DNA of 64,000 nucleotides from Nannocystis bainbridge. Lineage in GTDB: Bacteria > Myxococcota_A > Polyangia > Nannocystales > Nannocystaceae. Made by a program: the position numbers and the translations under genes. The number at the start of each line of letters is the position of its first letter. The first letter of the stretch is position 1. The stretch covers positions 2,144,001-2,208,000 of the forward strand of contig NZ_JAQNDL010000003.1 in assembly GCF_028368995.1 (NCBI RefSeq). Reading direction: 5' to 3'. This document shows positions 1 through 64,000 of the stretch, piece after piece. A model generated the notes under the pieces. It was not told where the DNA came from and did not search any database. It worked only from the letters and a program-made list of their open reading frames with translations.

Positions 1-2010
1 CACCCGCACCTGCTCGCCGTACTTGGCCTCGAACAGGCCGATCGCGCCGGCGGTCTTGGCGTCGACGGGGCTCATCTCGCGCGTGTCGGTGTCCGCGTTG
101 GCCAGCGTCATCTCGTTGACGATGCGCTCGATCTGCTGCTTCTGCTCCGCCGTGATCGGGCGCGGGTGCGAGAAGTCGAAGCGCAGGCGGTCGGGCGACA
201 CCAGCGAGCCCTTCTGCGCCACGTGGGTGCCGAGCACCGCGCGCAGGGCGTGGTGCAGCAGGTGGGTCGCGCTGTGGTTGCGGCGGATCGCGGCCCGGCG
301 CGCGCCGTCGACCGTGAGCGTGACGAGGCGCCCGACCTCGAGCGTGCCCCGGGTGACCTTGCCGCGGTGGATGTGCACGTCGCCGGTCGGCTTGAGCGTG
401 TCGGCGATCTCGACGCGCACGCCCTCGCCCTCGGCGATGCCGATGTCGCCGACCTGGCCGCCGCTCTCGCCGTAGAACGGGGTGACCTCGGTGATGAACT
501 CGACCTCGTCGCCCTCCTTTGCCGCCGTCTTCTCGACGCCGCCGACGGCCAGCGCGAGCACGCTGGTGCGGCCCGAGAGCTCGGCGTAGCCGGTGAAGCG
601 AGCCTGCTTGGCGAACCGCTCCTTGAAGGAGAAGTAGAGGTTGCCGATCGCCTTGTCGCCGCCGCCGAGGTTGGCCGCCGCGCCGGCCGTCTGGCGCGCC
701 TGGACCTCCTGCTTGACGGCCTCCTCGTCGAGGGTGAGGCCCTTCTCGCGGCTGAGGATCCCGGTGAGGTCGATCGGCAGGCCGTAGGTATCGTAGAGCT
801 CGGCGGCGACGCCGAGCGGGAACGCGGTCTCGCCGGCGGGCAGCTCGGTGACGGCGCCCTCGAACAGCCGCAGGCCGCGCTTGAGGGTGCGACGGAAGCC
901 CTCCTCCTCGCCGCGCACGACCTCCTCGATGGTGGCTGCCCTTTCGACCAGGTTGGGATAGGCCTCGCCGAACTCCTCGACGACCTTCTTGCAGACCTCG
1001 TGGAAGAACAGGTTCTCGAGCCCGACCTTCTCGCCGAAGCGGATCGCGCGGCGCATGATCCGGCGCAGCACGTAGGGGCGAGTGTCGCGGTCGGGGAACA
1101 CGCCGTCGGCGATCAAAAAGGCGGTCGCGCGCGCGTGGTCGGCGATGACGCGGAACGGCGCCTCACCGGCCCCGAGGTCGTGGGCGGGCGCACCGGCGAG
1201 CCGCTTGGCGAGGTCGACGAGCGGGGTGAGCAGCGAGGTGCGGTAGTTGCTGCCGACGCCCTCGAGCACCGAGGCGAGCCGCTCGAGGCCAGCGCCGGTG
1301 TCGATGCTCGGCTTCGGCAGCGGCACGAGCCGACCATCGTCGAACTTCTCGTACTGCATGAACACGAGGTTCCACAGCTCGGTGTAGCGGCTGTCCTCGT
1401 AGGCCGGGCCGCGACCGGCGATGCCGGCGTCCGGCGGGGCCTGGTCGCCGTGGAAGATGTGGATCTCCGAGCACGGGCCGCACGGACCGGTCGGGCCCAT
1501 GGCCCAGAAGTTCTCCTTGGCGGGGAACCGGTAGATCCTGTCCTTCGGGACATACGCGGTCCACAGCTCGTAGGCCTCGTCGTCGGCCGGCGCCGACTCG
1601 CCCTCGCCGCTGAAGACGCTGACGACCAGCCGATCGGCCGGGATGCCGAGATCCTCGGTGAGGAACTCCCAGCCCCAGCGGATCGCGTCCGGCTTGAAGT
1701 AGTCGCCGAACGAGAAGTTGCCGAGCATCTCGAACAGCGTGTGGTGCCGCTCGGTGAAGCCGACGTTGTCGAGGTCGTTGTGCTTGCCGCCGGCCCGCAG
1801 GCACCGCTGCACGGTGACGGCCCGCTTGTACGGCCGCGGGTCACGCCCGAGGAAGGTGTCCTTGAACTGCACCATCCCGGCGTTGGTGAACAGCAGCGTC
1901 GGATCGTTGGCCGGCACCAGCGACGAGGACGGCACGACGGCGTGCTCGCGGGCGGCGAAGTAATTGAGGAATCGGCTGCGGATCTCGTGAGCGCGAATGG
2001 GCCGCTGCAT
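1..2010 (-). CDS. alaS: Alanine--tRNA ligase (3' end lies beyond the left edge of the window)
   Basis: Read manually from ATG at 2010: MQRPIRAHEIRSRFLNYF...SSSLVPANDPTLLFTNAGMVQFKD..., later HHTLFEMLGNFSFGDYFK, WAMGPTGPCGPCSEI, ELWNLVFMQY, IDTGAGLERL, NHSATHLLH, GSLVSPDRLRFDFSH. Missing from the ORF track because there is no stop in the window. Confidence 0.97.
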   Translation of the reverse strand, partial: MQRPIRAHEIRSRFLNYFAAREHAVVPSSSLVPANDPTLLFTNAGMVQFKDTFLGRDPRPYKRAVTVQRCLRAGGKHNDLDNVGFTERHHTLFEMLGNFSFGDYFKPDAIRWGWEFLTEDLGIPADRLVVSVFSGEGESAPADDEAYELWTAYVPKDRIYRFPAKENFWAMGPTGPCGPCSEIHIFHGDQAPPDAGIAGRGPAYEDSRYTELWNLVFMQYEKFDDGRLVPLPKPSIDTGAGLERLASVLEGVGSNYRTSLLTPLVDLAKRLAGAPAHDLGAGEAPFRVIADHARATAFLIADGVFPDRDTRPYVLRRIMRRAIRFGEKVGLENLFFHEVCKKVVEEFGEAYPNLVERAATIEEVVRGEEEGFRRTLKRGLRLFEGAVTELPAGETAFPLGVAAELYDTYGLPIDLTGILSREKGLTLDEEAVKQEVQARQTAGAAANLGGGDKAIGNLYFSFKERFAKQARFTGYAELSGRTSVLALAVGGVEKTAAKEGDEVEFITEVTPFYGESGGQVGDIGIAEGEGVRVEIADTLKPTGDVHIHRGKVTRGTLEVGRLVTLTVDGARRAAIRRNHSATHLLHHALRAVLGTHVAQKGSLVSPDRLRFDFSHPRPITAEQKQQIERIVNEMTLANADTDTREMSPVDAKTAGAIGLFEAKYGEQVRV

Positions 2011-2265
2011 GGGCCGGGGAGAATAATCGATCCGCGCGTCCACGAGCCCCCGCGCGCACGGTGCCCGCCGCGTGCGATTCCGCGCGCACTTCGCGCAGGC
2101 CGAACGAGACGGGCTCGCAGGCGCGTCCCGGCCGGATCATGAGCGGAGGCACGAGGCCGGATCGCCGGGGGCTCGCGTCAGGACCGCCCCGACGAGCGGC
2201 GACGGTCGCCGCGGCGGGAGACGGCCGACGAAGTAGCGAGGCGGGCGGCGCTCGCCGACGCCGCG

Positions 2266-3597
2266 TCAGTCGAACTGCAGCAGCTTGATCTTGAGGTAGC
2301 GGCCCTCGACGAAGGCCGGGAGGACCGGGAAGTCGGGCGGGAGGCCGCACTCGCTGACCAGGCGGGCGGTGCGGCCAGCCGCGTGGACGCCCTCGCCGAC
2401 GGCCAGCAGGAACTCCTCCTCGGCGAGGCGCACCGCGTTGCTGATCGCCAGCACGTGGCCGCCGGGGCCGACGACGCCGCTGACGGCCTGCATCAGCTCG
2501 CCGTAGTCCTTGAGCGCGCTGAAGGTGCTGCCCTTGACGTTGCTGAACGGCGGCGGGTCGACGATCACCAGGTCCCACACGCGGCCGCGCTGGCGGAACT
2601 TCTCGAGCAGCGCGAACGCGTCGCCGGTGATCGTCTCGATCGCCTCGGGGTCCATCTTCGAGGCGCTGAGGTTCTGCCGGCAGCGCGCGTGGCTGCGGGC
2701 CGCGGCGTCGACGTGGGTGACCGAGCGCGCGCCGCCGCGGAGGGCCCGCAGGCCGAACGCGCCGGTGAAGCTGAACAGGTTGCACACGCTGCGATCGCGC
2801 GACCACGCCTCGAACAGGCGCCGGCCCTCGCGGAGGTCGAGGAACAGGCCGGGCGAGACCGGGGCCGTGACGTCGACCATGAACTTGAGGCCGTCCTCGT
2901 CGACCTCGAGGTCGGGCGGCGCGGCCTTGCCGGCCAGGTGGAACGCGGGCGGCCGGCGGTCGTCGGGGGTGACGCCGCGGATCCGGTCCTGCAGGTAGAT
3001 GCCCGCGGGCTTGAGCTCTTGCTCGAGCATCGGCACCAGCGCGTCGAGGTAGCTCTCGGCGATCTTGGCGTACTTGTAGACGAGCAGGTGCGAGCCGAGG
3101 CGGTCGACGGCGAGGCCGGGGAAGCCGTCGGCCTCGCTGTGGATCACGCGGCAGGCCTCGGCCGGGACGCCGACGCTGCGCCGACGCACGGCCGCCCGCA
3201 CGCGCGCCAGCATCTCGGCCTCGTTCCACTCGAAGTCGGGCTTGAGGCTCAACATCCGAATGGCGATCGCGCCCTCGGGCTCGTGGAGGCCGTGACCGAT
3301 CAGGTAGCCGTCGAGGTCCATGACCGGGATGACGGCGCCCTCGGGCAGCGCGAGCGGCCGCAGCACGGCGTTGCGGAACACCCACGGGTGACCGGCGCGC
3401 AGCAGGCGGGCGACCTCGTGCGGCACCTTGACGTGCGGGCCGCGGACCGAAGGTCGCGGGTGGCCGCCCTGCACGCGCCGGCGAGGCGCCTCGGCACCGC
3501 CGCCGCCGCCGCCGCCGCCGCTGCGACGCTGGGGCCGCGAGGTCTCGGCAGGACGAGTGGCGGGACGAGTGCGCGTCGGTCGGCCGTCGGTGGGCAT
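2266..3597 (-). CDS. Class I SAM-dependent rRNA methyltransferase (RlmI/RlmK family, PUA-like N-terminus)
   Basis: GHPWVF, RVIHSEADGFPGLAVD, GLFLDLRE, NLFSFTGAFG, VDPPPF, YLK C-terminus; start placed at the ATG of MPTDGRP (uncertain). Confidence 0.85.
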   Translation of the reverse strand: MPTDGRPTRTRPATRPAETSRPQRRSGGGGGGGGAEAPRRRVQGGHPRPSVRGPHVKVPHEVARLLRAGHPWVFRNAVLRPLALPEGAVIPVMDLDGYLIGHGLHEPEGAIAIRMLSLKPDFEWNEAEMLARVRAAVRRRSVGVPAEACRVIHSEADGFPGLAVDRLGSHLLVYKYAKIAESYLDALVPMLEQELKPAGIYLQDRIRGVTPDDRRPPAFHLAGKAAPPDLEVDEDGLKFMVDVTAPVSPGLFLDLREGRRLFEAWSRDRSVCNLFSFTGAFGLRALRGGARSVTHVDAAARSHARCRQNLSASKMDPEAIETITGDAFALLEKFRQRGRVWDLVIVDPPPFSNVKGSTFSALKDYGELMQAVSGVVGPGGHVLAISNAVRLAEEEFLLAVGEGVHAAGRTARLVSECGLPPDFPVLPAFVEGRYLKIKLLQFD

Positions 3598-3823
3598 GGC
3601 GGCCGCGGAGAATAGGCGATAGCGCCGCGACGTGGCGAAAAAATCAGGTCCCCGGGCCATGGAGCCGGCCGCGCCGCGCGGGCGGACAGCGGTCCGTTGC
3701 CCCGCCTCCGTGGCGCAAAGGACAGGCGCGACGGGCCGCGAAAGTTTCCTCGCTTGGCGGGCCGGGCGGCGGGCTGTAGGCTTTTCTGCCCTGGCCGCGC
3801 CCGCCGGCGTCGGCCGAGCCCGC

Positions 3824-5512
3824 ATGGCAGACCGACTCGGCGAACTGCTGGTCCATCGTGACCTTATCTCGCTGCCGCAGCTCCAGCGGGCGCAGTCGGA
3901 GCAGCGCGCGTTCGGCAAGCGGCTGACGACCATCCTGCTGCGGCTCGGCTTCATCAGCGAGCGCCAGCTGGCCGGCTTCCTCACCGAGCACTTCAAGGTC
4001 CCCTACTTCGATTTCGCCACCCACGAGATCGATCCGGCGGTCATCCGCACCGTCGACAAGTCGATCGCCGTCCGCCACCTCGCGGTGCCGGTCCAGCGCG
4101 CCGGGTCCAAGCTCATCGTCGCGATGGCCGACCCCAACAACATGCTGGCGATCGACGACCTCAAGTTCCACACCAGCCTCCACATCGACGCGGTGGTCAG
4201 CCTCGAGCCGGCGATCGAGGCGGCGATCGCCCGCTACTACGACAAGGTCGACCTGGCGGCCCCGTACGGCGAGGTCCTCGGCGGGCTCGGGCTCGAGCCG
4301 GCCGTCAGCCTGCCGGAGCGCGAGCGGCCGCCGCCGCAACTGTCGGAGCCGGAGCAGACGATGGCCGGCCGGCTGTGCGAGGCGATCCTGCGCAACGCGC
4401 TGGCCAAGGGCGCGTCGGACATCCACATCGAGCCGTACGAGAAGGGCATGCGGGTCCGCTACCGCATCGACGGCGCGCTCTACCACGAGATGGACCCGCC
4501 GCTCGGCTACGGGGCGTCGCTGATCGGCAAGTTCAAGCAGCAGGCCGGGCTCGACGTCGGCGATCGCCGCCTGCCGCTCGAGGGCCGCCTGCGCTTCAAG
4601 GCCGGCAAGGAGCGCGAGGTCGCGTTCCACGTGGTGACGCTGCCGACAGTCTTCGGCGAGGCGCTGCGCCTGCGCCTGCTCGACCGCGCGGCGCTGCCTT
4701 CCGACCTGGCGCGGCTCGGCGTCGACGGCGAACCACTGCGCCAGGTCCGGGCCGCCCTCCACCGCGCCCACGGCCTCGTGCTGGTCGCCGGCCTCGCGGG
4801 CGCGGGCCGCTCGACCACGCTGTGCACCGCGCTCGGCGAGCTCACCGCCGACAGCGTGCGGATCGCCACCGTCGAAGATCCGGTCGAGTACCACCTGCAA
4901 GGCGTGTCGCAGGTGCAGGTCCACCCCGAGCTCGGCCCCGCGGCGGCCGTGCGCGCGGTGCTGCGGCAAGATCCGGACATCGTCATGGTCGGCGAGCTGC
5001 GCGACTTCGAGACCGCCGAGCTGTGCGCCCGCGCGGCCGCCGGCGGTCGCCGCGTGCTCGCGGCCCTGCCCGCGCCCGACGCCGCGGCGGCGCTGATCCA
5101 CCTCGTCTACCTCGGGGTCGAACCGCACGTGCTCGCGGCCGCGGCGTCGCTGGTGATCGCCCAGCGCCTGGTGCGACGGCTGTGCCCCGAGTGCGCCGAG
5201 CCCGATCCGAGCTGCAGCGTGCAGCGGCTGGTCGACGCCGGGGTCCCGCCAGCGCTCGCGCGCGACGGCTCGCCCCGGCGCGCGCGCGGCTGCAAGGCCT
5301 GTCACGGCGGCTTCCGCGGGCGCACGGCGATCTTCGAGGTCATGCCGATCGGCGAGGCGCTGCGCGAGCGGATCCTGGCCGGCGCCGGGGTGGCCGAGCT
5401 GCGCGCCGAGGCGGTGCGGCTCGGCATGCGACCGCTGCGGCTGGCCGGGCTCTCGCGCGTGGTCGACGGCACGACCTCGCTCGACGAGATCCTGCGCGCG
5501 ACCACGGACTGA
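3824..5512 (+). CDS. PilB/GspE-family ATPase-like protein with degenerate catalytic motifs
   Basis: MshEN-like RLGELL N-terminus, ASDIHIEPYE..RVRYRIDG, TVEDPVEY, LRQDPDIVMVGELRD, AQRLVRRLCPEC...CKAC, GRTAIFEVM; Walker A reads GLAGAGRST. Confidence 0.9.
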   Translation: MADRLGELLVHRDLISLPQLQRAQSEQRAFGKRLTTILLRLGFISERQLAGFLTEHFKVPYFDFATHEIDPAVIRTVDKSIAVRHLAVPVQRAGSKLIVAMADPNNMLAIDDLKFHTSLHIDAVVSLEPAIEAAIARYYDKVDLAAPYGEVLGGLGLEPAVSLPERERPPPQLSEPEQTMAGRLCEAILRNALAKGASDIHIEPYEKGMRVRYRIDGALYHEMDPPLGYGASLIGKFKQQAGLDVGDRRLPLEGRLRFKAGKEREVAFHVVTLPTVFGEALRLRLLDRAALPSDLARLGVDGEPLRQVRAALHRAHGLVLVAGLAGAGRSTTLCTALGELTADSVRIATVEDPVEYHLQGVSQVQVHPELGPAAAVRAVLRQDPDIVMVGELRDFETAELCARAAAGGRRVLAALPAPDAAAALIHLVYLGVEPHVLAAAASLVIAQRLVRRLCPECAEPDPSCSVQRLVDAGVPPALARDGSPRRARGCKACHGGFRGRTAIFEVMPIGEALRERILAGAGVAELRAEAVRLGMRPLRLAGLSRVVDGTTSLDEILRATTD

Positions 5513-5516
5513 CCGT

Positions 5517-6674
5517 ATGCCGCTGTTCGTGTGGGAGGCTCGCACCAGCGCCGGGGAGATCCGCGGCGGCGAGCTGGCGGGGCTCGACGAGGCGCAGGTG
5601 ATCGAGGCGCTGCGCCGCCGCGGCCTGCGAGTCACCCGCGTCGACCGCAGCAGCCGGCGCGCCGCGCATCGCCTGACCGAGGCCGCGGCGCCAGAGCTGC
5701 TGCCGGCGCTGCGGCAACTCCTGACCTTGAGGACAGCCGGAGTCGGGGCCGCGCAGGCGCTCGAGCTCGGGGCCCGCAGCAGCCGCGGGGCGGTGGCGCG
5801 GGCGCTGCACGCGGCCCAGCTGGCGGTCGAGTCGGGCGCGGGCGTCGGCGAGGCGCTCGCCCAGCACCCGACGGCCCTCGGGGCGCTGGCGGCCCGGGCC
5901 CTCGGCGAGGCCGAAGCGCGCGGGCTGTTCGAGGTCACGCTGGCGGCGCTGATCGAGCTGCTGGCGACCGCCGAGGCGGGGCGGTCGGCCGTGCGCGCGG
6001 CGATCGTGCGCGCGGGCGCGGCGGCGCTGGTGCTGCTCGGCGGCACCGCGGCGCTGACGACTGTGCTCGTGCCGGCGGCCGGCGGCCTCTATCGCCGCCT
6101 CGAGCTGGCGCCGACCGGCGCGGCGGCCGACGTGCTGGCGATCGCGCCATGGCTGTCTCTCGGGACAGGTTTACTCGCCGCCGCGCTCGCGGGGGCGGCC
6201 GCGCTGCTGGCGATCTTCCCGCCGTTGCGAGCGGGCGCGTTCGGGCTGGCCGCCGGCCTGGCCGAGACGCTGCGGCGCCTGGCGCTGGCCCGGTTCGCCC
6301 GCGCGCTGGCGCTGCTGGCGGTCGCCGAGGCGCCGCGGCAGCTCGCGCTCGAGCTGGCGGGCTGGGAGGCCGGCGACCGCGAGCTGGCCGAGGTCGCCCA
6401 GCGGGCCCGGCTCGCGGTGGCCCAGGGCGGCGAGCTCGGACCGGCGCTGGCCGAGGCCGGGCTGCCGGCCGGGTTCGCCCGCGCGGTCGAGGCCGCCGAC
6501 CGCGGCGGCGACCTGGCCGCGACGCTGCGCCGCCTGGCCGAGCTCGAAGAGGCCGCGGCGCTCGACTGGCTGGCCCGCAGGACAGGGCGGATCGCCCAGG
6601 TGTGCTACGCGCTGTCGGCGACCCTGGCGGTGACCGCCGCGCTGGCCCTGGCCGCCCCGCTTCTGCGAACGTGA
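5517..6674 (+). CDS. PilC/GspF-family inner-membrane platform protein (divergent, Ala-rich)
   Basis: PilC-type N-terminus MPLFVWEARTSAGEIRGGEL, two GspF-like halves (RQLLTLRTAGV...; GGDLAATLRRLA), hydrophobic segments; starts 4 bp after the pilB-like gene. Confidence 0.75.
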   Translation: MPLFVWEARTSAGEIRGGELAGLDEAQVIEALRRRGLRVTRVDRSSRRAAHRLTEAAAPELLPALRQLLTLRTAGVGAAQALELGARSSRGAVARALHAAQLAVESGAGVGEALAQHPTALGALAARALGEAEARGLFEVTLAALIELLATAEAGRSAVRAAIVRAGAAALVLLGGTAALTTVLVPAAGGLYRRLELAPTGAAADVLAIAPWLSLGTGLLAAALAGAAALLAIFPPLRAGAFGLAAGLAETLRRLALARFARALALLAVAEAPRQLALELAGWEAGDRELAEVAQRARLAVAQGGELGPALAEAGLPAGFARAVEAADRGGDLAATLRRLAELEEAAALDWLARRTGRIAQVCYALSATLAVTAALALAAPLLRT

Positions 6675-6689
6675 GGCCGGCGCGAACGT

Positions 6690-6773
6690 GACATGCATCG
6701 AGGGACATGCCCTCACAGACATGTCCCTCGCGCCAGGCCCTCTCGGACATGCCCTCTCGGACATGTCCCTTCG
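6690..6773. repeat. Six head-to-tail 14-bp units (GACATGYCCNNNNG) of the TGTCC-N4-GGACA family
   Basis: GACATG at 6690, 6704, 6718, 6746 and 6760, with a degenerate unit at 6732; fills the gap between convergent genes. Confidence 0.9.
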
Positions 6774-6774
6774 C

Positions 6775-8544
6775 TCAGAACGTGATGACCGGGCCGATGT
6801 TGAGGTCGATGAGGAGGCTGGTGGTCCGCGGGAACCACACGCCGACCTGAGCCTCGCCGAACAGGCCGAAGTGCTTGGCGGCCTGCCAGTGGAAGCCGAA
6901 CACGCCGCCGATCATGCCGCCGCCGATCCGGACGGTGTCGATGCGCTGGGACTTGTCGGCGTTGGCGGTCACCGCCGCCGCGCCCTGGATCGCGTTGGTG
7001 CTCTCCGTCCCGCTCGGGTCGCCGCAGTCGTACTTGTACGGCCACACCGCGGTGCACTGACCGCCGCCCTCGAACGCGGCCTCCTTGTCGTCGGGCACCG
7101 AGTTGCCGTTGCGGTCGTTGGCGAAGCCCATCGGCACGCGCAGGCGGGTGAAGCCGCCGCCGAGGAAGCCGCCGGCGAACAGGCGGAACTTCTTCTCGTC
7201 CGAGCCGAAGAAGTACTTGATCTTGAGGCCGCCCGCGATCGTCACGCCCGGCTTGCTGCGGATGCCCTCCGGGTTGGGGTTCGTGACGTCGTTCATGTAC
7301 GAGTCCGGCAGCGACGCCTTGGGGTCGTCGCGGTAGACCTTCGAGCCCGTGACCGCCTGGATGCGGAGGAAGCCCGAGAGCACCAGCTTCTTGCCGATCC
7401 GCCCGCCGATCTCGGGGGCGACGTGGAACGGCGCCGAGGCCATGCCGGTGCTGACCTTGTGGTGGGCCGCGCACTCGCCCGCGTTGTAGGCCATCGCCAG
7501 CTGGTCGACCGAGTACGGCGTGCCGTAGGCCATCACCGTCGGGCCCATCTGCGTCTGGTACTGGACCGGGTCGCCGGGCAGGTCGCCGGTGCCGCTGCTC
7601 CACCGCGCCAGCGCGCAGGCGAACTCCTTGAGGCCGTAGTTGAAGTTGCCGGCCGGGGTGTACTGGCTGTACGTCTGGTCGGCGACCCCGCGGGCCACGC
7701 CGATGCCGGTGCCGAGACCGAGGTTGATGAAGATCTTCGGCAGCGAGTGCTTCGGCGGCGGCGGCTTCTCCGGCTCCTTCTCCTTCGGCGTCTCCTTGAC
7801 GCACTTCACGTCGGCGACGAGCGGGTTGTCCTGCGCGCCCTTGTTGCCGAGCGCCTTGTTGGCGCCGTCGTAGACGTAGACGAAGTACTCGACCGGCTTG
7901 TCGCCGTGCTCCGAGGCCAGCACCTGGGCGGTGGCGATGTTGCCGAAGGCGTCCATCGTCACCGACTTGAAGTCGCCCGAGTCGCCGACGTTGCGCCAGT
8001 AGAGCCCGACCTGGCCGCCGTCGGGGATGCCGGATGTGGCGACCTCGAAGTTCAGGTCCTGGCCGCAGCCGTCGGTCGACGGCGCGGTGTGGCGGACCGA
8101 CTCGCTCGGCGCCGACACGCCCGAGTCCTTGCGCGCCTTGTCGAGCAGCTTCTGCAGGTCGGGCGAGCGCAGCTCGGTCGGCAGCGTCACGTGGTAGTCG
8201 GCCTTGACCGCGCCGACGAACGCCGCCGTGGTGTCGTTCTTGTTGCCCGAGTTCGAGAAGATGATGACCGCCCGCAGCATCCGCAGCGGCGCGGTCGTCG
8301 GGTCCTCGGCGGCGCTGCCCGTGAGCGCCTGGTCGAGGCCCGCCAGCGCCTGGTCGAGCTCGAGGTTGTTGTACTGCCCGAGCGCCTTGTTATAGGCGGC
8401 CTTGAGGTCGTCGCGGCCGTCGGCGAGGGCTGTCCCCGAGGACAGGAGCACGGCCAGCGACAGCGCGGCGGTCAGCAAGCGCGAAGGGGAAAGCCAGCTC
8501 AGGTCCAGGGGCCGACGGGGACGGACGAGGGTCTGCGTTCGCAC
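6775..8544 (-). CDS. Secreted or outer-membrane protein (signal peptide, helical domain, Pro-rich linker, probable C-terminal beta-barrel)
   Basis: Signal ending TALA-D, PEKPPPPK linker, amphipathic strands, terminal Phe (GPVITF); GC-rich third positions. Confidence 0.7.
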   Translation of the reverse strand: MRTQTLVRPRRPLDLSWLSPSRLLTAALSLAVLLSSGTALADGRDDLKAAYNKALGQYNNLELDQALAGLDQALTGSAAEDPTTAPLRMLRAVIIFSNSGNKNDTTAAFVGAVKADYHVTLPTELRSPDLQKLLDKARKDSGVSAPSESVRHTAPSTDGCGQDLNFEVATSGIPDGGQVGLYWRNVGDSGDFKSVTMDAFGNIATAQVLASEHGDKPVEYFVYVYDGANKALGNKGAQDNPLVADVKCVKETPKEKEPEKPPPPKHSLPKIFINLGLGTGIGVARGVADQTYSQYTPAGNFNYGLKEFACALARWSSGTGDLPGDPVQYQTQMGPTVMAYGTPYSVDQLAMAYNAGECAAHHKVSTGMASAPFHVAPEIGGRIGKKLVLSGFLRIQAVTGSKVYRDDPKASLPDSYMNDVTNPNPEGIRSKPGVTIAGGLKIKYFFGSDEKKFRLFAGGFLGGGFTRLRVPMGFANDRNGNSVPDDKEAAFEGGGQCTAVWPYKYDCGDPSGTESTNAIQGAAAVTANADKSQRIDTVRIGGGMIGGVFGFHWQAAKHFGLFGEAQVGVWFPRTTSLLIDLNIGPVITF

Positions 8545-8623
8545 AGGATCTCGGGCTCCTTCTAGCCGAACGCCGGCTCAGCGCCGGCGTTGGGTGTCCA
8601 GGGGGTTCGGCGCGCGGCGCCGA

Positions 8624-9883
8624 TCACTGGATGGTCTTCTTGCAGTCCTTGAGGTTGAATTCCACGCGGCGGTTGTTCGCGCGGCCATCGTTGGTCTTGT
8701 TGCTGTCGATCGGCTTCTCCTCGCCCCAACCGATCGGCTCGAGGCGGCCGGTGTCGATGCCCGCCTTGACCAGGTAGTCGCGCACGCTGTTGACGCGCTT
8801 CTGCGACAGGGTCTTGTTGTACTTGTCGGAGCCCTTGCTGTCCGTGTGGCCCTCGATGAAGATCTTGATGTCCGGGGCCGCGTTGAGCGTGTCCTTGACC
8901 TCGTCGAGCACCTTGAAGCTCTTCGGGTCGATGTCCCACTTGTTGAACTTGAAGTAGATCTTGTCGGACAGCTTGATCTGGCAGTTGTCGATCTTCAGGA
9001 CATCCGGGCAACCATCCTCGTCCTCGACGCCGTCGTAGTCCTCGGGGAGGTTGCGGCAGTCGACCTCGACGCCGTTCTCGGTCTTCTTGTCCTTGTTGAT
9101 CCACTGGTACGTCCCGTCGGGGTTGCGCACCAGCTCGGCCGCGTCGAGGACCTTGTCCTTGTCGTTGTCGACGTCGGGGCAGCCATCCTCGTCCTCGAAC
9201 CCGTCGAAGTCCTCGGGGTCGTTCGGGCACTTGTCGTTGACGTCGAGGATCGTGTCGCGGTCGTTGTCCGGATCGGGGCAGCCGTCCTCGTCCTCGAACC
9301 CGTCGACGTCCTCCGGCTCGTTGCGGCAGTCGATCGTGCGACCGCTCTCCGTCTTCTTGTCGTTGGTCGACCAGGTGTAGCTCTTGCGCGCCTCGTCCTT
9401 CGTCAGCTTGTCGGCGTCGAGGACCCCGTCCTTGTCGTTGTCCTTGTCGGGGCAGCCGTCGTCGTCCTCGAAGCTGTCGAAGTCCTCCGGATCGTCGGGG
9501 CACTTGTCGGCGATGTCGTCGTAGCCGTCCCAGTCGCGGTCGTTGGCGCCGACCGGCGGCCGGCTGACCACGTTCGGGTCCTTGCAGCGGACCGGGTCGG
9601 TCTTCTTGCGCGCGAGCTGGGTGTAGAGATCGGCCTTCTCGGCGTGATCCTTGCCGCGGTAGTACTCGCCCATCGTCAGCGCGTCGCGCGAGAAGCGGAT
9701 GTTCGCCTCGGCGATCGCCGTCTCCTTGGGCGCGCAGCCGATCGACTTCGAGCCGTCGGCGATCGCTCCTTGCAGCACCGTGTCGGTGCCCTGGACCTTG
9801 CCGAGCAGGCGCTCGCCGAGACACCCGAGCCCGACGAAGGAGCTCGCCATCGTGGCGACCACACAAACAGTAAGGCGGTTCAC
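8624..9883 (-). CDS. OmpA-family lipoprotein with DUF4398-like N-terminus and thrombospondin type 3 repeats
   Basis: Repeated DxDxDGxxDxxDKCPxxPEDxDxFEDxDGCPD; OmpA motifs IEGHTD, LSQKRVNSV, NRRVEF; GTG start overlaps the upstream stop (GTGA). Confidence 0.9.
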   Translation of the reverse strand: MNRLTVCVVATMASSFVGLGCLGERLLGKVQGTDTVLQGAIADGSKSIGCAPKETAIAEANIRFSRDALTMGEYYRGKDHAEKADLYTQLARKKTDPVRCKDPNVVSRPPVGANDRDWDGYDDIADKCPDDPEDFDSFEDDDGCPDKDNDKDGVLDADKLTKDEARKSYTWSTNDKKTESGRTIDCRNEPEDVDGFEDEDGCPDPDNDRDTILDVNDKCPNDPEDFDGFEDEDGCPDVDNDKDKVLDAAELVRNPDGTYQWINKDKKTENGVEVDCRNLPEDYDGVEDEDGCPDVLKIDNCQIKLSDKIYFKFNKWDIDPKSFKVLDEVKDTLNAAPDIKIFIEGHTDSKGSDKYNKTLSQKRVNSVRDYLVKAGIDTGRLEPIGWGEEKPIDSNKTNDGRANNRRVEFNLKDCKKTIQ

Positions 9884-10353
9884 TTGCCACCTCCGACCGA
9901 CACGCCGGCCTTGACCTCGCCCTTGGCACCGCCCGCTCCGGTGGAGCCGGTCGCCTTGGCGTCGCCGCTCGCCTTGCCGTCGGCAGGCGTCGTCGCGGCC
10001 GGAATCTCGTCGGGGGTCGCGACGCCCTCGGCGCGCTGGTCCATCTGCCCCTTGCGCCGCATCTCGGCCTTCTTCTTCGCCTCTTCGGCGAGCTGCTTGG
10101 CCCGCTCGCCGTAGTCGAACGAGCGCTCGTATTCGCTGTAGCCCATCAAGATCTTCGACTGCTCCAGGTAGGTCACCGAGCCCCAGTACTCGTAGGGGGC
10201 GTTCTCCTCGGCGCCGGCCGCCTCGGCGTCCGCCACCGCCCGGGTCGACTCCTTGGCCACCTTCTTGAGGTACCCAAAGGGTCCACAGCCCGCAGTACAC
10301 GCGGCCGCGACGACGATGGGGATCAGCTTGACGAATCGCGTTGTTCGCAGCAC
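9880..10353 (-). CDS. DUF4398-like small lipoprotein
   Basis: Lipobox TAGC; AEAAGAEENAPYEY helical pattern; GGAG upstream of the GTG; typical position upstream of an OmpA gene. Confidence 0.7.
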   Translation of the reverse strand: MLRTTRFVKLIPIVVAAACTAGCGPFGYLKKVAKESTRAVADAEAAGAEENAPYEYWGSVTYLEQSKILMGYSEYERSFDYGERAKQLAEEAKKKAEMRRKGQMDQRAEGVATPDEIPAATTPADGKASGDAKATGSTGAGGAKGEVKAGVSVGGGK

Positions 10354-10692
10354 CAGAAGGCTCCCTGGTTCGAGATCGTGGCAGGCGTCGTTGAAGGGGG
10401 TCGTAAGGGTCCGGCCCCAGGCCCGCGATGGGGCCGTCATGGAGCCGGGGTCTGCCCGAGCGGGCGCGACGACTGCCGAAATCGCCGCGACGATACCAGG
10501 GGCCGGCGCAAAGGGTCAACAAGCCGACCTCCGCGGTCACGACCCCGACAGAGCCGGCGTGAACGCCACTTCTGGCGCCTCCGGCCGTAGCGGCCGCGAC
10601 CGCGGAGTCCCAGCAAGCCGTGGGGAAAAGCCCTCCTGCCCCAACCGGTCACTCCTGGTTCTCCTGGTCGCTGGCGGGTACGCTGCACGCCG

Positions 10693-11607
10693 ATGTCGTC
10701 TCGCCGCGCAAGGCCGCCGTCCGCGCGCCTGGCCGTCTGCCTCGCCGGGATCGCGCTCGCAACGGGCCTCGCCTGCACCCGCGTCAGCGACACGCCGCGG
10801 TTCGAGCCGATCTCCGAGCGCCTCGAGATCCTCGAGACGATCCCCGGCCCGATGGCGGACGACGTACCTCCCGGGGCCCAGATCGACTTCTGCTTCTCCG
10901 GCACCCTCGACCCGCGGGCCCTCGACGACCTCGACGCCTCCCTGCGCTCCGGCCTCGTCACCTTCGACACCCAGCTCGACCTGCAGTTGTTCGCCTGGCG
11001 CCCGCCGGGCGAGAGCAGCGGCACCGCCGACGCCCCGTGGTGCCCCGGCAGCGTGGTGTCCCTGCGCGCCAAGGAGCCGCTGGTCCCGGGGGTCCTCCAC
11101 CGCGTCCGCCTCGCCCCCTCGGCGGTCGGCTGGGCCGGCGAGCAGCTCGACGTCACCACCCCCGGCTGGGTCGCCGACGACGGCGGCCCGCTGTTCATCC
11201 TGCAGTTCTACGTCCGCGAGCCCGAAGACGACGGCAAGACCGACCCGCCGGAGCCGGCGCCGACGCTGACCCAGCTGTTCGCCCCAGGCCAGGTGTTCGC
11301 CGCCAACAACCCCGCCTGCAGCTGCCACCGCGACCCGGACGCGCTGGCCTACGAGCGCCTCGACCTGTCGTCGCCGCAAGCCGCGTTCGCCGGGCTGGTC
11401 CTGCCGACCCGCCGCCAGTCGACCGGCTTCCCGATGGTCGTGCCCCGCCGCCCGTCGGAGAGCTTCCTCGTCCAGGTGCTCCTGCGCGACGACGACGGCC
11501 AGGCCCTGCACGGCGTGCGCGGCGACCCGATGCCCCCCGACGCGCCCCTGCCCTATCAGGAGATGCTGGCGATCGTGCGCTGGATCGAGGGCGGCGCGCT
11601 GCCCTGA
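10693..11607 (+). CDS. Lipoprotein with Ig-like domain and C-terminal cytochrome c-like domain
   Basis: Lipobox GLAC; ILETIPGPMADDVP Ig-like start; ACSCH...VVPRRPSESFL...MPP...IVRWIEGGA pattern. Confidence 0.6.
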   Translation: MSSRRARPPSARLAVCLAGIALATGLACTRVSDTPRFEPISERLEILETIPGPMADDVPPGAQIDFCFSGTLDPRALDDLDASLRSGLVTFDTQLDLQLFAWRPPGESSGTADAPWCPGSVVSLRAKEPLVPGVLHRVRLAPSAVGWAGEQLDVTTPGWVADDGGPLFILQFYVREPEDDGKTDPPEPAPTLTQLFAPGQVFAANNPACSCHRDPDALAYERLDLSSPQAAFAGLVLPTRRQSTGFPMVVPRRPSESFLVQVLLRDDDGQALHGVRGDPMPPDAPLPYQEMLAIVRWIEGGALP

Positions 11608-11689
11608 GCCGACCGGGCCGGAGGTCGAGCGCCGATCTCCGCGGCTCGAGCTCCGGCCATCCCCGCGGGGCCGACAGCCCGGCCCGCGC

Positions 11690-12049
11690 TCACGGCACCT
11701 TGCCGCCCGGGTACTCCGGCTGCTCGAGCTCCCGCAGGGTCGTCAGCATGCCCTGCAGCCGCTTGGCCCGCTCGCGCGCCTGCTCGCGCGAGCGCTCGAA
11801 GTCGAGGTCCTTGAGGCCGAGCGCCGAGGCCCGGTCGTACAGCGCCAGCGCTTCTTCCTGGCCCTTGAGGCAGGTCTGGATCTGGTCGCCGGAGATCACG
11901 TTCTGGCCGATCTGTTGATCGAACACCAGTTTGCACGGGCCCCGCTCGGCCTCGCCTTCGGCCTTCATCCCTTGCGCGTACACCTCGCGGGCGGACTCGC
12001 CGCAGCCGAGGAGAAGGACCAACCAGAGCCCGAACGACAGCCGCGGCAT
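11690..12049 (-). CDS. Small hypothetical lipoprotein
   Basis: LLGC lipobox; helical, TPR-like; coding-like codon usage. Confidence 0.7.
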   Translation of the reverse strand: MPRLSFGLWLVLLLGCGESAREVYAQGMKAEGEAERGPCKLVFDQQIGQNVISGDQIQTCLKGQEEALALYDRASALGLKDLDFERSREQARERAKRLQGMLTTLRELEQPEYPGGKVP

Positions 12050-12402
12050 GCCTCCACCCTAACCGCTTCTCGCGGCCCGGGCGAGCGAGCCGCGCCAGAG
12101 AGAGGGGTCCCGGCCCTCGCGCTCCTGCCGTCCCGACTCTGGCCCTCGTCGCCCCTCCGAGCGCGAACCGTCCCGACCCTCGCGTTTATCTGCGAGCACG
12201 ACCTCGCGCGATCTTCTGCAACCTGTGCAACCTGCCCCCCACGGCCGGGCGAGGCGCCGCTGCGAATCCGGTCCCTTCCTTCTGTCTGTCCTGCGAGCCG
12301 CTCGCGCGAGACCCGGCGTCCAACAGCGTCCCACGTGAGCCAAGCCCCGCGCCGCCCGCGCTCCGCGCCCTCGTGTGCATGCTAGCTTCGCGGCCGGTCG
12401 CC

Positions 12403-13401
12403 ATGCGCCTCCTGCGGCAGCCCACGCCCCTTCCTCCTGGCACCGCAGCGTGCATCGGCGCCTTCGACGGCCTCCACCTCGGCCACCAGGCGCTCCTTCG
12501 CCGCGCCGCTGCCCTGGCCCCGCGGATCGCCCTCGTCACCTTCGACCCGCACCCCGCCCAGGTCCTCGCGCCCGAGCGGGCCCCGCCGCGCCTGCAGACC
12601 CTGGCCCAGCGGGCCCGCGTCGCCGCCGCGCTCGGGGTCGACAGCCTCGTCGTCCTGCCCTTCACCCGCGCCCTCGCCGACACCGCCCCTGACGCCTTCG
12701 TCGAGCGCCTCCTGCTCGCCGGCCTGCGCCCGGCCGCCGTCGTCGTCGGCCCCGATTTCCGCTTCGGCTCCGGCCGCGCCGGCGGCCCCGCCGACCTGCG
12801 CCGCCTGCTCGGCCCTGCCGGCGTCGAGGTCGAAGTCGTCACCGAGGTCAGCCTCCCCACCGATCCATCCCAGGCCAAGCTCGGCAGCTCCGGCATCCGG
12901 CGCGCCGTCGAGCGCGGCGACCTGCCCGCCGCCGCCGCCATGCTCGGCCGCGCCTACAGCGTCGAGGGCCCGGTCGTCTCCGGCGCTCGCCGCGGCCGCG
13001 ACCTCGGCTTCCCGACCGCCAACGTCGCCGTCCGCAACCCGCTGCTGCCCCCGCCGGGCGTCTACGCCGGCGCGCTCGCGCTCGTCGCCCCCGATCCCGA
13101 TGCCGGCACCGTCTGGCCCGCCGTCATGAACCTGGGTCAAAACCCAACCTTCGGCCCTGACAGCCCCCAGACTCTCGAGGTCCACGCGCTCGACGTCGAC
13201 CTCGGCCAGTCGCTCTACGACCGCCCGGTCGAGGTCGCCTTCGCCGCCCGCCTGCGCCCCGAGGAGCGGTTCCCCTCCGCGACCGCTCTGGTCGCCCAGA
13301 TCGCCCGCGACATCGAGGTCGCCCGCCCCCTCCTCACCGCGGACTGGCTGGCCCACGCGGTCCTCGGCGCCGCCTCCACCTGGGACGACGACCATGTCTG
13401 A
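12403..13401 (+). CDS. ribF: Bifunctional riboflavin kinase/FAD synthetase
   Basis: IGAFDGLHLGHQ, TFDPHP, GPDFRFG, GRDLGFPTAN, EVH, RLRPEERF. Confidence 0.95.
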   Translation: MRLLRQPTPLPPGTAACIGAFDGLHLGHQALLRRAAALAPRIALVTFDPHPAQVLAPERAPPRLQTLAQRARVAAALGVDSLVVLPFTRALADTAPDAFVERLLLAGLRPAAVVVGPDFRFGSGRAGGPADLRRLLGPAGVEVEVVTEVSLPTDPSQAKLGSSGIRRAVERGDLPAAAAMLGRAYSVEGPVVSGARRGRDLGFPTANVAVRNPLLPPPGVYAGALALVAPDPDAGTVWPAVMNLGQNPTFGPDSPQTLEVHALDVDLGQSLYDRPVEVAFAARLRPEERFPSATALVAQIARDIEVARPLLTADWLAHAVLGAASTWDDDHV

Positions 13402-13867
13402 AGCGCCCGCCCTCGTCAGCGCCACGCTCGCCCAGCTGTACATGCAGCAGGACCACCTCGAGCAGGCCCGCCGCGTCATCCAGCGGGTGCTCGCCGCCGA
13501 TCCGCTGCACGGCCACGCCCTCGTGCTCGCCGACCGCCTGGCCAACCGCTCGCGCGCCCGGCTCTACGCCGCCTTTCAGCCCGGCAGCGGCGTCGTCGTC
13601 CGCTGGCACGATGCCCCGCCCGAGCCCGCGCTGCACCTGATCCTGGCCGTCTTCCGCGCGGTCCCGGCCTTCCCCGGCCGCACCAGCACCCAGGTCACCT
13701 CGATCCGCTGCCGCGCCGAGGCCGGCGAGCACACCTTCCCGATCGCCGGCGGCCCGCGCCCCAGCCCCGCCAGCGCCAGCCTGTGCCTGGCCCGCCTGGC
13801 CCCCGACGGCCTCCAGCTGCTCGCCGTCCACGAAGCGATCTCCTGGCCCACCCCCACGGGCCCGTAG
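13394..13867 (+). CDS. Hypothetical protein with N-terminal TPR-like helix pair
   Basis: TLAQLYMQQDHLEQARRVIQRVLAADP; overlaps the ribF stop. Confidence 0.65.
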   Translation: MSEAPALVSATLAQLYMQQDHLEQARRVIQRVLAADPLHGHALVLADRLANRSRARLYAAFQPGSGVVVRWHDAPPEPALHLILAVFRAVPAFPGRTSTQVTSIRCRAEAGEHTFPIAGGPRPSPASASLCLARLAPDGLQLLAVHEAISWPTPTGP

Positions 13868-14064
13868 CTGCCGATTCAGGCGGTCGCTACGCCTGCTCGC
13901 CCGCGAGGTCCGGGCTCACTGGCACGATCGACCTTACGCCCCGTCTCCTCCCGTCCCCGATCGGCCTGCACCGTGGCGGCGCGCACGGATGACCGGCGCA
14001 CCGGCCTCGTGCGCGCCCGCAGACGCGCGCGCGCCTGGGCGCCTGTGCTAGTGTCCGCCCGCTC

Positions 14065-14961
14065 ATGTTCCGCGGAGCCCTCACCGCCCTGATCACTCCC
14101 ATGCGGCCCGCGGCCGGCGGCGCCTCCGAGCTCGACGAGCCCGCCCTGGTCGCCCTCGTCGAGGCCCAGATCGCCGCGGGGATCCACGGTCTCGTGCCGT
14201 GCGGCACCACCGGCGAGGCCAGCACCTTGAGCGCTGCCGAGCACCTCCGCGTCGTCGAGCTCGTCGTCAAGACCGCGCGGCGGCGCGTCCCCGTGCTCGC
14301 CGGCGCCGGCGGCAACGACACCGCCAGGGCCGTCGAGCTCGCGCGCGCCTGCAAGGCTGCCGGGGCTGACGGCACGCTGCAGGTCACTCCTTACTACAAC
14401 AGGCCGACCCAGGCCGGCCTCGTCGCCCACTTCCGCGCCATCGCCGAGGCCAGCGACCTCCCGGTCGTCGTCTACAACGTGCCCGGGCGGACCGGCTGCG
14501 ATCTGCTGCCCGAGACCGTCGCCGAGCTGGCCCGCGACCCGAAGATCGTCGGCATCAAAGAGGCCACCGGCGACATGAACCGGGCCGCCCGCCTGCGTGA
14601 GCTGCTGCCCGGGCGCCGCGACTTCGCCCTGCTCTCCGGCGACGACTTCACCGTCCTGCCCTTCCTCGCGCTCGGCGGTCACGGCGTCATCTCCGTCACC
14701 TCCAACGTCGCCCCGCAGTGGGTCGCCGGTCTGTGCGACGCCGCCGCGGCCGGCCGCTGGGACGACGCCCGCGCCCTGCACGACCGCCACTACCCGCTGG
14801 CCCGCGCCCTCTTCAGCCAGCCCAACCCGATCCCCGTCAAGGCCGCCGTCGCCCTCCAGGGCCGCTGCACCGGCGACCTCCGCCTCCCGCTCCTCCCGCT
14901 CGATCGCCAGGGCCGCGAGGGCCTGGCCGACACCTTGCGCACCCTCGGTCTTCTGTCCTAG
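14065..14961 (+). CDS. dapA: 4-hydroxy-tetrahydrodipicolinate synthase
   Basis: GTTGE, TPYYNRPTQ, YNVPGRTG, GIKEATG, SGDD, PNPIPVK. Confidence 0.97.
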   Translation: MFRGALTALITPMRPAAGGASELDEPALVALVEAQIAAGIHGLVPCGTTGEASTLSAAEHLRVVELVVKTARRRVPVLAGAGGNDTARAVELARACKAAGADGTLQVTPYYNRPTQAGLVAHFRAIAEASDLPVVVYNVPGRTGCDLLPETVAELARDPKIVGIKEATGDMNRAARLRELLPGRRDFALLSGDDFTVLPFLALGGHGVISVTSNVAPQWVAGLCDAAAAGRWDDARALHDRHYPLARALFSQPNPIPVKAAVALQGRCTGDLRLPLLPLDRQGREGLADTLRTLGLLS

Positions 14962-14991
14962 AAGACAGGTCCCAAAGGCCAGCCACCGATT

Positions 14992-15816
14992 ATGACGACC
15001 GAACGCCTCGTCCCCATCAGCATCGTCGGCGCCCGCGGGCGCATGGGCAAGACCCTCATCCGCGAGATCGTGCTCAGCGACAGCATGATCCTCGAGGCGG
15101 CCGTCGACCGTGAAGGCGGCGCCGGGCTCGGGCAGGACGCCGGCCGGCTCGCCGGGCTGCACGACATCGGCGTGACCGTGGTCGACGAGCTGCGGCCGCG
15201 GCGCAACAGCGTCGTCGTCGACTTCTCGCTCGCCCCCGCGACCGACGCCAACATCCGCCGCTGCGTCGAGGCCGGCGTGCCGCTGGTGCTCGGCACCACC
15301 GGCCTGCAAAAGTCCACCCGCGAGCTGCTGCGCGGCGCCTCCCGCGAGATCGCCATCGTCAGCGCCGCCAACTTCAGCGTCGGCGTGACCCTGCTGACCA
15401 AGATCGCCGGCCTCGTCGCTGGCTCGCTCGGCGAGAGCTGGGACGCCGAGCTGCTCGAGATCCACCACAGCCACAAGCGCGACGCCCCCTCGGGGACCGC
15501 CCTGCGGATCGCCAAGGCCGTGGCCAAGGCGACCGGCCGCGACCTCGAGGGTGTCATGCGCACCGACCGGGCCGGAGAGAACGCCCGCCCGCGCGAGCGC
15601 GGCGAGATCGGCGTGGCCGCGGTCCGCGGCGGCGACTCGATCGGCGAGCACACCCTCATGTTCCTCGCCGACGGCGAGCGGCTCGAGCTGACCCACCGAG
15701 CCTTTGACCGGGCCATCTTCGCCCGCGGCGCCCTGCGGGCCGCCCGATGGGTCGCCGGCCGAGCGCCGGGCCTCTACAGCATGGCCGACGTCATCGGCCT
15801 CGGCGACCTGGGCTGA
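14992..15816 (+). CDS. dapB: 4-hydroxy-tetrahydrodipicolinate reductase
   Basis: GARGRMG, GTTG, NFSVGV, EIHHSHKRDAPSGTA, FARGALRAA. Confidence 0.97.
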   Translation: MTTERLVPISIVGARGRMGKTLIREIVLSDSMILEAAVDREGGAGLGQDAGRLAGLHDIGVTVVDELRPRRNSVVVDFSLAPATDANIRRCVEAGVPLVLGTTGLQKSTRELLRGASREIAIVSAANFSVGVTLLTKIAGLVAGSLGESWDAELLEIHHSHKRDAPSGTALRIAKAVAKATGRDLEGVMRTDRAGENARPRERGEIGVAAVRGGDSIGEHTLMFLADGERLELTHRAFDRAIFARGALRAARWVAGRAPGLYSMADVIGLGDLG

Positions 15817-16199
15817 TGCGCCGGCAGTTCGACCTCGAGCTGGTGCGGCGCAGCAGCACCGGCGGCGGCGAGACCGCGACCTTCGCCGTCGAGGTCCCGG
15901 CCGACCTGCTCTATTTCGCCGGACATTTCCCCGGCGAGCCGGTGCTGCCCGGCGTGGCCCAGTTGGTCGCCCTGGTGCTCGACCGGGTGCGGGCGCTGTG
16001 GCCCGAGCTCGGCGAGCCGACGCGGGTCGGCAGGCTCAAATTCAAGCAGCCGATCGCCCCCGGCGACGCGCTCGAGCTCACCGTCGAGCTCGAGCGCGGC
16101 GAGGCGGCCCCGCGGGTGCATTTCCAGATCGATCGCAAAGGTCAGGCCTGCACCGTCGGGGTCATGACCTTTGCCACGGCGGGCGAATCGCAGGGTTGA
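15816..16199 (+). CDS. FabZ/ApeI-like hotdog dehydratase
   Basis: FAGHFPGEPVLPGVAQ and KFKQPIAPGD; ATG overlaps the dapB stop (TGATG). Confidence 0.85.
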   Translation: MRRQFDLELVRRSSTGGGETATFAVEVPADLLYFAGHFPGEPVLPGVAQLVALVLDRVRALWPELGEPTRVGRLKFKQPIAPGDALELTVELERGEAAPRVHFQIDRKGQACTVGVMTFATAGESQG

Positions 16200-16245
16200 G
16201 CGCCGGCGCCGTCCATCGGCTATGTCATCACCTCCCGGAGGTCAT

Positions 16246-17844
16246 GTGGAAGCAGTTCGAACCGTCGACGTCGCCGTGCTGGGCGGCGGCCTCGCAGGCA
16301 ATCTGATCGCCCGCCAGCTCCGCCGCCAGGTCCCGGGCCTCTCGGTCGCGGTGTTCGAGAAGAGCACCGAGGGCTCGTTCAAGGTCGGCGAGTCCTCCGT
16401 CGAGATCGCCGGCAACTTCCTGACCCGCCGGCTCGGCCTGACCTCGTACCTCTACCAGCACCAGCTGCCGAAGAACGGCCTCCGCTTCTTCTTCGACACC
16501 CCCGAGAAGAACGCCGAGCTCCACGACATGACCGAGCTCGGCAGCCGCCACCTGCTGCGCTTGCCGTCGTTCCAGCTCGACCGCGCCCGCCTCGAGAACG
16601 ACCTCCTGCGCATGAACGGGGACGCCGGGGTCGACATCCACCTCGGCGCCAAGGCCCACGACCTCGCGCTCGCCGAGGGCGCCGAGGGCGGGCCGGCGAT
16701 GCACGAGTTCACCGTCACCGAGGGCGAGCAGCAGACCCGCTGGCGCTGCAAGTGGCTGATCGACGCCAGCGGCCGGGCCAGCCTGGTCGCCCGCGCCAAG
16801 GAGCTGCGCGTCCCGACCGAGCTGCCCGTCAGCGCCGTCTGGGGCCGGTTCCGCGGCTACGCCGACATGGACGACATGGGCCCGCCCGCGTGGCGCGACC
16901 GCGTCCAGAACACCGCCCGCTTCCTCAGCACCAATCACTTCTGCTACCCCGGCTACTGGATCTGGTTCATCCCGTTGGGCCAGGAGGTCATGAGCGTCGG
17001 CTGGGTCGGCGAGAAGGCCCAGTTCAGCGACGCGTGGCGCAAGCCCGAGGGCTTCCTCGAGTTCCTCAAGGGCCACAAGGCCGTGTGGGACCTGCTGCGC
17101 GGCGGCCAGGCCGAGCTCGTCGACATCCTCTCGTACAAGCAGCTCGCCTACGGCACCAAGCGGTTCTTCCGCGGCGAGGACCGGTGGTTCCTGCTCGGCG
17201 AGGCCGCCGCCTTCACCGACCCCTTCTACAGCCCGGGCAGCGACTTCATCTCGATCGAGAGCGACTACATCGTCGACATGATCGCCCGCGACGCCGCCGG
17301 CGAGAGCCGCGCCGACATCGCCGAGCGCTCGGACACCTACGACGAGTTCATGCAGTTCCGGTTCGCCGCCACCGTGCTGCTGTACCGCGACCTCTACTCG
17401 GTGCTCGGCAGCTACGAGCTGCTCAAGCTCAAGTGGGACTTCGACATCGCCTGCTACTACAACCTGTGGGCGGCGCCGTTCTTCACCGACCAGCACCTCG
17501 ACCTGCGCTACTTGAAGGCCGAGCTGCGGCGCAAAGAGTTCGTCCTCCTGGGGCTCGAGAATTTCGCCCGCTTCTTCAAGCAGATCGAGGGCGAGATGCA
17601 CGCGCGCGGCGGCTACTACCGCAAGAACCTCGGTCAGTATTGCTACCAGCTCGACTTGGTCGACTTCATGGATGACATGTTCGCGCCGCGGCCGCGGCGG
17701 CAGGTGATGCGCACCACAGAGGCGATCTTCAACGGCACCCGCGACCGCGGCCTCGCCATCTTGCAGGACCTGGGGGTCGTACCGACGCGAGACGCCCCCG
17801 CCCTGCCCCTTTACGAGTTCATGCTCCAAGAGCCCCTCGCCTGA
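16246..17844 (+). CDS. Flavin-dependent halogenase-family oxidoreductase
   Basis: GGGLAG FAD-binding motif, KVGES, PKNGLRF, IDASGR, WIWFIP (WxWxIP), GEAAAFTDPFYSPG; GGAGG upstream of GTG 16246. Confidence 0.85.
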   Translation: MEAVRTVDVAVLGGGLAGNLIARQLRRQVPGLSVAVFEKSTEGSFKVGESSVEIAGNFLTRRLGLTSYLYQHQLPKNGLRFFFDTPEKNAELHDMTELGSRHLLRLPSFQLDRARLENDLLRMNGDAGVDIHLGAKAHDLALAEGAEGGPAMHEFTVTEGEQQTRWRCKWLIDASGRASLVARAKELRVPTELPVSAVWGRFRGYADMDDMGPPAWRDRVQNTARFLSTNHFCYPGYWIWFIPLGQEVMSVGWVGEKAQFSDAWRKPEGFLEFLKGHKAVWDLLRGGQAELVDILSYKQLAYGTKRFFRGEDRWFLLGEAAAFTDPFYSPGSDFISIESDYIVDMIARDAAGESRADIAERSDTYDEFMQFRFAATVLLYRDLYSVLGSYELLKLKWDFDIACYYNLWAAPFFTDQHLDLRYLKAELRRKEFVLLGLENFARFFKQIEGEMHARGGYYRKNLGQYCYQLDLVDFMDDMFAPRPRRQVMRTTEAIFNGTRDRGLAILQDLGVVPTRDAPALPLYEFMLQEPLA

Positions 17845-17948
17845 GCCGACCGGGTCGGGCCCTGCGGGACCCGAAGCGGCCGGCCGAGCCCCCGGGCGAG
17901 CTTTACCTCCCCGGGCCCTGCAAGTACCATTCGCCGAACGACCCCAGC

Positions 17949-18218
17949 ATGACGCGCGCGGAAATCTACAATCGGATCGTCGGGATCCTCGTCAAGAGCT
18001 TCGAGCTCGACCCGAACGACATCCGCCCCGAATCCCGGCTCTTCGAGGACCTCGACCTCGACAGCATCGACGCCATCGACATGTTCGTCGAGCTCCACGA
18101 GGTCACCGGCCGCCGGATCGACGTCCAGGTCGCGCGGAAGATCCGCACCGTCGAGGACATCGTCAAGCTCGTCGAGTCCGAGCTCGCCAGCGCCAACGTG
18201 CCCAAAAACCAGGAGTGA
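17949..18218 (+). CDS. Acyl carrier protein
   Basis: LFEDLDLDSIDAID phosphopantetheine motif; IRTVEDIV. Confidence 0.93.
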   Translation: MTRAEIYNRIVGILVKSFELDPNDIRPESRLFEDLDLDSIDAIDMFVELHEVTGRRIDVQVARKIRTVEDIVKLVESELASANVPKNQE

Positions 18219-18225
18219 CGGGCCC

Positions 18226-18810
18226 GTGGCCTTCCCGCCGCTCGACGAGATCTTGCCGCATCGGCCGCCGATGCTGCTGCTCGACGCGCTGACGGCGGCC
18301 GAGGCCGAGTCGGCGACCTGCCGCGCCACCGTGCGGGCGGGCGCCCCGTTCGTGGTCGGCGAGCGCGTCTCCTCGCTCATCGCGCTCGAGTACTTCGCCC
18401 AGACCGTCGCCGCCCTGTTCGCCTACAAGGCCCGCAGCGGCGCCGGCGGGCCGTTCCGCGGCCTCCTCCTCGGCGCCCGCGACCTCGAGCTCGCCGCCTC
18501 GCACCTGCGCGTCGGCGACGTCCTCGACGTCCACTGCCGCGAGCAGTGGGCCAGCGGCCCGGTCGCCCAGTTCCACTGCACCTTGAACCGCGGCGGCGAG
18601 CAATTGGCCACCGGCGCCGTCACCGTCCTGCGCGGCGACCCGGCCGAGTTCGCCGCCGGCGGCTCCGACCTGTCCCCCGGGACAGCCGCCTCCGACCTGT
18701 CCTCCGGGACATCCAGCCTATCCTCTACGCCAGCCTCCGACCTGTCCCTCGGGACATCCGCCGGGGAGCCGTCCGTCACTCGCCTCGACCTCGTGGAGCC
18801 CGCGCCATGA
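18226..18810 (+). CDS. ApeP-like hotdog dehydratase with repeat-derived C-terminal tail
   Basis: ILPHRPPMLLLD, LEYFAQTVAA, GLLLGAR; tail made of three SDLSxGT units. Confidence 0.8.
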   Translation: MAFPPLDEILPHRPPMLLLDALTAAEAESATCRATVRAGAPFVVGERVSSLIALEYFAQTVAALFAYKARSGAGGPFRGLLLGARDLELAASHLRVGDVLDVHCREQWASGPVAQFHCTLNRGGEQLATGAVTVLRGDPAEFAAGGSDLSPGTAASDLSSGTSSLSSTPASDLSLGTSAGEPSVTRLDLVEPAP

Positions 18811-20039
18811 ATCCCCGTCGCGTCGTCATCACCGGCGTCGGCATCGTCTGCCCGATCGGCCACAACCTCCCCGAGGTCACCGCCTCGCTGCGCAGCGGCC
18901 GGCACGGCATCGTCGCCATGCCCGAGTGGGGCCGCGTCGAGGAGATGCGGACCCGCCTCGGCGGCGTCGTCACCGGCCTCGACCTCGACCGTCGCTGGCA
19001 CCGCAAGAAGACCCGCACCATGGGCCGCGTCGCCCTCCTGGCCGCCTACAGCGCCGAGCAGGCGCTGGCCGACGCCGGGCTCGACGAGGCGACGCTCGGC
19101 TCGGGCGTCACCGGCCTGTCGTACGGCTCCAACTCGGGCTCGTCCGAGGCGCTGGCGGAGTTCTGCACCACCCTGCTCACCACCATGAGCATGAAGGGCC
19201 TGCAGTCGACCAGCTACCTCAAGTTCATGCCGCACACCTGCGCCGCCAACCTGGCCCAGTTCTTCGGCATCCGCGGGCGGGTGATCCCGGTGACCTCGGC
19301 CTGCGCCAGCGGGGCCCAGGCGATCGGCGGCGCCTACGAGGCGATCAAGTACGGCCTGCAGGACGTCATGGTCGCCGGCGGCGCGGACGAGATGCACTAC
19401 ACCACGGCCGTCACCTTCGACCTGATGTTCGCCACCTCGACGAACTACAACGAGCGGCCGGACCTCAGCCCGCGGCCGTTCGACGCCAAGCGCGACGGCC
19501 TGGTCGTCGGCGAGGGCGCCGCCACCGTCGTGCTCGAGTCGTACGAGCGCGCGCGTGACCGCGGCGCCACCATCTACGCCGAGGTCCTCGGGTACGGCAC
19601 CAACTGCGACGGCCTGCACATCACCGCCCCGTCCGAGCAGGGCATGCGCCAGGCGATGGCCCGCTCGCTGCGCGACGCCGGCCTCGGCCCCGACCGCATC
19701 GACTACGTCAACGCCCACGGCACCGCCACCGACATCGGCGACGTGGCCGAGAGCAACGCCACCCGCGAAGTGTTCGGCCGCCCGGTCGCCCTGTCCTCGA
19801 CCAAGAGCTACACCGGCCACACCATGGGCGCTTGCGGCCCGATCGAGGCCGCCTTCTCGGTCGCCATGCTGCGCGAGGGCTTCCTCGCCCCCACGCGCAA
19901 CCTCGTCGAAGTCGACCCGCGCTGCGCCGACCTCGACTACGTGCGTGAGGTCCGTGACGTCCGCCCCGCGATCGTCATGAGCAACAACTTCGCCTTCGGC
20001 GGCGTCAACACGAGCCTCATCCTCGGCCGGGTCGACTGA
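18807..20039 (+). CDS. Beta-ketoacyl-ACP synthase (FabF-like, aryl-polyene type)
   Basis: Cys-His-His triad: TSACASG, NAHGTATDIGD, GHTMGACG; SNNFAFGGVN; ATGA overlap. Confidence 0.93.
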   Translation: MNPRRVVITGVGIVCPIGHNLPEVTASLRSGRHGIVAMPEWGRVEEMRTRLGGVVTGLDLDRRWHRKKTRTMGRVALLAAYSAEQALADAGLDEATLGSGVTGLSYGSNSGSSEALAEFCTTLLTTMSMKGLQSTSYLKFMPHTCAANLAQFFGIRGRVIPVTSACASGAQAIGGAYEAIKYGLQDVMVAGGADEMHYTTAVTFDLMFATSTNYNERPDLSPRPFDAKRDGLVVGEGAATVVLESYERARDRGATIYAEVLGYGTNCDGLHITAPSEQGMRQAMARSLRDAGLGPDRIDYVNAHGTATDIGDVAESNATREVFGRPVALSSTKSYTGHTMGACGPIEAAFSVAMLREGFLAPTRNLVEVDPRCADLDYVREVRDVRPAIVMSNNFAFGGVNTSLILGRVD

Positions 20040-20111
20040 ACCGGCCGCGGCGCCAGCCCGAGGCGCGCCCTCGCCCCTCGGGCCTATCCCCCGGCATCAG
20101 GCAGTCCCCGC

Positions 20112-20975
20112 GTGCCCAAGTTCCTGCGCATCCCCGTGTCCGGCCTCGCGTTCGTCGGCTTCTTCACGTTCGGCTGCATCGCCGGCTGGATCGGGCTGCC
20201 GCTCCTCGCCCTGTGGCCGGGCAGCCCGGAGGTGAAGCGACGGCGGATCGAGCGGATCATCTGCGCGATCTACCGCCGCTTCCTCAGCATCCTGAACATG
20301 GTCCGGCTGATCGACTACGTCCGCCCGGAGCTCCCGCCCGACTTCCCGCGCGGCGGCGGCTACGTCGTCATCGCCAACCACCCGTCGCTGATCGACACCC
20401 TGATCCTCATGGGCCTCGCGCCCGGCCTGTCCTCCGTCGTCAAGCCGGGCTGGTACAGCTCGTGGATGCTGCGCCTGCTGATGCGCTACGCCGGCCACAT
20501 CCCCGGGACCGACCGCACCGCCGCGCTGACGGATGGCTCTTCAGACATGTCGCAAGAGGCAGCCGACAGCGACATGCCGGCCGTGGTCGACCGCATGGTC
20601 GCGCACCTGCAGGCCGGCCACGCGCTGGTGATCTTCCCCGAGGCTTCGCGCTCGTGGGAGCGCAAGATGCGACGCTTCCGCCGCGGCGCCGTCGAGGCGG
20701 CCGTGCGCGCCGGCGTGCCGATCGTCCCCGCCTTCATCTCGGTCAACCCGCCGATGTTGATGAAGCACCAGCCGTGGCACGAGGTCCCCGACCGCCGCGG
20801 CGTGTTCCGGGTCGAGTTCTTCCCGGTCGTCGAGACCGCCGGCCGCGACCTCGACCCGCGCCAGCTCAACCGCGAGCTGCGGGCCCTCTACGACGGCCGC
20901 TTCGCCCAGATGCTGCGCGAGCGCGACGCCTCGGCCCTCACCGCCGCCCCGATCGCCCAGCTGCCGCAGACCTGA
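20112..20975 (+). CDS. Lysophospholipid acyltransferase (PlsC family)
   Basis: NHPSLID (HX4D), IFPEASR, GVPIVP; N-terminal hydrophobic segment. Confidence 0.88.
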   Translation: MPKFLRIPVSGLAFVGFFTFGCIAGWIGLPLLALWPGSPEVKRRRIERIICAIYRRFLSILNMVRLIDYVRPELPPDFPRGGGYVVIANHPSLIDTLILMGLAPGLSSVVKPGWYSSWMLRLLMRYAGHIPGTDRTAALTDGSSDMSQEAADSDMPAVVDRMVAHLQAGHALVIFPEASRSWERKMRRFRRGAVEAAVRAGVPIVPAFISVNPPMLMKHQPWHEVPDRRGVFRVEFFPVVETAGRDLDPRQLNRELRALYDGRFAQMLRERDASALTAAPIAQLPQT

Positions 20976-21294
20976 GCCTCCGCTCGACGATTCGTCCCGC
21001 CTCCGCGCCGCAGCCGTGGAAGTCGCCTGCGAAGACTCGCCCGCCTGTCCTCTGCGGGCTCGCCGACGTCCCGGATTCGCTGCATTGATTCTGCCGACCG
21101 CCGCACGGGCCGTCGTGTTTGGCGATCGACGCCGAACCGACACCCCGCGGGCCCTTCCCATCGACGGCCAAGCGACCGCGGCTCCCATCGACGGGCCCTC
21201 TCTTCCTGCGCGGAGCGCACGGCCGACCGGCCTGCGCTCTTGCGCATCATCGCCCCGCGCGTGAACCCGGCGTATCGCCTGCTACGCTGGGCGC

Positions 21295-22020
21295 GTGGTC
21301 CCTCGCCTCTCTCTGGTGGCAGCGTTCGTCCTCGGCCTCTTCGTCGGTCTCACCCCATTGGGCGAGCCGCGCGCCGGCGCCTGCCAGAAGCCCGGCGATT
21401 GCCCGACCGGTTTCACCTGCGCCCGCGGCTCCTGCGTCGCCGATCAGCTGCGTTGCGTGTTCGCCTGCGAGGGCCGCGACGTCCAGGGCGAGTGCGTCAC
21501 CTACGGCCAGGATTTCTGCGCCGCCGACGCCGTATGCGCCAAGGACTGCGCCGTGCGCAGCACCTACGGCGACTGCCACACCTGGGGCGCGGACGCCTGC
21601 GGCGAGTCCTTCGCCTGCTCCGTGCGGTGCAAGGAGCGCAGCACCGACGGCACCTGCCTCGCCTACGACCGTGACGCCTGCGGCACCCGCTACAAGTGCG
21701 CCAAGCACTGCGCTCAGCGGGCCCAGAACGGCACCTGCATGGCCTACGGCCCCGACGCTTGCGGCCCCAGCATGGCCTGCACCCCGCGCTGCCTCACCCG
21801 ATCGATCCACGGCGACTGCACCATGTGGGGCCAGGACGTCTGCGGCCCCTCCGCCACCTGCGCCCGCCGCTGCATCTCCCGCGACGGCGGCGGCACCTGC
21901 CTCGGCTGGGGCGGCGACGTGTGCGGCGAGGGAGCCGTCTGCGTCAAGCACTGCAACAGCCGCGGCAGCTTCGGCGCCTGCTTCGCCTTCGGCCCCGACG
22001 AGTGCGAAGCCGGCAACTGA
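21295..22020 (+). CDS. Secreted cysteine-rich repeat protein (7 x 27 aa)
   Basis: Signal peptide, then C-x3-C-x2-R-x3-G-x-C-x2-[YWF]-G-x-D-x-C repeats. Confidence 0.8.
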   Translation: MVPRLSLVAAFVLGLFVGLTPLGEPRAGACQKPGDCPTGFTCARGSCVADQLRCVFACEGRDVQGECVTYGQDFCAADAVCAKDCAVRSTYGDCHTWGADACGESFACSVRCKERSTDGTCLAYDRDACGTRYKCAKHCAQRAQNGTCMAYGPDACGPSMACTPRCLTRSIHGDCTMWGQDVCGPSATCARRCISRDGGGTCLGWGGDVCGEGAVCVKHCNSRGSFGACFAFGPDECEAGN

Positions 22021-22195
22021 CCCCCTTTCGCCGCTGGCGTGCTCCACCGAGCCATCACTTCGTATTCAAACCCCGCGAGTGCGAAGCCAGATCCTCCACT
22101 CACATCACATGTCTCATAGGACATGTTGGTACCTCGACCCGCGTCCATTTCGAAGCGCGCAGCTCACCCACCATCCATCGCCCGTTCACACCGTT

Positions 22196-22400
22196 CGGCG
22201 AACCTGCGCAGCAAGAGCGCCCGTCCGTAAGCGCCGACGAATGTAGCCCCGCTCCCCCATACGGCGAACCTGCGCAGCAAGAGCGCCCGTCCGTAAACGC
22301 CGACGCACGTAGCCCTAGGGCCCCCGTGCAGCCCGCTCCCTCCGCGCGGCGAACCTGCTCAGCTCGAGCACCGCTCCATAATCGCCGAAGAACGCAGCCC
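22196..22400. repeat. Three degenerate ~55-bp direct repeats
   Basis: CGGCGAACCTGC[G/T]CAGC... begins at 22196, 22262 and 22347. Confidence 0.75.
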
Positions 22401-22754
22401 CAAGACCCCCGCGCAGCCCGCTCCCCGCGCGCAGGAGGACGCGCCGAAAGCACGCCAGATGGCGGTTGTTCGGCGGCCAGCCCTGGCCGTCGAACAGCCG
22501 CCCCCCGGTCGGTTGCCTTCAACGATGACTGCATCGGAGCCGAGCGCGGCGCGTCGGCCTCTCACGGCTGCAGCCGTGCCGGGGGTCCGGGGAAGGGTCG
22601 ACCGACAATACGAGGCAGGATGAGCGCGAGGAACGAGCGTTCATCCCGACGCTGAACTGTCGGTCGACCCTTCCCCGGACCCCCTGCGAGACGCAGTCGG
22701 CAATTCGCGAAGCCCCCGCCCCCACTCCCCAAGGACATGTCCCCAAGGACAGAT

Positions 22755-25358
22755 TCAAACGCTCCACATCGACTGCACCCGCGCCCGCACCTTCCGCCGC
22801 GCCTCCCCGAACCCCGGCAAGCTCGCCAGCGGCTTCAGCGAAGGGCAGCGCTCCACCCACTCCACATCGATCAGCACCGAATCCGCCGCCTTCTGGAAGT
22901 ACACCAGCGCGTCCTCGTAGAACCCCCGCGCGCAGTACACCTCCACCACCAGCTGGCAGATCAGCGTGTGCAGCCGCGGGCTCACCCCGTCGGCCACGAT
23001 GCTGAGCACGTACGCGTCGAGCTCTTCCTTCGTCGACTCGCCCAGCAGCCCGCGCGCGTAGCCGACCGAGAACTTCGCGAAGCCCACCATCACCTCGTCG
23101 CGGATCGAATCGATCACATCGCGGACTCGATCCATGTCCCCGTACCAGCCTGCCACGCGCAGCCGGATCTGCGTCGTCGGGTTGCGGTAGCGCGCGTCGG
23201 CCTCGATGCTGCGGAGGATCTCCTCGTACTCACCCAGCTCCCCGCGCAGCGCGTGCACCCGCGCCACGTCGAACAGCCCCACGAACAGCCGCGGCTCGAG
23301 GTCCACTGCCAGGCGGGCGCGGGACACTCCTTCGCGCGTGTTCCCGGCCTCGCACTGCAGCTGCGCCAGATACTGGTGCGCGTGCGCGTACGTCGGTGCG
23401 ATCTCCAGCGCCTTCACCAGCGCCTGCACCGCGTCGCGCCACTCCCCGGTTTGCACCGCCAGCATCGCCTTCGCCAGGTGCGTCTCGGCCAGATCGGCCG
23501 CGTCCGCCAGCGCCCTGGCCAGCGCCCTGCGGGCCTCCGCCGCCCAATCGCGGTCCGCCGGCGCCTCCGAGAACGCCGGCAGGAACCACGCTCGCATGCA
23601 CGCCACCGCGTAGCTCGCCAGCGCCGGGCGGAACTCCGGCGCCAGCTGCATGCACCCCTCGAGCAGCTCGATCGCCCCGTCTTCGCCGAGGATGTGCAGG
23701 CTCGTGATCTTCCGCCGCGCCCGCAGGTACAGCGCCACCGCCTCGGCTGGCGCGTCGCCGCGGGCTGCCACCGTATTGAGCTCGACGCGGAGCGCCTCCG
23801 CGATCCGCTTGCTCATTCGGTCCTGCATCTCGAACACGTCTTCGATGCGGCTCTCGAACCGGTCGCTCCACAGCTGCGTCCCCGTCGCCACCTCCACCAG
23901 GCGCGCCAGCACCCGGATCTGCGACGGTGAGCACTGCACCGTCGCGTCGACCACCGCGTCGACCCCGAGGTTCGTGCCGATCGCCCGCGGATCGCGGTTG
24001 TCGCGGTACTGCGCCGTCGCCCCGCTGCCGAGCACCCGCAGCCCGCGGGTCCGCGACAGCACGTCGATGAGCTCATCGCTCAGCGCGTCGCCCAGGTAGC
24101 TCTGGTCGGGCGGACCTTGGTATCGGAACGGCAGCACCGCCAGCGCGCGATCGGCCGACGGCACCGGCGCCAGCGAGCGCATCGCCGCCGTCGGCATCAT
24201 CGACGAGCGACCGATCCCCGTCGCGCCGGCCACCGACCCACCCGCCGTCGCGTTGAGGCGCCCGCTCGCCAGCGTCGAAGGGGCCGCGGCCGTGATCGCG
24301 CTCGGCGTCAGCGCTCCGCCGGTCGACACGATCGTCGTCGCCTCGCGGTGGACCGCCGCGGCCATCGCCGCCAGCAGCGGCGCCCCGGCTTGCGGCGCCG
24401 CCGACTCGCCCACGCTGATCAGCCACGCCCGTAGCCGCTCGGCCACCTGGACCGCCCCGGCTGGCCGCTCATCTGGCTCCTGGGCCATGCACTGAAGCAC
24501 CAGTTCGCCGAGCAGCGGCGGCACGTCCTCGCGGATCGTCCGCGGGTCGGGCGGCGGCTGGGTCAGCCGGGCCAGCGCGACCGTCAGCGGCGACACCGGC
24601 CCCGACGCCCGCGCCTCGCCGGCGAACGGCAGCGTCCCCGTCAGCATCTCGAACAGCATCAGGCCGACCGCGTAGACATCGGTGCGGGTGTCGACCGGCT
24701 TGCCCGAGACCTGCTCGGGCGACATGTAGAGCGGCGTCCCGACCAGCCCCTGCGTGCGCCCGCCCTCGTCGGTCAGCGCGCGGGCGATGCCGAAGTCGGT
24801 GAGCACCACCCGGCCGGTGTTCTCGATCAGGATGTTGGCCGGCTTCAGGTCGCGGTGGACCACCCCCGCCGCGTGGGCCGCCGCCAGCCCCTCGCACACC
24901 GCCAGCATCACCCGCGCGGTCCGGGCCGGCTCGAGCGCCAGGCGCCGCCGCTCGCCGTCCTCGCGCACGCGCAGCACGTCCTGCAGCGTCGTGCCCTCGA
25001 TGAACTCCATGGTGATGAAGTGCGTCCCGCCGGCCTCGCCCATGTCATGGGTGCGGGCGACGTTGGGGTGGGTGATCCGGCGCGCCAACCTGACCTCGCG
25101 GCGGAACCACTCGAGCTGGTCCGGGGCGCGCGTGATCTCGATGTCGAGCACCTTGAGCGCGACCACGTCACCGACCATGGCATCCACGGCGCGGTACACC
25201 ACCCCCATCCCACCGCGACCGACCAGCCGCTCGACCCGGTAGCGACCGGCGTACAGCTCGCCCGAGGCGGCGAGCGGCCCCGTCGAGGTCGCCATCGGCG
25301 TCGCGGTCATGCCCTCGCCGAGCAGGGTCTTGTCGAGCGGATCGAACTGCTTGACCAC
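22755..25358 (-). CDS. Serine/threonine protein kinase with TolB-N-like and TPR C-terminus
   Basis: GRGGMGVVY, VALK, HRDLKPANILI, DFGIA, GTPLYMSPEQ; LAVLPF...LSDELID domain; TPR helices. Start approximate. Confidence 0.92.
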   Translation of the reverse strand: MVKQFDPLDKTLLGEGMTATPMATSTGPLAASGELYAGRYRVERLVGRGGMGVVYRAVDAMVGDVVALKVLDIEITRAPDQLEWFRREVRLARRITHPNVARTHDMGEAGGTHFITMEFIEGTTLQDVLRVREDGERRRLALEPARTARVMLAVCEGLAAAHAAGVVHRDLKPANILIENTGRVVLTDFGIARALTDEGGRTQGLVGTPLYMSPEQVSGKPVDTRTDVYAVGLMLFEMLTGTLPFAGEARASGPVSPLTVALARLTQPPPDPRTIREDVPPLLGELVLQCMAQEPDERPAGAVQVAERLRAWLISVGESAAPQAGAPLLAAMAAAVHREATTIVSTGGALTPSAITAAAPSTLASGRLNATAGGSVAGATGIGRSSMMPTAAMRSLAPVPSADRALAVLPFRYQGPPDQSYLGDALSDELIDVLSRTRGLRVLGSGATAQYRDNRDPRAIGTNLGVDAVVDATVQCSPSQIRVLARLVEVATGTQLWSDRFESRIEDVFEMQDRMSKRIAEALRVELNTVAARGDAPAEAVALYLRARRKITSLHILGEDGAIELLEGCMQLAPEFRPALASYAVACMRAWFLPAFSEAPADRDWAAEARRALARALADAADLAETHLAKAMLAVQTGEWRDAVQALVKALEIAPTYAHAHQYLAQLQCEAGNTREGVSRARLAVDLEPRLFVGLFDVARVHALRGELGEYEEILRSIEADARYRNPTTQIRLRVAGWYGDMDRVRDVIDSIRDEVMVGFAKFSVGYARGLLGESTKEELDAYVLSIVADGVSPRLHTLICQLVVEVYCARGFYEDALVYFQKAADSVLIDVEWVERCPSLKPLASLPGFGEARRKVRARVQSMWSV

Positions 25359-25620
25359 CGGCGCGAGCGTAACAGACCGGGTTGCGCCTGGCAGCGCGAT
25401 GGGCCTCGCACCCGAGCGCGCGGCCGCTCCGTGGCCACGCGCCCCGTCGCGCACCACGCGCAAACCCCACCACTGCGGTCCAGGGTCCCTTCCGTCCGCG
25501 CACCCCACGCCGCCACACCGACCGCTCGCTATGACGGCGACGCGCGCGCTCCCGTCCGCGGTCCCGCGCCGCCATCGGCCGCTGCGTCGGCAATCGCGAC
25601 CGGCGTGCTACGTACGCCGC

Positions 25621-26457
25621 ATGCACGATCCGGAGCTCGCGCTCGCCACCGCCGCCGCCCACGCCGCCGGGGCGGTGCTCCTCCGCCACTTCGAGGGCGT
25701 GTTCGAGGTCGAGACCAAATCCTCCCCGATCGACCTCGTCACCACCGCCGACCGCGCCGCCGAGGCGGTCGTGATCGAGGCCCTGCGCAGCGTTCATCCT
25801 GACCATTCGTTCCTGGCCGAAGAGTCCGGTCTCTCGGGACATGACCCGAAGTACACGATCTTGCCCGGCCCCGACGAGCTGCGGTGGGTCATCGACCCGC
25901 TCGACGGCACCACCAACTTCGCCCACGGCTTCCCTCACTTCTGCGTCTCGATCGCCCTGTGCGACGCTCACGGCCCGCGGCTCGGCGTGATCCACGACCC
26001 GATCCGCGGCGAGACCTTCGCCGCCGTGCGCGGCCAGGGCGCCCGGCTCGACCGCAATCCGCGCCCCGGTCGGGACCTCGCGGTGACCCACGCCGGTCGC
26101 CTGCAGCAGGCGCTGATCGCCACCGGCTTCTCGTACCAGCGGGCCACCACCCGCGACGACAACCTGGCCGAGTTCTGCCGCGTGGTCCCGCAGGTGTGTT
26201 GCGTGCGACGGGCCGGCAGCGCCGCGCTCGACCTCGCCTACGTCGCCGCCGGCCGGCTCGACGGCTACTGGGAGTACCACCTGCAGCCGTGGGACGTCGC
26301 CGCCGGCGCGCTGCTGGTGCAGGAGGCGGGCGGACAGATCCGGCGTTTGAGCGGCGCCCCGTGGCAGCTCGGCTGCGCCGACGTCGTCGCCGCCGGCCCG
26401 ACCCTGATGCCGATCTTGCTCGACGAGCTGCGCGCGGCCAAGATCGAGGCGCCATGA
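25621..26457 (+). CDS. suhB: Inositol monophosphatase family protein
   Basis: DLVTTADRAAE, AEES, WVIDPLDGTTNF, RRAGSAALDL, WDVAAG. Confidence 0.9.
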   Translation: MHDPELALATAAAHAAGAVLLRHFEGVFEVETKSSPIDLVTTADRAAEAVVIEALRSVHPDHSFLAEESGLSGHDPKYTILPGPDELRWVIDPLDGTTNFAHGFPHFCVSIALCDAHGPRLGVIHDPIRGETFAAVRGQGARLDRNPRPGRDLAVTHAGRLQQALIATGFSYQRATTRDDNLAEFCRVVPQVCCVRRAGSAALDLAYVAAGRLDGYWEYHLQPWDVAAGALLVQEAGGQIRRLSGAPWQLGCADVVAAGPTLMPILLDELRAAKIEAP

Positions 26458-26891
26458 AGACCAAGCAGCCGGGCCGCGGCAGCGCGCGCCGGACCCAGCG
26501 GCTGCTGCTGTGGTGCGCCGCCACCGACAGCACCTTCGAGCGCGCGGTCGCGGGCGACGGTCGGGCCGTGCTGACCGGCAAGTGCATCCACTGCAACGCC
26601 CGCCACACCCTCACCGAGGCCGGCGCGCCGCTGACCTCCGCCACCATCGAGCACATCGTCCCGCGCTCGCACGGGGGCACCGACGCGATCGTCAACCTCG
26701 CGATCGCCTGCGCCCGCTGCAACATCGGCAAGGGCCACCGCCTCGACGATCGCCCGTGGCAAGACCCCACCTTGCAGCGGGTCATCGCCACCTTGCAGGA
26801 GCGCCGAACCGCCCGCATGCGCCCGCCGCCCGACTGGCTCGACCTGCCCCCGCTGGCCCCCGCGCCCGACGGTGACGCCGACGAGCCCTGA
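26454..26891 (+). CDS. HNH endonuclease
   Basis: CIHC...TIEHIVPRSHGG...NLAIACARCNIGKG; ATGA-coupled to suhB. Confidence 0.85.
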   Translation: MKTKQPGRGSARRTQRLLLWCAATDSTFERAVAGDGRAVLTGKCIHCNARHTLTEAGAPLTSATIEHIVPRSHGGTDAIVNLAIACARCNIGKGHRLDDRPWQDPTLQRVIATLQERRTARMRPPPDWLDLPPLAPAPDGDADEP

Positions 26892-26944
26892 ACTGCTCCT
26901 GCGGCGCGCCGTGGGCCTCAACGAAGGCGCCGCCCGGCTCGACC

Positions 26945-27180
26945 CGTCCTCCGGGACATTTTTTATTGCGAGCCCAGGGCCCATGTGCCGGTTCGCGATG
27001 GGCCGAGCCGGCTCCCTGTCCTCAGGGACATCTGATTCCCAGGGCCTCCGGTGTCGGCTCGCAACGAGCCGAGCCGACGCGCAACGACCTGTCCAAAAGG
27101 ACATTTGATTCCAAGCCAGGGACCCGCTGTCGGTTCGGGCCGAGCCGACGCGCCACGACATGTCCAAAGGGACATCTTAT
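26945..27180. repeat. Four ~72-bp degenerate repeats, each anchored on (T/C)GTCC-N4-GGACA
   Basis: Palindromes at 26945, 27017, 27090 and 27161, each followed by a T-rich T(C/T)T(G/T)ATT-like segment, with GCCGAGCCG between copies. Confidence 0.85.
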
Positions 27181-27393
27181 TCCGCCCCCATGCTCGGGCC
27201 CGAACGACGCTCGCGCCTCCGCCCCTCCGCCCCTCTCGCCCGCGGGAATAACCCCCACCCCCTCGCGCGTGACCTACCCGAGCCGCGCGCGATGAGCCGC
27301 GGCGCCATGACTTCTCGAGCATGTCCCATCGGACATCTCGCCACCACGTGCGCGTGAGGCCTGGGCGCCGGCACGCCGCCGGAGGACCCTGCC

Positions 27394-28464
27394 ATGACCT
27401 CGATGCCCCCCAGCTCTGCCGGTCCCCCCGGCCATCTCCTCGCCCAGCGGCGTACCCGGACCTTGACCCTCGCCGTCGGCCTCGCCGCCGTCAGCGTGCT
27501 GGGCCTCGCCGTCCTGCTGCCGCCCCCGCCTGACGCCGGCAGCCAGGCCATCCGCGGCGCCGGCGTGTTCGCCCTGCTCGCCTTCGGCTTCCTCCTGCTC
27601 GGCGCTCTCCTGCGGCGCGTCCAGCTCGGCTGGCACCGCAGCCTGCGCGGCCTGCTCGTCGGCGCCGGCGAGGCCGTGTGGCGCCTCAGCCTGCGCCTGT
27701 GGCCGCGCGAGCCCGCCAGCGACGCCCAGGCCCCGCCCATGCGCCTGGGCGAGCGCATCGCCCTCGTCGCCGGCCTCGGCCTCACCGCCCTCGACGTCGT
27801 GCTCACCACCCTCCTGCTGCGCGACGTCTTCCCCGAGCCGCCCTACCGCTTCGACCTGTTCGGCCTGCTCTCGCCCGCGGCCGCCGAGTGGTCGTTCTAC
27901 GTCGCCGTCGCCGCCTTCAAGGCCGTGCTCGAGGTGTGGTTCGGCGTGTTCGACACCATCCGCGGCGGCGGCAGCACCCTGCGGTGGTTCGTGCTCGGCG
28001 GCGCCTCGGCCTTCGACGCCGCCCTGGCCGCCTCGCGCGGGCTCGTGCTCGCCGAGCAGGGCCTGGTCGGCTCCTCGGTCATGGTCAGCAACATCATCTT
28101 CATCGGCTTCGGCCTCGCCGTCCCGTGGGTCGCCGCGCACACCGGCGGCCTGCTGGTCAGCGCCATGGACGGCTGGCTGGCCCGCCTCGGCGTCCTGCGC
28201 CTCATCTCCGCCCTCCCGCGCCTCGCCGTGCTCGCCCTCCTGTGGCTGGCCGCGATCGCCGTCGGCGCCCCCGCCGTCGCCCTCGTGCTCGCCGTCGGCC
28301 TCGTGGTCGCCGTGTGGTCGGCCCTCGACGACGTCATCGCCACCATCCTCGGCCACGACGACGGCGCCCAGGCCCTCGCGCTCCCGGCCGAGGTCATGCG
28401 CGCCGCCGACGAACCCACGAACCCGCCGCACGCCCCGCTGCAGATGACCGCCAGCGTCTCCTGA
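27394..28464 (+). CDS. Polytopic membrane protein, hypothetical
   Basis: Many hydrophobic segments; GGAGG upstream; coding-like codon usage. Confidence 0.75.
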   Translation: MTSMPPSSAGPPGHLLAQRRTRTLTLAVGLAAVSVLGLAVLLPPPPDAGSQAIRGAGVFALLAFGFLLLGALLRRVQLGWHRSLRGLLVGAGEAVWRLSLRLWPREPASDAQAPPMRLGERIALVAGLGLTALDVVLTTLLLRDVFPEPPYRFDLFGLLSPAAAEWSFYVAVAAFKAVLEVWFGVFDTIRGGGSTLRWFVLGGASAFDAALAASRGLVLAEQGLVGSSVMVSNIIFIGFGLAVPWVAAHTGGLLVSAMDGWLARLGVLRLISALPRLAVLALLWLAAIAVGAPAVALVLAVGLVVAVWSALDDVIATILGHDDGAQALALPAEVMRAADEPTNPPHAPLQMTASVS

Positions 28465-28637
28465 GACCTGTCCCTTCGGTCATCTCCTGCCAGTACTCCC
28501 GCGACATGTCCCATGAGACATGTCTCCGCGCCGACCGGCGCGCCTGGACCGACATGTCCCTTTCGCCATGTCCTGTGATTCCTCTCCGCACCCGTCTTGA
28601 AGCCTGCCCCTCACCCTGCGCCGATCGGAGCTGTCCC

Positions 28638-29618
28638 ATGAGCCATCTTCAACCCCTCGCCGCTCTCGGCGGCCTGCTGCTCGGCGGCGCCCTGCTCGGC
28701 GGCCTGCTCTGGTGGCAGTCCGGCCTGCAGCCGCCGGCGCCCCACGACGACTGGCGCCCGCCCTGCCTCGCCCGCCTCGGCAAGACCTACGCCGCCTTCG
28801 CCCCGACCCGCGCCGCCGACGAGCGCCTGGCCCGCAACCTCCTGTTCGGCGTCGACCGCAGCGGCAGCAACCGCGAGCTCGCCGACGCCCAGCTCGACGC
28901 CGCCGTCGCCTACGCCGCCACCCTCGGCCCCGAAGCGGGCGTCGGCGTGCTGCTGATCACCGACCGCAGCGACCGCTCGACCACCCCCGACATGCCCTTC
29001 GAGCCAGGCGAGGTCGGCCAGCGCTGGACCGCCGCCCCGGTGCTGTGCGACGGCTGCAAGCCCGACAGCCTGTTCCAGCAGAAATGCCTCGAGCAGCTCG
29101 AGGTCGCCCAGGGCCGCCGCGTCGGCGAGCTCAACGCCGGCGAGGACGCCCGCCGCACCGGCCTGCAGGAGCAGCGGGCCCTGCGGATCCACGCCTGGCG
29201 CGACCAGGTCGCCGGCTACACCCCCAAACCCGGCACCTCGCTCCTGGCCTTCTTCACCAAGCTCGCCGACCTCCCGCCCGTGCGCCGCGAGCCCGAGCGC
29301 ACGGTCGTCGTCGTCATGTCGGACCTCGAGGCCAGCCAGGCCGGCGAGCGCAAGCAGCTCGACAAGTTCGAGCGCGCCTACCGGTCCTCCGGGACCTGTC
29401 CCGAAGCATCATGGCTGCCGAAGGGCATCTCCGGCCTCGAGATCGCCCTGGTCCAGAGCGTGCGCGACGGCATCGACGCCGACCTGTGGGCCCGCCGCTG
29501 GGACGCCGTGCTCACCTGCGCCGGCGCCCACGTCCGCCGCCACCGCTACAGCACCGCCGTCCCGCTGCGCCAGCTGCTCGACGACCCACCGGGCCCCGCG
29601 CTCGCGCTCGCCGACTGA
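28638..29618 (+). CDS. Membrane-anchored protein with vWA-like MIDAS signature
   Basis: N-terminal TM segment; LLFGVDRSGS (DxSxS), GTS, VVVMSDL. Confidence 0.6.
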   Translation: MSHLQPLAALGGLLLGGALLGGLLWWQSGLQPPAPHDDWRPPCLARLGKTYAAFAPTRAADERLARNLLFGVDRSGSNRELADAQLDAAVAYAATLGPEAGVGVLLITDRSDRSTTPDMPFEPGEVGQRWTAAPVLCDGCKPDSLFQQKCLEQLEVAQGRRVGELNAGEDARRTGLQEQRALRIHAWRDQVAGYTPKPGTSLLAFFTKLADLPPVRREPERTVVVVMSDLEASQAGERKQLDKFERAYRSSGTCPEASWLPKGISGLEIALVQSVRDGIDADLWARRWDAVLTCAGAHVRRHRYSTAVPLRQLLDDPPGPALALAD

Positions 29619-29640
29619 CCCGGCCGGGCCTCCATTCGGA

Positions 29641-29701
29641 TGTCCCCAAGGACATGCCCCTCCAGACATGCCCTTTCGAGCATGCCCGGGCGGACATGTC
29701 C
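29641..29701. repeat. Array of TGYCC-N4-RRRCA units with a 14-bp period
   Basis: TG(T/C)CC at 29641, 29655, 29669, 29683 and 29697; lies between convergent genes. Confidence 0.9.
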
Positions 29702-29702
29702 T

Positions 29703-30620
29703 CTAATTCGCCGGGACCACCCCGAGCTCGCGCAGCCACGCCAGCATCGTCGCCGGCCACGTGCCCATCTGCGGCATCCCGGGCCGCTGGGCCAGGCCGA
29801 CCCCGTGGCGCCCGTCGTCGTACAGCTGCAGCCGCGACGAGGCCCCGCGCGCCCGCGCCGCCTCGTCGTAGAGCTCGCTGTTGTGGAACACCACCTTGGT
29901 GTCGTGGCGCGAGTGGACCAGCATCGCCGGCGGCGCGTCGGCCGTGACGCGCTGCTCGAGCGACAGCTCCTGCACCCGCTCCGGCGTCGCCGGCTCGTCG
30001 CCGAGCATGCTGCGCTTGCTGCGTTGGTGGGCCCAGCGATCGTCGAGCGTCACCACCGGATAGACCATGACGATGAAGTCCGGCCGGCACGACACCTGCT
30101 CGAGCGGGTCCTGGGCCGCGGCGTCGCCCTGCTTCGGGCACGCGGTGGCGACGAAGCCCGCCAGGTGCCCGCCGGCCGAGTAGCCGACGAAGCCGATCTT
30201 GCTCGCGTCGACCCCGAGCTCGCCCGCCTGCGCGCGCACCCGCTGGACCGCGCGCCGGCCGTCGGCCAGGAAATCGCGGTGGTGATAGCCGTCGCCGCTG
30301 ACGCGGTAGCGCAGCACCACCGCCACGAACCCCTGCTCGCTCAGCCAGCGGGCCGTCGGGAACGCCTCCGGCCGCAGCCCGCCGGTGTGCGCGTAGCTGC
30401 CCCCGGGCGCCACGATCGCCGCCGCCCCGTTGGCCTTGCCCGGCGCCGGCAAATAATAGAACAGCTCCGGCCGGTCGGCCTTGGCCGTCCCGCGGGCCCC
30501 CGGCGCCCCGTCGGGCCACAGCAGCTCGTGCCGGGCGAAGTCCCGCGGCGTGCAGCCGAGCGCGACCACCAGCCCCAAAGCACATGTCCCCAGGGACATG
30601 TATTTCAAGAAATGTCTCAT
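29703..30620 (-). CDS. Alpha/beta hydrolase lipoprotein (acetyl-xylan/BD-FAE-like esterase)
   Basis: PGGSY, GYSAGGHL, YPV, PPAMLVH..D..V, GRHGVGL; lipobox ALGC. Confidence 0.85.
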   Translation of the reverse strand: MRHFLKYMSLGTCALGLVVALGCTPRDFARHELLWPDGAPGARGTAKADRPELFYYLPAPGKANGAAAIVAPGGSYAHTGGLRPEAFPTARWLSEQGFVAVVLRYRVSGDGYHHRDFLADGRRAVQRVRAQAGELGVDASKIGFVGYSAGGHLAGFVATACPKQGDAAAQDPLEQVSCRPDFIVMVYPVVTLDDRWAHQRSKRSMLGDEPATPERVQELSLEQRVTADAPPAMLVHSRHDTKVVFHNSELYDEAARARGASSRLQLYDDGRHGVGLAQRPGMPQMGTWPATMLAWLRELGVVPAN

Positions 30621-31057
30621 GCGCCAGCCTCGGCGTCGATGTGGGCGCAGTACGGCGCGATCTCGGCGCGGAAGCTGTCGGTCCACGGGACCGGCCGCTT
30701 GCTCTCGGGATCGACGCGGACCACCGTGCGCCGGCCGGTCGCGTGCTCGATGTCCTCGTCGAGCGGCATCACCCGCAGGCCGAAGGTCAGGCTGGTCCGC
30801 CCGAGCCGCTCGACCCACACGCGCACCCGCACCTGGCCGGTACCGATCACCGGCCGCTGGTAGTCGAGGGAATTCGCGCGCACCAGGTGGTACTGGTCGG
30901 GGTTCGAGTTGAAGTCGAGGACCCCGCCCCAGCCGAGCTGCCGCCAGAACGAGCCGATCGCGTGCTCGAAGAGGAGCAGGTAGCGGGCGTTGTGGAGGAT
31001 GTGGAACGCGTCGAGGTCGTCGAAATAAACCCCGTGGATCGTCTCGTGGAAACGCAT
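30617..31057 (-). CDS. Acyl-CoA thioesterase (4HBT family)
   Basis: VYFDDLDAFHILHNARYLLLFE; LGRTS. Confidence 0.88.
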   Translation of the reverse strand: MRFHETIHGVYFDDLDAFHILHNARYLLLFEHAIGSFWRQLGWGGVLDFNSNPDQYHLVRANSLDYQRPVIGTGQVRVRVWVERLGRTSLTFGLRVMPLDEDIEHATGRRTVVRVDPESKRPVPWTDSFRAEIAPYCAHIDAEAGA

Positions 31058-31222
31058 GACCGTCCGCGAGCGGTATACCGCACGCCGGCCCCCGCGCGGG
31101 CCCGATCGGGGCGCCTGTCGGCGTGTCCGGACACTCGTTCACATGTCCGCGCGGCAGCCCTCACACGACCCGCCGCCGTCGGCGCCGCTGGTTGTGAGTT
31201 ATCGTGATCGCCAGGCCTCGGG

Positions 31223-32062
31223 ATGGACGCCCGCCAACACCACGCCCGCCAGCAATTCACCCGCCTCGCGGGCGCCCCCGACCACGCCCTCGACCTCGGC
31301 GAGACCGCGCTGTGGATCGGCGCCGAGGAAGACGGGCCGGTCGCCGTCGAGGACTACCTGGCCCGCCTCGACGACCTCGCGGCGACCTTGCGCCAGCGCC
31401 TGCTGCCCGAGCACACCGCGCGCGAGCGGCTCGATCGACTGCTCGCCTACGTGTTCCGCGAGCTCGGCTTCCACGGCAACGAGTCCGACTACTACGACCC
31501 GCGCAACAGCTACTTCCACCAGGTGCTCGACCGCCGCTGCGGCCTGCCGATCTCGCTGGCGCTGCTGCTGATCGAGCTGGCGCGGCGGGTCGGCCTGCGC
31601 GTCGCCGGGGTCGGCTTCCCGGCCCACTTCCTCGCCGTCGACCTCGACCTGCCGCAGCTCTTCATCGACCCGTTCCACGGCGGGCGCCTGCTGACCGAGT
31701 ACGAGTGCCGGGTGATGCTGCGGCAGAAGACCCAGGGCCGGGTCGAGTTCGACCGCAATCAACTGCGCCCGGTCGGCGGTCGTCAGCTGCTGGTGCGCAT
31801 GCTGAACAACCTCAAGAGCGTGCACCTGAGCCGCGGCGACCTCGAGCGCGCGCTCGCGGCCAGCGACCGGATCCTCCTGCTCAGCCCCGGCGCCGCCGAG
31901 GAGTACCGCGACCGCGGACTGTGCCAGCTGCAGCGCCGGGCCTACCGCGCCGCCGCCCTGGACCTCGACCATTACCTCAGCCTCGCGCCGATGGCCGACG
32001 ACCGCCAGTTGGTCGCTGCCCGCGCGGTCGAGGCCCGCAACAAAGCCCGCCTGGCCAATTGA
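31223..32062 (+). CDS. SirB1-family protein with C-terminal TPR
   Basis: GFHGNESDYYDPRNSY, GLPISL, GVGFPAHFL, RMLNNLK, RDRGL. Confidence 0.9.
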   Translation: MDARQHHARQQFTRLAGAPDHALDLGETALWIGAEEDGPVAVEDYLARLDDLAATLRQRLLPEHTARERLDRLLAYVFRELGFHGNESDYYDPRNSYFHQVLDRRCGLPISLALLLIELARRVGLRVAGVGFPAHFLAVDLDLPQLFIDPFHGGRLLTEYECRVMLRQKTQGRVEFDRNQLRPVGGRQLLVRMLNNLKSVHLSRGDLERALAASDRILLLSPGAAEEYRDRGLCQLQRRAYRAAALDLDHYLSLAPMADDRQLVAARAVEARNKARLAN

Positions 32063-32083
32063 CCAGGCGGGCACCTCGCCGGC

Positions 32084-32359
32084 TCACACGTCGTGGGCCA
32101 TCTGCAGCATCTGCGGGATGAAGTGGACCCGCACCTTGATCATGCTCTCCCACTTGCGCTGCGTCTGGCTCCGCACCCCCTCGTGATCGGGCTTGAGGGC
32201 GTTGCTGTTGACCGTGTCGTTCTCGAAGTCGTAGGCCTGGGTGGCGCCCTTTTGGCCCCTGCGGGCGGCCGCGTCGGCGTCGGCGTCGGTCTTGGCGGCG
32301 GGCGCGGCCCAGGCGGTGGTGGAACAGAGCACGAGCGAAGCGAGGACGATGAAGCGCAT
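32084..32359 (-). CDS. Small secreted protein resembling the myxobacterial gliding protein CglF/GltF
   Basis: Signal peptide, then YDFENDTVNSNALKPD...WESMIKVRVHFIPQML; AGGAG upstream. Similarity is from memory of the family, not from a search. Confidence 0.6.
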   Translation of the reverse strand: MRFIVLASLVLCSTTAWAAPAAKTDADADAAARRGQKGATQAYDFENDTVNSNALKPDHEGVRSQTQRKWESMIKVRVHFIPQMLQMAHDV

Positions 32360-32431
32360 GCGAATCTCCTGACGGGGTGTCAGGCAGCAACGACGACCCC
32401 GGGCCGGCGGTCTACGTGCTATGAGTCCGGC

Positions 32432-33322
32432 GTGCGTCGCGTCGCCGCCGTCGTCTTCGCCCTCGCGCTCGCGGCCTGCGCCGAGAAGCTGCCCGAGGCC
32501 CACGTCATGCCGCTGGTCGGCGCCGAGCGCGGCTTCGGCCGCGAGGTCGCCGAGCTCGGCCTGGTCGACGGCTTCACTCGCAACCTCGCCACCGACGCGG
32601 TGCTGCTGCGCCCCGGCCCCAAGCCGGCCGCGCAGGCGCTCGCCGAGCCCGCGAACTTCGACCTGACCTGGGAGCCCGCGTTCGCCGAGATCGCCGCGTC
32701 GGGCGACCTCGGCTACACCACCGGGCCGTTCCGGGCCCACGGGCGCGACAGCGGCGAGGTCACGCACGGCCACTACGTCAGCGTGTGGCGCAAAGACGGC
32801 GACCGCTGGCGCCTCGTCGTCGACGGCGGCAGCCCGCACCCGCCCCCGCTCAACCTGCCCGACCGCTTCACGTACATCACCGCGCGCGTGTCCGCGAACT
32901 CGGCCGACCACGCCGCCGAGCTCAAGAGCCTGCGCGCCGTCGAAGACGCGCTCATCGCCGGCGTCGCCGCCGAGGGCGCCCGCGCCCTGCTCAAATCCGC
33001 CGCCCCCGACCTGCGCTGGCACCCACCCGGCAGCTTCCCCGTCACCGGCGCCAGCGCGGTCCAGACGGCCCTGCTCGGCCGCACCGACGTGTTCACCTAT
33101 ACCCGCCGCGGCGACGGTGTGTCGGCCGCGGGCGACCTCGGCTTCGCCTACGGCGAGGCCACCCGCACCGTCAAACCCGGCAACCCCCCCGAGCTCGGCG
33201 GCTACCTGCGGCTGTGGCGGCGCGACGCCGAAGGCCGCTGGCAGCTCACCCTCGACCTGACCGTCACCGAGCCGCAGCCGAAGGCCGTGCTCGACGACCA
33301 CGACGCCAAGCACCAGCCCTGA
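32432..33322 (+). CDS. Lipoprotein with tandem NTF2/DUF4440-like domains
   Basis: LAAC lipobox; two copies of GDLG[YF]...G.Y..[VL]WR...W...D. Confidence 0.8.
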   Translation: MRRVAAVVFALALAACAEKLPEAHVMPLVGAERGFGREVAELGLVDGFTRNLATDAVLLRPGPKPAAQALAEPANFDLTWEPAFAEIAASGDLGYTTGPFRAHGRDSGEVTHGHYVSVWRKDGDRWRLVVDGGSPHPPPLNLPDRFTYITARVSANSADHAAELKSLRAVEDALIAGVAAEGARALLKSAAPDLRWHPPGSFPVTGASAVQTALLGRTDVFTYTRRGDGVSAAGDLGFAYGEATRTVKPGNPPELGGYLRLWRRDAEGRWQLTLDLTVTEPQPKAVLDDHDAKHQP

Positions 33323-33328
33323 AGCGCC

Positions 33329-33389
33329 TGGCCTTCAGGGCATGTCCACCAGGGCATGTCCGAAGGCACCGGTCCTTCAGGACATGCCC
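33329..33389. repeat. Array of the palindrome family with a 14-bp period
   Basis: Half-sites at 33329, 33343, 33357, 33371 and 33385; lies between convergent genes. Confidence 0.85.
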
Positions 33390-33397
33390 CGAATTTC

Positions 33398-33769
33398 TCA
33401 GTGACGCTCGGGCTTGGCCAGGCCGATGAAGCCGGCGACCAGCACCAGGACCGCGGCCGCGAACGCCATGTACCCGCCGACCTCGAGCTGGATGCCGACC
33501 GGACGGCTGGTGGCGAAGACGCACAGGGCGACGCCGATCAGCCCGAACAGCAGGTGGAGCACGCCGAGGCCGCGCGCGAAGCCCCTGCGGCCGACCAGCA
33601 CGCCGAACAGCGACGGCAGGATCGACGGCACGGTGAGCATCAGGCCGAGCGCGACGTTGCGGATGACGCCGGCGAAGGCGCCCTCGGTGATGGTCATGAG
33701 CGACCGCAGCGGCAGAAACAGCGCGGCGATGCTGAGGAGGAGCGCGACGAGGGCGAGTTTCTTGGCCAT
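33398..33769 (-). CDS. Small 4-TM membrane protein, hypothetical
   Basis: Four hydrophobic segments starting MAKKLALVALL. Confidence 0.7.
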   Translation of the reverse strand: MAKKLALVALLLSIAALFLPLRSLMTITEGAFAGVIRNVALGLMLTVPSILPSLFGVLVGRRGFARGLGVLHLLFGLIGVALCVFATSRPVGIQLEVGGYMAFAAAVLVLVAGFIGLAKPERH

Positions 33770-33848
33770 GCACGGCCCTGATACCACAGGGCCGCACGGC
33801 ACCGATAGTGACATCGGATCGAACAGCGAATGAACGCCGTTCTCCCGC

Positions 33849-34508
33849 TCAACCAGCCTTGAACTTGAGGTCGAGCTTCAGCAGGACCTCGTCCTTGATC
33901 AGGTCGTCCGGCTTGCCGGGGTACTCGATCTTGAAGTCCTTGCGGTTGATCGTGAACTCGGCCTGACCCTGCGCGCCGCTGGCGTCGACGGTGATCTTGG
34001 CCGGGAAGCGGATCGCCTTCTTCTCGCCGTGCAGCTCGAGCTCGCCGCCCAGCTCGTGGGTCGCCCCGTTGTCGCCGGGCTTGGCCACGAACTCGTTGGC
34101 CGAGAACACCGCGGTCGGGAACTTCTCGACGTCGAAGAAATCGGGGCTCTTGAGGTGACCCGTGAGGTCCGCCGCGTCCGACGTGACCGAGGGGGTCTGC
34201 ACCACCACGCGCAACGACTCGATCTTGTCGCCGACCACCTTGGCCTCGCCCTCGAACTCCTCGAAGCCGCCCTTGTGGTCGCCGGTCAGCTTGGCACCGA
34301 CGAACTGGACCGAGCTGCCGGTCTTGTCGAGCTTGAGCGTGCGCGCGGTCGCGGCCGGCGCGTCCGTCTTGGTCTCGGCCTTGGCCTCGGTCTTCTTGAC
34401 GTCCTCGACCTGCGCCTTGGGCTTGCCGTCGATCTCGGACGAGCAAGCGGCGCTCAGCGACGCCGCCAGCGTGAGCGACAGCAGCGAATAAAACGATGTG
34501 CGTGCCAT
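33849..34508 (-). CDS. YceI-family lipoprotein
   Basis: SSVQFVG, HLKSPDFFDVEKFP, GELELHG, INRKDF; lipobox SAAC. Confidence 0.92.
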   Translation of the reverse strand: MARTSFYSLLSLTLAASLSAACSSEIDGKPKAQVEDVKKTEAKAETKTDAPAATARTLKLDKTGSSVQFVGAKLTGDHKGGFEEFEGEAKVVGDKIESLRVVVQTPSVTSDAADLTGHLKSPDFFDVEKFPTAVFSANEFVAKPGDNGATHELGGELELHGEKKAIRFPAKITVDASGAQGQAEFTINRKDFKIEYPGKPDDLIKDEVLLKLDLKFKAG

Positions 34509-34624
34509 GGTGCCGCGGACCCTAACACGAGCCCGCCGCGCCCGGCAAACCGCGCGGCCGGGCCGCCCGCGACTGCGATGAATCGTCCGCCGATTGGCCC
34601 GCCGCGTGGGCCCTCACGTCGGAC

Positions 34625-35617
34625 TCAACGCCGCCCGGCCTGCAACACCAGCGGATGCCCCGACAGCTGATCGAGCTGCTCCACGACCTCGCTGTCCTCG
34701 CGGACATATGCGTCGAGGAACGTCGAGATCACCTCGACGAAGAAGTTCCGCAGCGCCTCGCCCGGCGCCGTCGCCCGGTGATCGAGGAACGACCGCCCGG
34801 TGGTCGGATCGTCGGGGTGGCAGAACGCGAAGTGATTGGCCCCCGCGAGCAGGAACATGTGGGCGTCCCCACGGCCGCCCGGCAGCGCCTCGTGGAAGGT
34901 GCGCCGGATCAACGCGAACGCATCCGCCGGCGATGACCCGTAGCGATGACTGCTGGCCGCGATCACCCCATCGCGCTCGCCGCCGAGGAGCAGCAGCGGC
35001 ACCTCGCCCGGCAGCGGCAGCAGCGAGTGCTCCGGCCAGCCGAGCGCCGTCAGGGCCCCCGCGTGACCCGCATACGCGAACGCGGCCGAGAGGTTGTTGA
35101 AGTAGCGCAGGGCCGCGTTCTGCAGCGCTGCGCAGCCGCCGGCGGAGTGGCCGCCGAGCACGACGTGCTCGAGATCGAGCAAGCCGGCGAGGATGCCCTC
35201 GCACTGCAACCTGGCCAGCTCCTCGAGCAGCGGCCCGATCGTGGTCGACGTCGGCGCGTGACCGAAGCCCTCCGGCCCGAGGCGCGAACCATCGAACCCG
35301 GGCGTGAGCCCGACCACTCCTGGCTCGCCGAGCCGCACCTCGCCGACCAGCGAGAACGTCACGAACACGTAACCGCGATCGGCCAGCGCCTGCGCCAGCC
35401 ACCGGTAGCTCTCCGGCCCGACGTTGACGCCCGGCAGGAAGATCACGACCGGAAACGGCCCCGCGTCGGCGTCCGCCTCGACCGCCCCGAGCTCGCGCTC
35501 GGCCATCCCGCCGGTCAACCGCCCCGGGTAGAACACCCGCGCGTGCAGCGTGTCGTGCGGCCCTCGCAGCCCCGGCAACCGCACCGCCCGATGGAGCGCG
35601 CGCACGATGCGAGTCAT
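34625..35617 (-). CDS. Alpha/beta hydrolase (chlorophyllase/dienelactone hydrolase-like)
   Basis: PFPVVIFLPG, GHSAGG, GERDGV, GANHFAF. Confidence 0.82.
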   Translation of the reverse strand: MTRIVRALHRAVRLPGLRGPHDTLHARVFYPGRLTGGMAERELGAVEADADAGPFPVVIFLPGVNVGPESYRWLAQALADRGYVFVTFSLVGEVRLGEPGVVGLTPGFDGSRLGPEGFGHAPTSTTIGPLLEELARLQCEGILAGLLDLEHVVLGGHSAGGCAALQNAALRYFNNLSAAFAYAGHAGALTALGWPEHSLLPLPGEVPLLLLGGERDGVIAASSHRYGSSPADAFALIRRTFHEALPGGRGDAHMFLLAGANHFAFCHPDDPTTGRSFLDHRATAPGEALRNFFVEVISTFLDAYVREDSEVVEQLDQLSGHPLVLQAGRR

Positions 35618-35712
35618 CGCCGCGCCTCCATGTCACCTGTCCCGAAGTACAGCCCGGCTGAATTCATGCCTGTTCGCCTCCTGTGCGGGTCGCCGATAGT
35701 ATCCTCCGACCC

Positions 35713-36861
35713 ATGGAAAAAGCCGCCCTCCCGCTCGCCGGCCTGCGCGTGCTCGACCTGTCGCGGATCCTCGCCGGGCCCAGCGCCGCCCAGCTGCTCG
35801 GGGATCTCGGGGCAGATGTGATCAAGATCGAACATCCTCTCGGGGACGACACGCGTCGCTGGGGCCCGCCCGACTTTGAGGGCAGCGCCGCCTACTATTT
35901 GGCCTGCAACCGCAACAAGCGCTCGCGGGTGCTCGACTTCAAGCGCGCGATCGACCGTCAGGAATTGCTGGGCCTGCTGGCCGGCGCGGACGTGCTGCTC
36001 GAGAACTTCAAGGTCGGCGACCTCGGCCGCCACGGCCTCGACTACGCGACCCTGGCGCCTCGCTTCCCGCGCCTGGTCTACTGCAGCATCACCGGCTTCG
36101 GCCAGACCGGCCCCGACGCCGGCCGTGTGGGCTACGACGCCCTCATCCAGGGCCTCGGCGGGCTCATGAGCATCACCGGGCCCGACCATGACCACCCGAC
36201 CAAGGTCGGCGTCGCCGTCGCCGACCTCGGCACCGGCCTCTACGCGGTGGTGGCCATCCTGGCCGCCCTGCTCGAGCGCAGCCGCAGCGGCCTCGGCCAG
36301 CACATCGACCTCGCGCTGCTCGATGCGCAAGTCGCCGGCCTCGCCAACATCGCCACGAATTTCCTGTGCACCGGCGAGGTCCCACGCCCCCTCGGCAACG
36401 CCCACCCCACGATCGTGCCCTACCAGAGCTTCGCTACCGCCGACCGCCCCTTGATGCTGGCGATCGGCAGCGACCCCCAGTTCGCCAGCCTGTGCGTCGC
36501 CCTCGACGAACCCGCGTGGGCCATCGACCCACGCTTCGTCACCAATTCCGCGCGGGTCGCTCACCGGGCCGAACTGGTGGCGCGACTGGAACACCGCCTG
36601 TCCCAAAAGACACGCGACGAATGGCTGCGACGCTTCGCCACCGCGACCCCGCAGTTCCCGCACGGACCGATCCGCGACCTCGCCGAAGTCGCCGCCGACC
36701 CACAAGTCACCCACCGCGACCTGTTTAAAACAATGGACGACGGGCGCACCCCCTGCCTCAAAAACCCGATCGTCTTCTCCCGCACCCCGATCCAAACCTA
36801 CCGCCGCCCGCCCCACCTCGACGAGCACCCCGACGCGACCTGGCTCGAAGAACCTGTCTGA
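35713..36861 (+). CDS. Family III CoA-transferase (CaiB/BaiF)
   Basis: LRVLDLSRILAGP, GADVIKIE, NRNKRS, GFGQTGP, GYD, DLGTG. Confidence 0.95.
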   Translation: MEKAALPLAGLRVLDLSRILAGPSAAQLLGDLGADVIKIEHPLGDDTRRWGPPDFEGSAAYYLACNRNKRSRVLDFKRAIDRQELLGLLAGADVLLENFKVGDLGRHGLDYATLAPRFPRLVYCSITGFGQTGPDAGRVGYDALIQGLGGLMSITGPDHDHPTKVGVAVADLGTGLYAVVAILAALLERSRSGLGQHIDLALLDAQVAGLANIATNFLCTGEVPRPLGNAHPTIVPYQSFATADRPLMLAIGSDPQFASLCVALDEPAWAIDPRFVTNSARVAHRAELVARLEHRLSQKTRDEWLRRFATATPQFPHGPIRDLAEVAADPQVTHRDLFKTMDDGRTPCLKNPIVFSRTPIQTYRRPPHLDEHPDATWLEEPV

Positions 36862-36877
36862 ACAGACATATCATCAA

Positions 36878-39800
36878 TTACTCGGACGACCGCGCCCGCA
36901 CCCCGAGGCGCGTCAGCCCTTCGCGGTCGACGTAGACCCACTCCGGCCCCTCGTCGTCGAGGCGCGCCTGCTGGATCTGCCCGTCGGCGATCGTCGCCGA
37001 CCCGCCTGCCGGCAGCGGCTTCGTGTGCAGCGTCGGCCCGTCCGCGCCGCCGCGGGCGAACACCAGCCGCCGCGACGTCCCGGCCACCAACACCGCCAGC
37101 ACATCCGTGACGCCGTCGCCATCGAAGTCCTCGACCGCCAGGCCGCCGATCTGCGCCTCCTCCGGCCCGAGCCGCAGGTCCCGGCAATCGCCGCGCGGCC
37201 CGCTCGCCCCGCCGTGACACACCCGCAGCGTCGCCCCGCCGGCGTAGCCCGCGGCTGCCAGCACATCGCCGTGACCGTCGCCGTCGACATCGCCGGCCGC
37301 CAGCGGCCCCGCGCTCCAGCCCAGCGGCCACGTCTTCGGCGCGCTCGCGAACCCGCCGCTCCCGTCGCCCCCGTATACATGCGCCCCGCCGCCCCACGAC
37401 AGCAGCAGCGCATCGAGCCGCCCGTCGCGATCGACATCGCCGAGCGCGAGCCCCATCGCCCCCGCCGCCACCAGCGGTCCCCTGCGCCCCGCGCTCAGCC
37501 CCTCGGGCCCGCCCAGGTGCGTCACCAGCACCCCGGCCGGCTCCACGTACACCAGGTCCGCGTCGCCGTCGCCGTCGACGTCCCCCGCGCGCAGCGGACC
37601 GCTCGCGCGCACCTCGAGCCCCCGCTTCGCCACGGGCACCCAGCGATCGCCCCGCGCCCGCCACAGCCCGGTCCCCTCGGTCTGCGCCGTCAGCAGCTCA
37701 TCGATCCCATCGCCGTCGAAATCGAGCAACAACCCGGCCGCATTCTCAGATGCCCCAAAGGACATGTCGTATCGAACATGCCCCAAAGAACCTGTCCCAT
37801 CGAACCTGCCCGTCCCCACGCCCCCGTCACGACCGAGCACCACCACCTCGTCGCTACCATCACCATCGACGTCCCCGAGCTGCACCGCCTGCGCCTGCCC
37901 CGTCTGCCGCGCTGGCGAACGATCGGCCACCAGCACCCCCTGCGGCCCCCCGCGCAGCACTTCCAGCCCGTCCTCTCCCGCGGCCGCCAGATCGGGCACA
38001 CCATCACCGTCAAAATCCGCCACCGCCAGCGCGCGCGGCCGATTGCTCGCCGTCGTCATCCCACCTGCCACCAACTGCGGCAACCACGGCAGCGCATGCC
38101 CGAGCTGCACCGTCACCCGTGGCGACGCGAACCGCTCCGACAGCATCAAAACATCCACGCGCCCGTCGCCGTCGAGCTCTTCCACCAGAGCCCCGTCGCA
38201 GCGCGATGTTGAAACCCACACCGCCGGCGCGAACAAGTTCCAGGCCCGCCCGGTCGCTATAATTAAACCGTCGTCGCGGCACACCAGCAGATCGGCCAGC
38301 CCATCGCCGTCGACATCGGCGCGCGTCAGCCCCAGTGTGCGCCCCTCGGGCAGCGTCCCCGCGATCCACCGCTGGCCCGCGCTGCGGCTCTCGATCACGA
38401 TCTGCGGCCCCTCGCTGCCCTGCCCGACATGCAGCAGCTCGTCGCCCGCGTACTCCGCCGAGAACTCCCCCACGATCAGATCGTCGCTGGCCGCGAACTC
38501 GCGCGACATCGAAGCGTCGACCAGCGCGAACGCCTCGCCCGTCAGCGCCAGCGTCAAAAGCCCCGTCGTCGCCTCCGCCGCCTCGCCCGCGAACGCACCT
38601 TGCAGCGCCAGCAGCTCGCTGCGGCCGTCGCCGTCCGCGTCGAAGCCGACCACTCGCCGCGGATCGCCCGCGAACGCGAACTCGACCGGCGATGCGAATC
38701 GTTCACCGACCCCGCGCGCGCTCCACAGCCGGCCCGCCTGCACCTCGCCGGCGCTCGCCTGCCCCGCGCGGCGCCACGTCACCACGTCGTCGACCCCATC
38801 GCCGTCGAGGTCGGCCAGCGCCAGCGCGGCCGCCCCGTCCGGCCCCGGCGAGCGCACCGGCGCGGCGAAGCCCCCCTCCTGCCCGCGCAGCACCACCAGT
38901 TCGCCGCGCTCGCCGTCGCTGACCACCAGATCGGTCCACCCGTCGCGGTCGAGGTCGCGCGCCACCATCGGCCCCGTCAGCCCCGCCGCCCGGGTCGAGA
39001 ACCACGGCGTGAACCCGAACCCCGGTCGTTCGCGCAGCACCGTCGCCCCCGCGCCCGCGTCGCGCACCACCACCTCGTCGCGCCCGTCGCCGTCGACATC
39101 GCCGACCGCCAGCCCGTCCCACGCCTCCGCGTCGGTCGTGGTCCGCCGCTCCGGCGCCGCCAGCGGCAGCCGCGTCAGCGCCGGCTGCAACCTCGACATG
39201 ACCAAAAGTTCATGCCCGTTCGGACCTGTCCACAACGACATGTCCGAAGGGCCCGCCGCCACCGGCCAGCGCCGGGCCTCGCGCGCCCCGCCCGCCCCGT
39301 CGCCGAACACCACTGCCACCTCGTCGAGCAGCGCGTCGATCACCGCCAGGTCGAGCGCCCCGTCGCCGTCGAGGTCGGCCGCCAGCGCCTGCTGCGGACT
39401 CGCCCCCGCGTACAGCTCGCCGCCGGCCCGCAGCCCGCCATCACCTGTCCCAAAGAACAGCCTCGCGGTCCCCTCGCCCGCCAGCGTCACCACCACGTCG
39501 ATCCGCCCGTCCCCCGAGAAATCACCCGTCGTCACCGCCGTCGGCCGCTCTCCGGCGGCGATCGGCGCTCCGCTCGCCATTCCCATCGCCCCGGCCCGCA
39601 GCACCCGCAGATCGCCCGCCTCGGCGTCGGCGACGATCAGCTCCGCGCGCCCGTCCCCGTCGAGATCGGCGGCCGCCACCGCGACCGGCTGCGGGCCCAC
39701 CGGCACCTTCTCGACCGCGCCCCCGCGCAGCAGCGCCACCGCGGCCTCACCCGCCAGCGGCGCCGCGATCTCGAGCCGCCCGTCGCCGTCGAAGTCGGCG

Positions 39801-40072
39801 ATCGCCAGCCCCGCAGGCGCCTGACCGATCGGCCAGGTCTCCATCGCCCCCGACCCGCCCCACGCGATCGTCAGCGTCCCCAGCGATGGGCTGACCGTCA
39901 CCCACTCGCCCACCCCGTCGCCGTCGAGGTCGTGCACCTGCGCCGGGCCCTCGCCGCCGCCCAGGCCGAACCGCTCGCCCGGCGTCGCGCACACCTGGTC
40001 GATCGCACATTGCTCCGCGGCCAGCTCACACCCGGCCATCAGCACCATCACGACCGCCGCGACTGCCCTCAT
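36878..40072 (-). CDS. FG-GAP/VCBS repeat lipoprotein
   Basis: Many D[LFV]DGDG..D repeats; lipobox MAGC; ATGA-coupled to the upstream gene. Confidence 0.9.
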   Translation of the reverse strand: MRAVAAVVMVLMAGCELAAEQCAIDQVCATPGERFGLGGGEGPAQVHDLDGDGVGEWVTVSPSLGTLTIAWGGSGAMETWPIGQAPAGLAIADFDGDGRLEIAAPLAGEAAVALLRGGAVEKVPVGPQPVAVAAADLDGDGRAELIVADAEAGDLRVLRAGAMGMASGAPIAAGERPTAVTTGDFSGDGRIDVVVTLAGEGTARLFFGTGDGGLRAGGELYAGASPQQALAADLDGDGALDLAVIDALLDEVAVVFGDGAGGAREARRWPVAAGPSDMSLWTGPNGHELLVMSRLQPALTRLPLAAPERRTTTDAEAWDGLAVGDVDGDGRDEVVVRDAGAGATVLRERPGFGFTPWFSTRAAGLTGPMVARDLDRDGWTDLVVSDGERGELVVLRGQEGGFAAPVRSPGPDGAAALALADLDGDGVDDVVTWRRAGQASAGEVQAGRLWSARGVGERFASPVEFAFAGDPRRVVGFDADGDGRSELLALQGAFAGEAAEATTGLLTLALTGEAFALVDASMSREFAASDDLIVGEFSAEYAGDELLHVGQGSEGPQIVIESRSAGQRWIAGTLPEGRTLGLTRADVDGDGLADLLVCRDDGLIIATGRAWNLFAPAVWVSTSRCDGALVEELDGDGRVDVLMLSERFASPRVTVQLGHALPWLPQLVAGGMTTASNRPRALAVADFDGDGVPDLAAAGEDGLEVLRGGPQGVLVADRSPARQTGQAQAVQLGDVDGDGSDEVVVLGRDGGVGTGRFDGTGSLGHVRYDMSFGASENAAGLLLDFDGDGIDELLTAQTEGTGLWRARGDRWVPVAKRGLEVRASGPLRAGDVDGDGDADLVYVEPAGVLVTHLGGPEGLSAGRRGPLVAAGAMGLALGDVDRDGRLDALLLSWGGGAHVYGGDGSGGFASAPKTWPLGWSAGPLAAGDVDGDGHGDVLAAAGYAGGATLRVCHGGASGPRGDCRDLRLGPEEAQIGGLAVEDFDGDGVTDVLAVLVAGTSRRLVFARGGADGPTLHTKPLPAGGSATIADGQIQQARLDDEGPEWVYVDREGLTRLGVRARSSE

Positions 40073-41136
40073 TCCCCGAGCTTCTCCACCACCACCCCGA
40101 ACGTCACCGGCGCGGCGGCCTCGGTCTCGGCGCGCAAGAAGTAGCGGCCCGCCGGGAGCTCGACCTCCCGCACCTCGCCGGCGAGCAGCCGCACCAGGCT
40201 GGCCCGCTCGCACCCGCCACAGCTCCCGATCGTCGCCCGCACCGCCCCGCTGTCGCGCAGCTCGACGCGGAAGCGCCCCGTCGCCGCGACCTCGAAGCTG
40301 TGCAGCGTCCGCACATTCACCCCCGCGGCCCCGATCGCCGTGTCGTCCTCGCAGTCGAGCGTCAAGGAGCGGGCCAGCCGGTCGCCGTCCCACGCCAGCT
40401 CGGGCGCCTCGCACTCGAATGTTTTAAAACGATACCCCGAATAGTAGCAGTCCGCCCGCTCGGCCTCGAACTCGACGACGGTCTGCTCGAGCGTCGTCCC
40501 GAACACCGCACGAAACGCGCGCGCCAGGGTCCGGTACGAATCGGCGTACCAGGTCCGGCGATAGAACTCGAGGTGCAGGTCCAGCCCGAAGCGATCGATC
40601 AGGTAGCGGGTGAACGCCCCGGCGACAAAATAATACTCGCCTGGCAGCCACAGCGAGCGGCCCCGCAGCGCCGTCAACACCCGCGACATCGGAGCGGCCT
40701 TATCCCCGTCGCCGGCCTGCGGCTCATCGTCGGTCGGCCTGGCATCGCGCGCCCCGCCCTCGAACGCCATCGCCAGGCCCTCGACGAAGAACGGATGCGC
40801 CAGCCCGAGGTCGCTCGCTACCGCATGGACCAGCTCGTGCTCATGCGGCATCTCGGTGGCGTAGACCGTGCGACCCAGCGCGCACGCCGGCATGCCCGCA
40901 CACGGGTTGCGCCGCGCGTAGTGCTCCGGCGTCATCCAGCGGTAGGAGATCCGCGGCTCGTCCGGCAGCGGCAGCCCGCTCGCCCCGGCGAACCACTCGA
41001 CGAACCGGTCCATGTGCTCGAGCGTGCCGCCGCACATCTGCAACCCGGCGTCCGCCTCGACCTCGACCTGCCGCCCCCGCGTCTCCGCCGTCTCCAGACA
41101 GCCGACCAGCCACCAAACCATCCCCACCAAGATCAC
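40069..41136 (-). CDS. Lipoprotein with HExxH zinc-metallopeptidase motif (gluzincin-like)
   Basis: LVGC lipobox; HELVH...FVEGLA; start approximate. Confidence 0.7.
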   Translation of the reverse strand: MILVGMVWWLVGCLETAETRGRQVEVEADAGLQMCGGTLEHMDRFVEWFAGASGLPLPDEPRISYRWMTPEHYARRNPCAGMPACALGRTVYATEMPHEHELVHAVASDLGLAHPFFVEGLAMAFEGGARDARPTDDEPQAGDGDKAAPMSRVLTALRGRSLWLPGEYYFVAGAFTRYLIDRFGLDLHLEFYRRTWYADSYRTLARAFRAVFGTTLEQTVVEFEAERADCYYSGYRFKTFECEAPELAWDGDRLARSLTLDCEDDTAIGAAGVNVRTLHSFEVAATGRFRVELRDSGAVRATIGSCGGCERASLVRLLAGEVREVELPAGRYFLRAETEAAAPVTFGVVVEKLGE

Positions 41137-41406
41137 GTGTCCCCAAGGACATCTTTTTTTAATGGGGCGAGCGGACGCCCGGGTGAGGATCGAGGACAGC
41201 ACCGACCTCGGCAGGCTACTTCAGCAACCTCGGCCAGATCTCACGAACCATCAAAAAACCCTCAACGCGATCGCACGGCGCCCCACCCGCCCTCTTCATA
41301 TCTCGAGTGGCAACGCTCGCAGCGATCACCCGACCGGCGCCTCGCTCGCCGCAACCTGAAGCCGCGCTCGCCGCAATCACAAGTGGATGCCGGGCATCAT
41401 TCCTGG

Positions 41407-41700
41407 CAATGACAAGAGCGACGCCACGCTCGCCGCCCCCACGACGCCACGCGCGCCGCAATCCCGGGACCGGCAACGCCCGTCACACCCGACAATGACA
41501 CGAGCGGCGCCGCGCTCGCCGCCCGCACGACACCGCGCGCGCCACGATCCCGGGATCGGCTACGCCCGCCACTCCGGACAATGACACGAGCGGCGCCACG
41601 TTCGCCGCCGCACGACGCAATTCGAGAGCCGCCACCCCCGCGGCGTCACTCCCGACAGTGACACGCTCGGCGCCCCGCTCGCCGCCTCGCTGCTCTCGGC
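41407..41700. repeat. Four degenerate ~86-bp tandem repeats
   Basis: CA[A/G]TGACA.G..CG.CGCC.CG.TCGCCGCC at 41407, 41493, 41579 and 41656. Confidence 0.8.
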
Positions 41701-43074
41701 TCAGTACTCGAACAGGCAGCGCGTGATCGGCACTCCGATGTCGGCCAGCACGTACAGATAGTACCGCGAACCGTCCTTCAGCGCCGGCGGCGACCCGTCG
41801 ACCGGGAAGCTCTGGCTCGCGCCGTCCGGCAACTCCCCGTAGCGGACACCGCCACTCGGCATCGGCGCGCTGTCCCACGGCACCTCCACCCGCCAATGTG
41901 TCCCTTCGGGCAGGTCGAGATTCGGCGGCAGACCGGGGTTCGGCGCGTCGGCGGCCAGCACGTACAGGTAGCGCGCGCTGCCGCCTTCCCACGTGATCGT
42001 CCCGTCGCTCGCCGCTCCTTCGCCCGCTGCGCACGCCTGCGGCTCGAACAGGAGCTGCTGGTAGAACGGCGCCGGGGTCGGGTCCGCCTCGGCGAAATCG
42101 TCGGGTGACATCCCGCGGTGCTCGAGCTCCGCGGCGAAGAACGCCCGCATGCGCTCCGGATCGGTCGTCGGCAGCCCCGTGCTCGCGCGGTCGAAGCCGT
42201 TGTTCTCGGCCGCCGGATAGGCCCCGAGCAGCGACGAGTCGAGGAACCCGCCGGCGAACGCCAGCCCGTACGGCGTGAAAGTGTTGATCCAATTGCCGGG
42301 CGCCTCGATGTCCCAGATCGCCGCCCCGTCGGGCGTGATGCTCGTCTGATGGCAGCACACGCACGCGCACGCCGACACCTGCTCCGTCACCCACGCCAGC
42401 TCCTCGGCGTAGGCCGTGTCGCCCAGGCGCGGATCGTCGACCTGCGGCTCCGGCGTCATCTGGGCCGAGTACGGCCGCTGCGTCCGCACCATGTCGCACG
42501 ACGCGTACTCCGCGAAGTCGCGCCCCGGCTCGGTGCAGCCCGAGATCATCGACCACGTGCAGACATCGCCGCCCTCGCCCGCACCGGCCGGCTCGCCCTC
42601 GAGCGGCTGCTTGCACTCGAGCACCGGCCACTGGAACACGTTGCCCTCGACCGGGTCAGGCAGGTCCTCGCCGCCGCACACCGGCCCGGGCACGAAGATC
42701 CCGCCGCCGAAGAGCTCACAACCCCGCTCCTGCTGCCGACAATCGCCGTTGTCCGCCCCGGGCACGACCACGCGGATCACCCGCTCCGGATCGCCGAGGA
42801 TGCACGCGCCGAGGATGTCCTCATATTCGCAGGCCCCGCCCTCGAGCTCCGCGCCCCAATCACGGCAGTCCGCGCTCGCCCCCGCCTCGTCCCAGCGGTC
42901 GCCGCGGTATTCGCGGCACTCGGTCCGCTTGGAGAACCGATTTTTATAGGTGCAGTGCCCCAGCACCGTCTCCGGAATCAGCGGGTCCCCGCTCCGATTG
43001 CAGCCCCCGGCCACCAGCGTGAGCGGCGCAAAAACGAGCAACTGCAGGGACCAGGTCGAGCGGAGCGGCAGCAT
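41701..43074 (-). CDS. Cys-rich lipoprotein with a CxxCH motif, hypothetical
   Basis: Lipobox AGGC; CACVCCH. Confidence 0.75.
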   Translation of the reverse strand: MLPLRSTWSLQLLVFAPLTLVAGGCNRSGDPLIPETVLGHCTYKNRFSKRTECREYRGDRWDEAGASADCRDWGAELEGGACEYEDILGACILGDPERVIRVVVPGADNGDCRQQERGCELFGGGIFVPGPVCGGEDLPDPVEGNVFQWPVLECKQPLEGEPAGAGEGGDVCTWSMISGCTEPGRDFAEYASCDMVRTQRPYSAQMTPEPQVDDPRLGDTAYAEELAWVTEQVSACACVCCHQTSITPDGAAIWDIEAPGNWINTFTPYGLAFAGGFLDSSLLGAYPAAENNGFDRASTGLPTTDPERMRAFFAAELEHRGMSPDDFAEADPTPAPFYQQLLFEPQACAAGEGAASDGTITWEGGSARYLYVLAADAPNPGLPPNLDLPEGTHWRVEVPWDSAPMPSGGVRYGELPDGASQSFPVDGSPPALKDGSRYYLYVLADIGVPITRCLFEY

Positions 43075-43413
43075 GGTGCTCGAGTGTGATAAAGGTTTGT
43101 TCAGGAGTCAAGGCGCGTTCAGGACGTTTGATAGGTAAAAATGATACGAATTCTAGCCGCTTTTGCGCACTATCGAGCAGGCGCGTACAAAGCATGAACA
43201 ACCCGCCTGCAAGCGCCTCAGGCTTCCATGATCCAGTTCCTCCCGCCCCGCCACCCCCGTCGTTTCTATTGTCGAGTCGGCCGTGCTTCGAGCCGGGCCT
43301 CGCGCGATCGTGCCACCGGATTCATGTCTCTTCGGACAGGCCATCGACGAGTCGCTCGACGGCCTCGACCAGGGATCTCGCGAATCACACCATCGCCGCA
43401 CCCTCGTGGCGAA

Positions 43414-44178
43414 TCACTCCACCAGCGTGCGCACCACCGCTCGCTGCTTCACCTCGCACGTGAACGTCTCCACCACCGTGCTCCCCCGCAGCGCGCCGCT
43501 CCCGGGCGTCGACCACCAGTCAGCCTCCGCCAGCCAGGCGAGCACCGCCGGCCTCTCGCTCTCCGGCAGCGCGGCCGCGGCTTCGCCGGCGCAACTGCTG
43601 AACCCCTTGGCCCAGCCGCGGTGGATCGTACAAAGGTTGCACCAATGGGCCCACAGCCGCGGGCTCTCGCGCAGGCCCTGCAGCAGCGCGCGAATCGTGG
43701 CACTGGACACCGTCGACGTCCCCTCCACGGTCGGCGTCGTGATGCGCACCGTGCCGCCGGCAGCGAGCCCGCGGCGCGCCAGCAGACCGCTGGCGGGCGC
43801 CCCCGCCGGCGGCTTGTGATTGCGCGGGTTCTCGCCGAGCGCCGTCCCGATCTGCTGGACGTACGCCATCCCCAGGGGCCGCGCTGGCAGATACCCGGGC
43901 CCCTCCGCTGCCGCCGCGACGGCCGTCTGCGCCGTCCCCGACAGCGCGGGCGACACCTCGCGGAACAGCGCGCGCAACTCGGCGTCGCGGCCCCGTTGCA
44001 GGCTTGCGAGGTCCAGCCCCACGCGAAACTCGAGCGCGCTCCGAGCCTCGGCGTCGAGCCGCGCCGGGTCGCGTGCCAGGCGAGCGGCGACCAACTCGGA
44101 GATCACCGAGCCCGCCCCGGTCACCGCCCAGATCCACACCCCATACTCGCGCGCCGGCAGGGCCTCGTGCTCGATCAC
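43414..44178 (-). CDS. Hypothetical protein
   Basis: 254-aa ORF co-directional with the aroC operon; no family recognised. Confidence 0.5.
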   Translation of the reverse strand: MIEHEALPAREYGVWIWAVTGAGSVISELVAARLARDPARLDAEARSALEFRVGLDLASLQRGRDAELRALFREVSPALSGTAQTAVAAAAEGPGYLPARPLGMAYVQQIGTALGENPRNHKPPAGAPASGLLARRGLAAGGTVRITTPTVEGTSTVSSATIRALLQGLRESPRLWAHWCNLCTIHRGWAKGFSSCAGEAAAALPESERPAVLAWLAEADWWSTPGSGALRGSTVVETFTCEVKQRAVVRTLVE

Positions 44179-44226
44179 CCCATCCGAATACCACGACTCA
44201 CCGGCAGCTCGTACCGATGCGCGCGC

Positions 44227-44913
44227 CTAACCCATGAAGCGCAGCGGATCGTCGGGCCGCTCCGCCTGGCTGCGCAGCGCCCCCTTGCGCTGCGAAGCGA
44301 TCGCTGCCCGCGTGCGGTCGACCAGGCTCGCCGGCACCCGGATCTTCGAGAGCTTGCCGGTCAGCACCACCCCGCCGGTCAGCAGATCGCGACGGACCCG
44401 CTGCACCGCCGAGAATTGCAGCCGCTGCGGCTCTCCGCGGCGCGGCACCTCGAGCACCGCCGTATCGGTGACCAGGATCGCCCGCTGGCTGAATTGCTCG
44501 CGCACCAGCCACAGCAGCATCGGCGACAGCAGCACCGCGATCGGCCGCCACAGATCGGCGAACGGTTGGTCCCAGAACTCCGGCGCCAGCAGGCTCGCCA
44601 CCAGCAGCACCGCCGCGCTGATGCCCCCGATCCACGCCAGCGGCCGCAGGTCGAAGCCTGCCTTCGCGTCCCACCACACCAGCGCCTCGCCGAGCCGCAG
44701 GTGCCGCGCGATCTCCAGCGGCGCCGTCCCCGGCGACGGCGGGGCCCCGGGCGCCAGCACACGTGGCCCTCCGGGCATGTCCATATAGACAGGTTCTTGC
44801 ACCGCCTCGGGCGGCAGATCGTACACCAGCGGCCCCGGCGGCAGCGCCGGCCGCTCGCCCCCGGAGACCACCCGGAACGCCCGTCGGCGCGCCTCGGGGG
44901 ACTCGTCCGTCAT
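44227..44913 (-). CDS. Membrane protein with bPH-like C-terminal domain
   Basis: Two TM segments followed by AILVTDTAVL; ATGA-coupled to aroC. Confidence 0.65.
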   Translation of the reverse strand: MTDESPEARRRAFRVVSGGERPALPPGPLVYDLPPEAVQEPVYMDMPGGPRVLAPGAPPSPGTAPLEIARHLRLGEALVWWDAKAGFDLRPLAWIGGISAAVLLVASLLAPEFWDQPFADLWRPIAVLLSPMLLWLVREQFSQRAILVTDTAVLEVPRRGEPQRLQFSAVQRVRRDLLTGGVVLTGKLSKIRVPASLVDRTRAAIASQRKGALRSQAERPDDPLRFMG

Positions 44914-46019
44914 CGCCGCAGCCCGTCCATCGTCGCCAGGCGGGCCCGCAGCATGTGGTCGCACAGGACCAGCGCGGCCATCGCCTCGACCATCGGCACC
45001 GCCCGCGGCAGCACGCACGGGTCATGGCGCCCGCGGGCCTGGAACGTCACCGCCTCGCCGGCGCGATTGACCGTCTGCTGCGGCTGGAAGATCGTCGCCA
45101 CCGGCTTGAACGCGACCGCCAGGCGGATCGCCTCGCCGTTGCTGATCCCGCCCTGGATCCCGCCTGAATGATTGGTGACCGTCCGGACCTGCCCGCGCTC
45201 GTCCTTGACGAATGGGTCGTTGTGCTGCGACCCGCGCAGCCTGGTCGACGCGAACCCGTCGCCGACCTCGAAGCCGCGGCTGGCCGGCAGGCTCATCATC
45301 GCCTTTGCCAGGTCCGCCGTCAGCTTGTCGAACACCGGCGCGCCCCAGCCCGCCGGCACCCCGCGCACCACGCAGCGGACCACCCCGCCGACCGTGTCGC
45401 CCTGCTTGCGCGCCGCCTCGATCACCGCCGTCATGTCCTCTGCGACATGTCCCTCGGGACAGCGAACCGCGCTGGCGTCGACCTGCGCGCGCGTCAACGT
45501 CGCCTCGTCGACCGCGGGCAGCACCACGTCGCCGACGGCCGCCACCCACGCCACGATCTCGATCCCGTGCAGCGCCGCCAGCAGGTCCTCCGCCAGCGTC
45601 CCCGCCGCCACCCGGCCGACCGTCTCGCGCGCCGACGCCCGCCCGCCGCCGGCCACCGCCCGCAGCCCGTAGCGCGCGTCGTACGTGTAATCCGCGTGCG
45701 ACGGCCGGTACAGCGCCGCCAGGTCGTCGTAGTGGTGGCTGCGCGCGTCGCTGTTGCCGACCATCATCATGATCGGCGTGCCGAGCGTCAGCCCCGTCTC
45801 CGGCTCGAGCCCGCTGTACACCTGGACCGCGTCGGCCTCCTGGCGCGCCGAGGTCAGCTTGCCCTGGCCCGGCCGCCGGCGCGCCATCTGCTCGGCGATC
45901 CGCGCGTGCGGGAACGGATGCCCCGCCGGACAGCCGTCGACGACCACCCCGAGCCCCCCGCCGTGTGACTCGCCGAAGGTCGTGACCCGAAAGACATGTC
46001 CGAAGGTGTTGCCGCTCAT
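44910..46019 (-). CDS. aroC: Chorismate synthase
   Basis: TTFGESHG, RPSHAD, GGRASARET, NHSGGIQGGISNG, GRHDPCV. Confidence 0.98.
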   Translation of the reverse strand: MSGNTFGHVFRVTTFGESHGGGLGVVVDGCPAGHPFPHARIAEQMARRRPGQGKLTSARQEADAVQVYSGLEPETGLTLGTPIMMMVGNSDARSHHYDDLAALYRPSHADYTYDARYGLRAVAGGGRASARETVGRVAAGTLAEDLLAALHGIEIVAWVAAVGDVVLPAVDEATLTRAQVDASAVRCPEGHVAEDMTAVIEAARKQGDTVGGVVRCVVRGVPAGWGAPVFDKLTADLAKAMMSLPASRGFEVGDGFASTRLRGSQHNDPFVKDERGQVRTVTNHSGGIQGGISNGEAIRLAVAFKPVATIFQPQQTVNRAGEAVTFQARGRHDPCVLPRAVPMVEAMAALVLCDHMLRARLATMDGLRR

Positions 46020-46055
46020 GGTGTCCCCAAGAACATGTCCTTCACGCCAGGAAAC

Positions 46056-46904
46056 TCAGACCAGGAACTCTTGCACGAGCGCGCGCCAGCGCTCGGCCGC
46101 CTCGATGGCGACGGTGTGACCGACCTCGGGCAGCACCACCGCGCGGGCCGGCCCCGCGAACGCCCCTGCCAGCGCCTCCAGCTCGCCCGCGGGCGCCAGG
46201 CGGTCGAGCGCCCCCGCCAGCAGCAGCGTCGGCGCCTGGACCCGCGGCGCCAGCTGCAGCGGCGTCCACGGCGAGTCCGGGGTGTCGTTCAACGTCTGTG
46301 CGAACAGGGCGGAGATCCCCGCGTACGTGTTGCGCTGGACCGTCGCCCTGACGAACGCCTCCAGCACCGCCTCGTTGGCCTCGAGGTAACGCGGCCCGAG
46401 CGTATCGCCCAGGCTCACCCACGCCAGCGCCTCGAGGTCGCCGGTGCGCAGCGACTCCTGCCACGCGCGGACGATGACGCGTCCGAGCACCCCCCGCCCC
46501 GCGCTCACGCCCGACAGCACCAGCCGCCGCACCCGCTCGGGCCGCTCCGCCGCGATCGTCAGCGCCACCCGCCCGCCGAACGAGAACCCGCACAGGTCGA
46601 CCGGCTCCGTCACCCCGAGCGCGTCCAGCAGCCGCTCGAAATCACCGACGTGCACCGGCGGCGACACATCGGCCACGTCGAGCCGCGTCTGCCCCTGCCC
46701 GCGCGCCTCGTACACGATCACCGGCCGCTGCCCCGACAGCGGCCGCACCTGCCCGCCCCAGCTCGACAGCGTCTGCGTCATCCCGCCGAGGATCACCAGC
46801 GGCGGAGCCGCCCCGTCCTCCGGCCCCGCGCGCCGATCGACCCGGACCTGACCGACCAGGCCTGCACCGGCCACGGGATCGAGGATGTCGACGAACTCCG
46901 GCAC
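46056..46904 (-). CDS. Alpha/beta fold hydrolase
   Basis: YEARGQG, GFSFGG, GALD, VGH; start approximate. Confidence 0.88.
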   Translation of the reverse strand: MPEFVDILDPVAGAGLVGQVRVDRRAGPEDGAAPPLVILGGMTQTLSSWGGQVRPLSGQRPVIVYEARGQGQTRLDVADVSPPVHVGDFERLLDALGVTEPVDLCGFSFGGRVALTIAAERPERVRRLVLSGVSAGRGVLGRVIVRAWQESLRTGDLEALAWVSLGDTLGPRYLEANEAVLEAFVRATVQRNTYAGISALFAQTLNDTPDSPWTPLQLAPRVQAPTLLLAGALDRLAPAGELEALAGAFAGPARAVVLPEVGHTVAIEAAERWRALVQEFLV

Positions 46905-47021
46905 GCGCGCCACGAGCCTAAGGCCCCGCGCCGGGGGATTCAACCCACCCGCACCCGCGCGCGCGCACGGCCGCACCCGCCCCCGCTTGCACGCGCCGCG
47001 CGCCCCGCGTATCCCCACGCC

Positions 47022-47255
47022 GTGCCCGCCCCCGACGCCGACATCACCAGGCTCGAACAGCGAATCACCGAGCTCGAGGTCAAGCTCGCCTTCCAGGAGC
47101 GCACCATCGACGACCTCGACGCCGTCCTCCGCCGCTTCACCGCCACCGTCGAGGGCATGCAGCGCGAGCTGTCCCGCCTCCGCGGCGACCTCGCGGACGA
47201 CTCCCCCCCGAGCACCGCCGACGTGCTCGCCGCCCTCGACGACGAGACCGAGTGA
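47022..47255 (+). CDS. slyX: SlyX-family protein
   Basis: RITELEVKLAFQERTIDDL coiled coil. Confidence 0.8.
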   Translation: MPAPDADITRLEQRITELEVKLAFQERTIDDLDAVLRRFTATVEGMQRELSRLRGDLADDSPPSTADVLAALDDETE

Positions 47256-47480
47256 TTCTCACCAGCCGCCCGCGAGTGATTCTCACCCGCCGCCCGCGAG
47301 TCCGTCCCGTCACCCCTCCGCGAGTGATTCTCACCGCTCGCGAGCGTTTCTCGCCCGCCGCCCGCGAGTCCGCCTCGTCCCCCCTCCGCGAGTGAGTCTC
47401 ACCGCTCGCGAGCGATTCCCGCCCGCCGCCCACGAGTCCGTCTCGTTCCCCTCCGCGAGTGAGTCTCGCCCGCGAGCTCG
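47250..47480. repeat. Nested repeat: 20-24-bp units forming a ~68-bp higher-order period
   Basis: GAG-initiated units at 47250, 47274, 47298, 47322, 47342, 47366, 47390, 47410, 47434 and 47457; several contain GTGA-N3-TCAC. Confidence 0.85.
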
Positions 47481-47509
47481 AGCCGCCCGACCCGCTACAC
47501 TCGCAAACA

Positions 47510-48250
47510 GTGTACCGCGAGCACCCAGCCCCGCCCGAGCTCGCGGACCTCGTCGACGCCTTCTGGACCCGCACCGTCGACGCCCCCCAGCACGACCGCA
47601 GCTACCGCGTCCTCCCTGACGGCTGCATCGACGTGATCGTGCACCTCGTCGGCGCCCCGCGGATCGAGGTCGTCGGCACCATGACGCGCGCCCTCCTCGT
47701 CCCCGACACCGCCTCCGACATCGTCGCCGTCCGCTTCCGCCCCGGGGCCGCGCGCGCCTTCTTCACCGTGCCTGCCGACGCCCTCACCGACGCCCGCGTC
47801 CCCGTCGATGCGCTCGGCTGGCCTGCCGCCGCGCTCCTCGACGTCCTCGCCACCCTGCCCGACGCCCGCGCCCGCGTCCACCACCTCGCCCGCGTGCTGC
47901 TCGCGCATCGCCGCCACCCCCTCGACCCGCTCGTCGCCCGCGCCACCCGGGCCCTCGCCCAGACGCGACCTCCCAGCATCGCCGAGCTCGCCGACACTCT
48001 CGGCATCACCCGCCAGTCGCTCGCTCGCCGTGTGCGCCAGGCCGTCGGCGTCGGCCCCAAAGAGCTCGCCCGCGTCTTGCGCCTGCAACGAGCCGCCCTG
48101 GCCCTGCGCGCCGCCCCGCGCGACCACGCCGCCCTCGCCTGCGAGCTCGGCTACCACGACCAGGCCCACTTCATCCACGAGATGCGCGCCCTCGGCGGCC
48201 TCACCCCCGGCGCCTACGCCCGCACCCTGGCGCCGACCGACCCCTCGTGA
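47510..48250 (+). CDS. AraC-family transcriptional regulator
   Basis: RVLPDGCID N-terminal domain; VGVGPKELARVLRL, GYHDQAHF..E HTH. Confidence 0.9.
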   Translation: MYREHPAPPELADLVDAFWTRTVDAPQHDRSYRVLPDGCIDVIVHLVGAPRIEVVGTMTRALLVPDTASDIVAVRFRPGAARAFFTVPADALTDARVPVDALGWPAAALLDVLATLPDARARVHHLARVLLAHRRHPLDPLVARATRALAQTRPPSIAELADTLGITRQSLARRVRQAVGVGPKELARVLRLQRAALALRAAPRDHAALACELGYHDQAHFIHEMRALGGLTPGAYARTLAPTDPS

Positions 48251-48443
48251 CCCCGCCATCACCTGTCCCCTCGGACAGCTCACTCGCGTCGCCCCATCAC
48301 CTGTCCCCTCGGACAGCCTACTCGCGCCGCCGTCACCCCGCCACCCCGTTCTCCAGGCCCCCCGGACAGCCCTCTCCCGCGGCCGCACGCCCCGCGCACC
48401 ATTTTTACAATCCCCGCCGCGCCCCCTGTGGCATCCCTCGGCC

Positions 48444-48824
48444 GTGCAGATCCATCGCATCACCCCCGTCCTCGTGGTCGAGTCCGTCGAGCAGTGCCTG
48501 CCCTTCTGGACCGACCGCCTCGGCTTCGAGAAGACCGCCGAGGTCCCCCACGAAGGTCGGCTCGGCTTCGTCATCCTCACCGCCGGCCGCACCGAGGTCA
48601 TGCTGCAGAGCATCGCCTCGGTGCGCGACGACTTCGCCGGCAACGACGAAGGCCCGCACCGCGCCTCCCTCTTCATCGAGGTCGACGACCTCCCCGCCCT
48701 CCAGCGCGCCCTCGGCGACTGGCCCCGCCTCGTCGACCAACGCGACACTTTTTACGGCACCCGCGAGACCATCGTCCGCGACCCCGCCGGCAACGACCTC
48801 GTGTTCGCCCAGAAGCTCGCCTGA
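48444..48824 (+). CDS. VOC/glyoxalase family protein
   Basis: ITPVLVV, FWTDRLGF, FYGTRE..VRDPAGN. Confidence 0.88.
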   Translation: MQIHRITPVLVVESVEQCLPFWTDRLGFEKTAEVPHEGRLGFVILTAGRTEVMLQSIASVRDDFAGNDEGPHRASLFIEVDDLPALQRALGDWPRLVDQRDTFYGTRETIVRDPAGNDLVFAQKLA

Positions 48825-49130
48825 GCCTCGCCGCACCTCGAAGTGCCAGCATTCACCCGCAGACCGCCCCACATTGCGGGCAGGCGGTCTCCGGGCTCTG
48901 CCGCATCTCGGTCCTCCGCAGCGCGACCCCATCACCCGCTCACTCCCGCAACGCAATCGTCTCCGCGAGCAGCACCTGACAGCGGACGCCCACCAGCCTC
49001 ATGTGTGCCTCCGAGGCGTGCCCCCGCGCGCCGCGCGATCCCTGCTCCGCAATCGCCTCTGCAGCGCCACCCTCGCAGCGGACGCCCGCCAGCCCCGCTC
49101 GCCTCCGACGCGTGCCCCGCGATCACCGGC

Positions 49131-49958
49131 TCACGCGCGCAACGCGAACGCGATCCCGTCCGCCAGCGTCGCCAGCGTTGCGATCCCGCTCAGGTCCACG
49201 CCGAGCGTCACAAGCGTCTGCGCCACCTCCGGGCTGATGCCCGTCAGCACCACGCGCGCCCCCACCAGTCGCGTCGCACCGGCCGCCTGGACCAGCGCGC
49301 GCGCCACCTCCGTATCCATCACGCGGATGCCCGTGATGTCGAGGATCGCCGTGTGCGCTCGATGTTCGCCGATCCCGTGCAGCAGATTGTCGACGATCTG
49401 ACTCGCCCGCTCCGCATCGATCGCCCCCACCAGCGGCACCGCCAGCACCCCCGCCGCGATTGGCAGCAGCGGCGTCGAGAGCTCGCGCAGCGCCTCGCGC
49501 TGGGCCGCGATCATGCGCTGCTGCTCCAGCTCTTGCAGCTTGCGGTCGGTGATGTCGGTCATGAACCCCCCGATCCCGATCACCTTCCCTGACTCGTCGT
49601 ACACCGGCAGTTTCACCGCCGAGAAGTGCCTACGCCCCTTCGGCGTCACCACCTCTTCCTCGTAAGCCAGCGGCACCCCGCTCTCCATCACCTTCAGCTC
49701 GTCCGCGCGGACCTGCTCCACGAACTCGGGCGGCATGATCACCTCGTCCCCGCGCCCGTACATGTCCGCCAGCGTCTTCCCGCTGTCGCGCGCGAACGTG
49801 TGATTGATGAATTGGTAGCGGAACTCCGTGTCCTTGAGAAACACGAGGCTGGGCACGCTGTTGACCAGCGCCAGCACCCGCTCGAGCGTCGCCTGCGGAT
49901 CGGGCTCGCGGAGCCCCTCTTCTCCCGCGCGCGTCCCCTCGTCCGATCGGTCAGCCAT
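49131..49958 (-). CDS. PAS-STAS protein (RsbR-like)
   Basis: VFLKDTEFRY.FIN PAS domain; ELSTPLLP, PLVGAIDAERA, DITG...MDT, GISPEVAQTL. Confidence 0.92.
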   Translation of the reverse strand: MADRSDEGTRAGEEGLREPDPQATLERVLALVNSVPSLVFLKDTEFRYQFINHTFARDSGKTLADMYGRGDEVIMPPEFVEQVRADELKVMESGVPLAYEEEVVTPKGRRHFSAVKLPVYDESGKVIGIGGFMTDITDRKLQELEQQRMIAAQREALRELSTPLLPIAAGVLAVPLVGAIDAERASQIVDNLLHGIGEHRAHTAILDITGIRVMDTEVARALVQAAGATRLVGARVVLTGISPEVAQTLVTLGVDLSGIATLATLADGIAFALRA

Positions 49959-50683
49959 GACACCCCTCCCGGGCCCTCAGTCCTACGCCAGCGACCGCGA
50001 CGGAGCAAGCGCGCCAAGAGCGACCTCCCGCTCACGCGCCGACCGCCGACAAGAACACCGCTCCGCTTCAGCAGCCCCCCGAGGCGCAATCACCGTAACC
50101 GCGCGAACCCGCGCCGCTACCATCAATCCACATGTCGCCGATGACATGGCCGCGTTCCCCGCAACCTGCAATCGAGGTCGCCACGATTCACGGCCATTGA
50201 CCTGAGAAGCGACGCACGCGCCCGCTCCGCACCGCACATTGCTGTAGCCGGGCCACCATCACCCGAGTCGCGATGCACGCGTCGCTTCCCCGCTCGAAGC
50301 GGGCAACCGAGCTCATCGATAACCCACTCGCCAGTCGCTTCATGGAAGGCACACCGGAATAGCGACAGCTACCCGGGACACGAGAACCCGGTCGCCAGCG
50401 CCGCAGACAACTCGAGCTCGTAACCCTCGCGAGTCATACTCGCCCTCGACCCCACGGCGCCCATCGGCGATGCCCCCAACCCGCATCGGGGGCACGGCCG
50501 TCGCTCACATGGGCGTTTCGAGCTCGCTGCGCGCCCTGCCGCGCCGACGCGATGATTCGCATTGGTGCGCCCCCCGACCCGTCTGATGCATCTCCGTCCC
50601 TACCCCATGCCGCCGTTCATCTCCCGTCCGACGATGAACGACCCGCCTGCCCCTCTTATTCCCGGCCTTCGACGCCTCGGACG

Positions 50684-51025
50684 TCACGGCACGTCGTGCT
50701 CGTACCCGAAGAAGTAGTGCCGCCCGCTGTTGAACGGCGTCTCGAGCACCATCGCTTCCAGCGGCCCGAACGCGATGCCGTTGGGGTACGTGACATGGCT
50801 GAAAAAGACCCCCGGTTCGAACACACGATTGAACGCGACCCGATCTGGCCCACGGCGGAGCCGCCCCGTGACCACCTGGCTGCCCTCGTTGACGAGCGTC
50901 CACGCCGTCAGCACGAATATCTTGCCCGCGGGAACCTCGTACACGGTCTGAATCGGTGTGGCTCCTGACTCGAAATAGATGTTTCGCAGCTCACCGGCGG
51001 TGACACAGCAATTCTCTGAAGGCAT
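50684..51025 (-). CDS. Small hypothetical protein
   Basis: AAGGAG upstream of the ATG; non-biased composition, YEVPAGKIFVLT beta-rich pattern. Confidence 0.6.
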   Translation of the reverse strand: MPSENCCVTAGELRNIYFESGATPIQTVYEVPAGKIFVLTAWTLVNEGSQVVTGRLRRGPDRVAFNRVFEPGVFFSHVTYPNGIAFGPLEAMVLETPFNSGRHYFFGYEHDVP

Positions 51026-51509
51026 CGCGTCTCCTTTCATCCATCGGCTCGATGCGCGACCATCTGCGCTCGACACGCCGTGACCTTAACATGCCGCCAC
51101 TCCCCACGCAATGCTTGTATCCGTCCACCACCACGCGCCCACCACGTTGTCTGAAGTTTGGCGACATAGCCCACCCAACTACGATTGGGGCCATCCATTT
51201 CTCTCTTCGTGGCCTCTATCGAGACCTGGTCCCATTCGTGCAACTCGCGCACTCCCTCGATCGGAGCCCTGAATGCTTCAGCAGCACCCGAGATTGCCCG
51301 ACGGTCCACGCAACGCCCTCTAGAGTGGTTCTCTTCCGCCGCCGGCCGCTCTCGCACCAGCGACTCATCGCGCATCTCGGGCGAATTCAGACCTTGCCGA
51401 CGGCTCGATCGAGATGCTATAGCCGTGCATCGACGAAAACGGGGTTCCTGCGGGGAGCCCGCGGTTAGGTGTACTGACCCTCTGAATGGGTCTGAAGGAT
51501 GTATTGCGT

Positions 51510-54500
51510 ATGACGAATGCGATCCGTGGGAAGGTCACGAGTTCCGGCAGTGGATATAGCCCCCTCACCAATGTGAGGGTGGAGATGGCGTTGGATGTCG
51601 GCCTGGAATTCGAACCTCGGCCGGCAGTAGGCCGTTCGTCGGGAGATCTCCCGCCCGGGATGGCGATGACCACATCCACCGGATTCTTTGCGATCCCTCT
51701 GGCCGATGAAACAGTCGAGACCCTCCTCGGCGACCGCCGCCACCGGGAAGTGTTATTCCGCGTCTACGACGACCAGGGGATCGTCATCGGCACACAGACG
51801 GTCTACGTCTCCCGTGCGTTGGTTCGCGGCAACCAGTCTGTCCACCTCACCGCCAACCCTACCTACACCCCCGTCACCGGGGCACCGATGTTCTCGGTCA
51901 GCGGCTTCGTGACGCAGGCCGACGGCATCCCGGTGATCGGGGCGAGCATCAAGGTCTACAAGAGGAAGCTGCGCGGCGAGGACGAAGTCGGCACAGGCAC
52001 CAGCGGCTCCGACGGCCGGTTCATGATCCGCTATCCCGGCACTGCGGGCGGTCACTCCGATTTCGGAGACTTCACCATCTATGTCGAAGCCAACGCGATC
52101 GATGCGATCACCTCCGACTTCTGCAACCCGCCCGCCGACCTCACCGTCCGTCTGGTCCCGAACAACGCCCGTTACGTCGGAAAATCAAACTACGACCGCG
52201 ACTACGCCATCCTGAGTGATCTGCTCCACTCCATTACCTTTGACGAGCTCAAACCTGATGACGTCCGATTCATGCAATGCCGGACCGAGCTCGATCGCTC
52301 AGTCGTCACCACGATGGCGCGCGCGCATGCCCTGAGTGAGAAGTACCCCACGCTCTCGCCCCAGGTCTTCGTCGCGTTCGCCCACGCAGGTATCCCTCTC
52401 TCGACCACCTCGGTCACCGGCCTCTCCGCGACCGAGATCACGCAGGCCATCACCCAGGCCGTCGCGGACAACGTGGTGCCGCCGACGCTGACGGCACAAA
52501 TCCCTACGATCATCACAGAGCTCGGCGACGCTCGCGTCGATCGCGTCGTCCCAGAGGATGGCGAGTCATCCACTCCGGTCGGTGCGATCCTCATCGCGGC
52601 CGGGCTGCCTGAAGGTAAGCCCCGTGACTTCGCCCGTGCGTACGGGGCACACACCGGCACCGCAGAGCTGTTCTGGCAAGAACTACGGGTGCGCGACGGC
52701 TTTGACGACGCCCTCGTCGATAAGATCCAGTTTGCGCTACAAGTCGGCTCCATCTCCGGCGGCCATGAGCCATTGATCACGTACCTCGACGGTAAGCGCA
52801 CCGCGGGCGATTTCAGCCGCGCCGCAGACCTCGCGCGACTGAGCGAAGATGAGTGGGTAACCGTGCTGGGGGAGACCGTCGGCAGCGGCCCTGTACACAC
52901 ACCCGACGGCGTTCCAGGCGACACCACCACCGCGCAACGGGAGAACTACGCCGCCGCGATGGCCCGTATGCTCGCGGATCTCTACCCCTCGGCGCATCTC
53001 GCCACCCGTCTTCCGGCAGGGTCGGTGACCTCCGACATCCCCAGGTTCCTGTCGAACAACCCGGACTTCAGCTTCGACCGCACGCACGTCAAATCGTTCT
53101 TGACGGACGCAAACGAGGTGCCGGAGCCGGGCCCTGAATTCAACGCCTTGCGGGAGGATCTGCTCAAGGTCCAGCGCGTCTTTGCAATGTCGCCCCGCTA
53201 CGGCCGCACCGAGACCGCCGTCGCCCTGCTCTCCGAAGGCGTTACATCCGCCGCGCAGATCCGCAGCATGGGCTACGCCGCTTTCAAGGCTCAGTTCAGC
53301 GCCTCCCTGGACGCCAGGACCCTCGACGCGACCTATCAGAAGGCCGAGAAGATCGCCACCACCGCGGTCAACTCATGGCTGTTCACGCGGCCGGAGATGC
53401 ACTTCCCGCCGCTCGCCGCCGTTCCGACGCCCCGCTCCAGCAATCCGGAAATTCAAGCCAAGCTGGACAGCCGCGACTACTGCGCCTGCCCCCCGTGCGA
53501 ATCGGTGCTCGGGCCTGCGGCCTACTTCCTCGACATCATGCAATTCCTCTACCGGCGAACGCCGTCGGGTCCAGGCATCATGTTCTGGCTCGCCTCGCAT
53601 CGCCCGGAACTGCTGTTCGTCGACCTGAGCTGCGAGAACTCCGACACGCCGCTCCCGACGCTGGACCTCATCAACGAGGTGCTGGAGTCGCGAGCCCACG
53701 GCCTCCTCGGTGTCTCCGGCTCGCCGAACAACGACCGCCAGACCGCGTGGAGCGCGGACGACCTGCTCGTCTATCCCGAGAACATCCACCTCGGCGTATA
53801 CGCGAAGCTCGCCGACCCGGCCAAGGCCTGCTTCCCGCTCAACCTCCCGTTCGACCTGCCTCACGCAGAGGCCAAAGCGTACCTGCAGGCGATGGGCACC
53901 TCTCGCCTGGAGATCCAGGACGCGCTCGAGTGGTTTCAGGACCTCGACGCTCATCAAGCGTACCGGGTCGACGAGCGCCTCAACCTGGCTCCGGGCGCCG
54001 GCAACATCGTCCGCTTCGCCACCCTGCACGACGAGGACCTCGAGACCCTCTGGGGCTTCGCCCTCGGCGACGCGACGTGGCTCACCAAAATCAACAAGGT
54101 CGAGACCTTCCTCGAGCGGACCGGCCTCACCTTCGACGAGCTCAAGGAATTGCTGCTGACCCGGGACCTCGCCGGTAACGTCGAGATCTGGTTCGACACA
54201 CCCTGCAGCTTGAAGAACGCGAAATTCGTCGACTCCGCCAACACGGAGAACAATGGCCTGACCTGGATCCGCCTGGAGATGCTGCAGAGCTTCCTCCGGC
54301 TCAAGCGCTCGCTCGGTTGGACCATCCCGGAGCTCGACGCGACGACCCGCGCGCTGTCCCTCCCCTTCATCTCCTCAGGCATGGACGGGCTCTCCAGCTT
54401 CCTGCGCTTGCGACAGCGCTTTCCGCAACTGCCCCTGCACGAGCTCCTCTCGTGGTTCGGCCCTCTCGACCGTATCAGCTACGGCGAAGGTAAGCCCTCG

Positions 54501-57500
54501 TACTACGACCAAGTCGTACGCCCGCGCGTGCTCCATCCGGCCTTCATCACCCTTGACGGAAGCACCACCCTCGGAGCGGTCAAGGACGAATTGCTTGCGG
54601 TGCTCCGCGTCGACGAAGCCTCGCTCGACGTGATCTACACCGCCACGGGTCTCACCGACGCCTCGGATCTCGACCACGCCAACCTCTCCAAGCTCTACCG
54701 TGTCGCTTCGATCGCGGCCGCAGTCGGGCTTTCGGTGCCCGACCTCGTCACCCTCACGAAGTACACGCCGAACCTCAATGCCGTACCGGGCGCCTTCGCG
54801 GGAACGCCGAGCGCGCTCGTCCGCGAGCTCATCGAGGTCGCCCTGGCCGTGAAGGCTTCCGGCTTCGCGGTCCCCGAGCTCGATTGGGTCCTTCGACACA
54901 CCAACGCTCACACCTTCCACAGCGACGACATCAGCGTGATGCGGGTCCTGATCGGGCTCATCGTCGCGCTCCAGCAGGCCGAGAGCGCTCACAAGCAAAG
55001 CCTGCCGCCGGACCACCTGCCTCTGCTCGAGCAGATCGAGGCGATGTTGGTGCGCCCGCTGCCCCCCGAGCAGATCCGCGACGCGATGAGGTTCATCCGC
55101 AAGGAGACGAATCCGCTCCCCACGGATTATCAGGCCGTGCGCCGGGCGCTCCTGTTCTTCCTGCCTGATAGCAGCTCCGCTGCCGAGGAATTCGACACGA
55201 GCTTCGAGGAAGCCGAGAGCGTGGAGGCACGCGCCGAGCTCCTCGTCCCGGAGTTGAAGGCCTGGCTCCGTCGCCAGGTTCTGGAACGCGTCGTCGTCCA
55301 GCAGCTGTCCGTCGCTTGCTCGCTCGACGTGGCCGAGACCGACACCCTGTTGCGCAAGTTCGACGCGGGGAGCGCACTTACCACATTCACTTCGGATGTC
55401 TTCTTCGCCAAGGACTCGTTCGACTCCGACGCGGACGCACCGCTGGTCCAGGAGCGGACGTTCCCGCGGATCTTTCTCAGCCGAAGCGCGGTCTGGCCGG
55501 CGGCCGAGGTGTATCGCGGGCTCCTCAAGGTCGCCCGGATCTCGACTCGCTTCCGGTTGGGTCCCGATCTGCTCCGCTGGTTGCTGCTGCAGACCGACGC
55601 GCAGGTCGACCTCCCGAACCTCGTCAGTCTCAAGTCTGCCCTCGTCGGCTCCGCTCTGTACGACGGCTACGCCGGCTGGAATTGGCTGCGCCGCGCCGTC
55701 CGTCTGCGAGACTCGCTGCTGGCCGACAGCTCCGTCCTCACCGATATCCTGACGAAATGCTTCGCCACGAGCGGATTCGACAAGGCTCTCGCCCTCGAGA
55801 CTCTCGCGCTGTCGGCCGGGTGGGATCTTACCCTCCTCCAGGCCTTCGAAGCCTCCGAAGCCATCACCCAGCTTGAACTCAAGCGCCTCGACCCCATCGA
55901 GGGGTTCGCCGCGGCCTTCCGGCTGTCCGCTCGGCTCGGTGTGCATCCTTCCACCTTGCGTGACTGGGCCAAGCAGCCGATCGACAGCGACAAGGCCGCC
56001 GCGATCCGCAGCGCAGCCCGGGCGAAGTTCGACGGACCCGCGTGGACCGGCGTGGCGCGGCCGATCCGTGACCGCCTGCGCGTGCAGCAGCGCGACGCTC
56101 TCGCCGACTTCATCGTGCACAAGCAGAGCCTCAAGAGCCGTGAGGATCTGTTCGGGCTGCTGCTCATGGACGTCGACATGGCGCCGTGCAACCGCACGAC
56201 CCGCCTGCTGTTCACCACCGCGGCCGTGCAGCTGTTCGTCCAGCGCGCCCTGATGGGCCTCGTCGAGAACGTCATCCTGTCCGACGAGGACGCCGCCGAG
56301 TGGGCGTGGATGAAGCGCTACCGCGTCTGGGAGGCGAACCGGAAGATCTTCCTCTACCCCGAGAACTGGGTCCTGCCCGAACTTCGTGACGACAAGACAC
56401 ACCTGTTCAAGCAGTTCGAGGAAGCCCTGAGCCAGACCGAGATCGACGAGGCAGCCGTCGAGCGGGCCTTCGTCCGCTACCTGGAGGGGCTCCGCGACAT
56501 CTCCCATCTCCAGCCGAGCGGCATGTTTCACGAGGTGGAAGCCGGCGTCCTCGAGCGCATGCACATCTTCGCCCACAGCCACGCCGACCCCTCCAAGCTG
56601 TTCTACCGACGACGCGAGAACAACGCCTACTGGACCGCGTGGGAGGAGCTCCCCTTCCAGGTCGACCACCAGGGCGTCCTCCCCATGGTCCTGAACCGCC
56701 GCCTCATGCTCGTCTGGCCGCACATCGACGTCCGGACGAAGCAGAAGCCGGAGATCGACAACAACGCGACGACCGTGCCTAAAACCACCGAACTCCCCGA
56801 GGTCAGTCTCCACTGGGTCGAGCGCATGAATGACGCATGGAGCGGCGTCTTCGTCTCTGATGACCGCGTGCTGCTCGACGTCTACCGACACGATGTGAAC
56901 GATTTCACGGTTCACAGGTCGGACCTCCGGCTCTTCTCGGAGTTCATCGGTCGCGATGTTCTCATCTGGGCCACGGCGCCGAGTCTCTTGACCGACAAGC
57001 ACTTGACCGCCCGTTTCACTCATATGCCATGCAGACAGACATTCCGCTCGATCGGAAAATGGCCCAGCAAAAAGCCGAAGACCAGGATCTCGGTAGAGAA
57101 TGCTGACAACAGGTGGAGTTTTCAACATGTGTCGGTTCATCCGAAGACCATCAATTCTTCGCACGGACTCAAACTCCAGGGTCCGAACGGAGGGTATCGC
57201 CCGCCAGTCCTGAAGTGCCAGGATAAACTTTCGACCGTGCTGTTCCCGGCGCAACAGGCATTTCAAGACGTCACCCGGCCGTTCATCTTCGCCGACGAGG
57301 ATGTCGCCCTGTATATCGATCATTTCGACCCTGGACACAGCGACGCTTCCCCCGACGCTCATCTCCTGAAGGGAGGCGGCCCTCACGGTCTCATCCCTTA
57401 TTTCGGGGCCGCTGGGGTCACGACCGAGTACCAGCCGCCCCCGGTAGACACGGATGTGATCGACGAACTCTCCGGCGGCGACAACATCATCACGAAAAGT

Positions 57501-60500
57501 ACCTGGACCTCGGACGACTGGGAAAACGGCTACGTCGCTGTCCCCTTCTATCACCCGTACGCCTGCCTCTTCATCGAGCGAGTGCGCCGGTTCGGCGTGG
57601 GTGGCCTCCTGGATCCGATCGTCGCTGCGCAGATCGGCAATGGCTCGTTGCTCTACCAGGCCATCGATCGTCCGTTGAAGGATGGTCACGACTACTTCGA
57701 CGGCGTCACGACTCTGGAGACGCCCCTGCCCACCGCGACCATCGACTTCTCGGACCGCGGCGCCTACAGCGTCTACAACTGGGAGATCTTCTTCCACATC
57801 CCGATGCTCGTCGCCGACCGCCTCATGGCCGAGCGTCGCTTCGCCGAAGCTCAGCGCTGGCTCGGCTTCGTCTTCAACCCGCTGCGCAAGCCCACGGCGC
57901 TCGAGGATGACAAGGTGCATTTCTGGGGCTTGAAGCCGTTCCGCGAGGCCTCGGAGAATCACTCCATCGATTGGCTGCTGCAGCTCCTCCACTACGAGGG
58001 TTCGGACCCCGATCTCAAGGCGAAGAAAGCGGACATGCTCGTCCAGATCGAGCGCTCGCGGACCAATCCGTTCCGTCCGCACGACCTCGCACGGTCCCGG
58101 CCGACCGCCTACATGCGCTCGGTGGTGATGAAGTACCTCGACAACCTCATCGCCTGGGGTGACGACCTGTTCCGCCAGGACACGCGCGAGAGCACCCAGG
58201 AAGCGGCGCAGCTCTACATCCTCGCCTTGCAGATCCTCGGCCGCCAGCCGCGGAAACTCGATGACGAAGATCGGTCCGACAAAAACTGGAGCGAGGCCCA
58301 GGAGTCGATCGACGACTTCTCGAACTTCCTGGTCGAGCTCGAGAACGAGATGACCGGCATCAGCGGGAAGGATTCCATGATCCCGCACGACATGATGGCT
58401 CAGGCCGATTATCAGGCCAACTACATCGATGATTACAAATTCGTCTACGTCAATTCTCCCGTCTCGCAGTCGATCGTGAGCGAACCGCCGACCTTCACGC
58501 CCTGCCAGCCGATGTCCTCGCTGAACGCGTTCGCAGCCGGCCCCGACGACGGTCCGACGAACACCCGGCTCTACTTCTGCATCCCCCCGAACGACAAGCT
58601 CCTCGGCTACTGGGACACCGTCGCCGACCGGCTGTTCAAGCTGCGCAACTGCCTCAACATCGACGGGATCCGCCGCGACCTCTCTCTCTACGACCCTCCG
58701 ATCGACCCGGCCCTGCTGGCCCGCGCGGTCGCCCAGGGCATCGATATCGGCACCGCGATCAGCAACCTCTACGCCCCGCTGCCTCATTACCGTTTCCTGC
58801 CCCACCTCTCGATCGCCAAGGACTTCGCCGCTCAGGTCAGCAACCTCGGCGCAGCCCTCTTGCAAGCGCTGGAGAAGCGCGATGCAGAGGCGCTGGCCAT
58901 CCTGCGCAGCACCCAGGAGGTCGACCTCCTCAAGCTCGTCCGTGGCGTCAAGGAGCAGGCCATCCGCGAGGCGGAGGAGAACCTGGAGGCCCTGCGGAGG
59001 AGCCGCGCCGTCGCGGCGCACCGCGAGCAGCACTACAGCTCGCGCCAGTACATGAACGGTTTGGAGACCCGGGAGGTCGCGCTCTCCCTCGAGGCCTCCA
59101 ACGACGAACAGGCGGCCGCCAAGCACCACCGCAGCGCGGCGAGGCTGGTCGCGCTGGTTCCGGGTGTGTCGGTGGGCTTCAGCGGCGCCTGGCCCACGGT
59201 CTCCTTCTCCAGCGGCGGCTCCGCCTTCGCCTGGCCGCAGCAGAAACAGGGCGACGACCGGGCCACGGACGCGCAGGCGAAGAGCCGCGAGGCCGCCCGC
59301 ACCGCTACCCAGGCGTCATACGTCCGGCGTAAAGAGGAGTGGGACTTCCAGGCTGCGCAGGCGGCTGCCGACATGCTGCAGATCGACGCCCAGATCACCG
59401 CCGCGGAGATCCGCAAGCAGATGGCCGAGCTCGAGCTGGGCAACCACATCAAGCAAGCCGAGCAGGCCGCCGAGACGCTGGAGTTCATGCGATCGAAGTT
59501 CTCCAACGCCGAGCTCTACTCCTGGATGAGCAGCGAGATCGGCAAGGTCTACCACCTCGCCTATCAGCTCGCGCTCGACCTCGCCCGCCGCGCCGAACGC
59601 TGCTACCGCTACGAGCTCGCGGTCCAGGCGGATACGCCCGAATTCGTCCAGTTCGGCCACTGGGATAACCGGCGCCAGGGCCTCTTGGCCGGTGAAAGGC
59701 TCGCCCACGACATTCGCCGCATGGAGGCCGCTTTCTACGAGCACAACGTCCGCGAGTACGAGCTCACCAAGCGGATCTCCCTGGCCAGCCTCGACCCCGT
59801 GGCCCTGATCGCTCTGAGGAAGACCGGCGCCTGCCACTTCAACCTCCCGTCGGTCATCTTCGACCTCGATCACGCGACTCATTACCTGCGCCGCATCAAA
59901 CTGGTCGGAGTCTCGATGCCGGCCGTCACTGGTCCTTACACCAACATCGGCGCCACGTTGACGTACGAGTCCGGTGAGATTCGCTACACCGCGGACGGCG
60001 TAATGGAAGCGGGGACCGGTGCATCACAGGCTGTCGCCATCAGCGTCAACCAGGAGGATACTGGTCTGTTCGAGCCGAACCTCCGCGACGAGCGATACCT
60101 GCCGTTCGAAGGGCGCGCGCTCGAGGACAGCAAGTGGCGCCTCGCTCTACCCGAGAAGCTGCGACAGTTCGACTACGAGACCATCTCGGATGTCATATTG
60201 ACGGTGCGCTACACGGCACGGGAGGGCGGCTCGACGACCTTCGACCTCGTGAATCCGGGGCTGCAGGGCGCCCTGGACAACTTGACGCGCGAGGAATCGA
60301 GCGGGAACCTCGCGGGGCAGGTCCAGATCTTCAGCGCCCGGGCGGAGTTCCCGGAGGCATGGCGAGCCTTCGTCGCCGACGGAGCCAACGGCGAAGCCAT
60401 CCTCGACCTCGATCTCGGGGAACAGCGCTTCCCTCACCCGCAGTCCCCCCTCGGCACGCGAACCATCCAGGGCGTCCTGCTCTTCGCGCGCTGGGCCTCC

Positions 60501-60770
60501 CACGAGGACATCGCGCCCGCTCCGGACTCCCCGATCTTCGAAGACTCCGTGCTCAAGGCCGGAAACACGCCGATCGGCGCTCCGTTCAGCTTCACCAACT
60601 TCCACGATGGAGAGCCCGGCGAGGGCGGCAAGCACAACTATCTCTGGCAGGCCGTCCCTAATCTCACACCGCCGCAAGCGCTCGGCGCCTGGAGCCTCAC
60701 GGTTCCGGGTTGGTCCGGGGGACATGCTCCCGAGGATCTCATCATCGTCGTCGCACACAAGGTGAGCTGA
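51510..60770 (+). CDS. Tc toxin complex subunit A (TcA/TcdA-like)
   Basis: CESVLGPAAYFLD...RPEL...LSCENSDTPLPTLDLINEVLE; TTRL...AVQLFVQRALMGL...RYRVWEANRKIFLYPENW; YNWEIFFHIP; YFCIPPNDKLLGYWDTVADRLFKLR; PHYRF; GLLAGERL; TcB-binding domain DERYLPFEG...FDYETISDVIL. Confidence 0.93.
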   Translation: MTNAIRGKVTSSGSGYSPLTNVRVEMALDVGLEFEPRPAVGRSSGDLPPGMAMTTSTGFFAIPLADETVETLLGDRRHREVLFRVYDDQGIVIGTQTVYVSRALVRGNQSVHLTANPTYTPVTGAPMFSVSGFVTQADGIPVIGASIKVYKRKLRGEDEVGTGTSGSDGRFMIRYPGTAGGHSDFGDFTIYVEANAIDAITSDFCNPPADLTVRLVPNNARYVGKSNYDRDYAILSDLLHSITFDELKPDDVRFMQCRTELDRSVVTTMARAHALSEKYPTLSPQVFVAFAHAGIPLSTTSVTGLSATEITQAITQAVADNVVPPTLTAQIPTIITELGDARVDRVVPEDGESSTPVGAILIAAGLPEGKPRDFARAYGAHTGTAELFWQELRVRDGFDDALVDKIQFALQVGSISGGHEPLITYLDGKRTAGDFSRAADLARLSEDEWVTVLGETVGSGPVHTPDGVPGDTTTAQRENYAAAMARMLADLYPSAHLATRLPAGSVTSDIPRFLSNNPDFSFDRTHVKSFLTDANEVPEPGPEFNALREDLLKVQRVFAMSPRYGRTETAVALLSEGVTSAAQIRSMGYAAFKAQFSASLDARTLDATYQKAEKIATTAVNSWLFTRPEMHFPPLAAVPTPRSSNPEIQAKLDSRDYCACPPCESVLGPAAYFLDIMQFLYRRTPSGPGIMFWLASHRPELLFVDLSCENSDTPLPTLDLINEVLESRAHGLLGVSGSPNNDRQTAWSADDLLVYPENIHLGVYAKLADPAKACFPLNLPFDLPHAEAKAYLQAMGTSRLEIQDALEWFQDLDAHQAYRVDERLNLAPGAGNIVRFATLHDEDLETLWGFALGDATWLTKINKVETFLERTGLTFDELKELLLTRDLAGNVEIWFDTPCSLKNAKFVDSANTENNGLTWIRLEMLQSFLRLKRSLGWTIPELDATTRALSLPFISSGMDGLSSFLRLRQRFPQLPLHELLSWFGPLDRISYGEGKPSYYDQVVRPRVLHPAFITLDGSTTLGAVKDELLAVLRVDEASLDVIYTATGLTDASDLDHANLSKLYRVASIAAAVGLSVPDLVTLTKYTPNLNAVPGAFAGTPSALVRELIEVALAVKASGFAVPELDWVLRHTNAHTFHSDDISVMRVLIGLIVALQQAESAHKQSLPPDHLPLLEQIEAMLVRPLPPEQIRDAMRFIRKETNPLPTDYQAVRRALLFFLPDSSSAAEEFDTSFEEAESVEARAELLVPELKAWLRRQVLERVVVQQLSVACSLDVAETDTLLRKFDAGSALTTFTSDVFFAKDSFDSDADAPLVQERTFPRIFLSRSAVWPAAEVYRGLLKVARISTRFRLGPDLLRWLLLQTDAQVDLPNLVSLKSALVGSALYDGYAGWNWLRRAVRLRDSLLADSSVLTDILTKCFATSGFDKALALETLALSAGWDLTLLQAFEASEAITQLELKRLDPIEGFAAAFRLSARLGVHPSTLRDWAKQPIDSDKAAAIRSAARAKFDGPAWTGVARPIRDRLRVQQRDALADFIVHKQSLKSREDLFGLLLMDVDMAPCNRTTRLLFTTAAVQLFVQRALMGLVENVILSDEDAAEWAWMKRYRVWEANRKIFLYPENWVLPELRDDKTHLFKQFEEALSQTEIDEAAVERAFVRYLEGLRDISHLQPSGMFHEVEAGVLERMHIFAHSHADPSKLFYRRRENNAYWTAWEELPFQVDHQGVLPMVLNRRLMLVWPHIDVRTKQKPEIDNNATTVPKTTELPEVSLHWVERMNDAWSGVFVSDDRVLLDVYRHDVNDFTVHRSDLRLFSEFIGRDVLIWATAPSLLTDKHLTARFTHMPCRQTFRSIGKWPSKKPKTRISVENADNRWSFQHVSVHPKTINSSHGLKLQGPNGGYRPPVLKCQDKLSTVLFPAQQAFQDVTRPFIFADEDVALYIDHFDPGHSDASPDAHLLKGGGPHGLIPYFGAAGVTTEYQPPPVDTDVIDELSGGDNIITKSTWTSDDWENGYVAVPFYHPYACLFIERVRRFGVGGLLDPIVAAQIGNGSLLYQAIDRPLKDGHDYFDGVTTLETPLPTATIDFSDRGAYSVYNWEIFFHIPMLVADRLMAERRFAEAQRWLGFVFNPLRKPTALEDDKVHFWGLKPFREASENHSIDWLLQLLHYEGSDPDLKAKKADMLVQIERSRTNPFRPHDLARSRPTAYMRSVVMKYLDNLIAWGDDLFRQDTRESTQEAAQLYILALQILGRQPRKLDDEDRSDKNWSEAQESIDDFSNFLVELENEMTGISGKDSMIPHDMMAQADYQANYIDDYKFVYVNSPVSQSIVSEPPTFTPCQPMSSLNAFAAGPDDGPTNTRLYFCIPPNDKLLGYWDTVADRLFKLRNCLNIDGIRRDLSLYDPPIDPALLARAVAQGIDIGTAISNLYAPLPHYRFLPHLSIAKDFAAQVSNLGAALLQALEKRDAEALAILRSTQEVDLLKLVRGVKEQAIREAEENLEALRRSRAVAAHREQHYSSRQYMNGLETREVALSLEASNDEQAAAKHHRSAARLVALVPGVSVGFSGAWPTVSFSSGGSAFAWPQQKQGDDRATDAQAKSREAARTATQASYVRRKEEWDFQAAQAAADMLQIDAQITAAEIRKQMAELELGNHIKQAEQAAETLEFMRSKFSNAELYSWMSSEIGKVYHLAYQLALDLARRAERCYRYELAVQADTPEFVQFGHWDNRRQGLLAGERLAHDIRRMEAAFYEHNVREYELTKRISLASLDPVALIALRKTGACHFNLPSVIFDLDHATHYLRRIKLVGVSMPAVTGPYTNIGATLTYESGEIRYTADGVMEAGTGASQAVAISVNQEDTGLFEPNLRDERYLPFEGRALEDSKWRLALPEKLRQFDYETISDVILTVRYTAREGGSTTFDLVNPGLQGALDNLTREESSGNLAGQVQIFSARAEFPEAWRAFVADGANGEAILDLDLGEQRFPHPQSPLGTRTIQGVLLFARWASHEDIAPAPDSPIFEDSVLKAGNTPIGAPFSFTNFHDGEPGEGGKHNYLWQAVPNLTPPQALGAWSLTVPGWSGGHAPEDLIIVVAHKVS

Positions 60771-60801
60771 TTCAATCCAGCGGGCGGGGGAGGGTGAAAT
60801 C

Positions 60802-63800
60802 ATGGCAATGAAGCGCGACAACGACACTTCGGGCGGCCGCATGACCAATCCATCGGCCACCCAGAAGAGCGGCAACCAACCGACCGAAAGCGCGGCCCGC
60901 CCGAGCGGCCACCGAGCGGGCCCAGGGCCCTCGCCCGCCGTCTCGAGCAAGCCTCAAGAAACCCGCGAGGCCAGCCCCGGCGCCGCTGCTTCCGCCGGCA
61001 CTGGCCAGCAAAACTCGCAATCACCCGCCCCCGCCGCCCCCAACCCCTCCGAGCTCGCCCCCTCGATCTCCCTCCCCAAGGGTGGCGGTGCTCTCAAGAA
61101 CATCGGCGACAAGTTCGAGGCCAACGCCTTCAGCGGCAGCGGCGGTATGAGCATTCCGATCGCCGTCTCGCCGGGCCGCGGCCTCGCCCCGACCCTCGCT
61201 CTCGGCTACAGCACCGGCGCCGGCAATGGCCCCTTCGGCATGGGCTGGCAGCTCTCCGTCGCCTCGATCTCCCGCAAGACCGACAAGGGCCTCCCGACCT
61301 ACGACGACGCCGCCGAGGCCGACACCTTCCTCATCTCCGACGCCGAGGACCTCGTCCCTCTGCTCGAAGAGGACGGCGGCGAGTGGACCCGCAAGGTCTT
61401 CACCCAGGAAGGCCACCGCGTCCACGCCTATCGTCCGCGCGTCGAGGCCGGCTTCGCCCGCATCGAGCGCTGGGTCCACCTCGGCACCGGCGACGTCCAC
61501 TGGCGCACCTGGTCGCGCGACAACGTGCGCAGCACCTACGGCAGCGCTCCGACCAGCCGAATCGCCGACCCCGCCGACCCTGCTCGCGTCTTCACCTGGC
61601 TCATCGACCAGACCAGCGACGACCGCGGCAACATCGTCCGCTTCGAATACAAGCAGGAGGACCTCGACGACGTCGACCTCGAGAGCCTCGAGGAGCACGA
61701 GCGCCTCGCCGTCACCCAGGCCCAGGCCCAGCGTTACCTCAAGCGCATCTATTACGGCAACGCTACCCCCTACGTCGCCGACGATTGGCACTTCGAGGTC
61801 CTCCTCGACTACGGCGAGCACGACCCCCACGGCACCGAGACCGGCACCTGGCCGGCGCGCCCCGACACCTTCTCCAACTTCCGCGCCTGCTTCGACGTCC
61901 GCACCCGGCGGCTGTGCCGGCGGATCCTCATGCTCCACCACTTCGAGGAGTTGCCCGTCGATCCGTACCTCGTCGCCGCCACCGAGCTCACCTATTCCGA
62001 GAACCCGACCGCCACCCTCCTGACCGCCGCCAGGCACCGGGGCTATGTCTATTCCAGCGGCGCGTATTCCAACAAGACCTACCCCCCCGTCGAGTTCACC
62101 TACAGCACCGCCCAGATCGATCCGACCCTCCGCCTCGTCGACAACGACACATTAAAAGATGTCCCCGGCGCGCTGGGTGGTCGCTTCGAACTCGTCGACC
62201 TCGACGGCGAGGGCTTGCCCGGCCTCCTCACCGAGCAGGCCGGTCACTGGTATTACAAGCGCAACGAAGGCAACGGCACCTTCGGCCCCCTGCGCAGCCT
62301 CCCGAGCCTCCCGAGCAACGCCCGCCTCGGCAGCCAGCGCCTCCTCGACCTCGACGGCGACGGCGCCCTCAGCCTCGCCAGCTTCTCCGGCCCCGCGCCC
62401 GGCTTCTACGAGCGCCCGCTGCCGACCTGCGGCGCCGCTGCCGAGGACTGGCGACCGTTCCGCAGCTTCCGCGCCGTCCCCAACATCGACCTCAACGCTC
62501 CCAACGTCCAGCTCCTCGACATCAACGGAGATGGTCTCGCCGACATCCTCGTCTGCGAGGACAACCGCTTCATCTGGTACCCCTCCGAAGGTCACGACGG
62601 TTACGGCGAGCCCCGCGTCCTCTCGCGTCCCCGCGACGAGCGCGTCGGCCCCCAGCTGATCTGGACCGACCCGCAGCAGGCCATCTATTTCACCGACATG
62701 ACCGGTGACGGCCTCGCCGACATCGTCCGCGTCCGCAACGGCTCCGTCGTCTACTGGCCCAACCTCGGCTACGGCCGCTTCGGCCGCCAGATCGGCATGC
62801 GCGGCGCCCCCGTGTTCGACCGCCCCGACCGCTTCCGCGCCGATCGCCTGCGGATCGGCGACATCGACGGCAGCGGCACCACCGACCTCGTCTACGTCCG
62901 CCAGGACGGCGCCCGCCTGTGGCACAACCAATCCGGCAACAGTTTTTCAAACGCCGTCCAGGTCGACATCCCGCCGGTCGACAGCCTCTCCTCCGTCCAG
63001 CTCGCCGACATCCTCGGAAAGGGCACCGCCGCCCTCGTCTGGTCGACCGACCTGCCGCATCGCCAGGGCACGCATATCGCCTTTGTCGACCTCATGTCGG
63101 CCGGCAAGCCCTACTTGATGCTTTCTTCAAAGAACAATATGGGCGCCGAGACCCGGGTCGAATATGCCCCATCGACCAGGTTCTATCTCGAGGATCGCGC
63201 CGCTGGCCGGCCCTGGAAGACCCGCCTCCCGTTCCCCACCCACGTCATCGAGCGCGTCGAGGTCCGCGATCACGTCACCGGCCACACCTTCGTCCAAAAG
63301 TATCGCTATCACCACGGCTACTTCGATGGCCCCGAGCGCGAGTTCCGTGGCTTCGGCATGGTCGAGACCGAGGACACCGAGTCCTGGGCCGACTACAACG
63401 CGCCCAAGCTGTTCCCCACCGGCCACCAGATCGTCGGCGAGGAATTGCACAGCCCGCCGGTCCTCACCAGGACCTGGTACCACACCGGCGCCTACCTCGG
63501 CGGCACCAGCCTCGCACACTGCTACAGCGACGAGTACTACAGCGACAAAACCCTCGAGAACCCGGCCGGGATCGCCATCGATCTGCACGAGACCCTGATC
63601 CCCGCCGGCCTCACCCCGGTCGAGAACCGCGAGGCCGTACGAGCCCTCCGTGGCCGTCCCCTGCGCGTCGAGGTCTACGGCCTCGACGGCAGCCCCGCCC
63701 AGGCCCACCCGTACAGCGTCGCCGAGAGCAACTTCGCCGTCCGCCTGCTGCAGCCCCGCGACGGCGACCAGCACGCCGTCTTCCTCGTCCACGACCGCGA

Positions 63801-64000
63801 GTCGCTCTCCTATCATTATGAGCGCGATCCATCCGAACCGCGGGTCTCGCACTCGGCCGTGCTCGAGGTCGACGATTTCGGCAACCCGGTCCGGTCGGTC
63901 AGCGTCGCCTACAAGAAGCCCGTCCTCCTCGGTTCTGAAGCCGAGCAGCTCGTCACCAGCGTCGTCCTCACCGAATCCGACCTCCTCAACGTCGACGACC
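60802..64000 (+). CDS. Tc toxin subunit B (SpvB/TcaC N-terminal domain, FG-GAP propeller, Mid domains); 3' end beyond the window, possibly a B-C/RHS fusion
   Basis: Read manually: ISLPKGGGALKNIGDKF, GNGPFGMGW, ISRKTDKGLP, RPDTFSNFRACFDVRTRRLCRR, DLDGEG and DINGDG repeats, NNMGAET, YHHGYFDGPEREFRGFG, RALRGRPLRVEVYGLDG. Start is 60802 or 60841. Confidence 0.93.
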   Translation, partial: MAMKRDNDTSGGRMTNPSATQKSGNQPTESAARPSGHRAGPGPSPAVSSKPQETREASPGAAASAGTGQQNSQSPAPAAPNPSELAPSISLPKGGGALKNIGDKFEANAFSGSGGMSIPIAVSPGRGLAPTLALGYSTGAGNGPFGMGWQLSVASISRKTDKGLPTYDDAAEADTFLISDAEDLVPLLEEDGGEWTRKVFTQEGHRVHAYRPRVEAGFARIERWVHLGTGDVHWRTWSRDNVRSTYGSAPTSRIADPADPARVFTWLIDQTSDDRGNIVRFEYKQEDLDDVDLESLEEHERLAVTQAQAQRYLKRIYYGNATPYVADDWHFEVLLDYGEHDPHGTETGTWPARPDTFSNFRACFDVRTRRLCRRILMLHHFEELPVDPYLVAATELTYSENPTATLLTAARHRGYVYSSGAYSNKTYPPVEFTYSTAQIDPTLRLVDNDTLKDVPGALGGRFELVDLDGEGLPGLLTEQAGHWYYKRNEGNGTFGPLRSLPSLPSNARLGSQRLLDLDGDGALSLASFSGPAPGFYERPLPTCGAAAEDWRPFRSFRAVPNIDLNAPNVQLLDINGDGLADILVCEDNRFIWYPSEGHDGYGEPRVLSRPRDERVGPQLIWTDPQQAIYFTDMTGDGLADIVRVRNGSVVYWPNLGYGRFGRQIGMRGAPVFDRPDRFRADRLRIGDIDGSGTTDLVYVRQDGARLWHNQSGNSFSNAVQVDIPPVDSLSSVQLADILGKGTAALVWSTDLPHRQGTHIAFVDLMSAGKPYLMLSSKNNMGAETRVEYAPSTRFYLEDRAAGRPWKTRLPFPTHVIERVEVRDHVTGHTFVQKYRYHHGYFDGPEREFRGFGMVETEDTESWADYNAPKLFPTGHQIVGEELHSPPVLTRTWYHTGAYLGGTSLAHCYSDEYYSDKTLENPAGIAIDLHETLIPAGLTPVENREAVRALRGRPLRVEVYGLDGSPAQAHPYSVAESNFAVRLLQPRDGDQHAVFLVHDRESLSYHYERDPSEPRVSHSAVLEVDDFGNPVRSVSVAYKKPVLLGSEAEQLVTSVVLTESDLLNVDD

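Follow-up and report, generated by a model that had tools for sequence, protein, structure and literature searches.

DNA uptake sequences such as the DUS of Neisseria and the USS of Pasteurellaceae, Haemophilus included, reach about 10^3 copies per genome in genic and intergenic DNA, are rarer in foreign DNA, are shared by related genera, and often form inverted pairs that also serve as terminators downstream of genes; the known uptake sequences are asymmetric words of which single copies are enriched. Rickettsia palindromic elements (RPEs) are insertions of 100–150 bp that also occur in frame inside protein-coding genes. Among protein-binding sites, operators of the FNR type have a 5-N4-5 layout (TTGAT-N4-ATCAA), and ribbon-helix-helix proteins (MetJ, omega, and ParR) bind head-to-tail short boxes as rows of dimers. 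REP elements have a conserved GT[AG]G head adjoining their stem, and the gene for their RAYT transposase, a Y1 (IS200/IS605-like) enzyme, typically has the repeats on either side. REP/BIME sequences are short hairpin palindromes present in hundreds to thousands of copies, mostly extragenic, with a preference for the 3′ side of genes and for convergent regions, often grouped in arrays of regular spacing, and lineage-specific (PMC2817692). HIP1 (GCGATCGC) of cyanobacteria is described as a short palindrome of unknown function whose 15- to 300-fold enrichment extends over coding and non-coding DNA and a whole clade and is apparently selected (PMC5861425), and its core is read by orphan methyltransferases (PMC4390886, PMC13756078).

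We analyzed a palindrome, TGTCC-N4-GGACA, in a 64,000-nucleotide stretch of Nannocystis DNA (hereafter the window) and in the whole 11.05-Mb genome (G000) to which it belongs, where it is present in 1,987 perfect copies (about 2,000). A sequence-only reading of the window had listed 17 perfect copies, all 17 of which we recovered at the same starts, and had estimated that chance would supply fewer than one copy per 64 kb; in 100 dinucleotide-preserving shuffles the mean was 0.03 and the maximum 1. Twelve of the 13 near-matches on its list fall within one mismatch, and the remaining one, at 36855, exceeds it; with up to one mismatch allowed, the window holds 40 sites against 1.83 expected. When the spacer length k was varied from 0 to 15 genome-wide, k = 4 gave the 1,987 copies and each other length 0–19, and the motif read backwards occurred three times. 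The ratio of observed to expected copies calculated from 5-mer frequencies is 156, by far the highest among all 5-N4-5 inverted repeats. Within coding sequences (CDS), 805 copies were found, compared with 24.4 (maximum 34) after synonymous, codon-preserving shuffling and 5.1 expected after codon-order shuffling, and other spacers (k = 1–3 and 5–7) gave 0–7 copies. Because the inverted pair is enriched 33-fold over synonymous shuffles in CDS and the single arms only 1.5-fold and 0.8-fold, the pair is the unit. The excess thus amounts to one to two orders of magnitude, inside and outside genes and beyond codon usage, in the manner of HIP1-type words, and the claim of a genome-wide iterated palindrome with strict spacing is well founded.

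The spacer is constant in length, as had been proposed, but it is not free in sequence, being biased toward Y-Y-R-R and enriched in A/T; spacer positions 5 and 8 show no excess of pairing (584 Watson-Crick pairs versus 661 expected). The three bases beyond each arm are biased too (R-C-A/C ... T/G-G-Y), and in our preferred reading the extended unit, RCA-TGTCC-YYRR-GGACA-TGY, would be a sequence-specifically recognized palindrome of one Nannocystaceae clade. A GT[AG]G head of the REP type beside the stem is absent from the flank logo. Variants in a single arm are frequent (TGTCT, 407+461; TGCCC, 381+314; and TGGCC, 335+451, among others), and each half-site varies largely without regard to the other: a symmetric double variant is about as frequent as the product of the single-variant rates predicts, which is the behavior of two independently read half-sites. 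By arithmetic on the variant counts, symmetric double variants of the transition type exceed the independence expectation 1.3- to 1.9-fold. Head-to-tail duplication of the 14-bp unit creates arrays (...GGACATGTCC...) that carry CATG every 14 bp, and distances between CATG copies peak at 14, 28, 42, 56, and 70 nt (3,736, 2,073, 1,586, 751, and 383 pairs, respectively; background about 60–480). These tandem arrays, which the earlier reading overlooked, include 801 chains of 3–12 units, 710 of them intergenic. In CDS, the distance between neighboring sites is a multiple of 3 in 78 of 90 pairs, which build Pro/Ala/Ser/Asp-rich linkers. Linkers of the PVPADxS type are found among the in-frame repeats.

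Since gene coordinates come from our own simple caller (8,181 genes, 84% coding), class counts are approximate; on this basis 1,166 of the 1,987 perfect copies lie in the intergenic 16% of the genome and 805 (about 40%) are genic. The motif therefore resembles REP/BIME in being an abundant short palindrome found mainly outside genes and in arrays, though with those 805 genic copies. Elements are present in 788 of 1,364 convergent regions (58%), 940 of 3,885 tandem regions (24%), and 223 of 1,478 divergent regions (15%), a hierarchy of convergent > tandem > divergent > coding. In convergent regions density reaches 4.1 and 3.8 sites per kb over the 20 nt next to a stop and is 0.48 beyond 90 nt, tandem regions contain 1.9 per kb near the stop versus about 1.0, and 263 genes have a perfect site that starts at most 14 nt from the stop. 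Both the hierarchy and the pile-up 3′ of stop codons had been overlooked; together with the arrays they resemble REP/BIME and suggest that the element acts where transcription units end. Within the window, 10 of the 17 sites are intergenic and 7 lie in called genes (Table 1), and we agree with the sequence-only reading that the motif is not the operator of a single regulon. The genes with internal copies are genuine ones, alaS and aroC among them, and the protein stretches around intragenic copies are less conserved, with flank divergence of 14.5% at codon positions 1–2 compared with genome averages of 6.9% and 5.1% at positions 1 and 2. A start-codon idea (ATG in GGACATGTCC) was dropped; T1 lies at +1 of a called start in only 11 sites.

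Table 1. Copies and arrays of the palindrome in the window, with their context and their state in related genomes.
Position	Element	Context	Features and comparison
1539..1552	Single site	Inside alanyl-tRNA synthetase gene (minus-strand CDS reaching 2043; Pfam tRNA-synt_2c, E 5e-183), read Y-V-P-K-D-R	Arms identical in five same-genus genomes; spacer changed in one
8431..8444	Single site	Signal-peptide-like N-terminus of minus-strand gene 6775-8478	Arms identical in five same-genus genomes; spacer differs in 5/5
18671..18756 (+)	Three sites	C-terminal tail of ApeP-like dehydratase gene 18226-18810 (194 residues, Pfam domain up to 143)	Repeats keep the reading frame, 27 and 45 nt apart (peptide SDLSxGT...); block has two sites in each of three named Nannocystis species and one in N. 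punicea, and is absent entirely from N. radixulma
22700..22754	Array (perfect site 22738)	Adjoins stop of minus-strand Ser/Thr kinase gene 22755-25358	Array at this place in all five other genomes, unit numbers differ; about six identical units in one
26945..27335	Intergenic block: four perfect sites, one 1-mismatch site	After stop at 26891	71-73-nt repeats hold three of the sites, with T(T/C)TGATTCC-like sequence after each
29633..29700	Array of about five units	Between convergent genes 28638-29618 (plus) and 29703-30578 (minus)	Folds as RNA into a single long hairpin, with -52.4 kcal/mol (z -7.35) for the minus strand and -33.9 kcal/mol (z -3.35) for the plus strand
30578..30616	Array of about three units	Fills gap between minus-strand genes 29703-30578 and 30617-31057, directly after thioesterase gene stop	Found in 6/6 genomes
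34693..34706	Single site	Inside minus-strand alpha/beta-hydrolase-like gene 34625-35617 (Y-V-R-E-D-S)	Arms identical across six genomes
41138..41151	Intergenic site, then T-run	Just upstream of called start of minus-strand gene 40069-41136	Related units at same place in other genomes
45420..45461	Two abutting units (perfect 45448, 1-mismatch 45434)	Inside chorismate synthase, minus-strand gene 44910-46019 (Pfam Chorismate_synt, E 2e-130), within the domain; read R-C-P-E-G-H-V-A-E-D-M	Rare codons TGT, GGA, CAT; 0 indels across six genomes
48264..48315	Two perfect sites, 38 nt apart	From 14 nt past stop of AraC-family gene 47510-48250	Sites 48264 and 48302 each fold as 6-bp hairpin

The arms are conserved far more than spacers and flanks, even at synonymous sites. 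Between G000 and a second genome (G010), the arms differ at 5 of 82 and 1 of 62 third-codon positions, and flank plus spacer at 44 of 166 and 31 of 124 (p 8e-5 and 2e-5 versus arms), and in non-coding DNA 7 of 59 and 3 of 50 arm positions changed compared with 40 of 109 and 44 of 109, figures that come from one species pair, in which selection and biased conversion or drive give an indistinguishable signal. In 149 orthologous intergenic regions the element was present in both genomes in 38, in neither in 105, and in only one in 6; at the 38 shared loci the number of units was equal in only 12 and differed in 26. The copies in alaS, aroC, and the hydrolase gene are in-place substitutions with no indels.

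The sequence-only reading had likened the motif to matS/MatP, SBS/SlmA, NBS/Noc, and parS, an analogy contradicted by its distribution, which has no ori- or ter-restricted pattern: each of the five contigs, and DNA of either GC-skew sign, carries approximately 18 sites per 100 kb, and nothing special happens near the two GC-skew switches. Spacing between loci is near-exponential (CV 1.17), and no kb-scale periodicity was found along the chromosome. DNA below 70% GC holds 0–1.6 sites per 20 kb and DNA at 70–74% GC 3.3–4.6; low-GC stretches are poorer in sites although the motif is GC-poorer than the genome. Among relatives, all 22 sampled genomes of three genera (g1, g2, and g15) are enriched, with 67–2,090 copies per genome (controls 0–10), whereas all 49 genomes from 14 other Nannocystaceae genera are near control level (0–20 copies; controls 0–7). 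Copy density is uneven among genomes within one genus, and three-unit arrays number 2–62 in five fragmented same-genus assemblies versus 1,005–1,670 in six large ones, G000 included. Among viral contigs, the two-unit pattern was present in one contig only.

A search of G000, which is 90.5% complete, gave no match to the RAYT/Y1 transposase (PF01797); the control search matched 6 of 14 reference genomes. Elements lie on both sides of 151 of 8,179 genes, among which there is no paralogous family, the largest similarity cluster having 6 secreted-protein-like members. C5 methyltransferase (PF00145) had no match in the genome. A D12-class methyltransferase, whose single gene lies downstream of a YbgF-like gene, was considered as a reader and rejected: 68 of the 71 genomes of the family have it, enriched or not, and so it does not track the motif, in a phyletic comparison confined to this enzyme. 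The genome also has approximately 10 N6/N4 methyltransferase genes. Rfam gave no match at gathering score anywhere in the window. Literature searches on the motif, on Nannocystis repeats, and on myxobacterial REPs or terminators yielded no description of a TGTCC-N4-GGACA element; Myxococc-, Nannocystis, Sorangium, Deltaproteobacteria, and RAYT are all without occurrence in the main text of the RepRanger paper, and palindromes go unmentioned in the N. exedens genome note. The motif looks like an undescribed REP- or HIP1-like element.

The explanation that we tentatively prefer, as plausible rather than probable, is that the motif is a palindromic site for a dimeric factor, kept up across the genome and multiplied at the ends of genes into punctuation that can form hairpins. 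Copy number, structure, location, conservation, and taxonomic spread of the motif are observed directly; that a protein reads it, in duplex form, and what it does at gene ends are interpretation. Most likely, the factor would read the unit as duplex DNA; the 5-4-5 layout with its strict spacing, half-sites that vary independently, and the purine/pyrimidine symmetry of the spacer are consistent with this. Selection or sequence-specific drive would keep the motif genome-wide, inside genes by way of codon choice, and tandem duplication of the exact 14-bp unit would produce arrays of 2–12 abutting sites, mainly in the first 20 nt after stops and in most convergent junctions. Such arrays could also form long hairpins on either strand and would probably punctuate transcription units in both directions, through termination or a roadblock, 3′-end protection, or relief of supercoiling. 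The sequence-only reading had suggested either a binding code for a dimeric protein or a HIP1-like repeat; both remain good descriptions, but the binding code is still something that we infer, because no motif-binding protein was identified in the present sequence analysis. Duplex binding does not by itself explain the proximity to stop codons, the 805 conserved intragenic sites are awkward for a roadblock, and some signals favor RNA pairing (sense-strand folding, 53 versus 31, and the transition-type double variants). In a more specific version, which we think unlikely, a dedicated, sequence-specific dimeric protein and the 14-bp palindrome would constitute a genome-wide punctuation system of one Nannocystaceae clade, in which abutting rows immediately past stop codons and in most convergent junctions stop or insulate transcription bidirectionally and single genic copies are kept by codon choice. 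If true, the system would parallel, in bacteria, the roadblock terminators exemplified by mTERF or Reb1/TTF-I arrays, and would be a second, independent HIP1-like system.

It is similarly unlikely that the element works only as RNA, forming 3′-UTR stem-loops, terminators, or 3′-exonuclease barriers like the REPs of E. coli, with a palindromic stem that would yield the same hairpin from either transcribed strand and whose sequence would be conserved through common descent or an RNA-binding factor. The stop-proximal placement, the order convergent > tandem > divergent, and the very stable array hairpins (-52.4 kcal/mol, z -7.35) speak for it, as do near-stop arrays of at least two sites in which the sense strand is the stabler (53 versus 31), wobble-type variants that favor the sense strand up to 60 nt from stops (A11>G, 69 versus 33; C3>T, 28 versus 14), and a number of canonical terminator-like sites that shows no enrichment over a 20-kb part of the window (5 versus 3.8 expected). 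Yet the hairpins are not followed by the U-tract of a canonical intrinsic terminator, as only 16 of 335 oriented near-stop sites have TTTT behind them (mirror control 8), and the polymerase of another high-GC lineage is reported to need a U-tract (PMC3993855). There are many one-arm variants that break pairing, the pooled wobble test gives a weak signal that differs between variants (153 versus 121, p 0.06; C4>T opposite, 51 versus 67), sense and antisense stability do not differ over all tandem-region arrays (536 versus 562), the strand tests as a whole are weak and inconsistent, and an action through RNA alone leaves unexplained the 805 genic copies held by codon choice and the 223 element-bearing divergent regions.

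Several observations would suit a selfish or mutational product, whether a REP/MITE-like unit spread by an enzyme or the outcome of slippage and hairpin-templated correction without benefit to the cell: unit number changes fast (26 of 38 shared loci differ; about six identical units in one same-genus genome against two in the window), motif-bearing in-frame repeat blocks range from absent to three sites in six genomes, neighboring CDS copies form linkers at multiples of 3 (78 of 90), and densities are uneven within one genus. We nevertheless consider this origin quite unlikely, given the lack of a Y1/RAYT transposase in the 90%-complete genome and of an element-flanked paralogous family (151 of 8,179 genes flanked), the very stable presence or absence at loci (6 of 149 discordant between two species), and the alaS, aroC, and hydrolase copies formed by substitution in place; slippage accounts for expansion but not for one 10-base arm sequence fixed in three genera and conserved synonymously. 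Very doubtful, in our view, is a self-recognition tag accumulated by molecular drive, as with DUS and USS, whereby DNA bearing the motif would be preferentially taken up or recombined, the motif would build up wherever it is tolerated, and gene-end arrays would later be co-opted as terminators. Such a tag would agree with copies in coding and non-coding DNA, with genic copies in less conserved protein stretches (14.5% versus 6.9% and 5.1%), with random spacing, depletion of atypical low-GC DNA, and the same word at differing densities in three related genera. The genome also has ComEC and DprA genes, but these are near-universal, so their presence says little, and we know of no natural competence in Nannocystis. 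Here only the inverted pair is enriched, unlike known uptake words; arrays of up to 12 abutting units are foreign to DUS/USS; and the excess in convergent regions right beside stops exceeds what tolerance predicts. Least credible, indeed extremely improbable, is a chromosome-domain code like matS/MatP, SBS/SlmA, NBS/Noc, or parS/ParB, which would share the many-copy palindrome and dimer geometry but is already contradicted by even density over five contigs and both replichore signs, by near-exponential spacing, and by placement that follows gene ends rather than chromosomal position.

The motif is sharply defined, by one spacer length and ten fixed bases, and cleanly bounded, with 22 enriched versus 49 background genomes, a contrast by which a trans-acting factor should be findable through gene presence and absence, and cultivable strains should allow the function to be tested. 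The arrays also bear on annotation: in these genomes of 11–13 Mb, over half of all convergent gene ends carry them, they build low-complexity in-frame linkers in proteins, and they may break short-read assemblies. Compared with known systems, the motif shares with FNR and ribbon-helix-helix sites the 5-4-5 dimer geometry and head-to-tail box arrays, but those of the FNR or MetJ type serve a regulon or a plasmid centromere in tens of copies and the Nannocystis motif numbers thousands. Unlike DUS/USS, asymmetric 9–12-mers enriched singly, it is enriched only as the spacer-4 inverted pair. It resembles RPEs in its in-frame copies (compare the 27-nt units of the ApeP-like tail and the PVPADxS-type linkers), but many genic copies arose in place by substitution rather than by insertion. 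With the REP/BIME elements of Enterobacteria and Pseudomonas it has in common abundance, preference for gene ends and convergent regions, arrays, and lineage restriction, and it differs from them in lacking a RAYT gene, in its unit of just 14 bp, an exact bipartite palindrome with abutting copies, and, as REPs are generally known, in that approximately 40% of perfect copies are genic and held by codon choice. Its 156-fold genome-wide enrichment, 33-fold over synonymous shuffles, is like that of HIP1, but HIP1 is a contiguous octamer and the Nannocystis motif is bipartite, with a 4-bp gap, tandem arrays, and a strong gene-end bias; judged by the sequence GCGATCGC and a cognate orphan methyltransferase it is not HIP1 itself, and sequence and phylum differ. 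REP and HIP1 have been known for decades and their functions are still debated; the Nannocystis motif combines traits of both, being REP-like in its gene-end placement and arrays and HIP1-like in its genic maintenance at synonymous sites.

The iterated palindrome TGTCC-N4-GGACA forms a real and strongly non-random system. In the window we found 17 perfect sites, where shuffling leads one to expect 0.03, and all 17 start positions given in the sequence-only reading were exact. Allowing up to one mismatch gave 40 sites against 1.83 expected; 12 of the 13 near-matches listed in that reading are among these 40, and one lies outside them. The window spans C2:2144001-2208000 of a genome of 11.05 Mb in 5 contigs (GC ~71.5%), and a protein from the window has its nearest named relatives in five Nannocystis species, at 92–94% identity. 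The sequence-only reading had proposed that the count be compared genome-wide across spacer lengths, against codon-preserving shuffles and in related genomes. In the first of these comparisons the 4-nt spacer alone was enriched, with 1,987 copies as against 0–19 for each other length between 0 and 15, and the control pattern read backwards gave 3 copies. The ratio of observed to expected copies was 156, unequaled among all 5-N4-5 inverted repeats. Genome-wide there were 4,258 one-mismatch sites, and the relaxed pattern TG[TC]C[CT]-N4-[GA]G[AG]CA matched 4,173 sites (55 for its reversed control).

The spacer, which had been described as free in sequence, is in fact biased toward Y-Y-R-R, with T most frequent and then A, and the 3 bases beyond each arm are also biased (R-C-A/C on one side, T/G-G-Y on the other). 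Units commonly abut head to tail, with CATG at every junction. In particular, the genome has 956 copies of GGACATGTCC and 638 of GGACA-N14-TGTCC, with sequence logos around both showing a period of 14 nt, and distances between CATG sequences peak at 14, 28, 42, 56 and 70 nt (3,736, 2,073, 1,586, 751 and 383 pairs, respectively, as against about 60–480 at non-peak distances). There are 2,066 CATG chains at exact 14-nt spacing, 801 of which have 3–12 units. This periodicity and these chains indicate that the palindrome is a single 14-bp unit, and the GGACA/TGTCC junction is the product of its tandem duplication. Within coding sequences enrichment reaches 33-fold for the N4 pair, as against 8-fold for the decamer and 1.5- and 0.8-fold for the single arms, which identifies the 14-mer, as originally described, as the primary entity.

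The 805 copies within coding sequences compare with 24.4 (maximum 34) after synonymous shuffling of all coding sequences and 5.1 after shuffling of codon order; other spacers tested there (k = 1–3 and 5–7) gave 0–7 copies. In the window, genic sites fall in the genes for alanyl-tRNA synthetase and chorismate synthase, in a gene for a hydrolase-like protein, in a stretch that encodes a signal peptide and in the part of an ApeP-like dehydratase gene that encodes the tail. Six-genome alignments of alaS, aroC and the hydrolase gene revealed no indel across the motif site, and the motifs in these genes are spelled by rare codons such as TAT, AGG, TGT, GGA and CAT; copies within genes are genuine and originate in situ. 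They are spread evenly along gene length and divided among the reading frames as 460, 280 and 65, the favored frames fitting GC-rich codons. In-frame repeat blocks are a second mode of genic copies. The ApeP-like tail contains three sites in the window; three named species have two sites there and N. punicea has one, whereas N. radixulma lacks the repeat block. Genome-wide, 78 of 90 neighboring genic pairs are spaced by a multiple of 3, and such pairs encode Pro/Ala/Ser/Asp-rich linkers, e.g. PVPADMS. At four loci on other parts of the genome (see the table), repeat units of 21–60 nt around one palindrome encode linkers of the same composition, e.g. PVPADMSPVTSS.

Gene coordinates came from a purpose-written codon-likelihood ORF caller (8,181 genes, 84.4% coding), on which all class counts depend: by this caller, 1,166 of the 1,987 perfect sites are intergenic, 805 genic and 16 on boundaries (10 intergenic and 7 genic for the 17 in the window). 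Density was 1.62 perfect sites per kb in convergent, 0.66 in tandem and 0.21 in divergent intergenic regions, and 0.086 in coding sequence. Among the three intergenic classes, for which regions were counted, a relaxed site or CATG chain was present in 788 of 1,364, 940 of 3,885 and 223 of 1,478 regions, respectively. In tandem regions, sites per kb numbered 1.9 over the 20 nt that follow the stop, about 1.0 at 20–80 nt and 0.3–0.5 over the 60 nt preceding the next start; in convergent regions, measured from whichever stop is nearer, the normalized density fell from 4.1 per kb at 0–10 nt to 0.48 from 90 nt onward. In 263 genes a perfect site starts no more than 14 nt from the stop; the gap is most often 2 nt (41 genes), which brings the stop codon into contact with the extended consensus.

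Features of the window and of other parts of the same genome (positions in the window unless a contig, C1–C3, is named)
Position	Strand	Feature	Observation
22455-22720		~270-nt dispersed repeat with internal inverted repeat, immediately 5' of the array at 22738	13 more copies in the genome at 78–83% identity, many in other same-genus genomes; no Rfam match; a possible MITE or structured RNA gene
22738		Array	Found in all five other genomes
26945-27180		71–73-nt repeat, three copies	Each closes with the palindrome, then T(T/C)TGATTCC-like sequence
26945		Near-copy	Followed by TTTTTTATTG, terminator-like in appearance
29641		Array	Found in all four alignable genomes
30585		Array	Found in all five other genomes
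32045-32072	minus	12-bp GC-rich stem, then TTTGTTG	3' of gene 32084-32359; canonical-looking putative intrinsic terminator
41138		Array	Found in all five other genomes
48400-64000		GC 0.64–0.68 against 0.70–0.75	No motif copy even at one mismatch; may be more recently acquired DNA
51660-60770		Very long ORF	
60808 to beyond window end		Very long ORF	
C1:3591256-3592302 (locus L071 1204-2253)	minus	D12-class adenine methyltransferase gene	Directly 3' of a YbgF-like gene; looks like an orphan housekeeping methylase
C2:1217434-1217686		Large protein, in-frame tandem repeats	
C2:2066961-2067333		Large protein, in-frame tandem repeats	
C2:2616755-2616971		Large protein, in-frame tandem repeats	
C3:586331-586502		Large protein, in-frame tandem repeats	

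Motif density was about 18 per 100 kb on each contig and under both GC-skew signs, and distances between loci were near-exponential (CV 1.17). This evenness contradicts a code for chromosome domains and leaves the suggested analogy to matS/MatP, SBS/SlmA, NBS/Noc or parS unsupported. Sites were scarce in low-GC stretches, including the last 16 kb of the window (64–68% GC, two giant ORFs). In a survey of 71 genomes of the family, the motif was enriched throughout three genera, with 114–2,090 copies in the 11 genomes of the genus of the window (g1, the window's own genome included), 67–696 in 7 genomes of g15 and 87–169 in 5 of g2 (controls 0–10); every one of the 49 genomes from the remaining 14 genera had 0–20 copies (controls 0–7), and other families of the class 0–2 per genome. 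Three-unit arrays numbered 1,005–1,670 in six large g1 assemblies and 2–62 in five fragmented ones; outside g1, one g15 genome had 107 and all remaining genomes 0–17. The fragmented assemblies (G002, G004, G006, G008 and G009) have few multi-unit arrays, and their D12-class methylase is 66–71% identical (no match in G004), as compared with 93–96% in five large genomes. Either the sampled genus has two deep branches or short-read assembly loses arrays.

Over 316 kb of a same-genus genome (G010) aligned to that of the window (G000), third-codon positions within the arms had changed at 5 of 82 from G000 to G010 and 1 of 62 in the reverse direction, as against 44 of 166 and 31 of 124 in flank plus spacer (Fisher p = 8e-5 and 2e-5); the corresponding non-coding values were 7 of 59 and 3 of 50 as against 40 of 109 and 44 of 109 (p = 6e-4 and 4e-6), the two directions having 16 sites in common and so not being independent. 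The 3 bases adjoining each arm were also conserved (third positions changed 1 of 46 and 0 of 34). Flanks of genic sites diverged more than the genome average, placing these sites in less constrained stretches of protein. An element was shared by the two genomes at 38 of 149 orthologous intergenic regions, lacking from both at 105 and confined to a single genome at 6; element counts were equal in just 12 of the 38 shared regions. Unit numbers and spacers of the window's arrays likewise vary between genomes. It follows that the loci are old and stable and the arms constrained, with spacers and unit number free.

We favor a sequence-specific reader that would act on duplex DNA at the motif, with hairpin formation likely an added property of arrays. 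Alternatively, RNA structure may be the functional form of the arrays, as sites cluster near stops, long hairpins are predicted from the arrays, near-stop multi-site arrays are more stable on the sense strand (53 vs 31) and transition-type double variants are in modest excess. For duplex recognition count the frequent variants confined to one arm, the rate of symmetric double variants, which approximates the product of the single-variant rates, the symmetric Y-Y-R-R bias of the spacer, which is present without pairing, and the enrichment and constraint of genic copies. Because the stem is palindromic, transcripts of both strands form an identical RNA stem and orientation independence is uninformative; the pooled wobble test is weak (153 vs 121, p = 0.06), with components that point different ways.

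RAYT-driven REP elements were rejected since no RAYT gene was found in the 90.5%-complete genome and element-flanked genes include no enriched paralogous family, a known RNA family since the window has no Rfam match, and a canonical terminator since no T-run was found 3' of the hairpin and terminator-like sites were not enriched in 20 kb of the window (5 as against 3.8 expected). The putative terminator at one gene end (see the table) suggests that ordinary terminators exist alongside the arrays. The conserved D12 methyltransferase occurs in 68 of the 71 family genomes, including non-enriched ones, and so does not explain the motif; a Dcm/Vsr-type system was rejected because no C5 enzyme was found.

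Literature searches and targeted look-ups, covering abstracts and main texts, yielded no description of the motif. The iterated palindrome system is apparently undescribed. The behavior of the motif at gene ends is that of REP/BIME and within genes that of HIP1, and several of its population-type features are similar to those of uptake sequences (DUS/USS); judged by their defining features, it belongs to none of these families.

Follow-up and report, generated by a model that had tools for sequence, protein, structure and literature searches.

The aroC gene of Nannocystis bainbridge contains copies of a short palindrome within its coding sequence, which raises the question of how a repeated DNA motif came to be written into a housekeeping enzyme and what might be reading it. 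The gene lies in the 64-kb stretch of DNA that was analysed, referred to here as the window, and the positions of its motif sites and neighbours are collected in Table 1. AroC spans the whole of the PF01264 profile (positions 1-327 of 327, 434.8 bits) and orthologues are present in 39 of 41 related genomes. The motif sites that the first-pass annotation had placed at 45434-45461, at 45983-46001 and just upstream of the start codon were all verified. The first of these is a double unit within codons 185-196, which are translated as VRCPEGHVAEDM, and the junction between its two units is GACATGTC. The double unit upstream of the gene fills the 36-nt gap (46020-46055) that separates the stop codon of an upstream hydrolase gene from the start codon of aroC, with 7 nt between that stop codon (46056-46058) and the edge of the double unit and approximately 20 nt to the centre of the nearest unit. 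Both the upstream and the N-terminal sites fall within the zone that follows the hydrolase stop codon. A phased continuation of the 3' array of the upstream gene into the N-terminal site was considered and rejected; the offset between them is 39 nt, and as this is not a multiple of 14 the two are separate elements. No match to an Rfam family was observed in the window at the gathering thresholds.

Table 1. The aroC gene, its neighbour and the motif sites around them, in coordinates of the 64-kb window. Lower-case letters mark departures from the palindrome; matches are out of its ten specified bases.
Feature	Position	Strand or reading	Match	Location or evidence
Unit TGTCC-ATAT-aGACA	44778-44791		9/10	3' of aroC, about 120 nt past its stop codon
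aroC (chorismate synthase) CDS	44910-46019	Minus		369 aa; open reading frame and translation; PF01264 match, E=2e-130
Second unit, TGTCC-TCTG-cGACA, abutting the exact unit	45434-45447	Plus-strand reading	9/10	aroC codons 191-196 (H-V-A-E-D-M)
Exact 14-bp palindrome, TGTCC-CTCG-GGACA	45448-45461	Plus-strand reading	10/10	aroC codons 187-191 (C-P-E-G-H)
Third, weaker coding unit, TGcCC-CGCC-GGACA	45919-45932		9/10	aroC codons 30-34 (C-P-A-G-H)
N-terminal coding site, TGaCC-CGAA-aGACA plus half-site TGTCC	45983-46001		8/10 (unit)	aroC codons 6-12 (F-G-H-V-F-R-V)
Double unit, TGTCC-CCAA-GaACA then TGTCC-TTCA-cGcCA	46022-46049		9/10, 8/10	Gap between aroC and the upstream gene
Alpha/beta-hydrolase gene upstream of aroC	46056-46913	Minus		Open reading frame; PF00561, E=3.4e-20

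The palindrome entered aroC by substitution and not by insertion, as had been proposed from the sequence of the window. No indel is seen at either coding site among 30 aligned orthologues, and the spacing to the flanking AroC motifs is normal, no gap separating RCP from GD(T/S) or FG from FR.TTFG. The suggestion that codons ending in A or T are unusual for the gene and concentrated in the motifs was equally borne out. The GC3 of aroC is 0.946, with 20 of its 369 codons ending in A or T, and eight of these lie among the 18 motif codons as against 12 among the other 351 (Fisher odds ratio 22.6, p=5e-7). Genome-wide, GGA makes up only 2.4% of glycine codons, and CAT and TGT each account for 9% of the codons for histidine and cysteine, respectively. 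Gene conversion from a donor copy was rejected, the best other matches to the aroC 28-mer, seven in number, having three mismatches each in 28; no near-identical donor was found elsewhere in the genome.

The residues overwritten, G7-H8-V9, E189-G-H-V192 and D195, all occupy variable columns of the alignment and the invariant residues adjoining them are intact. Of the statement that conserved AroC sequence had been overwritten, the presence of the motif in coding sequence therefore stands, while the conservation of the replaced residues does not. The exact unit is found only in the six closest genomes, without any indel, and GHV at the N-terminal site is likewise confined to these six, with peptides of equal length such as GTI, GTA and GER elsewhere. 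The change from alanine to aspartate (GCC to GAC) that improves the second unit is exclusive to this genome, and codons 30-34 show four synonymous changes specific to it, two of which, TGC to TGT and CAC to CAT, are towards the motif with the other two being neutral. At the junction with the start codon, motif copies or a 14-bp array are visible in nine of the 11 rows from the same genus; none was seen in the other two (L007 and L017). Clustering of substitutions was considered as proof of overwriting and set aside: the seven-codon window CPEGHVA has 10 inter-clade changes and codons 166-172 have 14. As CPEGHVA is not the most diverged window, the case rests on the content that was written rather than on the number of changes. 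The sites appear to have been seeded by partial matches in conserved codons, TGY-CCN for Cys-Pro and CGG-GTC-A for Arg-Val-Thr. The proposal that a DNA-level signal has bent the codons and residues of a housekeeping enzyme is supported by these data, although the selection invoked for it is not singled out, since molecular drive would fit them equally well.

The palindrome at the tandem site is real, but the basic unit of the family is not GACATGTC, as it had been read. A 10-bp hairpin formed by adjacent copies of a 10-mer was also considered; its covariation was weak, and TGTCC-N4-GGACA, a 14-bp palindrome, was adopted as the unit instead. This has 1987 exact copies in the genome and about 6,200 at no more than one mismatch. 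The spacer is exactly 4 bp at the 1987 sites, with spacers of 0-3 and 5-9 bp occurring 0-16 times each, and the register is as strict, the next match lying at 14 bp in 2654 cases, at 13 bp in 21 and at 15 bp in 10. GGACATGTCC is the junction of two abutting 14-bp units. The commonest run is a pair (1596 runs of two against 236 of three), arrays reach up to 10 units and 1696 exact units stand alone. A motif-like neighbour at 14 bp on one side or the other accompanies 833 of the 956 exact 10-mers, and within each 10-mer conservation is highest at the central CATG. Fixed spacing of half-sites and a fixed register between units, both features of an operator array for a dimeric protein, are thus present together.

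Among the 41 genomes compared the family is restricted to Nannocystis. Six Nannocystis genomes have 640-956 copies of the 10-mer, and these are the same six in which the motif is found in aroC. Its numbers fall to 43-206 in five further members of the genus and do not exceed 28 in any of the 30 genomes of other genera. A more distantly related Nannocystis carries the repeat in a variant form. Intergenic arrays differ between species by whole units, so that insertion or slippage does occur there.

Copies inside genes are real and maintained, with conservation above that of the flanking sequence. Exact units lying 150 nt or deeper within genes number 576 against 15.7 expected from synonymous codon shuffling, three control patterns giving 6, 5 and 1 copies, and at 493 of the 576 sites the flanks have clear coding periodicity. 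The three frames hold 48, 183 and 345 copies (1.7, 2.7 and 11.3 expected). With the 10-mer in the rare-codon frame, GGA-CAT-GTC, 87 copies are found where 1.3 would be expected, and the tripeptides DMS, GHV and TCP are found at 3.15, 1.49 and 1.71 times their expected frequencies. In two comparisons, with genomes that are related (G005 and G001) so that the results are not independent, third positions were kept more often in motif cores than in flanks (112/125, 89.6%, against 683/854, 80.0%, p=0.0097; and 81/88, 92.0%, against 487/625, 77.9%, p=0.0016). All ten specified bases were unchanged at 38 of 79 and 31 of 61 coding sites, as against 239 of 664 and 161 of 484 frame-matched control windows.

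The family is densest directly 3' of stop codons. Using gene calls that are crude, arrays were located in 650 of 1459 convergent gaps (45%), 659 of 5009 tandem gaps and 96 of 1457 divergent gaps. Exact units number 1.454 per kb in convergent gaps, 0.627 in tandem gaps, 0.221 in divergent gaps and 0.082 in coding DNA, an 18-fold difference between the first and the last of these. For GACATGTC, 1591 pairings of a match with a stop codon lie 0-120 nt after the stop, a match between convergent genes being counted twice, with a peak in the 20-40 nt bin; the 120 nt upstream of stop codons hold 53 and the 120 nt ahead of start codons 313. This is the extragenic position near gene 3' ends that is typical of REP elements, and it is not shared by the three aroC coding sites. 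The contention that the palindrome is unlike REP insertions accordingly holds for its mode of origin in aroC and not for its location, because the intergenic family varies by whole-unit indels and sits at REP-type places.

The pile-up after stop codons and in convergent gaps is the classic place of RNA 3'-end hairpins and of REP elements, which speaks against a protein site, as does the ability of two adjacent 10-mers to form a 10-bp stem. The repeats might then be REP-like hairpins acting in single-stranded form, as stabilisers of RNA 3' ends, factor-dependent terminators or DNA hairpins, with stems made from abutting palindromes and with the in-gene copies being by-products neutralised by translating ribosomes. 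We regard this as unlikely, though with a real chance of being correct. It would account for the excess after stops, for the order of gap occupancy, convergent above tandem above divergent, and for the prevalence of pairs, and it is consistent with a mean predicted fold of about -19.7 kcal/mol for the arrays and with the pairing that the upstream and N-terminal aroC sites can make around the start codon (-26.8 kcal/mol, z=-1.94). The internal region of aroC, on the other hand, folds like shuffled sequence (z=-0.38), the lone exact units have arms of 5 bp with no extension of the pairing, the conservation of the central CATG is unexplained by base pairing alone, and conservation of the coding copies above controls is unexpected for neutralised by-products.

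Extension of the stem beyond the 5-bp arms was absent at 921 of 1987 sites (1089.5 with shuffled partners), no excess pairing was found at the 493 sites with non-motif flanks, and Watson-Crick pairs at flanking and spacer positions were near or below the numbers expected under independence (1066 observed against 899, 786 against 895 and 584 against 661). Deviations from the 10-mer consensus were compensated in 686 of 3862 cases (391 with shuffled partners), and compensated double variants of the arms numbered 596 against 301 under independence. This twofold excess speaks against a protein site, but by our own estimate a good part of it reflects the G+C-rich background. Complementarity, the property conserved in REP-type elements, is not what is conserved in the Nannocystis motif. 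Strand tests for a role in RNA were marginal or mixed. The predicted RNA folds of 748 arrays were equally stable on the two strands (-19.74 against -19.10 kcal/mol, p=0.05), with no preference for the sense strand. In transcript orientation C>T and G>A changes were equal (558 and 537), and mispairs of the G-U type outnumbered those of the A-C type (600 to 405), as would suit a hairpin, and A>G changes those of T>C (494 to 373), asymmetries that hint at some RNA-level constraint. No U-tract or T-run follows the sites: in a set of 421 oriented, isolated pairs, T does not exceed a frequency of 0.35 at any of the next 12 positions. The arrangement of an intrinsic terminator, a G+C-rich hairpin followed by a U-tract, is not seen. 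A search of the Nannocystis genome (G000, 90.5% complete) for a Y1/RAYT transposase (PF01797) gave no match, where 6 of 14 control genomes were positive; this and the lack of an Rfam match also count against REP-like hairpins.

As pairing stops at the 5-bp arms, and neither a RAYT gene nor a U-tract was detected, a protein site on double-stranded DNA is favoured. We propose, with a probability of roughly 0.4, that the motif is a double-stranded-DNA site for a putative symmetric protein, built and kept by substitution through selection or drive. Such a protein, probably a dimer, would recognise the 14-bp palindrome, the 14-bp register would yield GGACATGTCC at the junctions, and bound dimers could contact one another along the DNA. 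It is at transcription-unit ends that sites would be best tolerated or of greatest use, and they would also emerge within genes by point substitution wherever the encoded protein bears the change. In aroC, the partial matches in the Cys-Pro and Arg-Val-Thr codons would have served as the starting point, with the rare codons TGT, GGA, CAT, TTT and GCA then being recruited and residues in variable columns replaced, Pro-Ala-Ala by Gly-His-Val and alanine by aspartate. Maintenance of the copies could come from selection at the level of the chromosome or from molecular drive.

An unlikely alternative is that the motif is a signal for DNA uptake or recombination, like the DUS of Neisseriaceae and the USS of Pasteurellaceae. 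Motif-bearing DNA would then be favoured by a protein of the cell surface or of competence, and transformation and recombination would spread motif-improving substitutions through the population, genes included, by molecular drive. DUS/USS typically consist of a short motif, specific to a lineage and present in hundreds to thousands of copies, with coding copies made by substitution and biased in reading frame and peptide. The family shares all of this, and coding copies make up about one third of it (318 of the 956 10-mers). Uptake would also fit the way copies fall on residues of low conservation and gather near the ends of genes, as well as the variant repeat of the more distant genus member. 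In the sections of the sources cited, 34.5-65% of the copies of uptake sequences are in coding DNA and the encoded tripeptides are about doubled (PMC2817400), and pairs of DUS cluster in terminators at gene ends (PMC2397512). Uptake has no need, however, of a strict 14-bp phase or of arrays that reach 10 units, both of them foreign to DUS/USS, and the gradient from convergent through tandem to divergent gaps would need an extra explanation. Homologues of ComEC and DprA are present, but matches were also obtained in 10 and 11 of 14 control genomes; being so widespread they are uninformative on competence and carry little weight. No report of competence in the genus was found in the literature examined, and we know of no uptake bias or competence in Nannocystis.

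It is very unlikely that the pattern is a mutational by-product without any reader, arising from template switching in replication that perfects quasi-palindromes or from sequence-biased short-patch repair that turns near-matches into the motif. Clustered multi-base changes that leave the length unaltered, the apparent seeding by pre-existing half-matches and the strand symmetry of the whole pattern would all fit such an origin. Template switching would, however, perfect any palindrome and not one sequence with one spacer length, arm complementarity is not the conserved property, and neither the 14-bp register of abutting units nor the 18-fold difference in density would be explained. That the aroC sites are an artefact of chance or composition has practically no probability, even though a conserved Cys-Pro-x-Gly-His with preferred codons already gives 8 of 10 matches, as the window contains 13 copies of GACATGTC against 0.75 expected (13 being reached in none of 100 shuffles) and 40 copies of TGTCCNNNNGGACA at no more than one mismatch against 1.83, and the excess inside genes is not seen with the control patterns.

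If a protein does read the motif on double-stranded DNA, phased 14-bp operator arrays and a genus-specific binding protein might together form a genome-wide boundary or roadblock system at the ends of transcription units, an extension that we consider doubtful and put forward as speculation. Protein-based boundaries would then stand in for U-tract terminators in a genome of 71% G+C, and selection would keep hundreds of copies in coding sequences, including those of essential enzymes like AroC. Any transcription-blocking role fits poorly with a double site placed midway through aroC.

The aroC gene provides a clean codon-level case of a DNA code laid over protein coding, with rare codons and several residue replacements, and it falls outside the two bacterial families in which such overwriting, by uptake sequences, is textbook knowledge. 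It points to a putative factor that would recognise a specific sequence at thousands of places in the genome, in a genus that is studied for its natural products. The motif offers a practical marker of transcription-unit ends in Nannocystis genomes, and calls for caution in codon-based gene finding, codon optimisation and dN/dS tests on the genes that carry it. No description of the motif in bacteria was found, a full-text search for GGACATGTCC giving no bacterial genome repeat among the titles listed, and literature searches on Nannocystis palindromic repeats and on Sorangium cellulosum repeats gave nothing relevant by title or abstract. The top-ranked matches to GGACATGTCC were papers on p53.

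Among known systems, the met boxes of MetJ are palindromic operator units arranged head to tail at a fixed period and bound cooperatively by a small repressor. The Nannocystis unit is likewise repeated at a fixed period, at which adjacent dimers could touch, but known operator arrays occur in small numbers per genome and are located in promoters, whereas this family runs to thousands of copies, shuns divergent (promoter) gaps and enters coding DNA. Rickettsia palindromic elements (RPE) are found in protein-coding genes, housekeeping genes included, where their insertion lengthens the protein by a peptide segment. REPs have a head of the GTAG type, and none was seen in the Nannocystis motif. 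With REP/REPIN-RAYT systems, as described in the portions of the sources cited, the family shares hundreds to thousands of short, mostly extragenic palindromic repeats, positions after stop codons and between convergent genes, and a copy number that varies among relatives (PMC3116915, PMC3337134). It differs from them in a genome where no Y1/RAYT gene was found and in arms of 5 bp with no conserved pairing beyond, and from REP/REPIN and RPE alike in the aroC coding sites, where the 30 orthologues align without insertion. The TRIT of Mycobacterium tuberculosis is also a recurring specific sequence, at defined mRNA 3' ends in a G+C-rich genome poor in U-tract terminators (PMC3384566); in the part of that source cited it is not reported in coding sequences. 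The motif resembles DNA uptake sequences more than REP elements. As the cited sections describe them, DUS and USS are short lineage-specific motifs in thousands of copies with lineage 'dialects', a large fraction within genes without change of length, frame bias, enriched tripeptides, a preference for poorly conserved residues and clustering at gene ends (PMC2817400, PMC2397512, PMC3630211). The Nannocystis motif, from the phylum Myxococcota, is set apart from these by being a perfect palindrome with a fixed 4-bp spacer, repeated in phased 14-bp arrays and far denser in convergent gaps than in coding DNA.

Within aroC the internal element is a 28-bp double unit, both halves of which fall inside codons 185-196 (peptide VRCPEGHVAEDM), the N-terminal site covers codons 6-12, FGHVFRV, and a further double unit occupies the 36 nt separating the stop codon of the upstream hydrolase gene from the aroC start codon. 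The first-pass annotation had placed tandem sites, an N-terminal site and a pair before the start codon at these positions, and all are present, the last pair running from 46022 to 46049. In aroC-sense RNA (window 45985-46060, minus strand) the upstream copy and the N-terminal one are able to pair with the start codon between them, at a folding energy of -26.8 kcal/mol (z=-1.94); the opposite strand, at -17.1 kcal/mol, is much less stably folded. At the third aroC unit four synonymous changes occur only in this genome (TGC>TGT, GCC>GCG, GGC>GGG and CAC>CAT), and since two of the four approach the motif, the unit may represent a nascent site. Three units, allowing one mismatch at most, fall in the 1.1-kb coding sequence, where the average for coding DNA is 0.275 per kb, and there are two others in its vicinity.

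Features of the window that carry or adjoin the 14-bp unit, and other repeats (lower case, mismatch to the unit)
Feature	Position	Strand or reading	Details
aroC, chorismate synthase, 369 aa	44910-46019	minus	PF01264 full-length, E=2e-130
Internal aroC unit TGTCC-TCTG-cGACA	45434-45447	read on plus	abuts the 45448-45461 unit
Internal aroC unit TGTCC-CTCG-GGACA	45448-45461	read on plus	
Third aroC unit TGcCC-CGCC-GGACA	45919-45932		9/10; codons 30-34
N-terminal aroC unit TGaCC-CGAA-aGACA	45983-45996	read on plus	then half-site TGTCC at 45997-46001
Abutting units before aroC	46022-46035 and 46036-46049	read on plus	9/10 and 8/10 specified bases
Unit past aroC	44778-44791		9/10; about 120 nt past the stop codon
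Alpha/beta-hydrolase gene upstream of aroC	stop codon 46056-46058		PF00561
FG-GAP repeat protein, 1057 aa	36878-40051	minus	14-bp-period arrays of four to five units in the coding sequence
FG-GAP protein arrays	37750-37811 and 39215-39265		positions common to four species
Tandem repeats, periods 27 and 38 nt	18663-18719; 48256-48331		each with an exact CTGTCC-N4-GGACAG core
Tandem repeats, 85, 86 and 68 bp	22248-22432; 41407-41618; 47266-47467		unrelated to the palindrome family

Codon-level alignment of aroC from 30 related genomes (a match was present in 39 of the 41 searched) bears out the claim that the palindrome was written over the gene by substitution and not insertion. There are no gaps between RCP and GD(T/S) in any of the 30 rows, and spacing to the flanking AroC motifs is normal, the distance from FG to FR.TTFG being identical in all 30. 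Only the six closest genomes (AroC identity 93-100%) carry the motif, and in these the internal site reads RCPEGHVAE(A/D)M and the N-terminal site FGHVFR; other AroC proteins of the genus have RCPDP(A/T)(A/T)AEAM or RCPDATVAEAM and FG(TI/TA/AT/RA)FR, respectively. The internal codon changes are TGC->TGT, GAC->GAG/GAA, CCC->GGA, GCG->CAT and GCC->GTC, together with a GCC->GAC change (Ala->Asp) that is unique to this genome and improves the second unit. TGT, CAT and GTC are kept in all six species and GGA in five, with variation at synonymous positions inside the spacers. The seven-codon window at the internal site has 10 changes, so with a gene maximum of 14 it is not the most diverged, and no near-identical donor copy of the aroC 28-mer was found. 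Amino acids of a housekeeping enzyme have been replaced, as had been proposed, although the replaced residues sit in variable columns. The A/T-ending codons are indeed atypical of the gene (GC3 0.946): the 18 motif codons contain eight of the 20 in the whole gene (odds ratio 22.6, p=5e-7), and the genome-wide shares of GGA, CAT and TGT within their codon families are 2.4%, 9% and 9%. Neither in-frame insertions nor a background-like GC3, named beforehand as counting against the claim, was seen in the aroC data. Three rare A/T-ending codons in a row, AAT CAT TCA (codons 283-285, 45165-45173), lie outside any motif copy.

Across the 11.05-Mb genome (five contigs, 71-72% G+C) the most over-represented 6-bp palindrome is ACATGT, with 4234 copies, 7.3 times the base-composition expectation. 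The 10-mer GGACATGTCC has 956 exact copies, 3160 at one mismatch and 8718 at two, where base composition predicts 9.5, 332 and 4996. The next match lies 14 bp away in 2654 cases and 28 bp away in 579, with 21 at 13 bp and 10 at 15 bp. TGTCC-N4-GGACA has 1987 exact copies and spacers of 0-3 or 5-9 bp give 0-16; the basic unit is therefore this 14-bp palindrome, and GGACATGTCC is the junction of two abutting units. Solitary copies account for 1696 of the 1987 exact half-site pairs, and 661 copies of GGACATGTCC are isolated; runs of two units number 1596 and runs of three 236. Of the 956 exact 10-mers, 833 have a motif-like neighbour 14 bp to one side or the other, compared with roughly 5% at random positions. 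The window contains 13 copies of GACATGTC (0.75 expected from shuffles) and 40 of TGTCCNNNNGGACA with at most one mismatch (1.83 expected). The shared core of the 27- and 38-nt repeats means that the palindrome is also embedded in larger repeat units; the 85-, 86- and 68-bp repeats lie between genes by crude gene calls or, for the last, near a called gene start.

The phenomenon is genome-wide and restricted to Nannocystis. Copy numbers of the exact 10-mer are 640-956 in the six large Nannocystis genomes, 43-206 in five further genomes of the genus and at most 28 in 30 genomes of other genera, and among species-labelled AroC records those that are 93-96% identical all come from Nannocystis species. 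Three motif-rich relatives have the same 14-bp spacing in the stretches compared, and among species the junctions of intergenic arrays are constant while whole units are gained and lost. In a more distant Nannocystis (locus L008 of genome G009) a non-palindromic variant, GGCCCAAAGCACCT (aroC sense), stands three times in direct 14-bp repetition at the hydrolase-aroC junction and may be a 'dialect' of the family. This array lies at 46527-46590 of the joined loci L039-L042, and no other sequence-complex array of 14-bp period is present in the 68 kb, the second lag-14 block being a G-run.

Overwriting of genes by the motif is general. Well-scoring genes (6.45 Mb in total) hold 576 exact units at a depth of 150 nt or more, compared with 15.7 after within-gene synonymous codon shuffling, divided by frame into 48, 183 and 345 (1.7, 2.7 and 11.3 expected), and control patterns give 6 (halves swapped), 5 (spacer of 3) and 1 (spacer of 5). 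Coding periodicity in the flanks is normal (GC1/2/3 = 0.774/0.561/0.932), unambiguously so at 493 of the 576. The 10-mer is found 87 times in the rare-codon frame GGA-CAT-GTC (1.3 expected), 16 times as nGG-ACA-TGT-CCn (1.0) and 136 times as nnG-GAC-ATG-TCC (25), and enrichment is 3.15-fold for the tripeptide DMS, 1.71-fold for TCP and 1.49-fold for GHV. Motif positions in the Pfam-supported FG-GAP protein and acyltransferase genes of the window are common to four species. Alignments to two related species, each covering some 300 kb at roughly 89% identity, show that coding copies are maintained, the two species being mutually related and the tests not independent. Third positions are kept in 112/125 cases in motif cores and 683/854 in flanks (p=0.0097), and in the other species in 81/88 and 487/625 (p=0.0016), the least conserved being those in the 4 nt adjoining the unit (74/105 and 51/80). 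All ten specified bases are intact at 38/79 coding sites and 239/664 frame-matched control windows (p=0.037), and at 31/61 and 161/484 in the other species (p=0.01).

The best-supported reading is that the motif is a genus-specific double-stranded-DNA recognition site of a putative symmetric protein, which abutting units would allow to bind cooperatively and in phase. Sites are made and kept in place by base substitution, and in aroC they apparently grew from partial matches that conserved codons supplied and were finished where the protein tolerates change. The observation behind the first-pass annotation is thereby confirmed and its interpretation as a selected DNA-level signal supported as regards substitution-built overwriting, with the unit redefined; the maintaining force may be either selection for a role on the chromosome or a drive of the uptake-sequence kind.

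The location of the copies makes a REP-like hairpin role a serious competing explanation. With genes called by our own crude caller (7930 genes, 82.6% of the genome), the density of exact units is 1.454 per kb in convergent gaps, 0.627 in tandem ones, 0.221 in divergent ones and 0.082 within coding DNA, and arrays of at least two units occupy 650/1459, 659/5009 and 96/1457 of the three kinds of gap, respectively. GACATGTC is found 1591 times within 0-120 nt past stops (a match between convergent genes being counted twice), 53 times in the 120 nt before stops and 313 times in the 120 nt ahead of starts. The array at the hydrolase-aroC junction is a rare case, since of the 1757 tandem gaps under 50 nt just 30 hold an array. 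Several tests nevertheless argue that the sequence rather than a hairpin is read. Pairing fails to extend past the 5-bp arms at 921/1987 sites (1089.5 with shuffled partners), with no excess pairing at the 493 sites with non-motif flanks; Watson-Crick pairs at flanking and spacer positions come close to, or fall below, the number under independence (1066 vs 899, 786 vs 895 and 584 vs 661); compensated deviations from the 10-mer consensus number 686/3862 (391 with shuffled partners); conservation within the 10-mers is highest at the central CATG; and predicted RNA stability is equal on both strands (-19.74 vs -19.10 kcal/mol, 748 arrays, p=0.05). No T-run follows the sites, no Y1/RAYT transposase gene was found in the genome, and no Rfam family matched in the window. 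On the side of structure are an excess of G-U-type over A-C-type mispairs in transcript orientation (600 vs 405) and of A>G over T>C (494 vs 373), with C>T and G>A equal (558 vs 537), the neighbour rate at 14 bp, the dominance of two-unit runs, and a twofold excess of compensated double variants (596 vs 301 under independence). By our own estimate much of the excess of compensated double variants reflects the G+C-rich background. A strong double site midway through aroC, an essential gene, fits poorly with a blocking role.

The possibility of an uptake-like drive draws on the genomic signature of DNA uptake sequences (DUS/USS), which, in the features compared from the parts of PMC2817400 and PMC2397512 consulted, the Nannocystis motif strikingly resembles in coding fraction, frame bias, enriched tripeptides, preference for variable residues and clustering at gene ends. 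Phased palindromic arrays, in contrast, are not a feature of DUS/USS.
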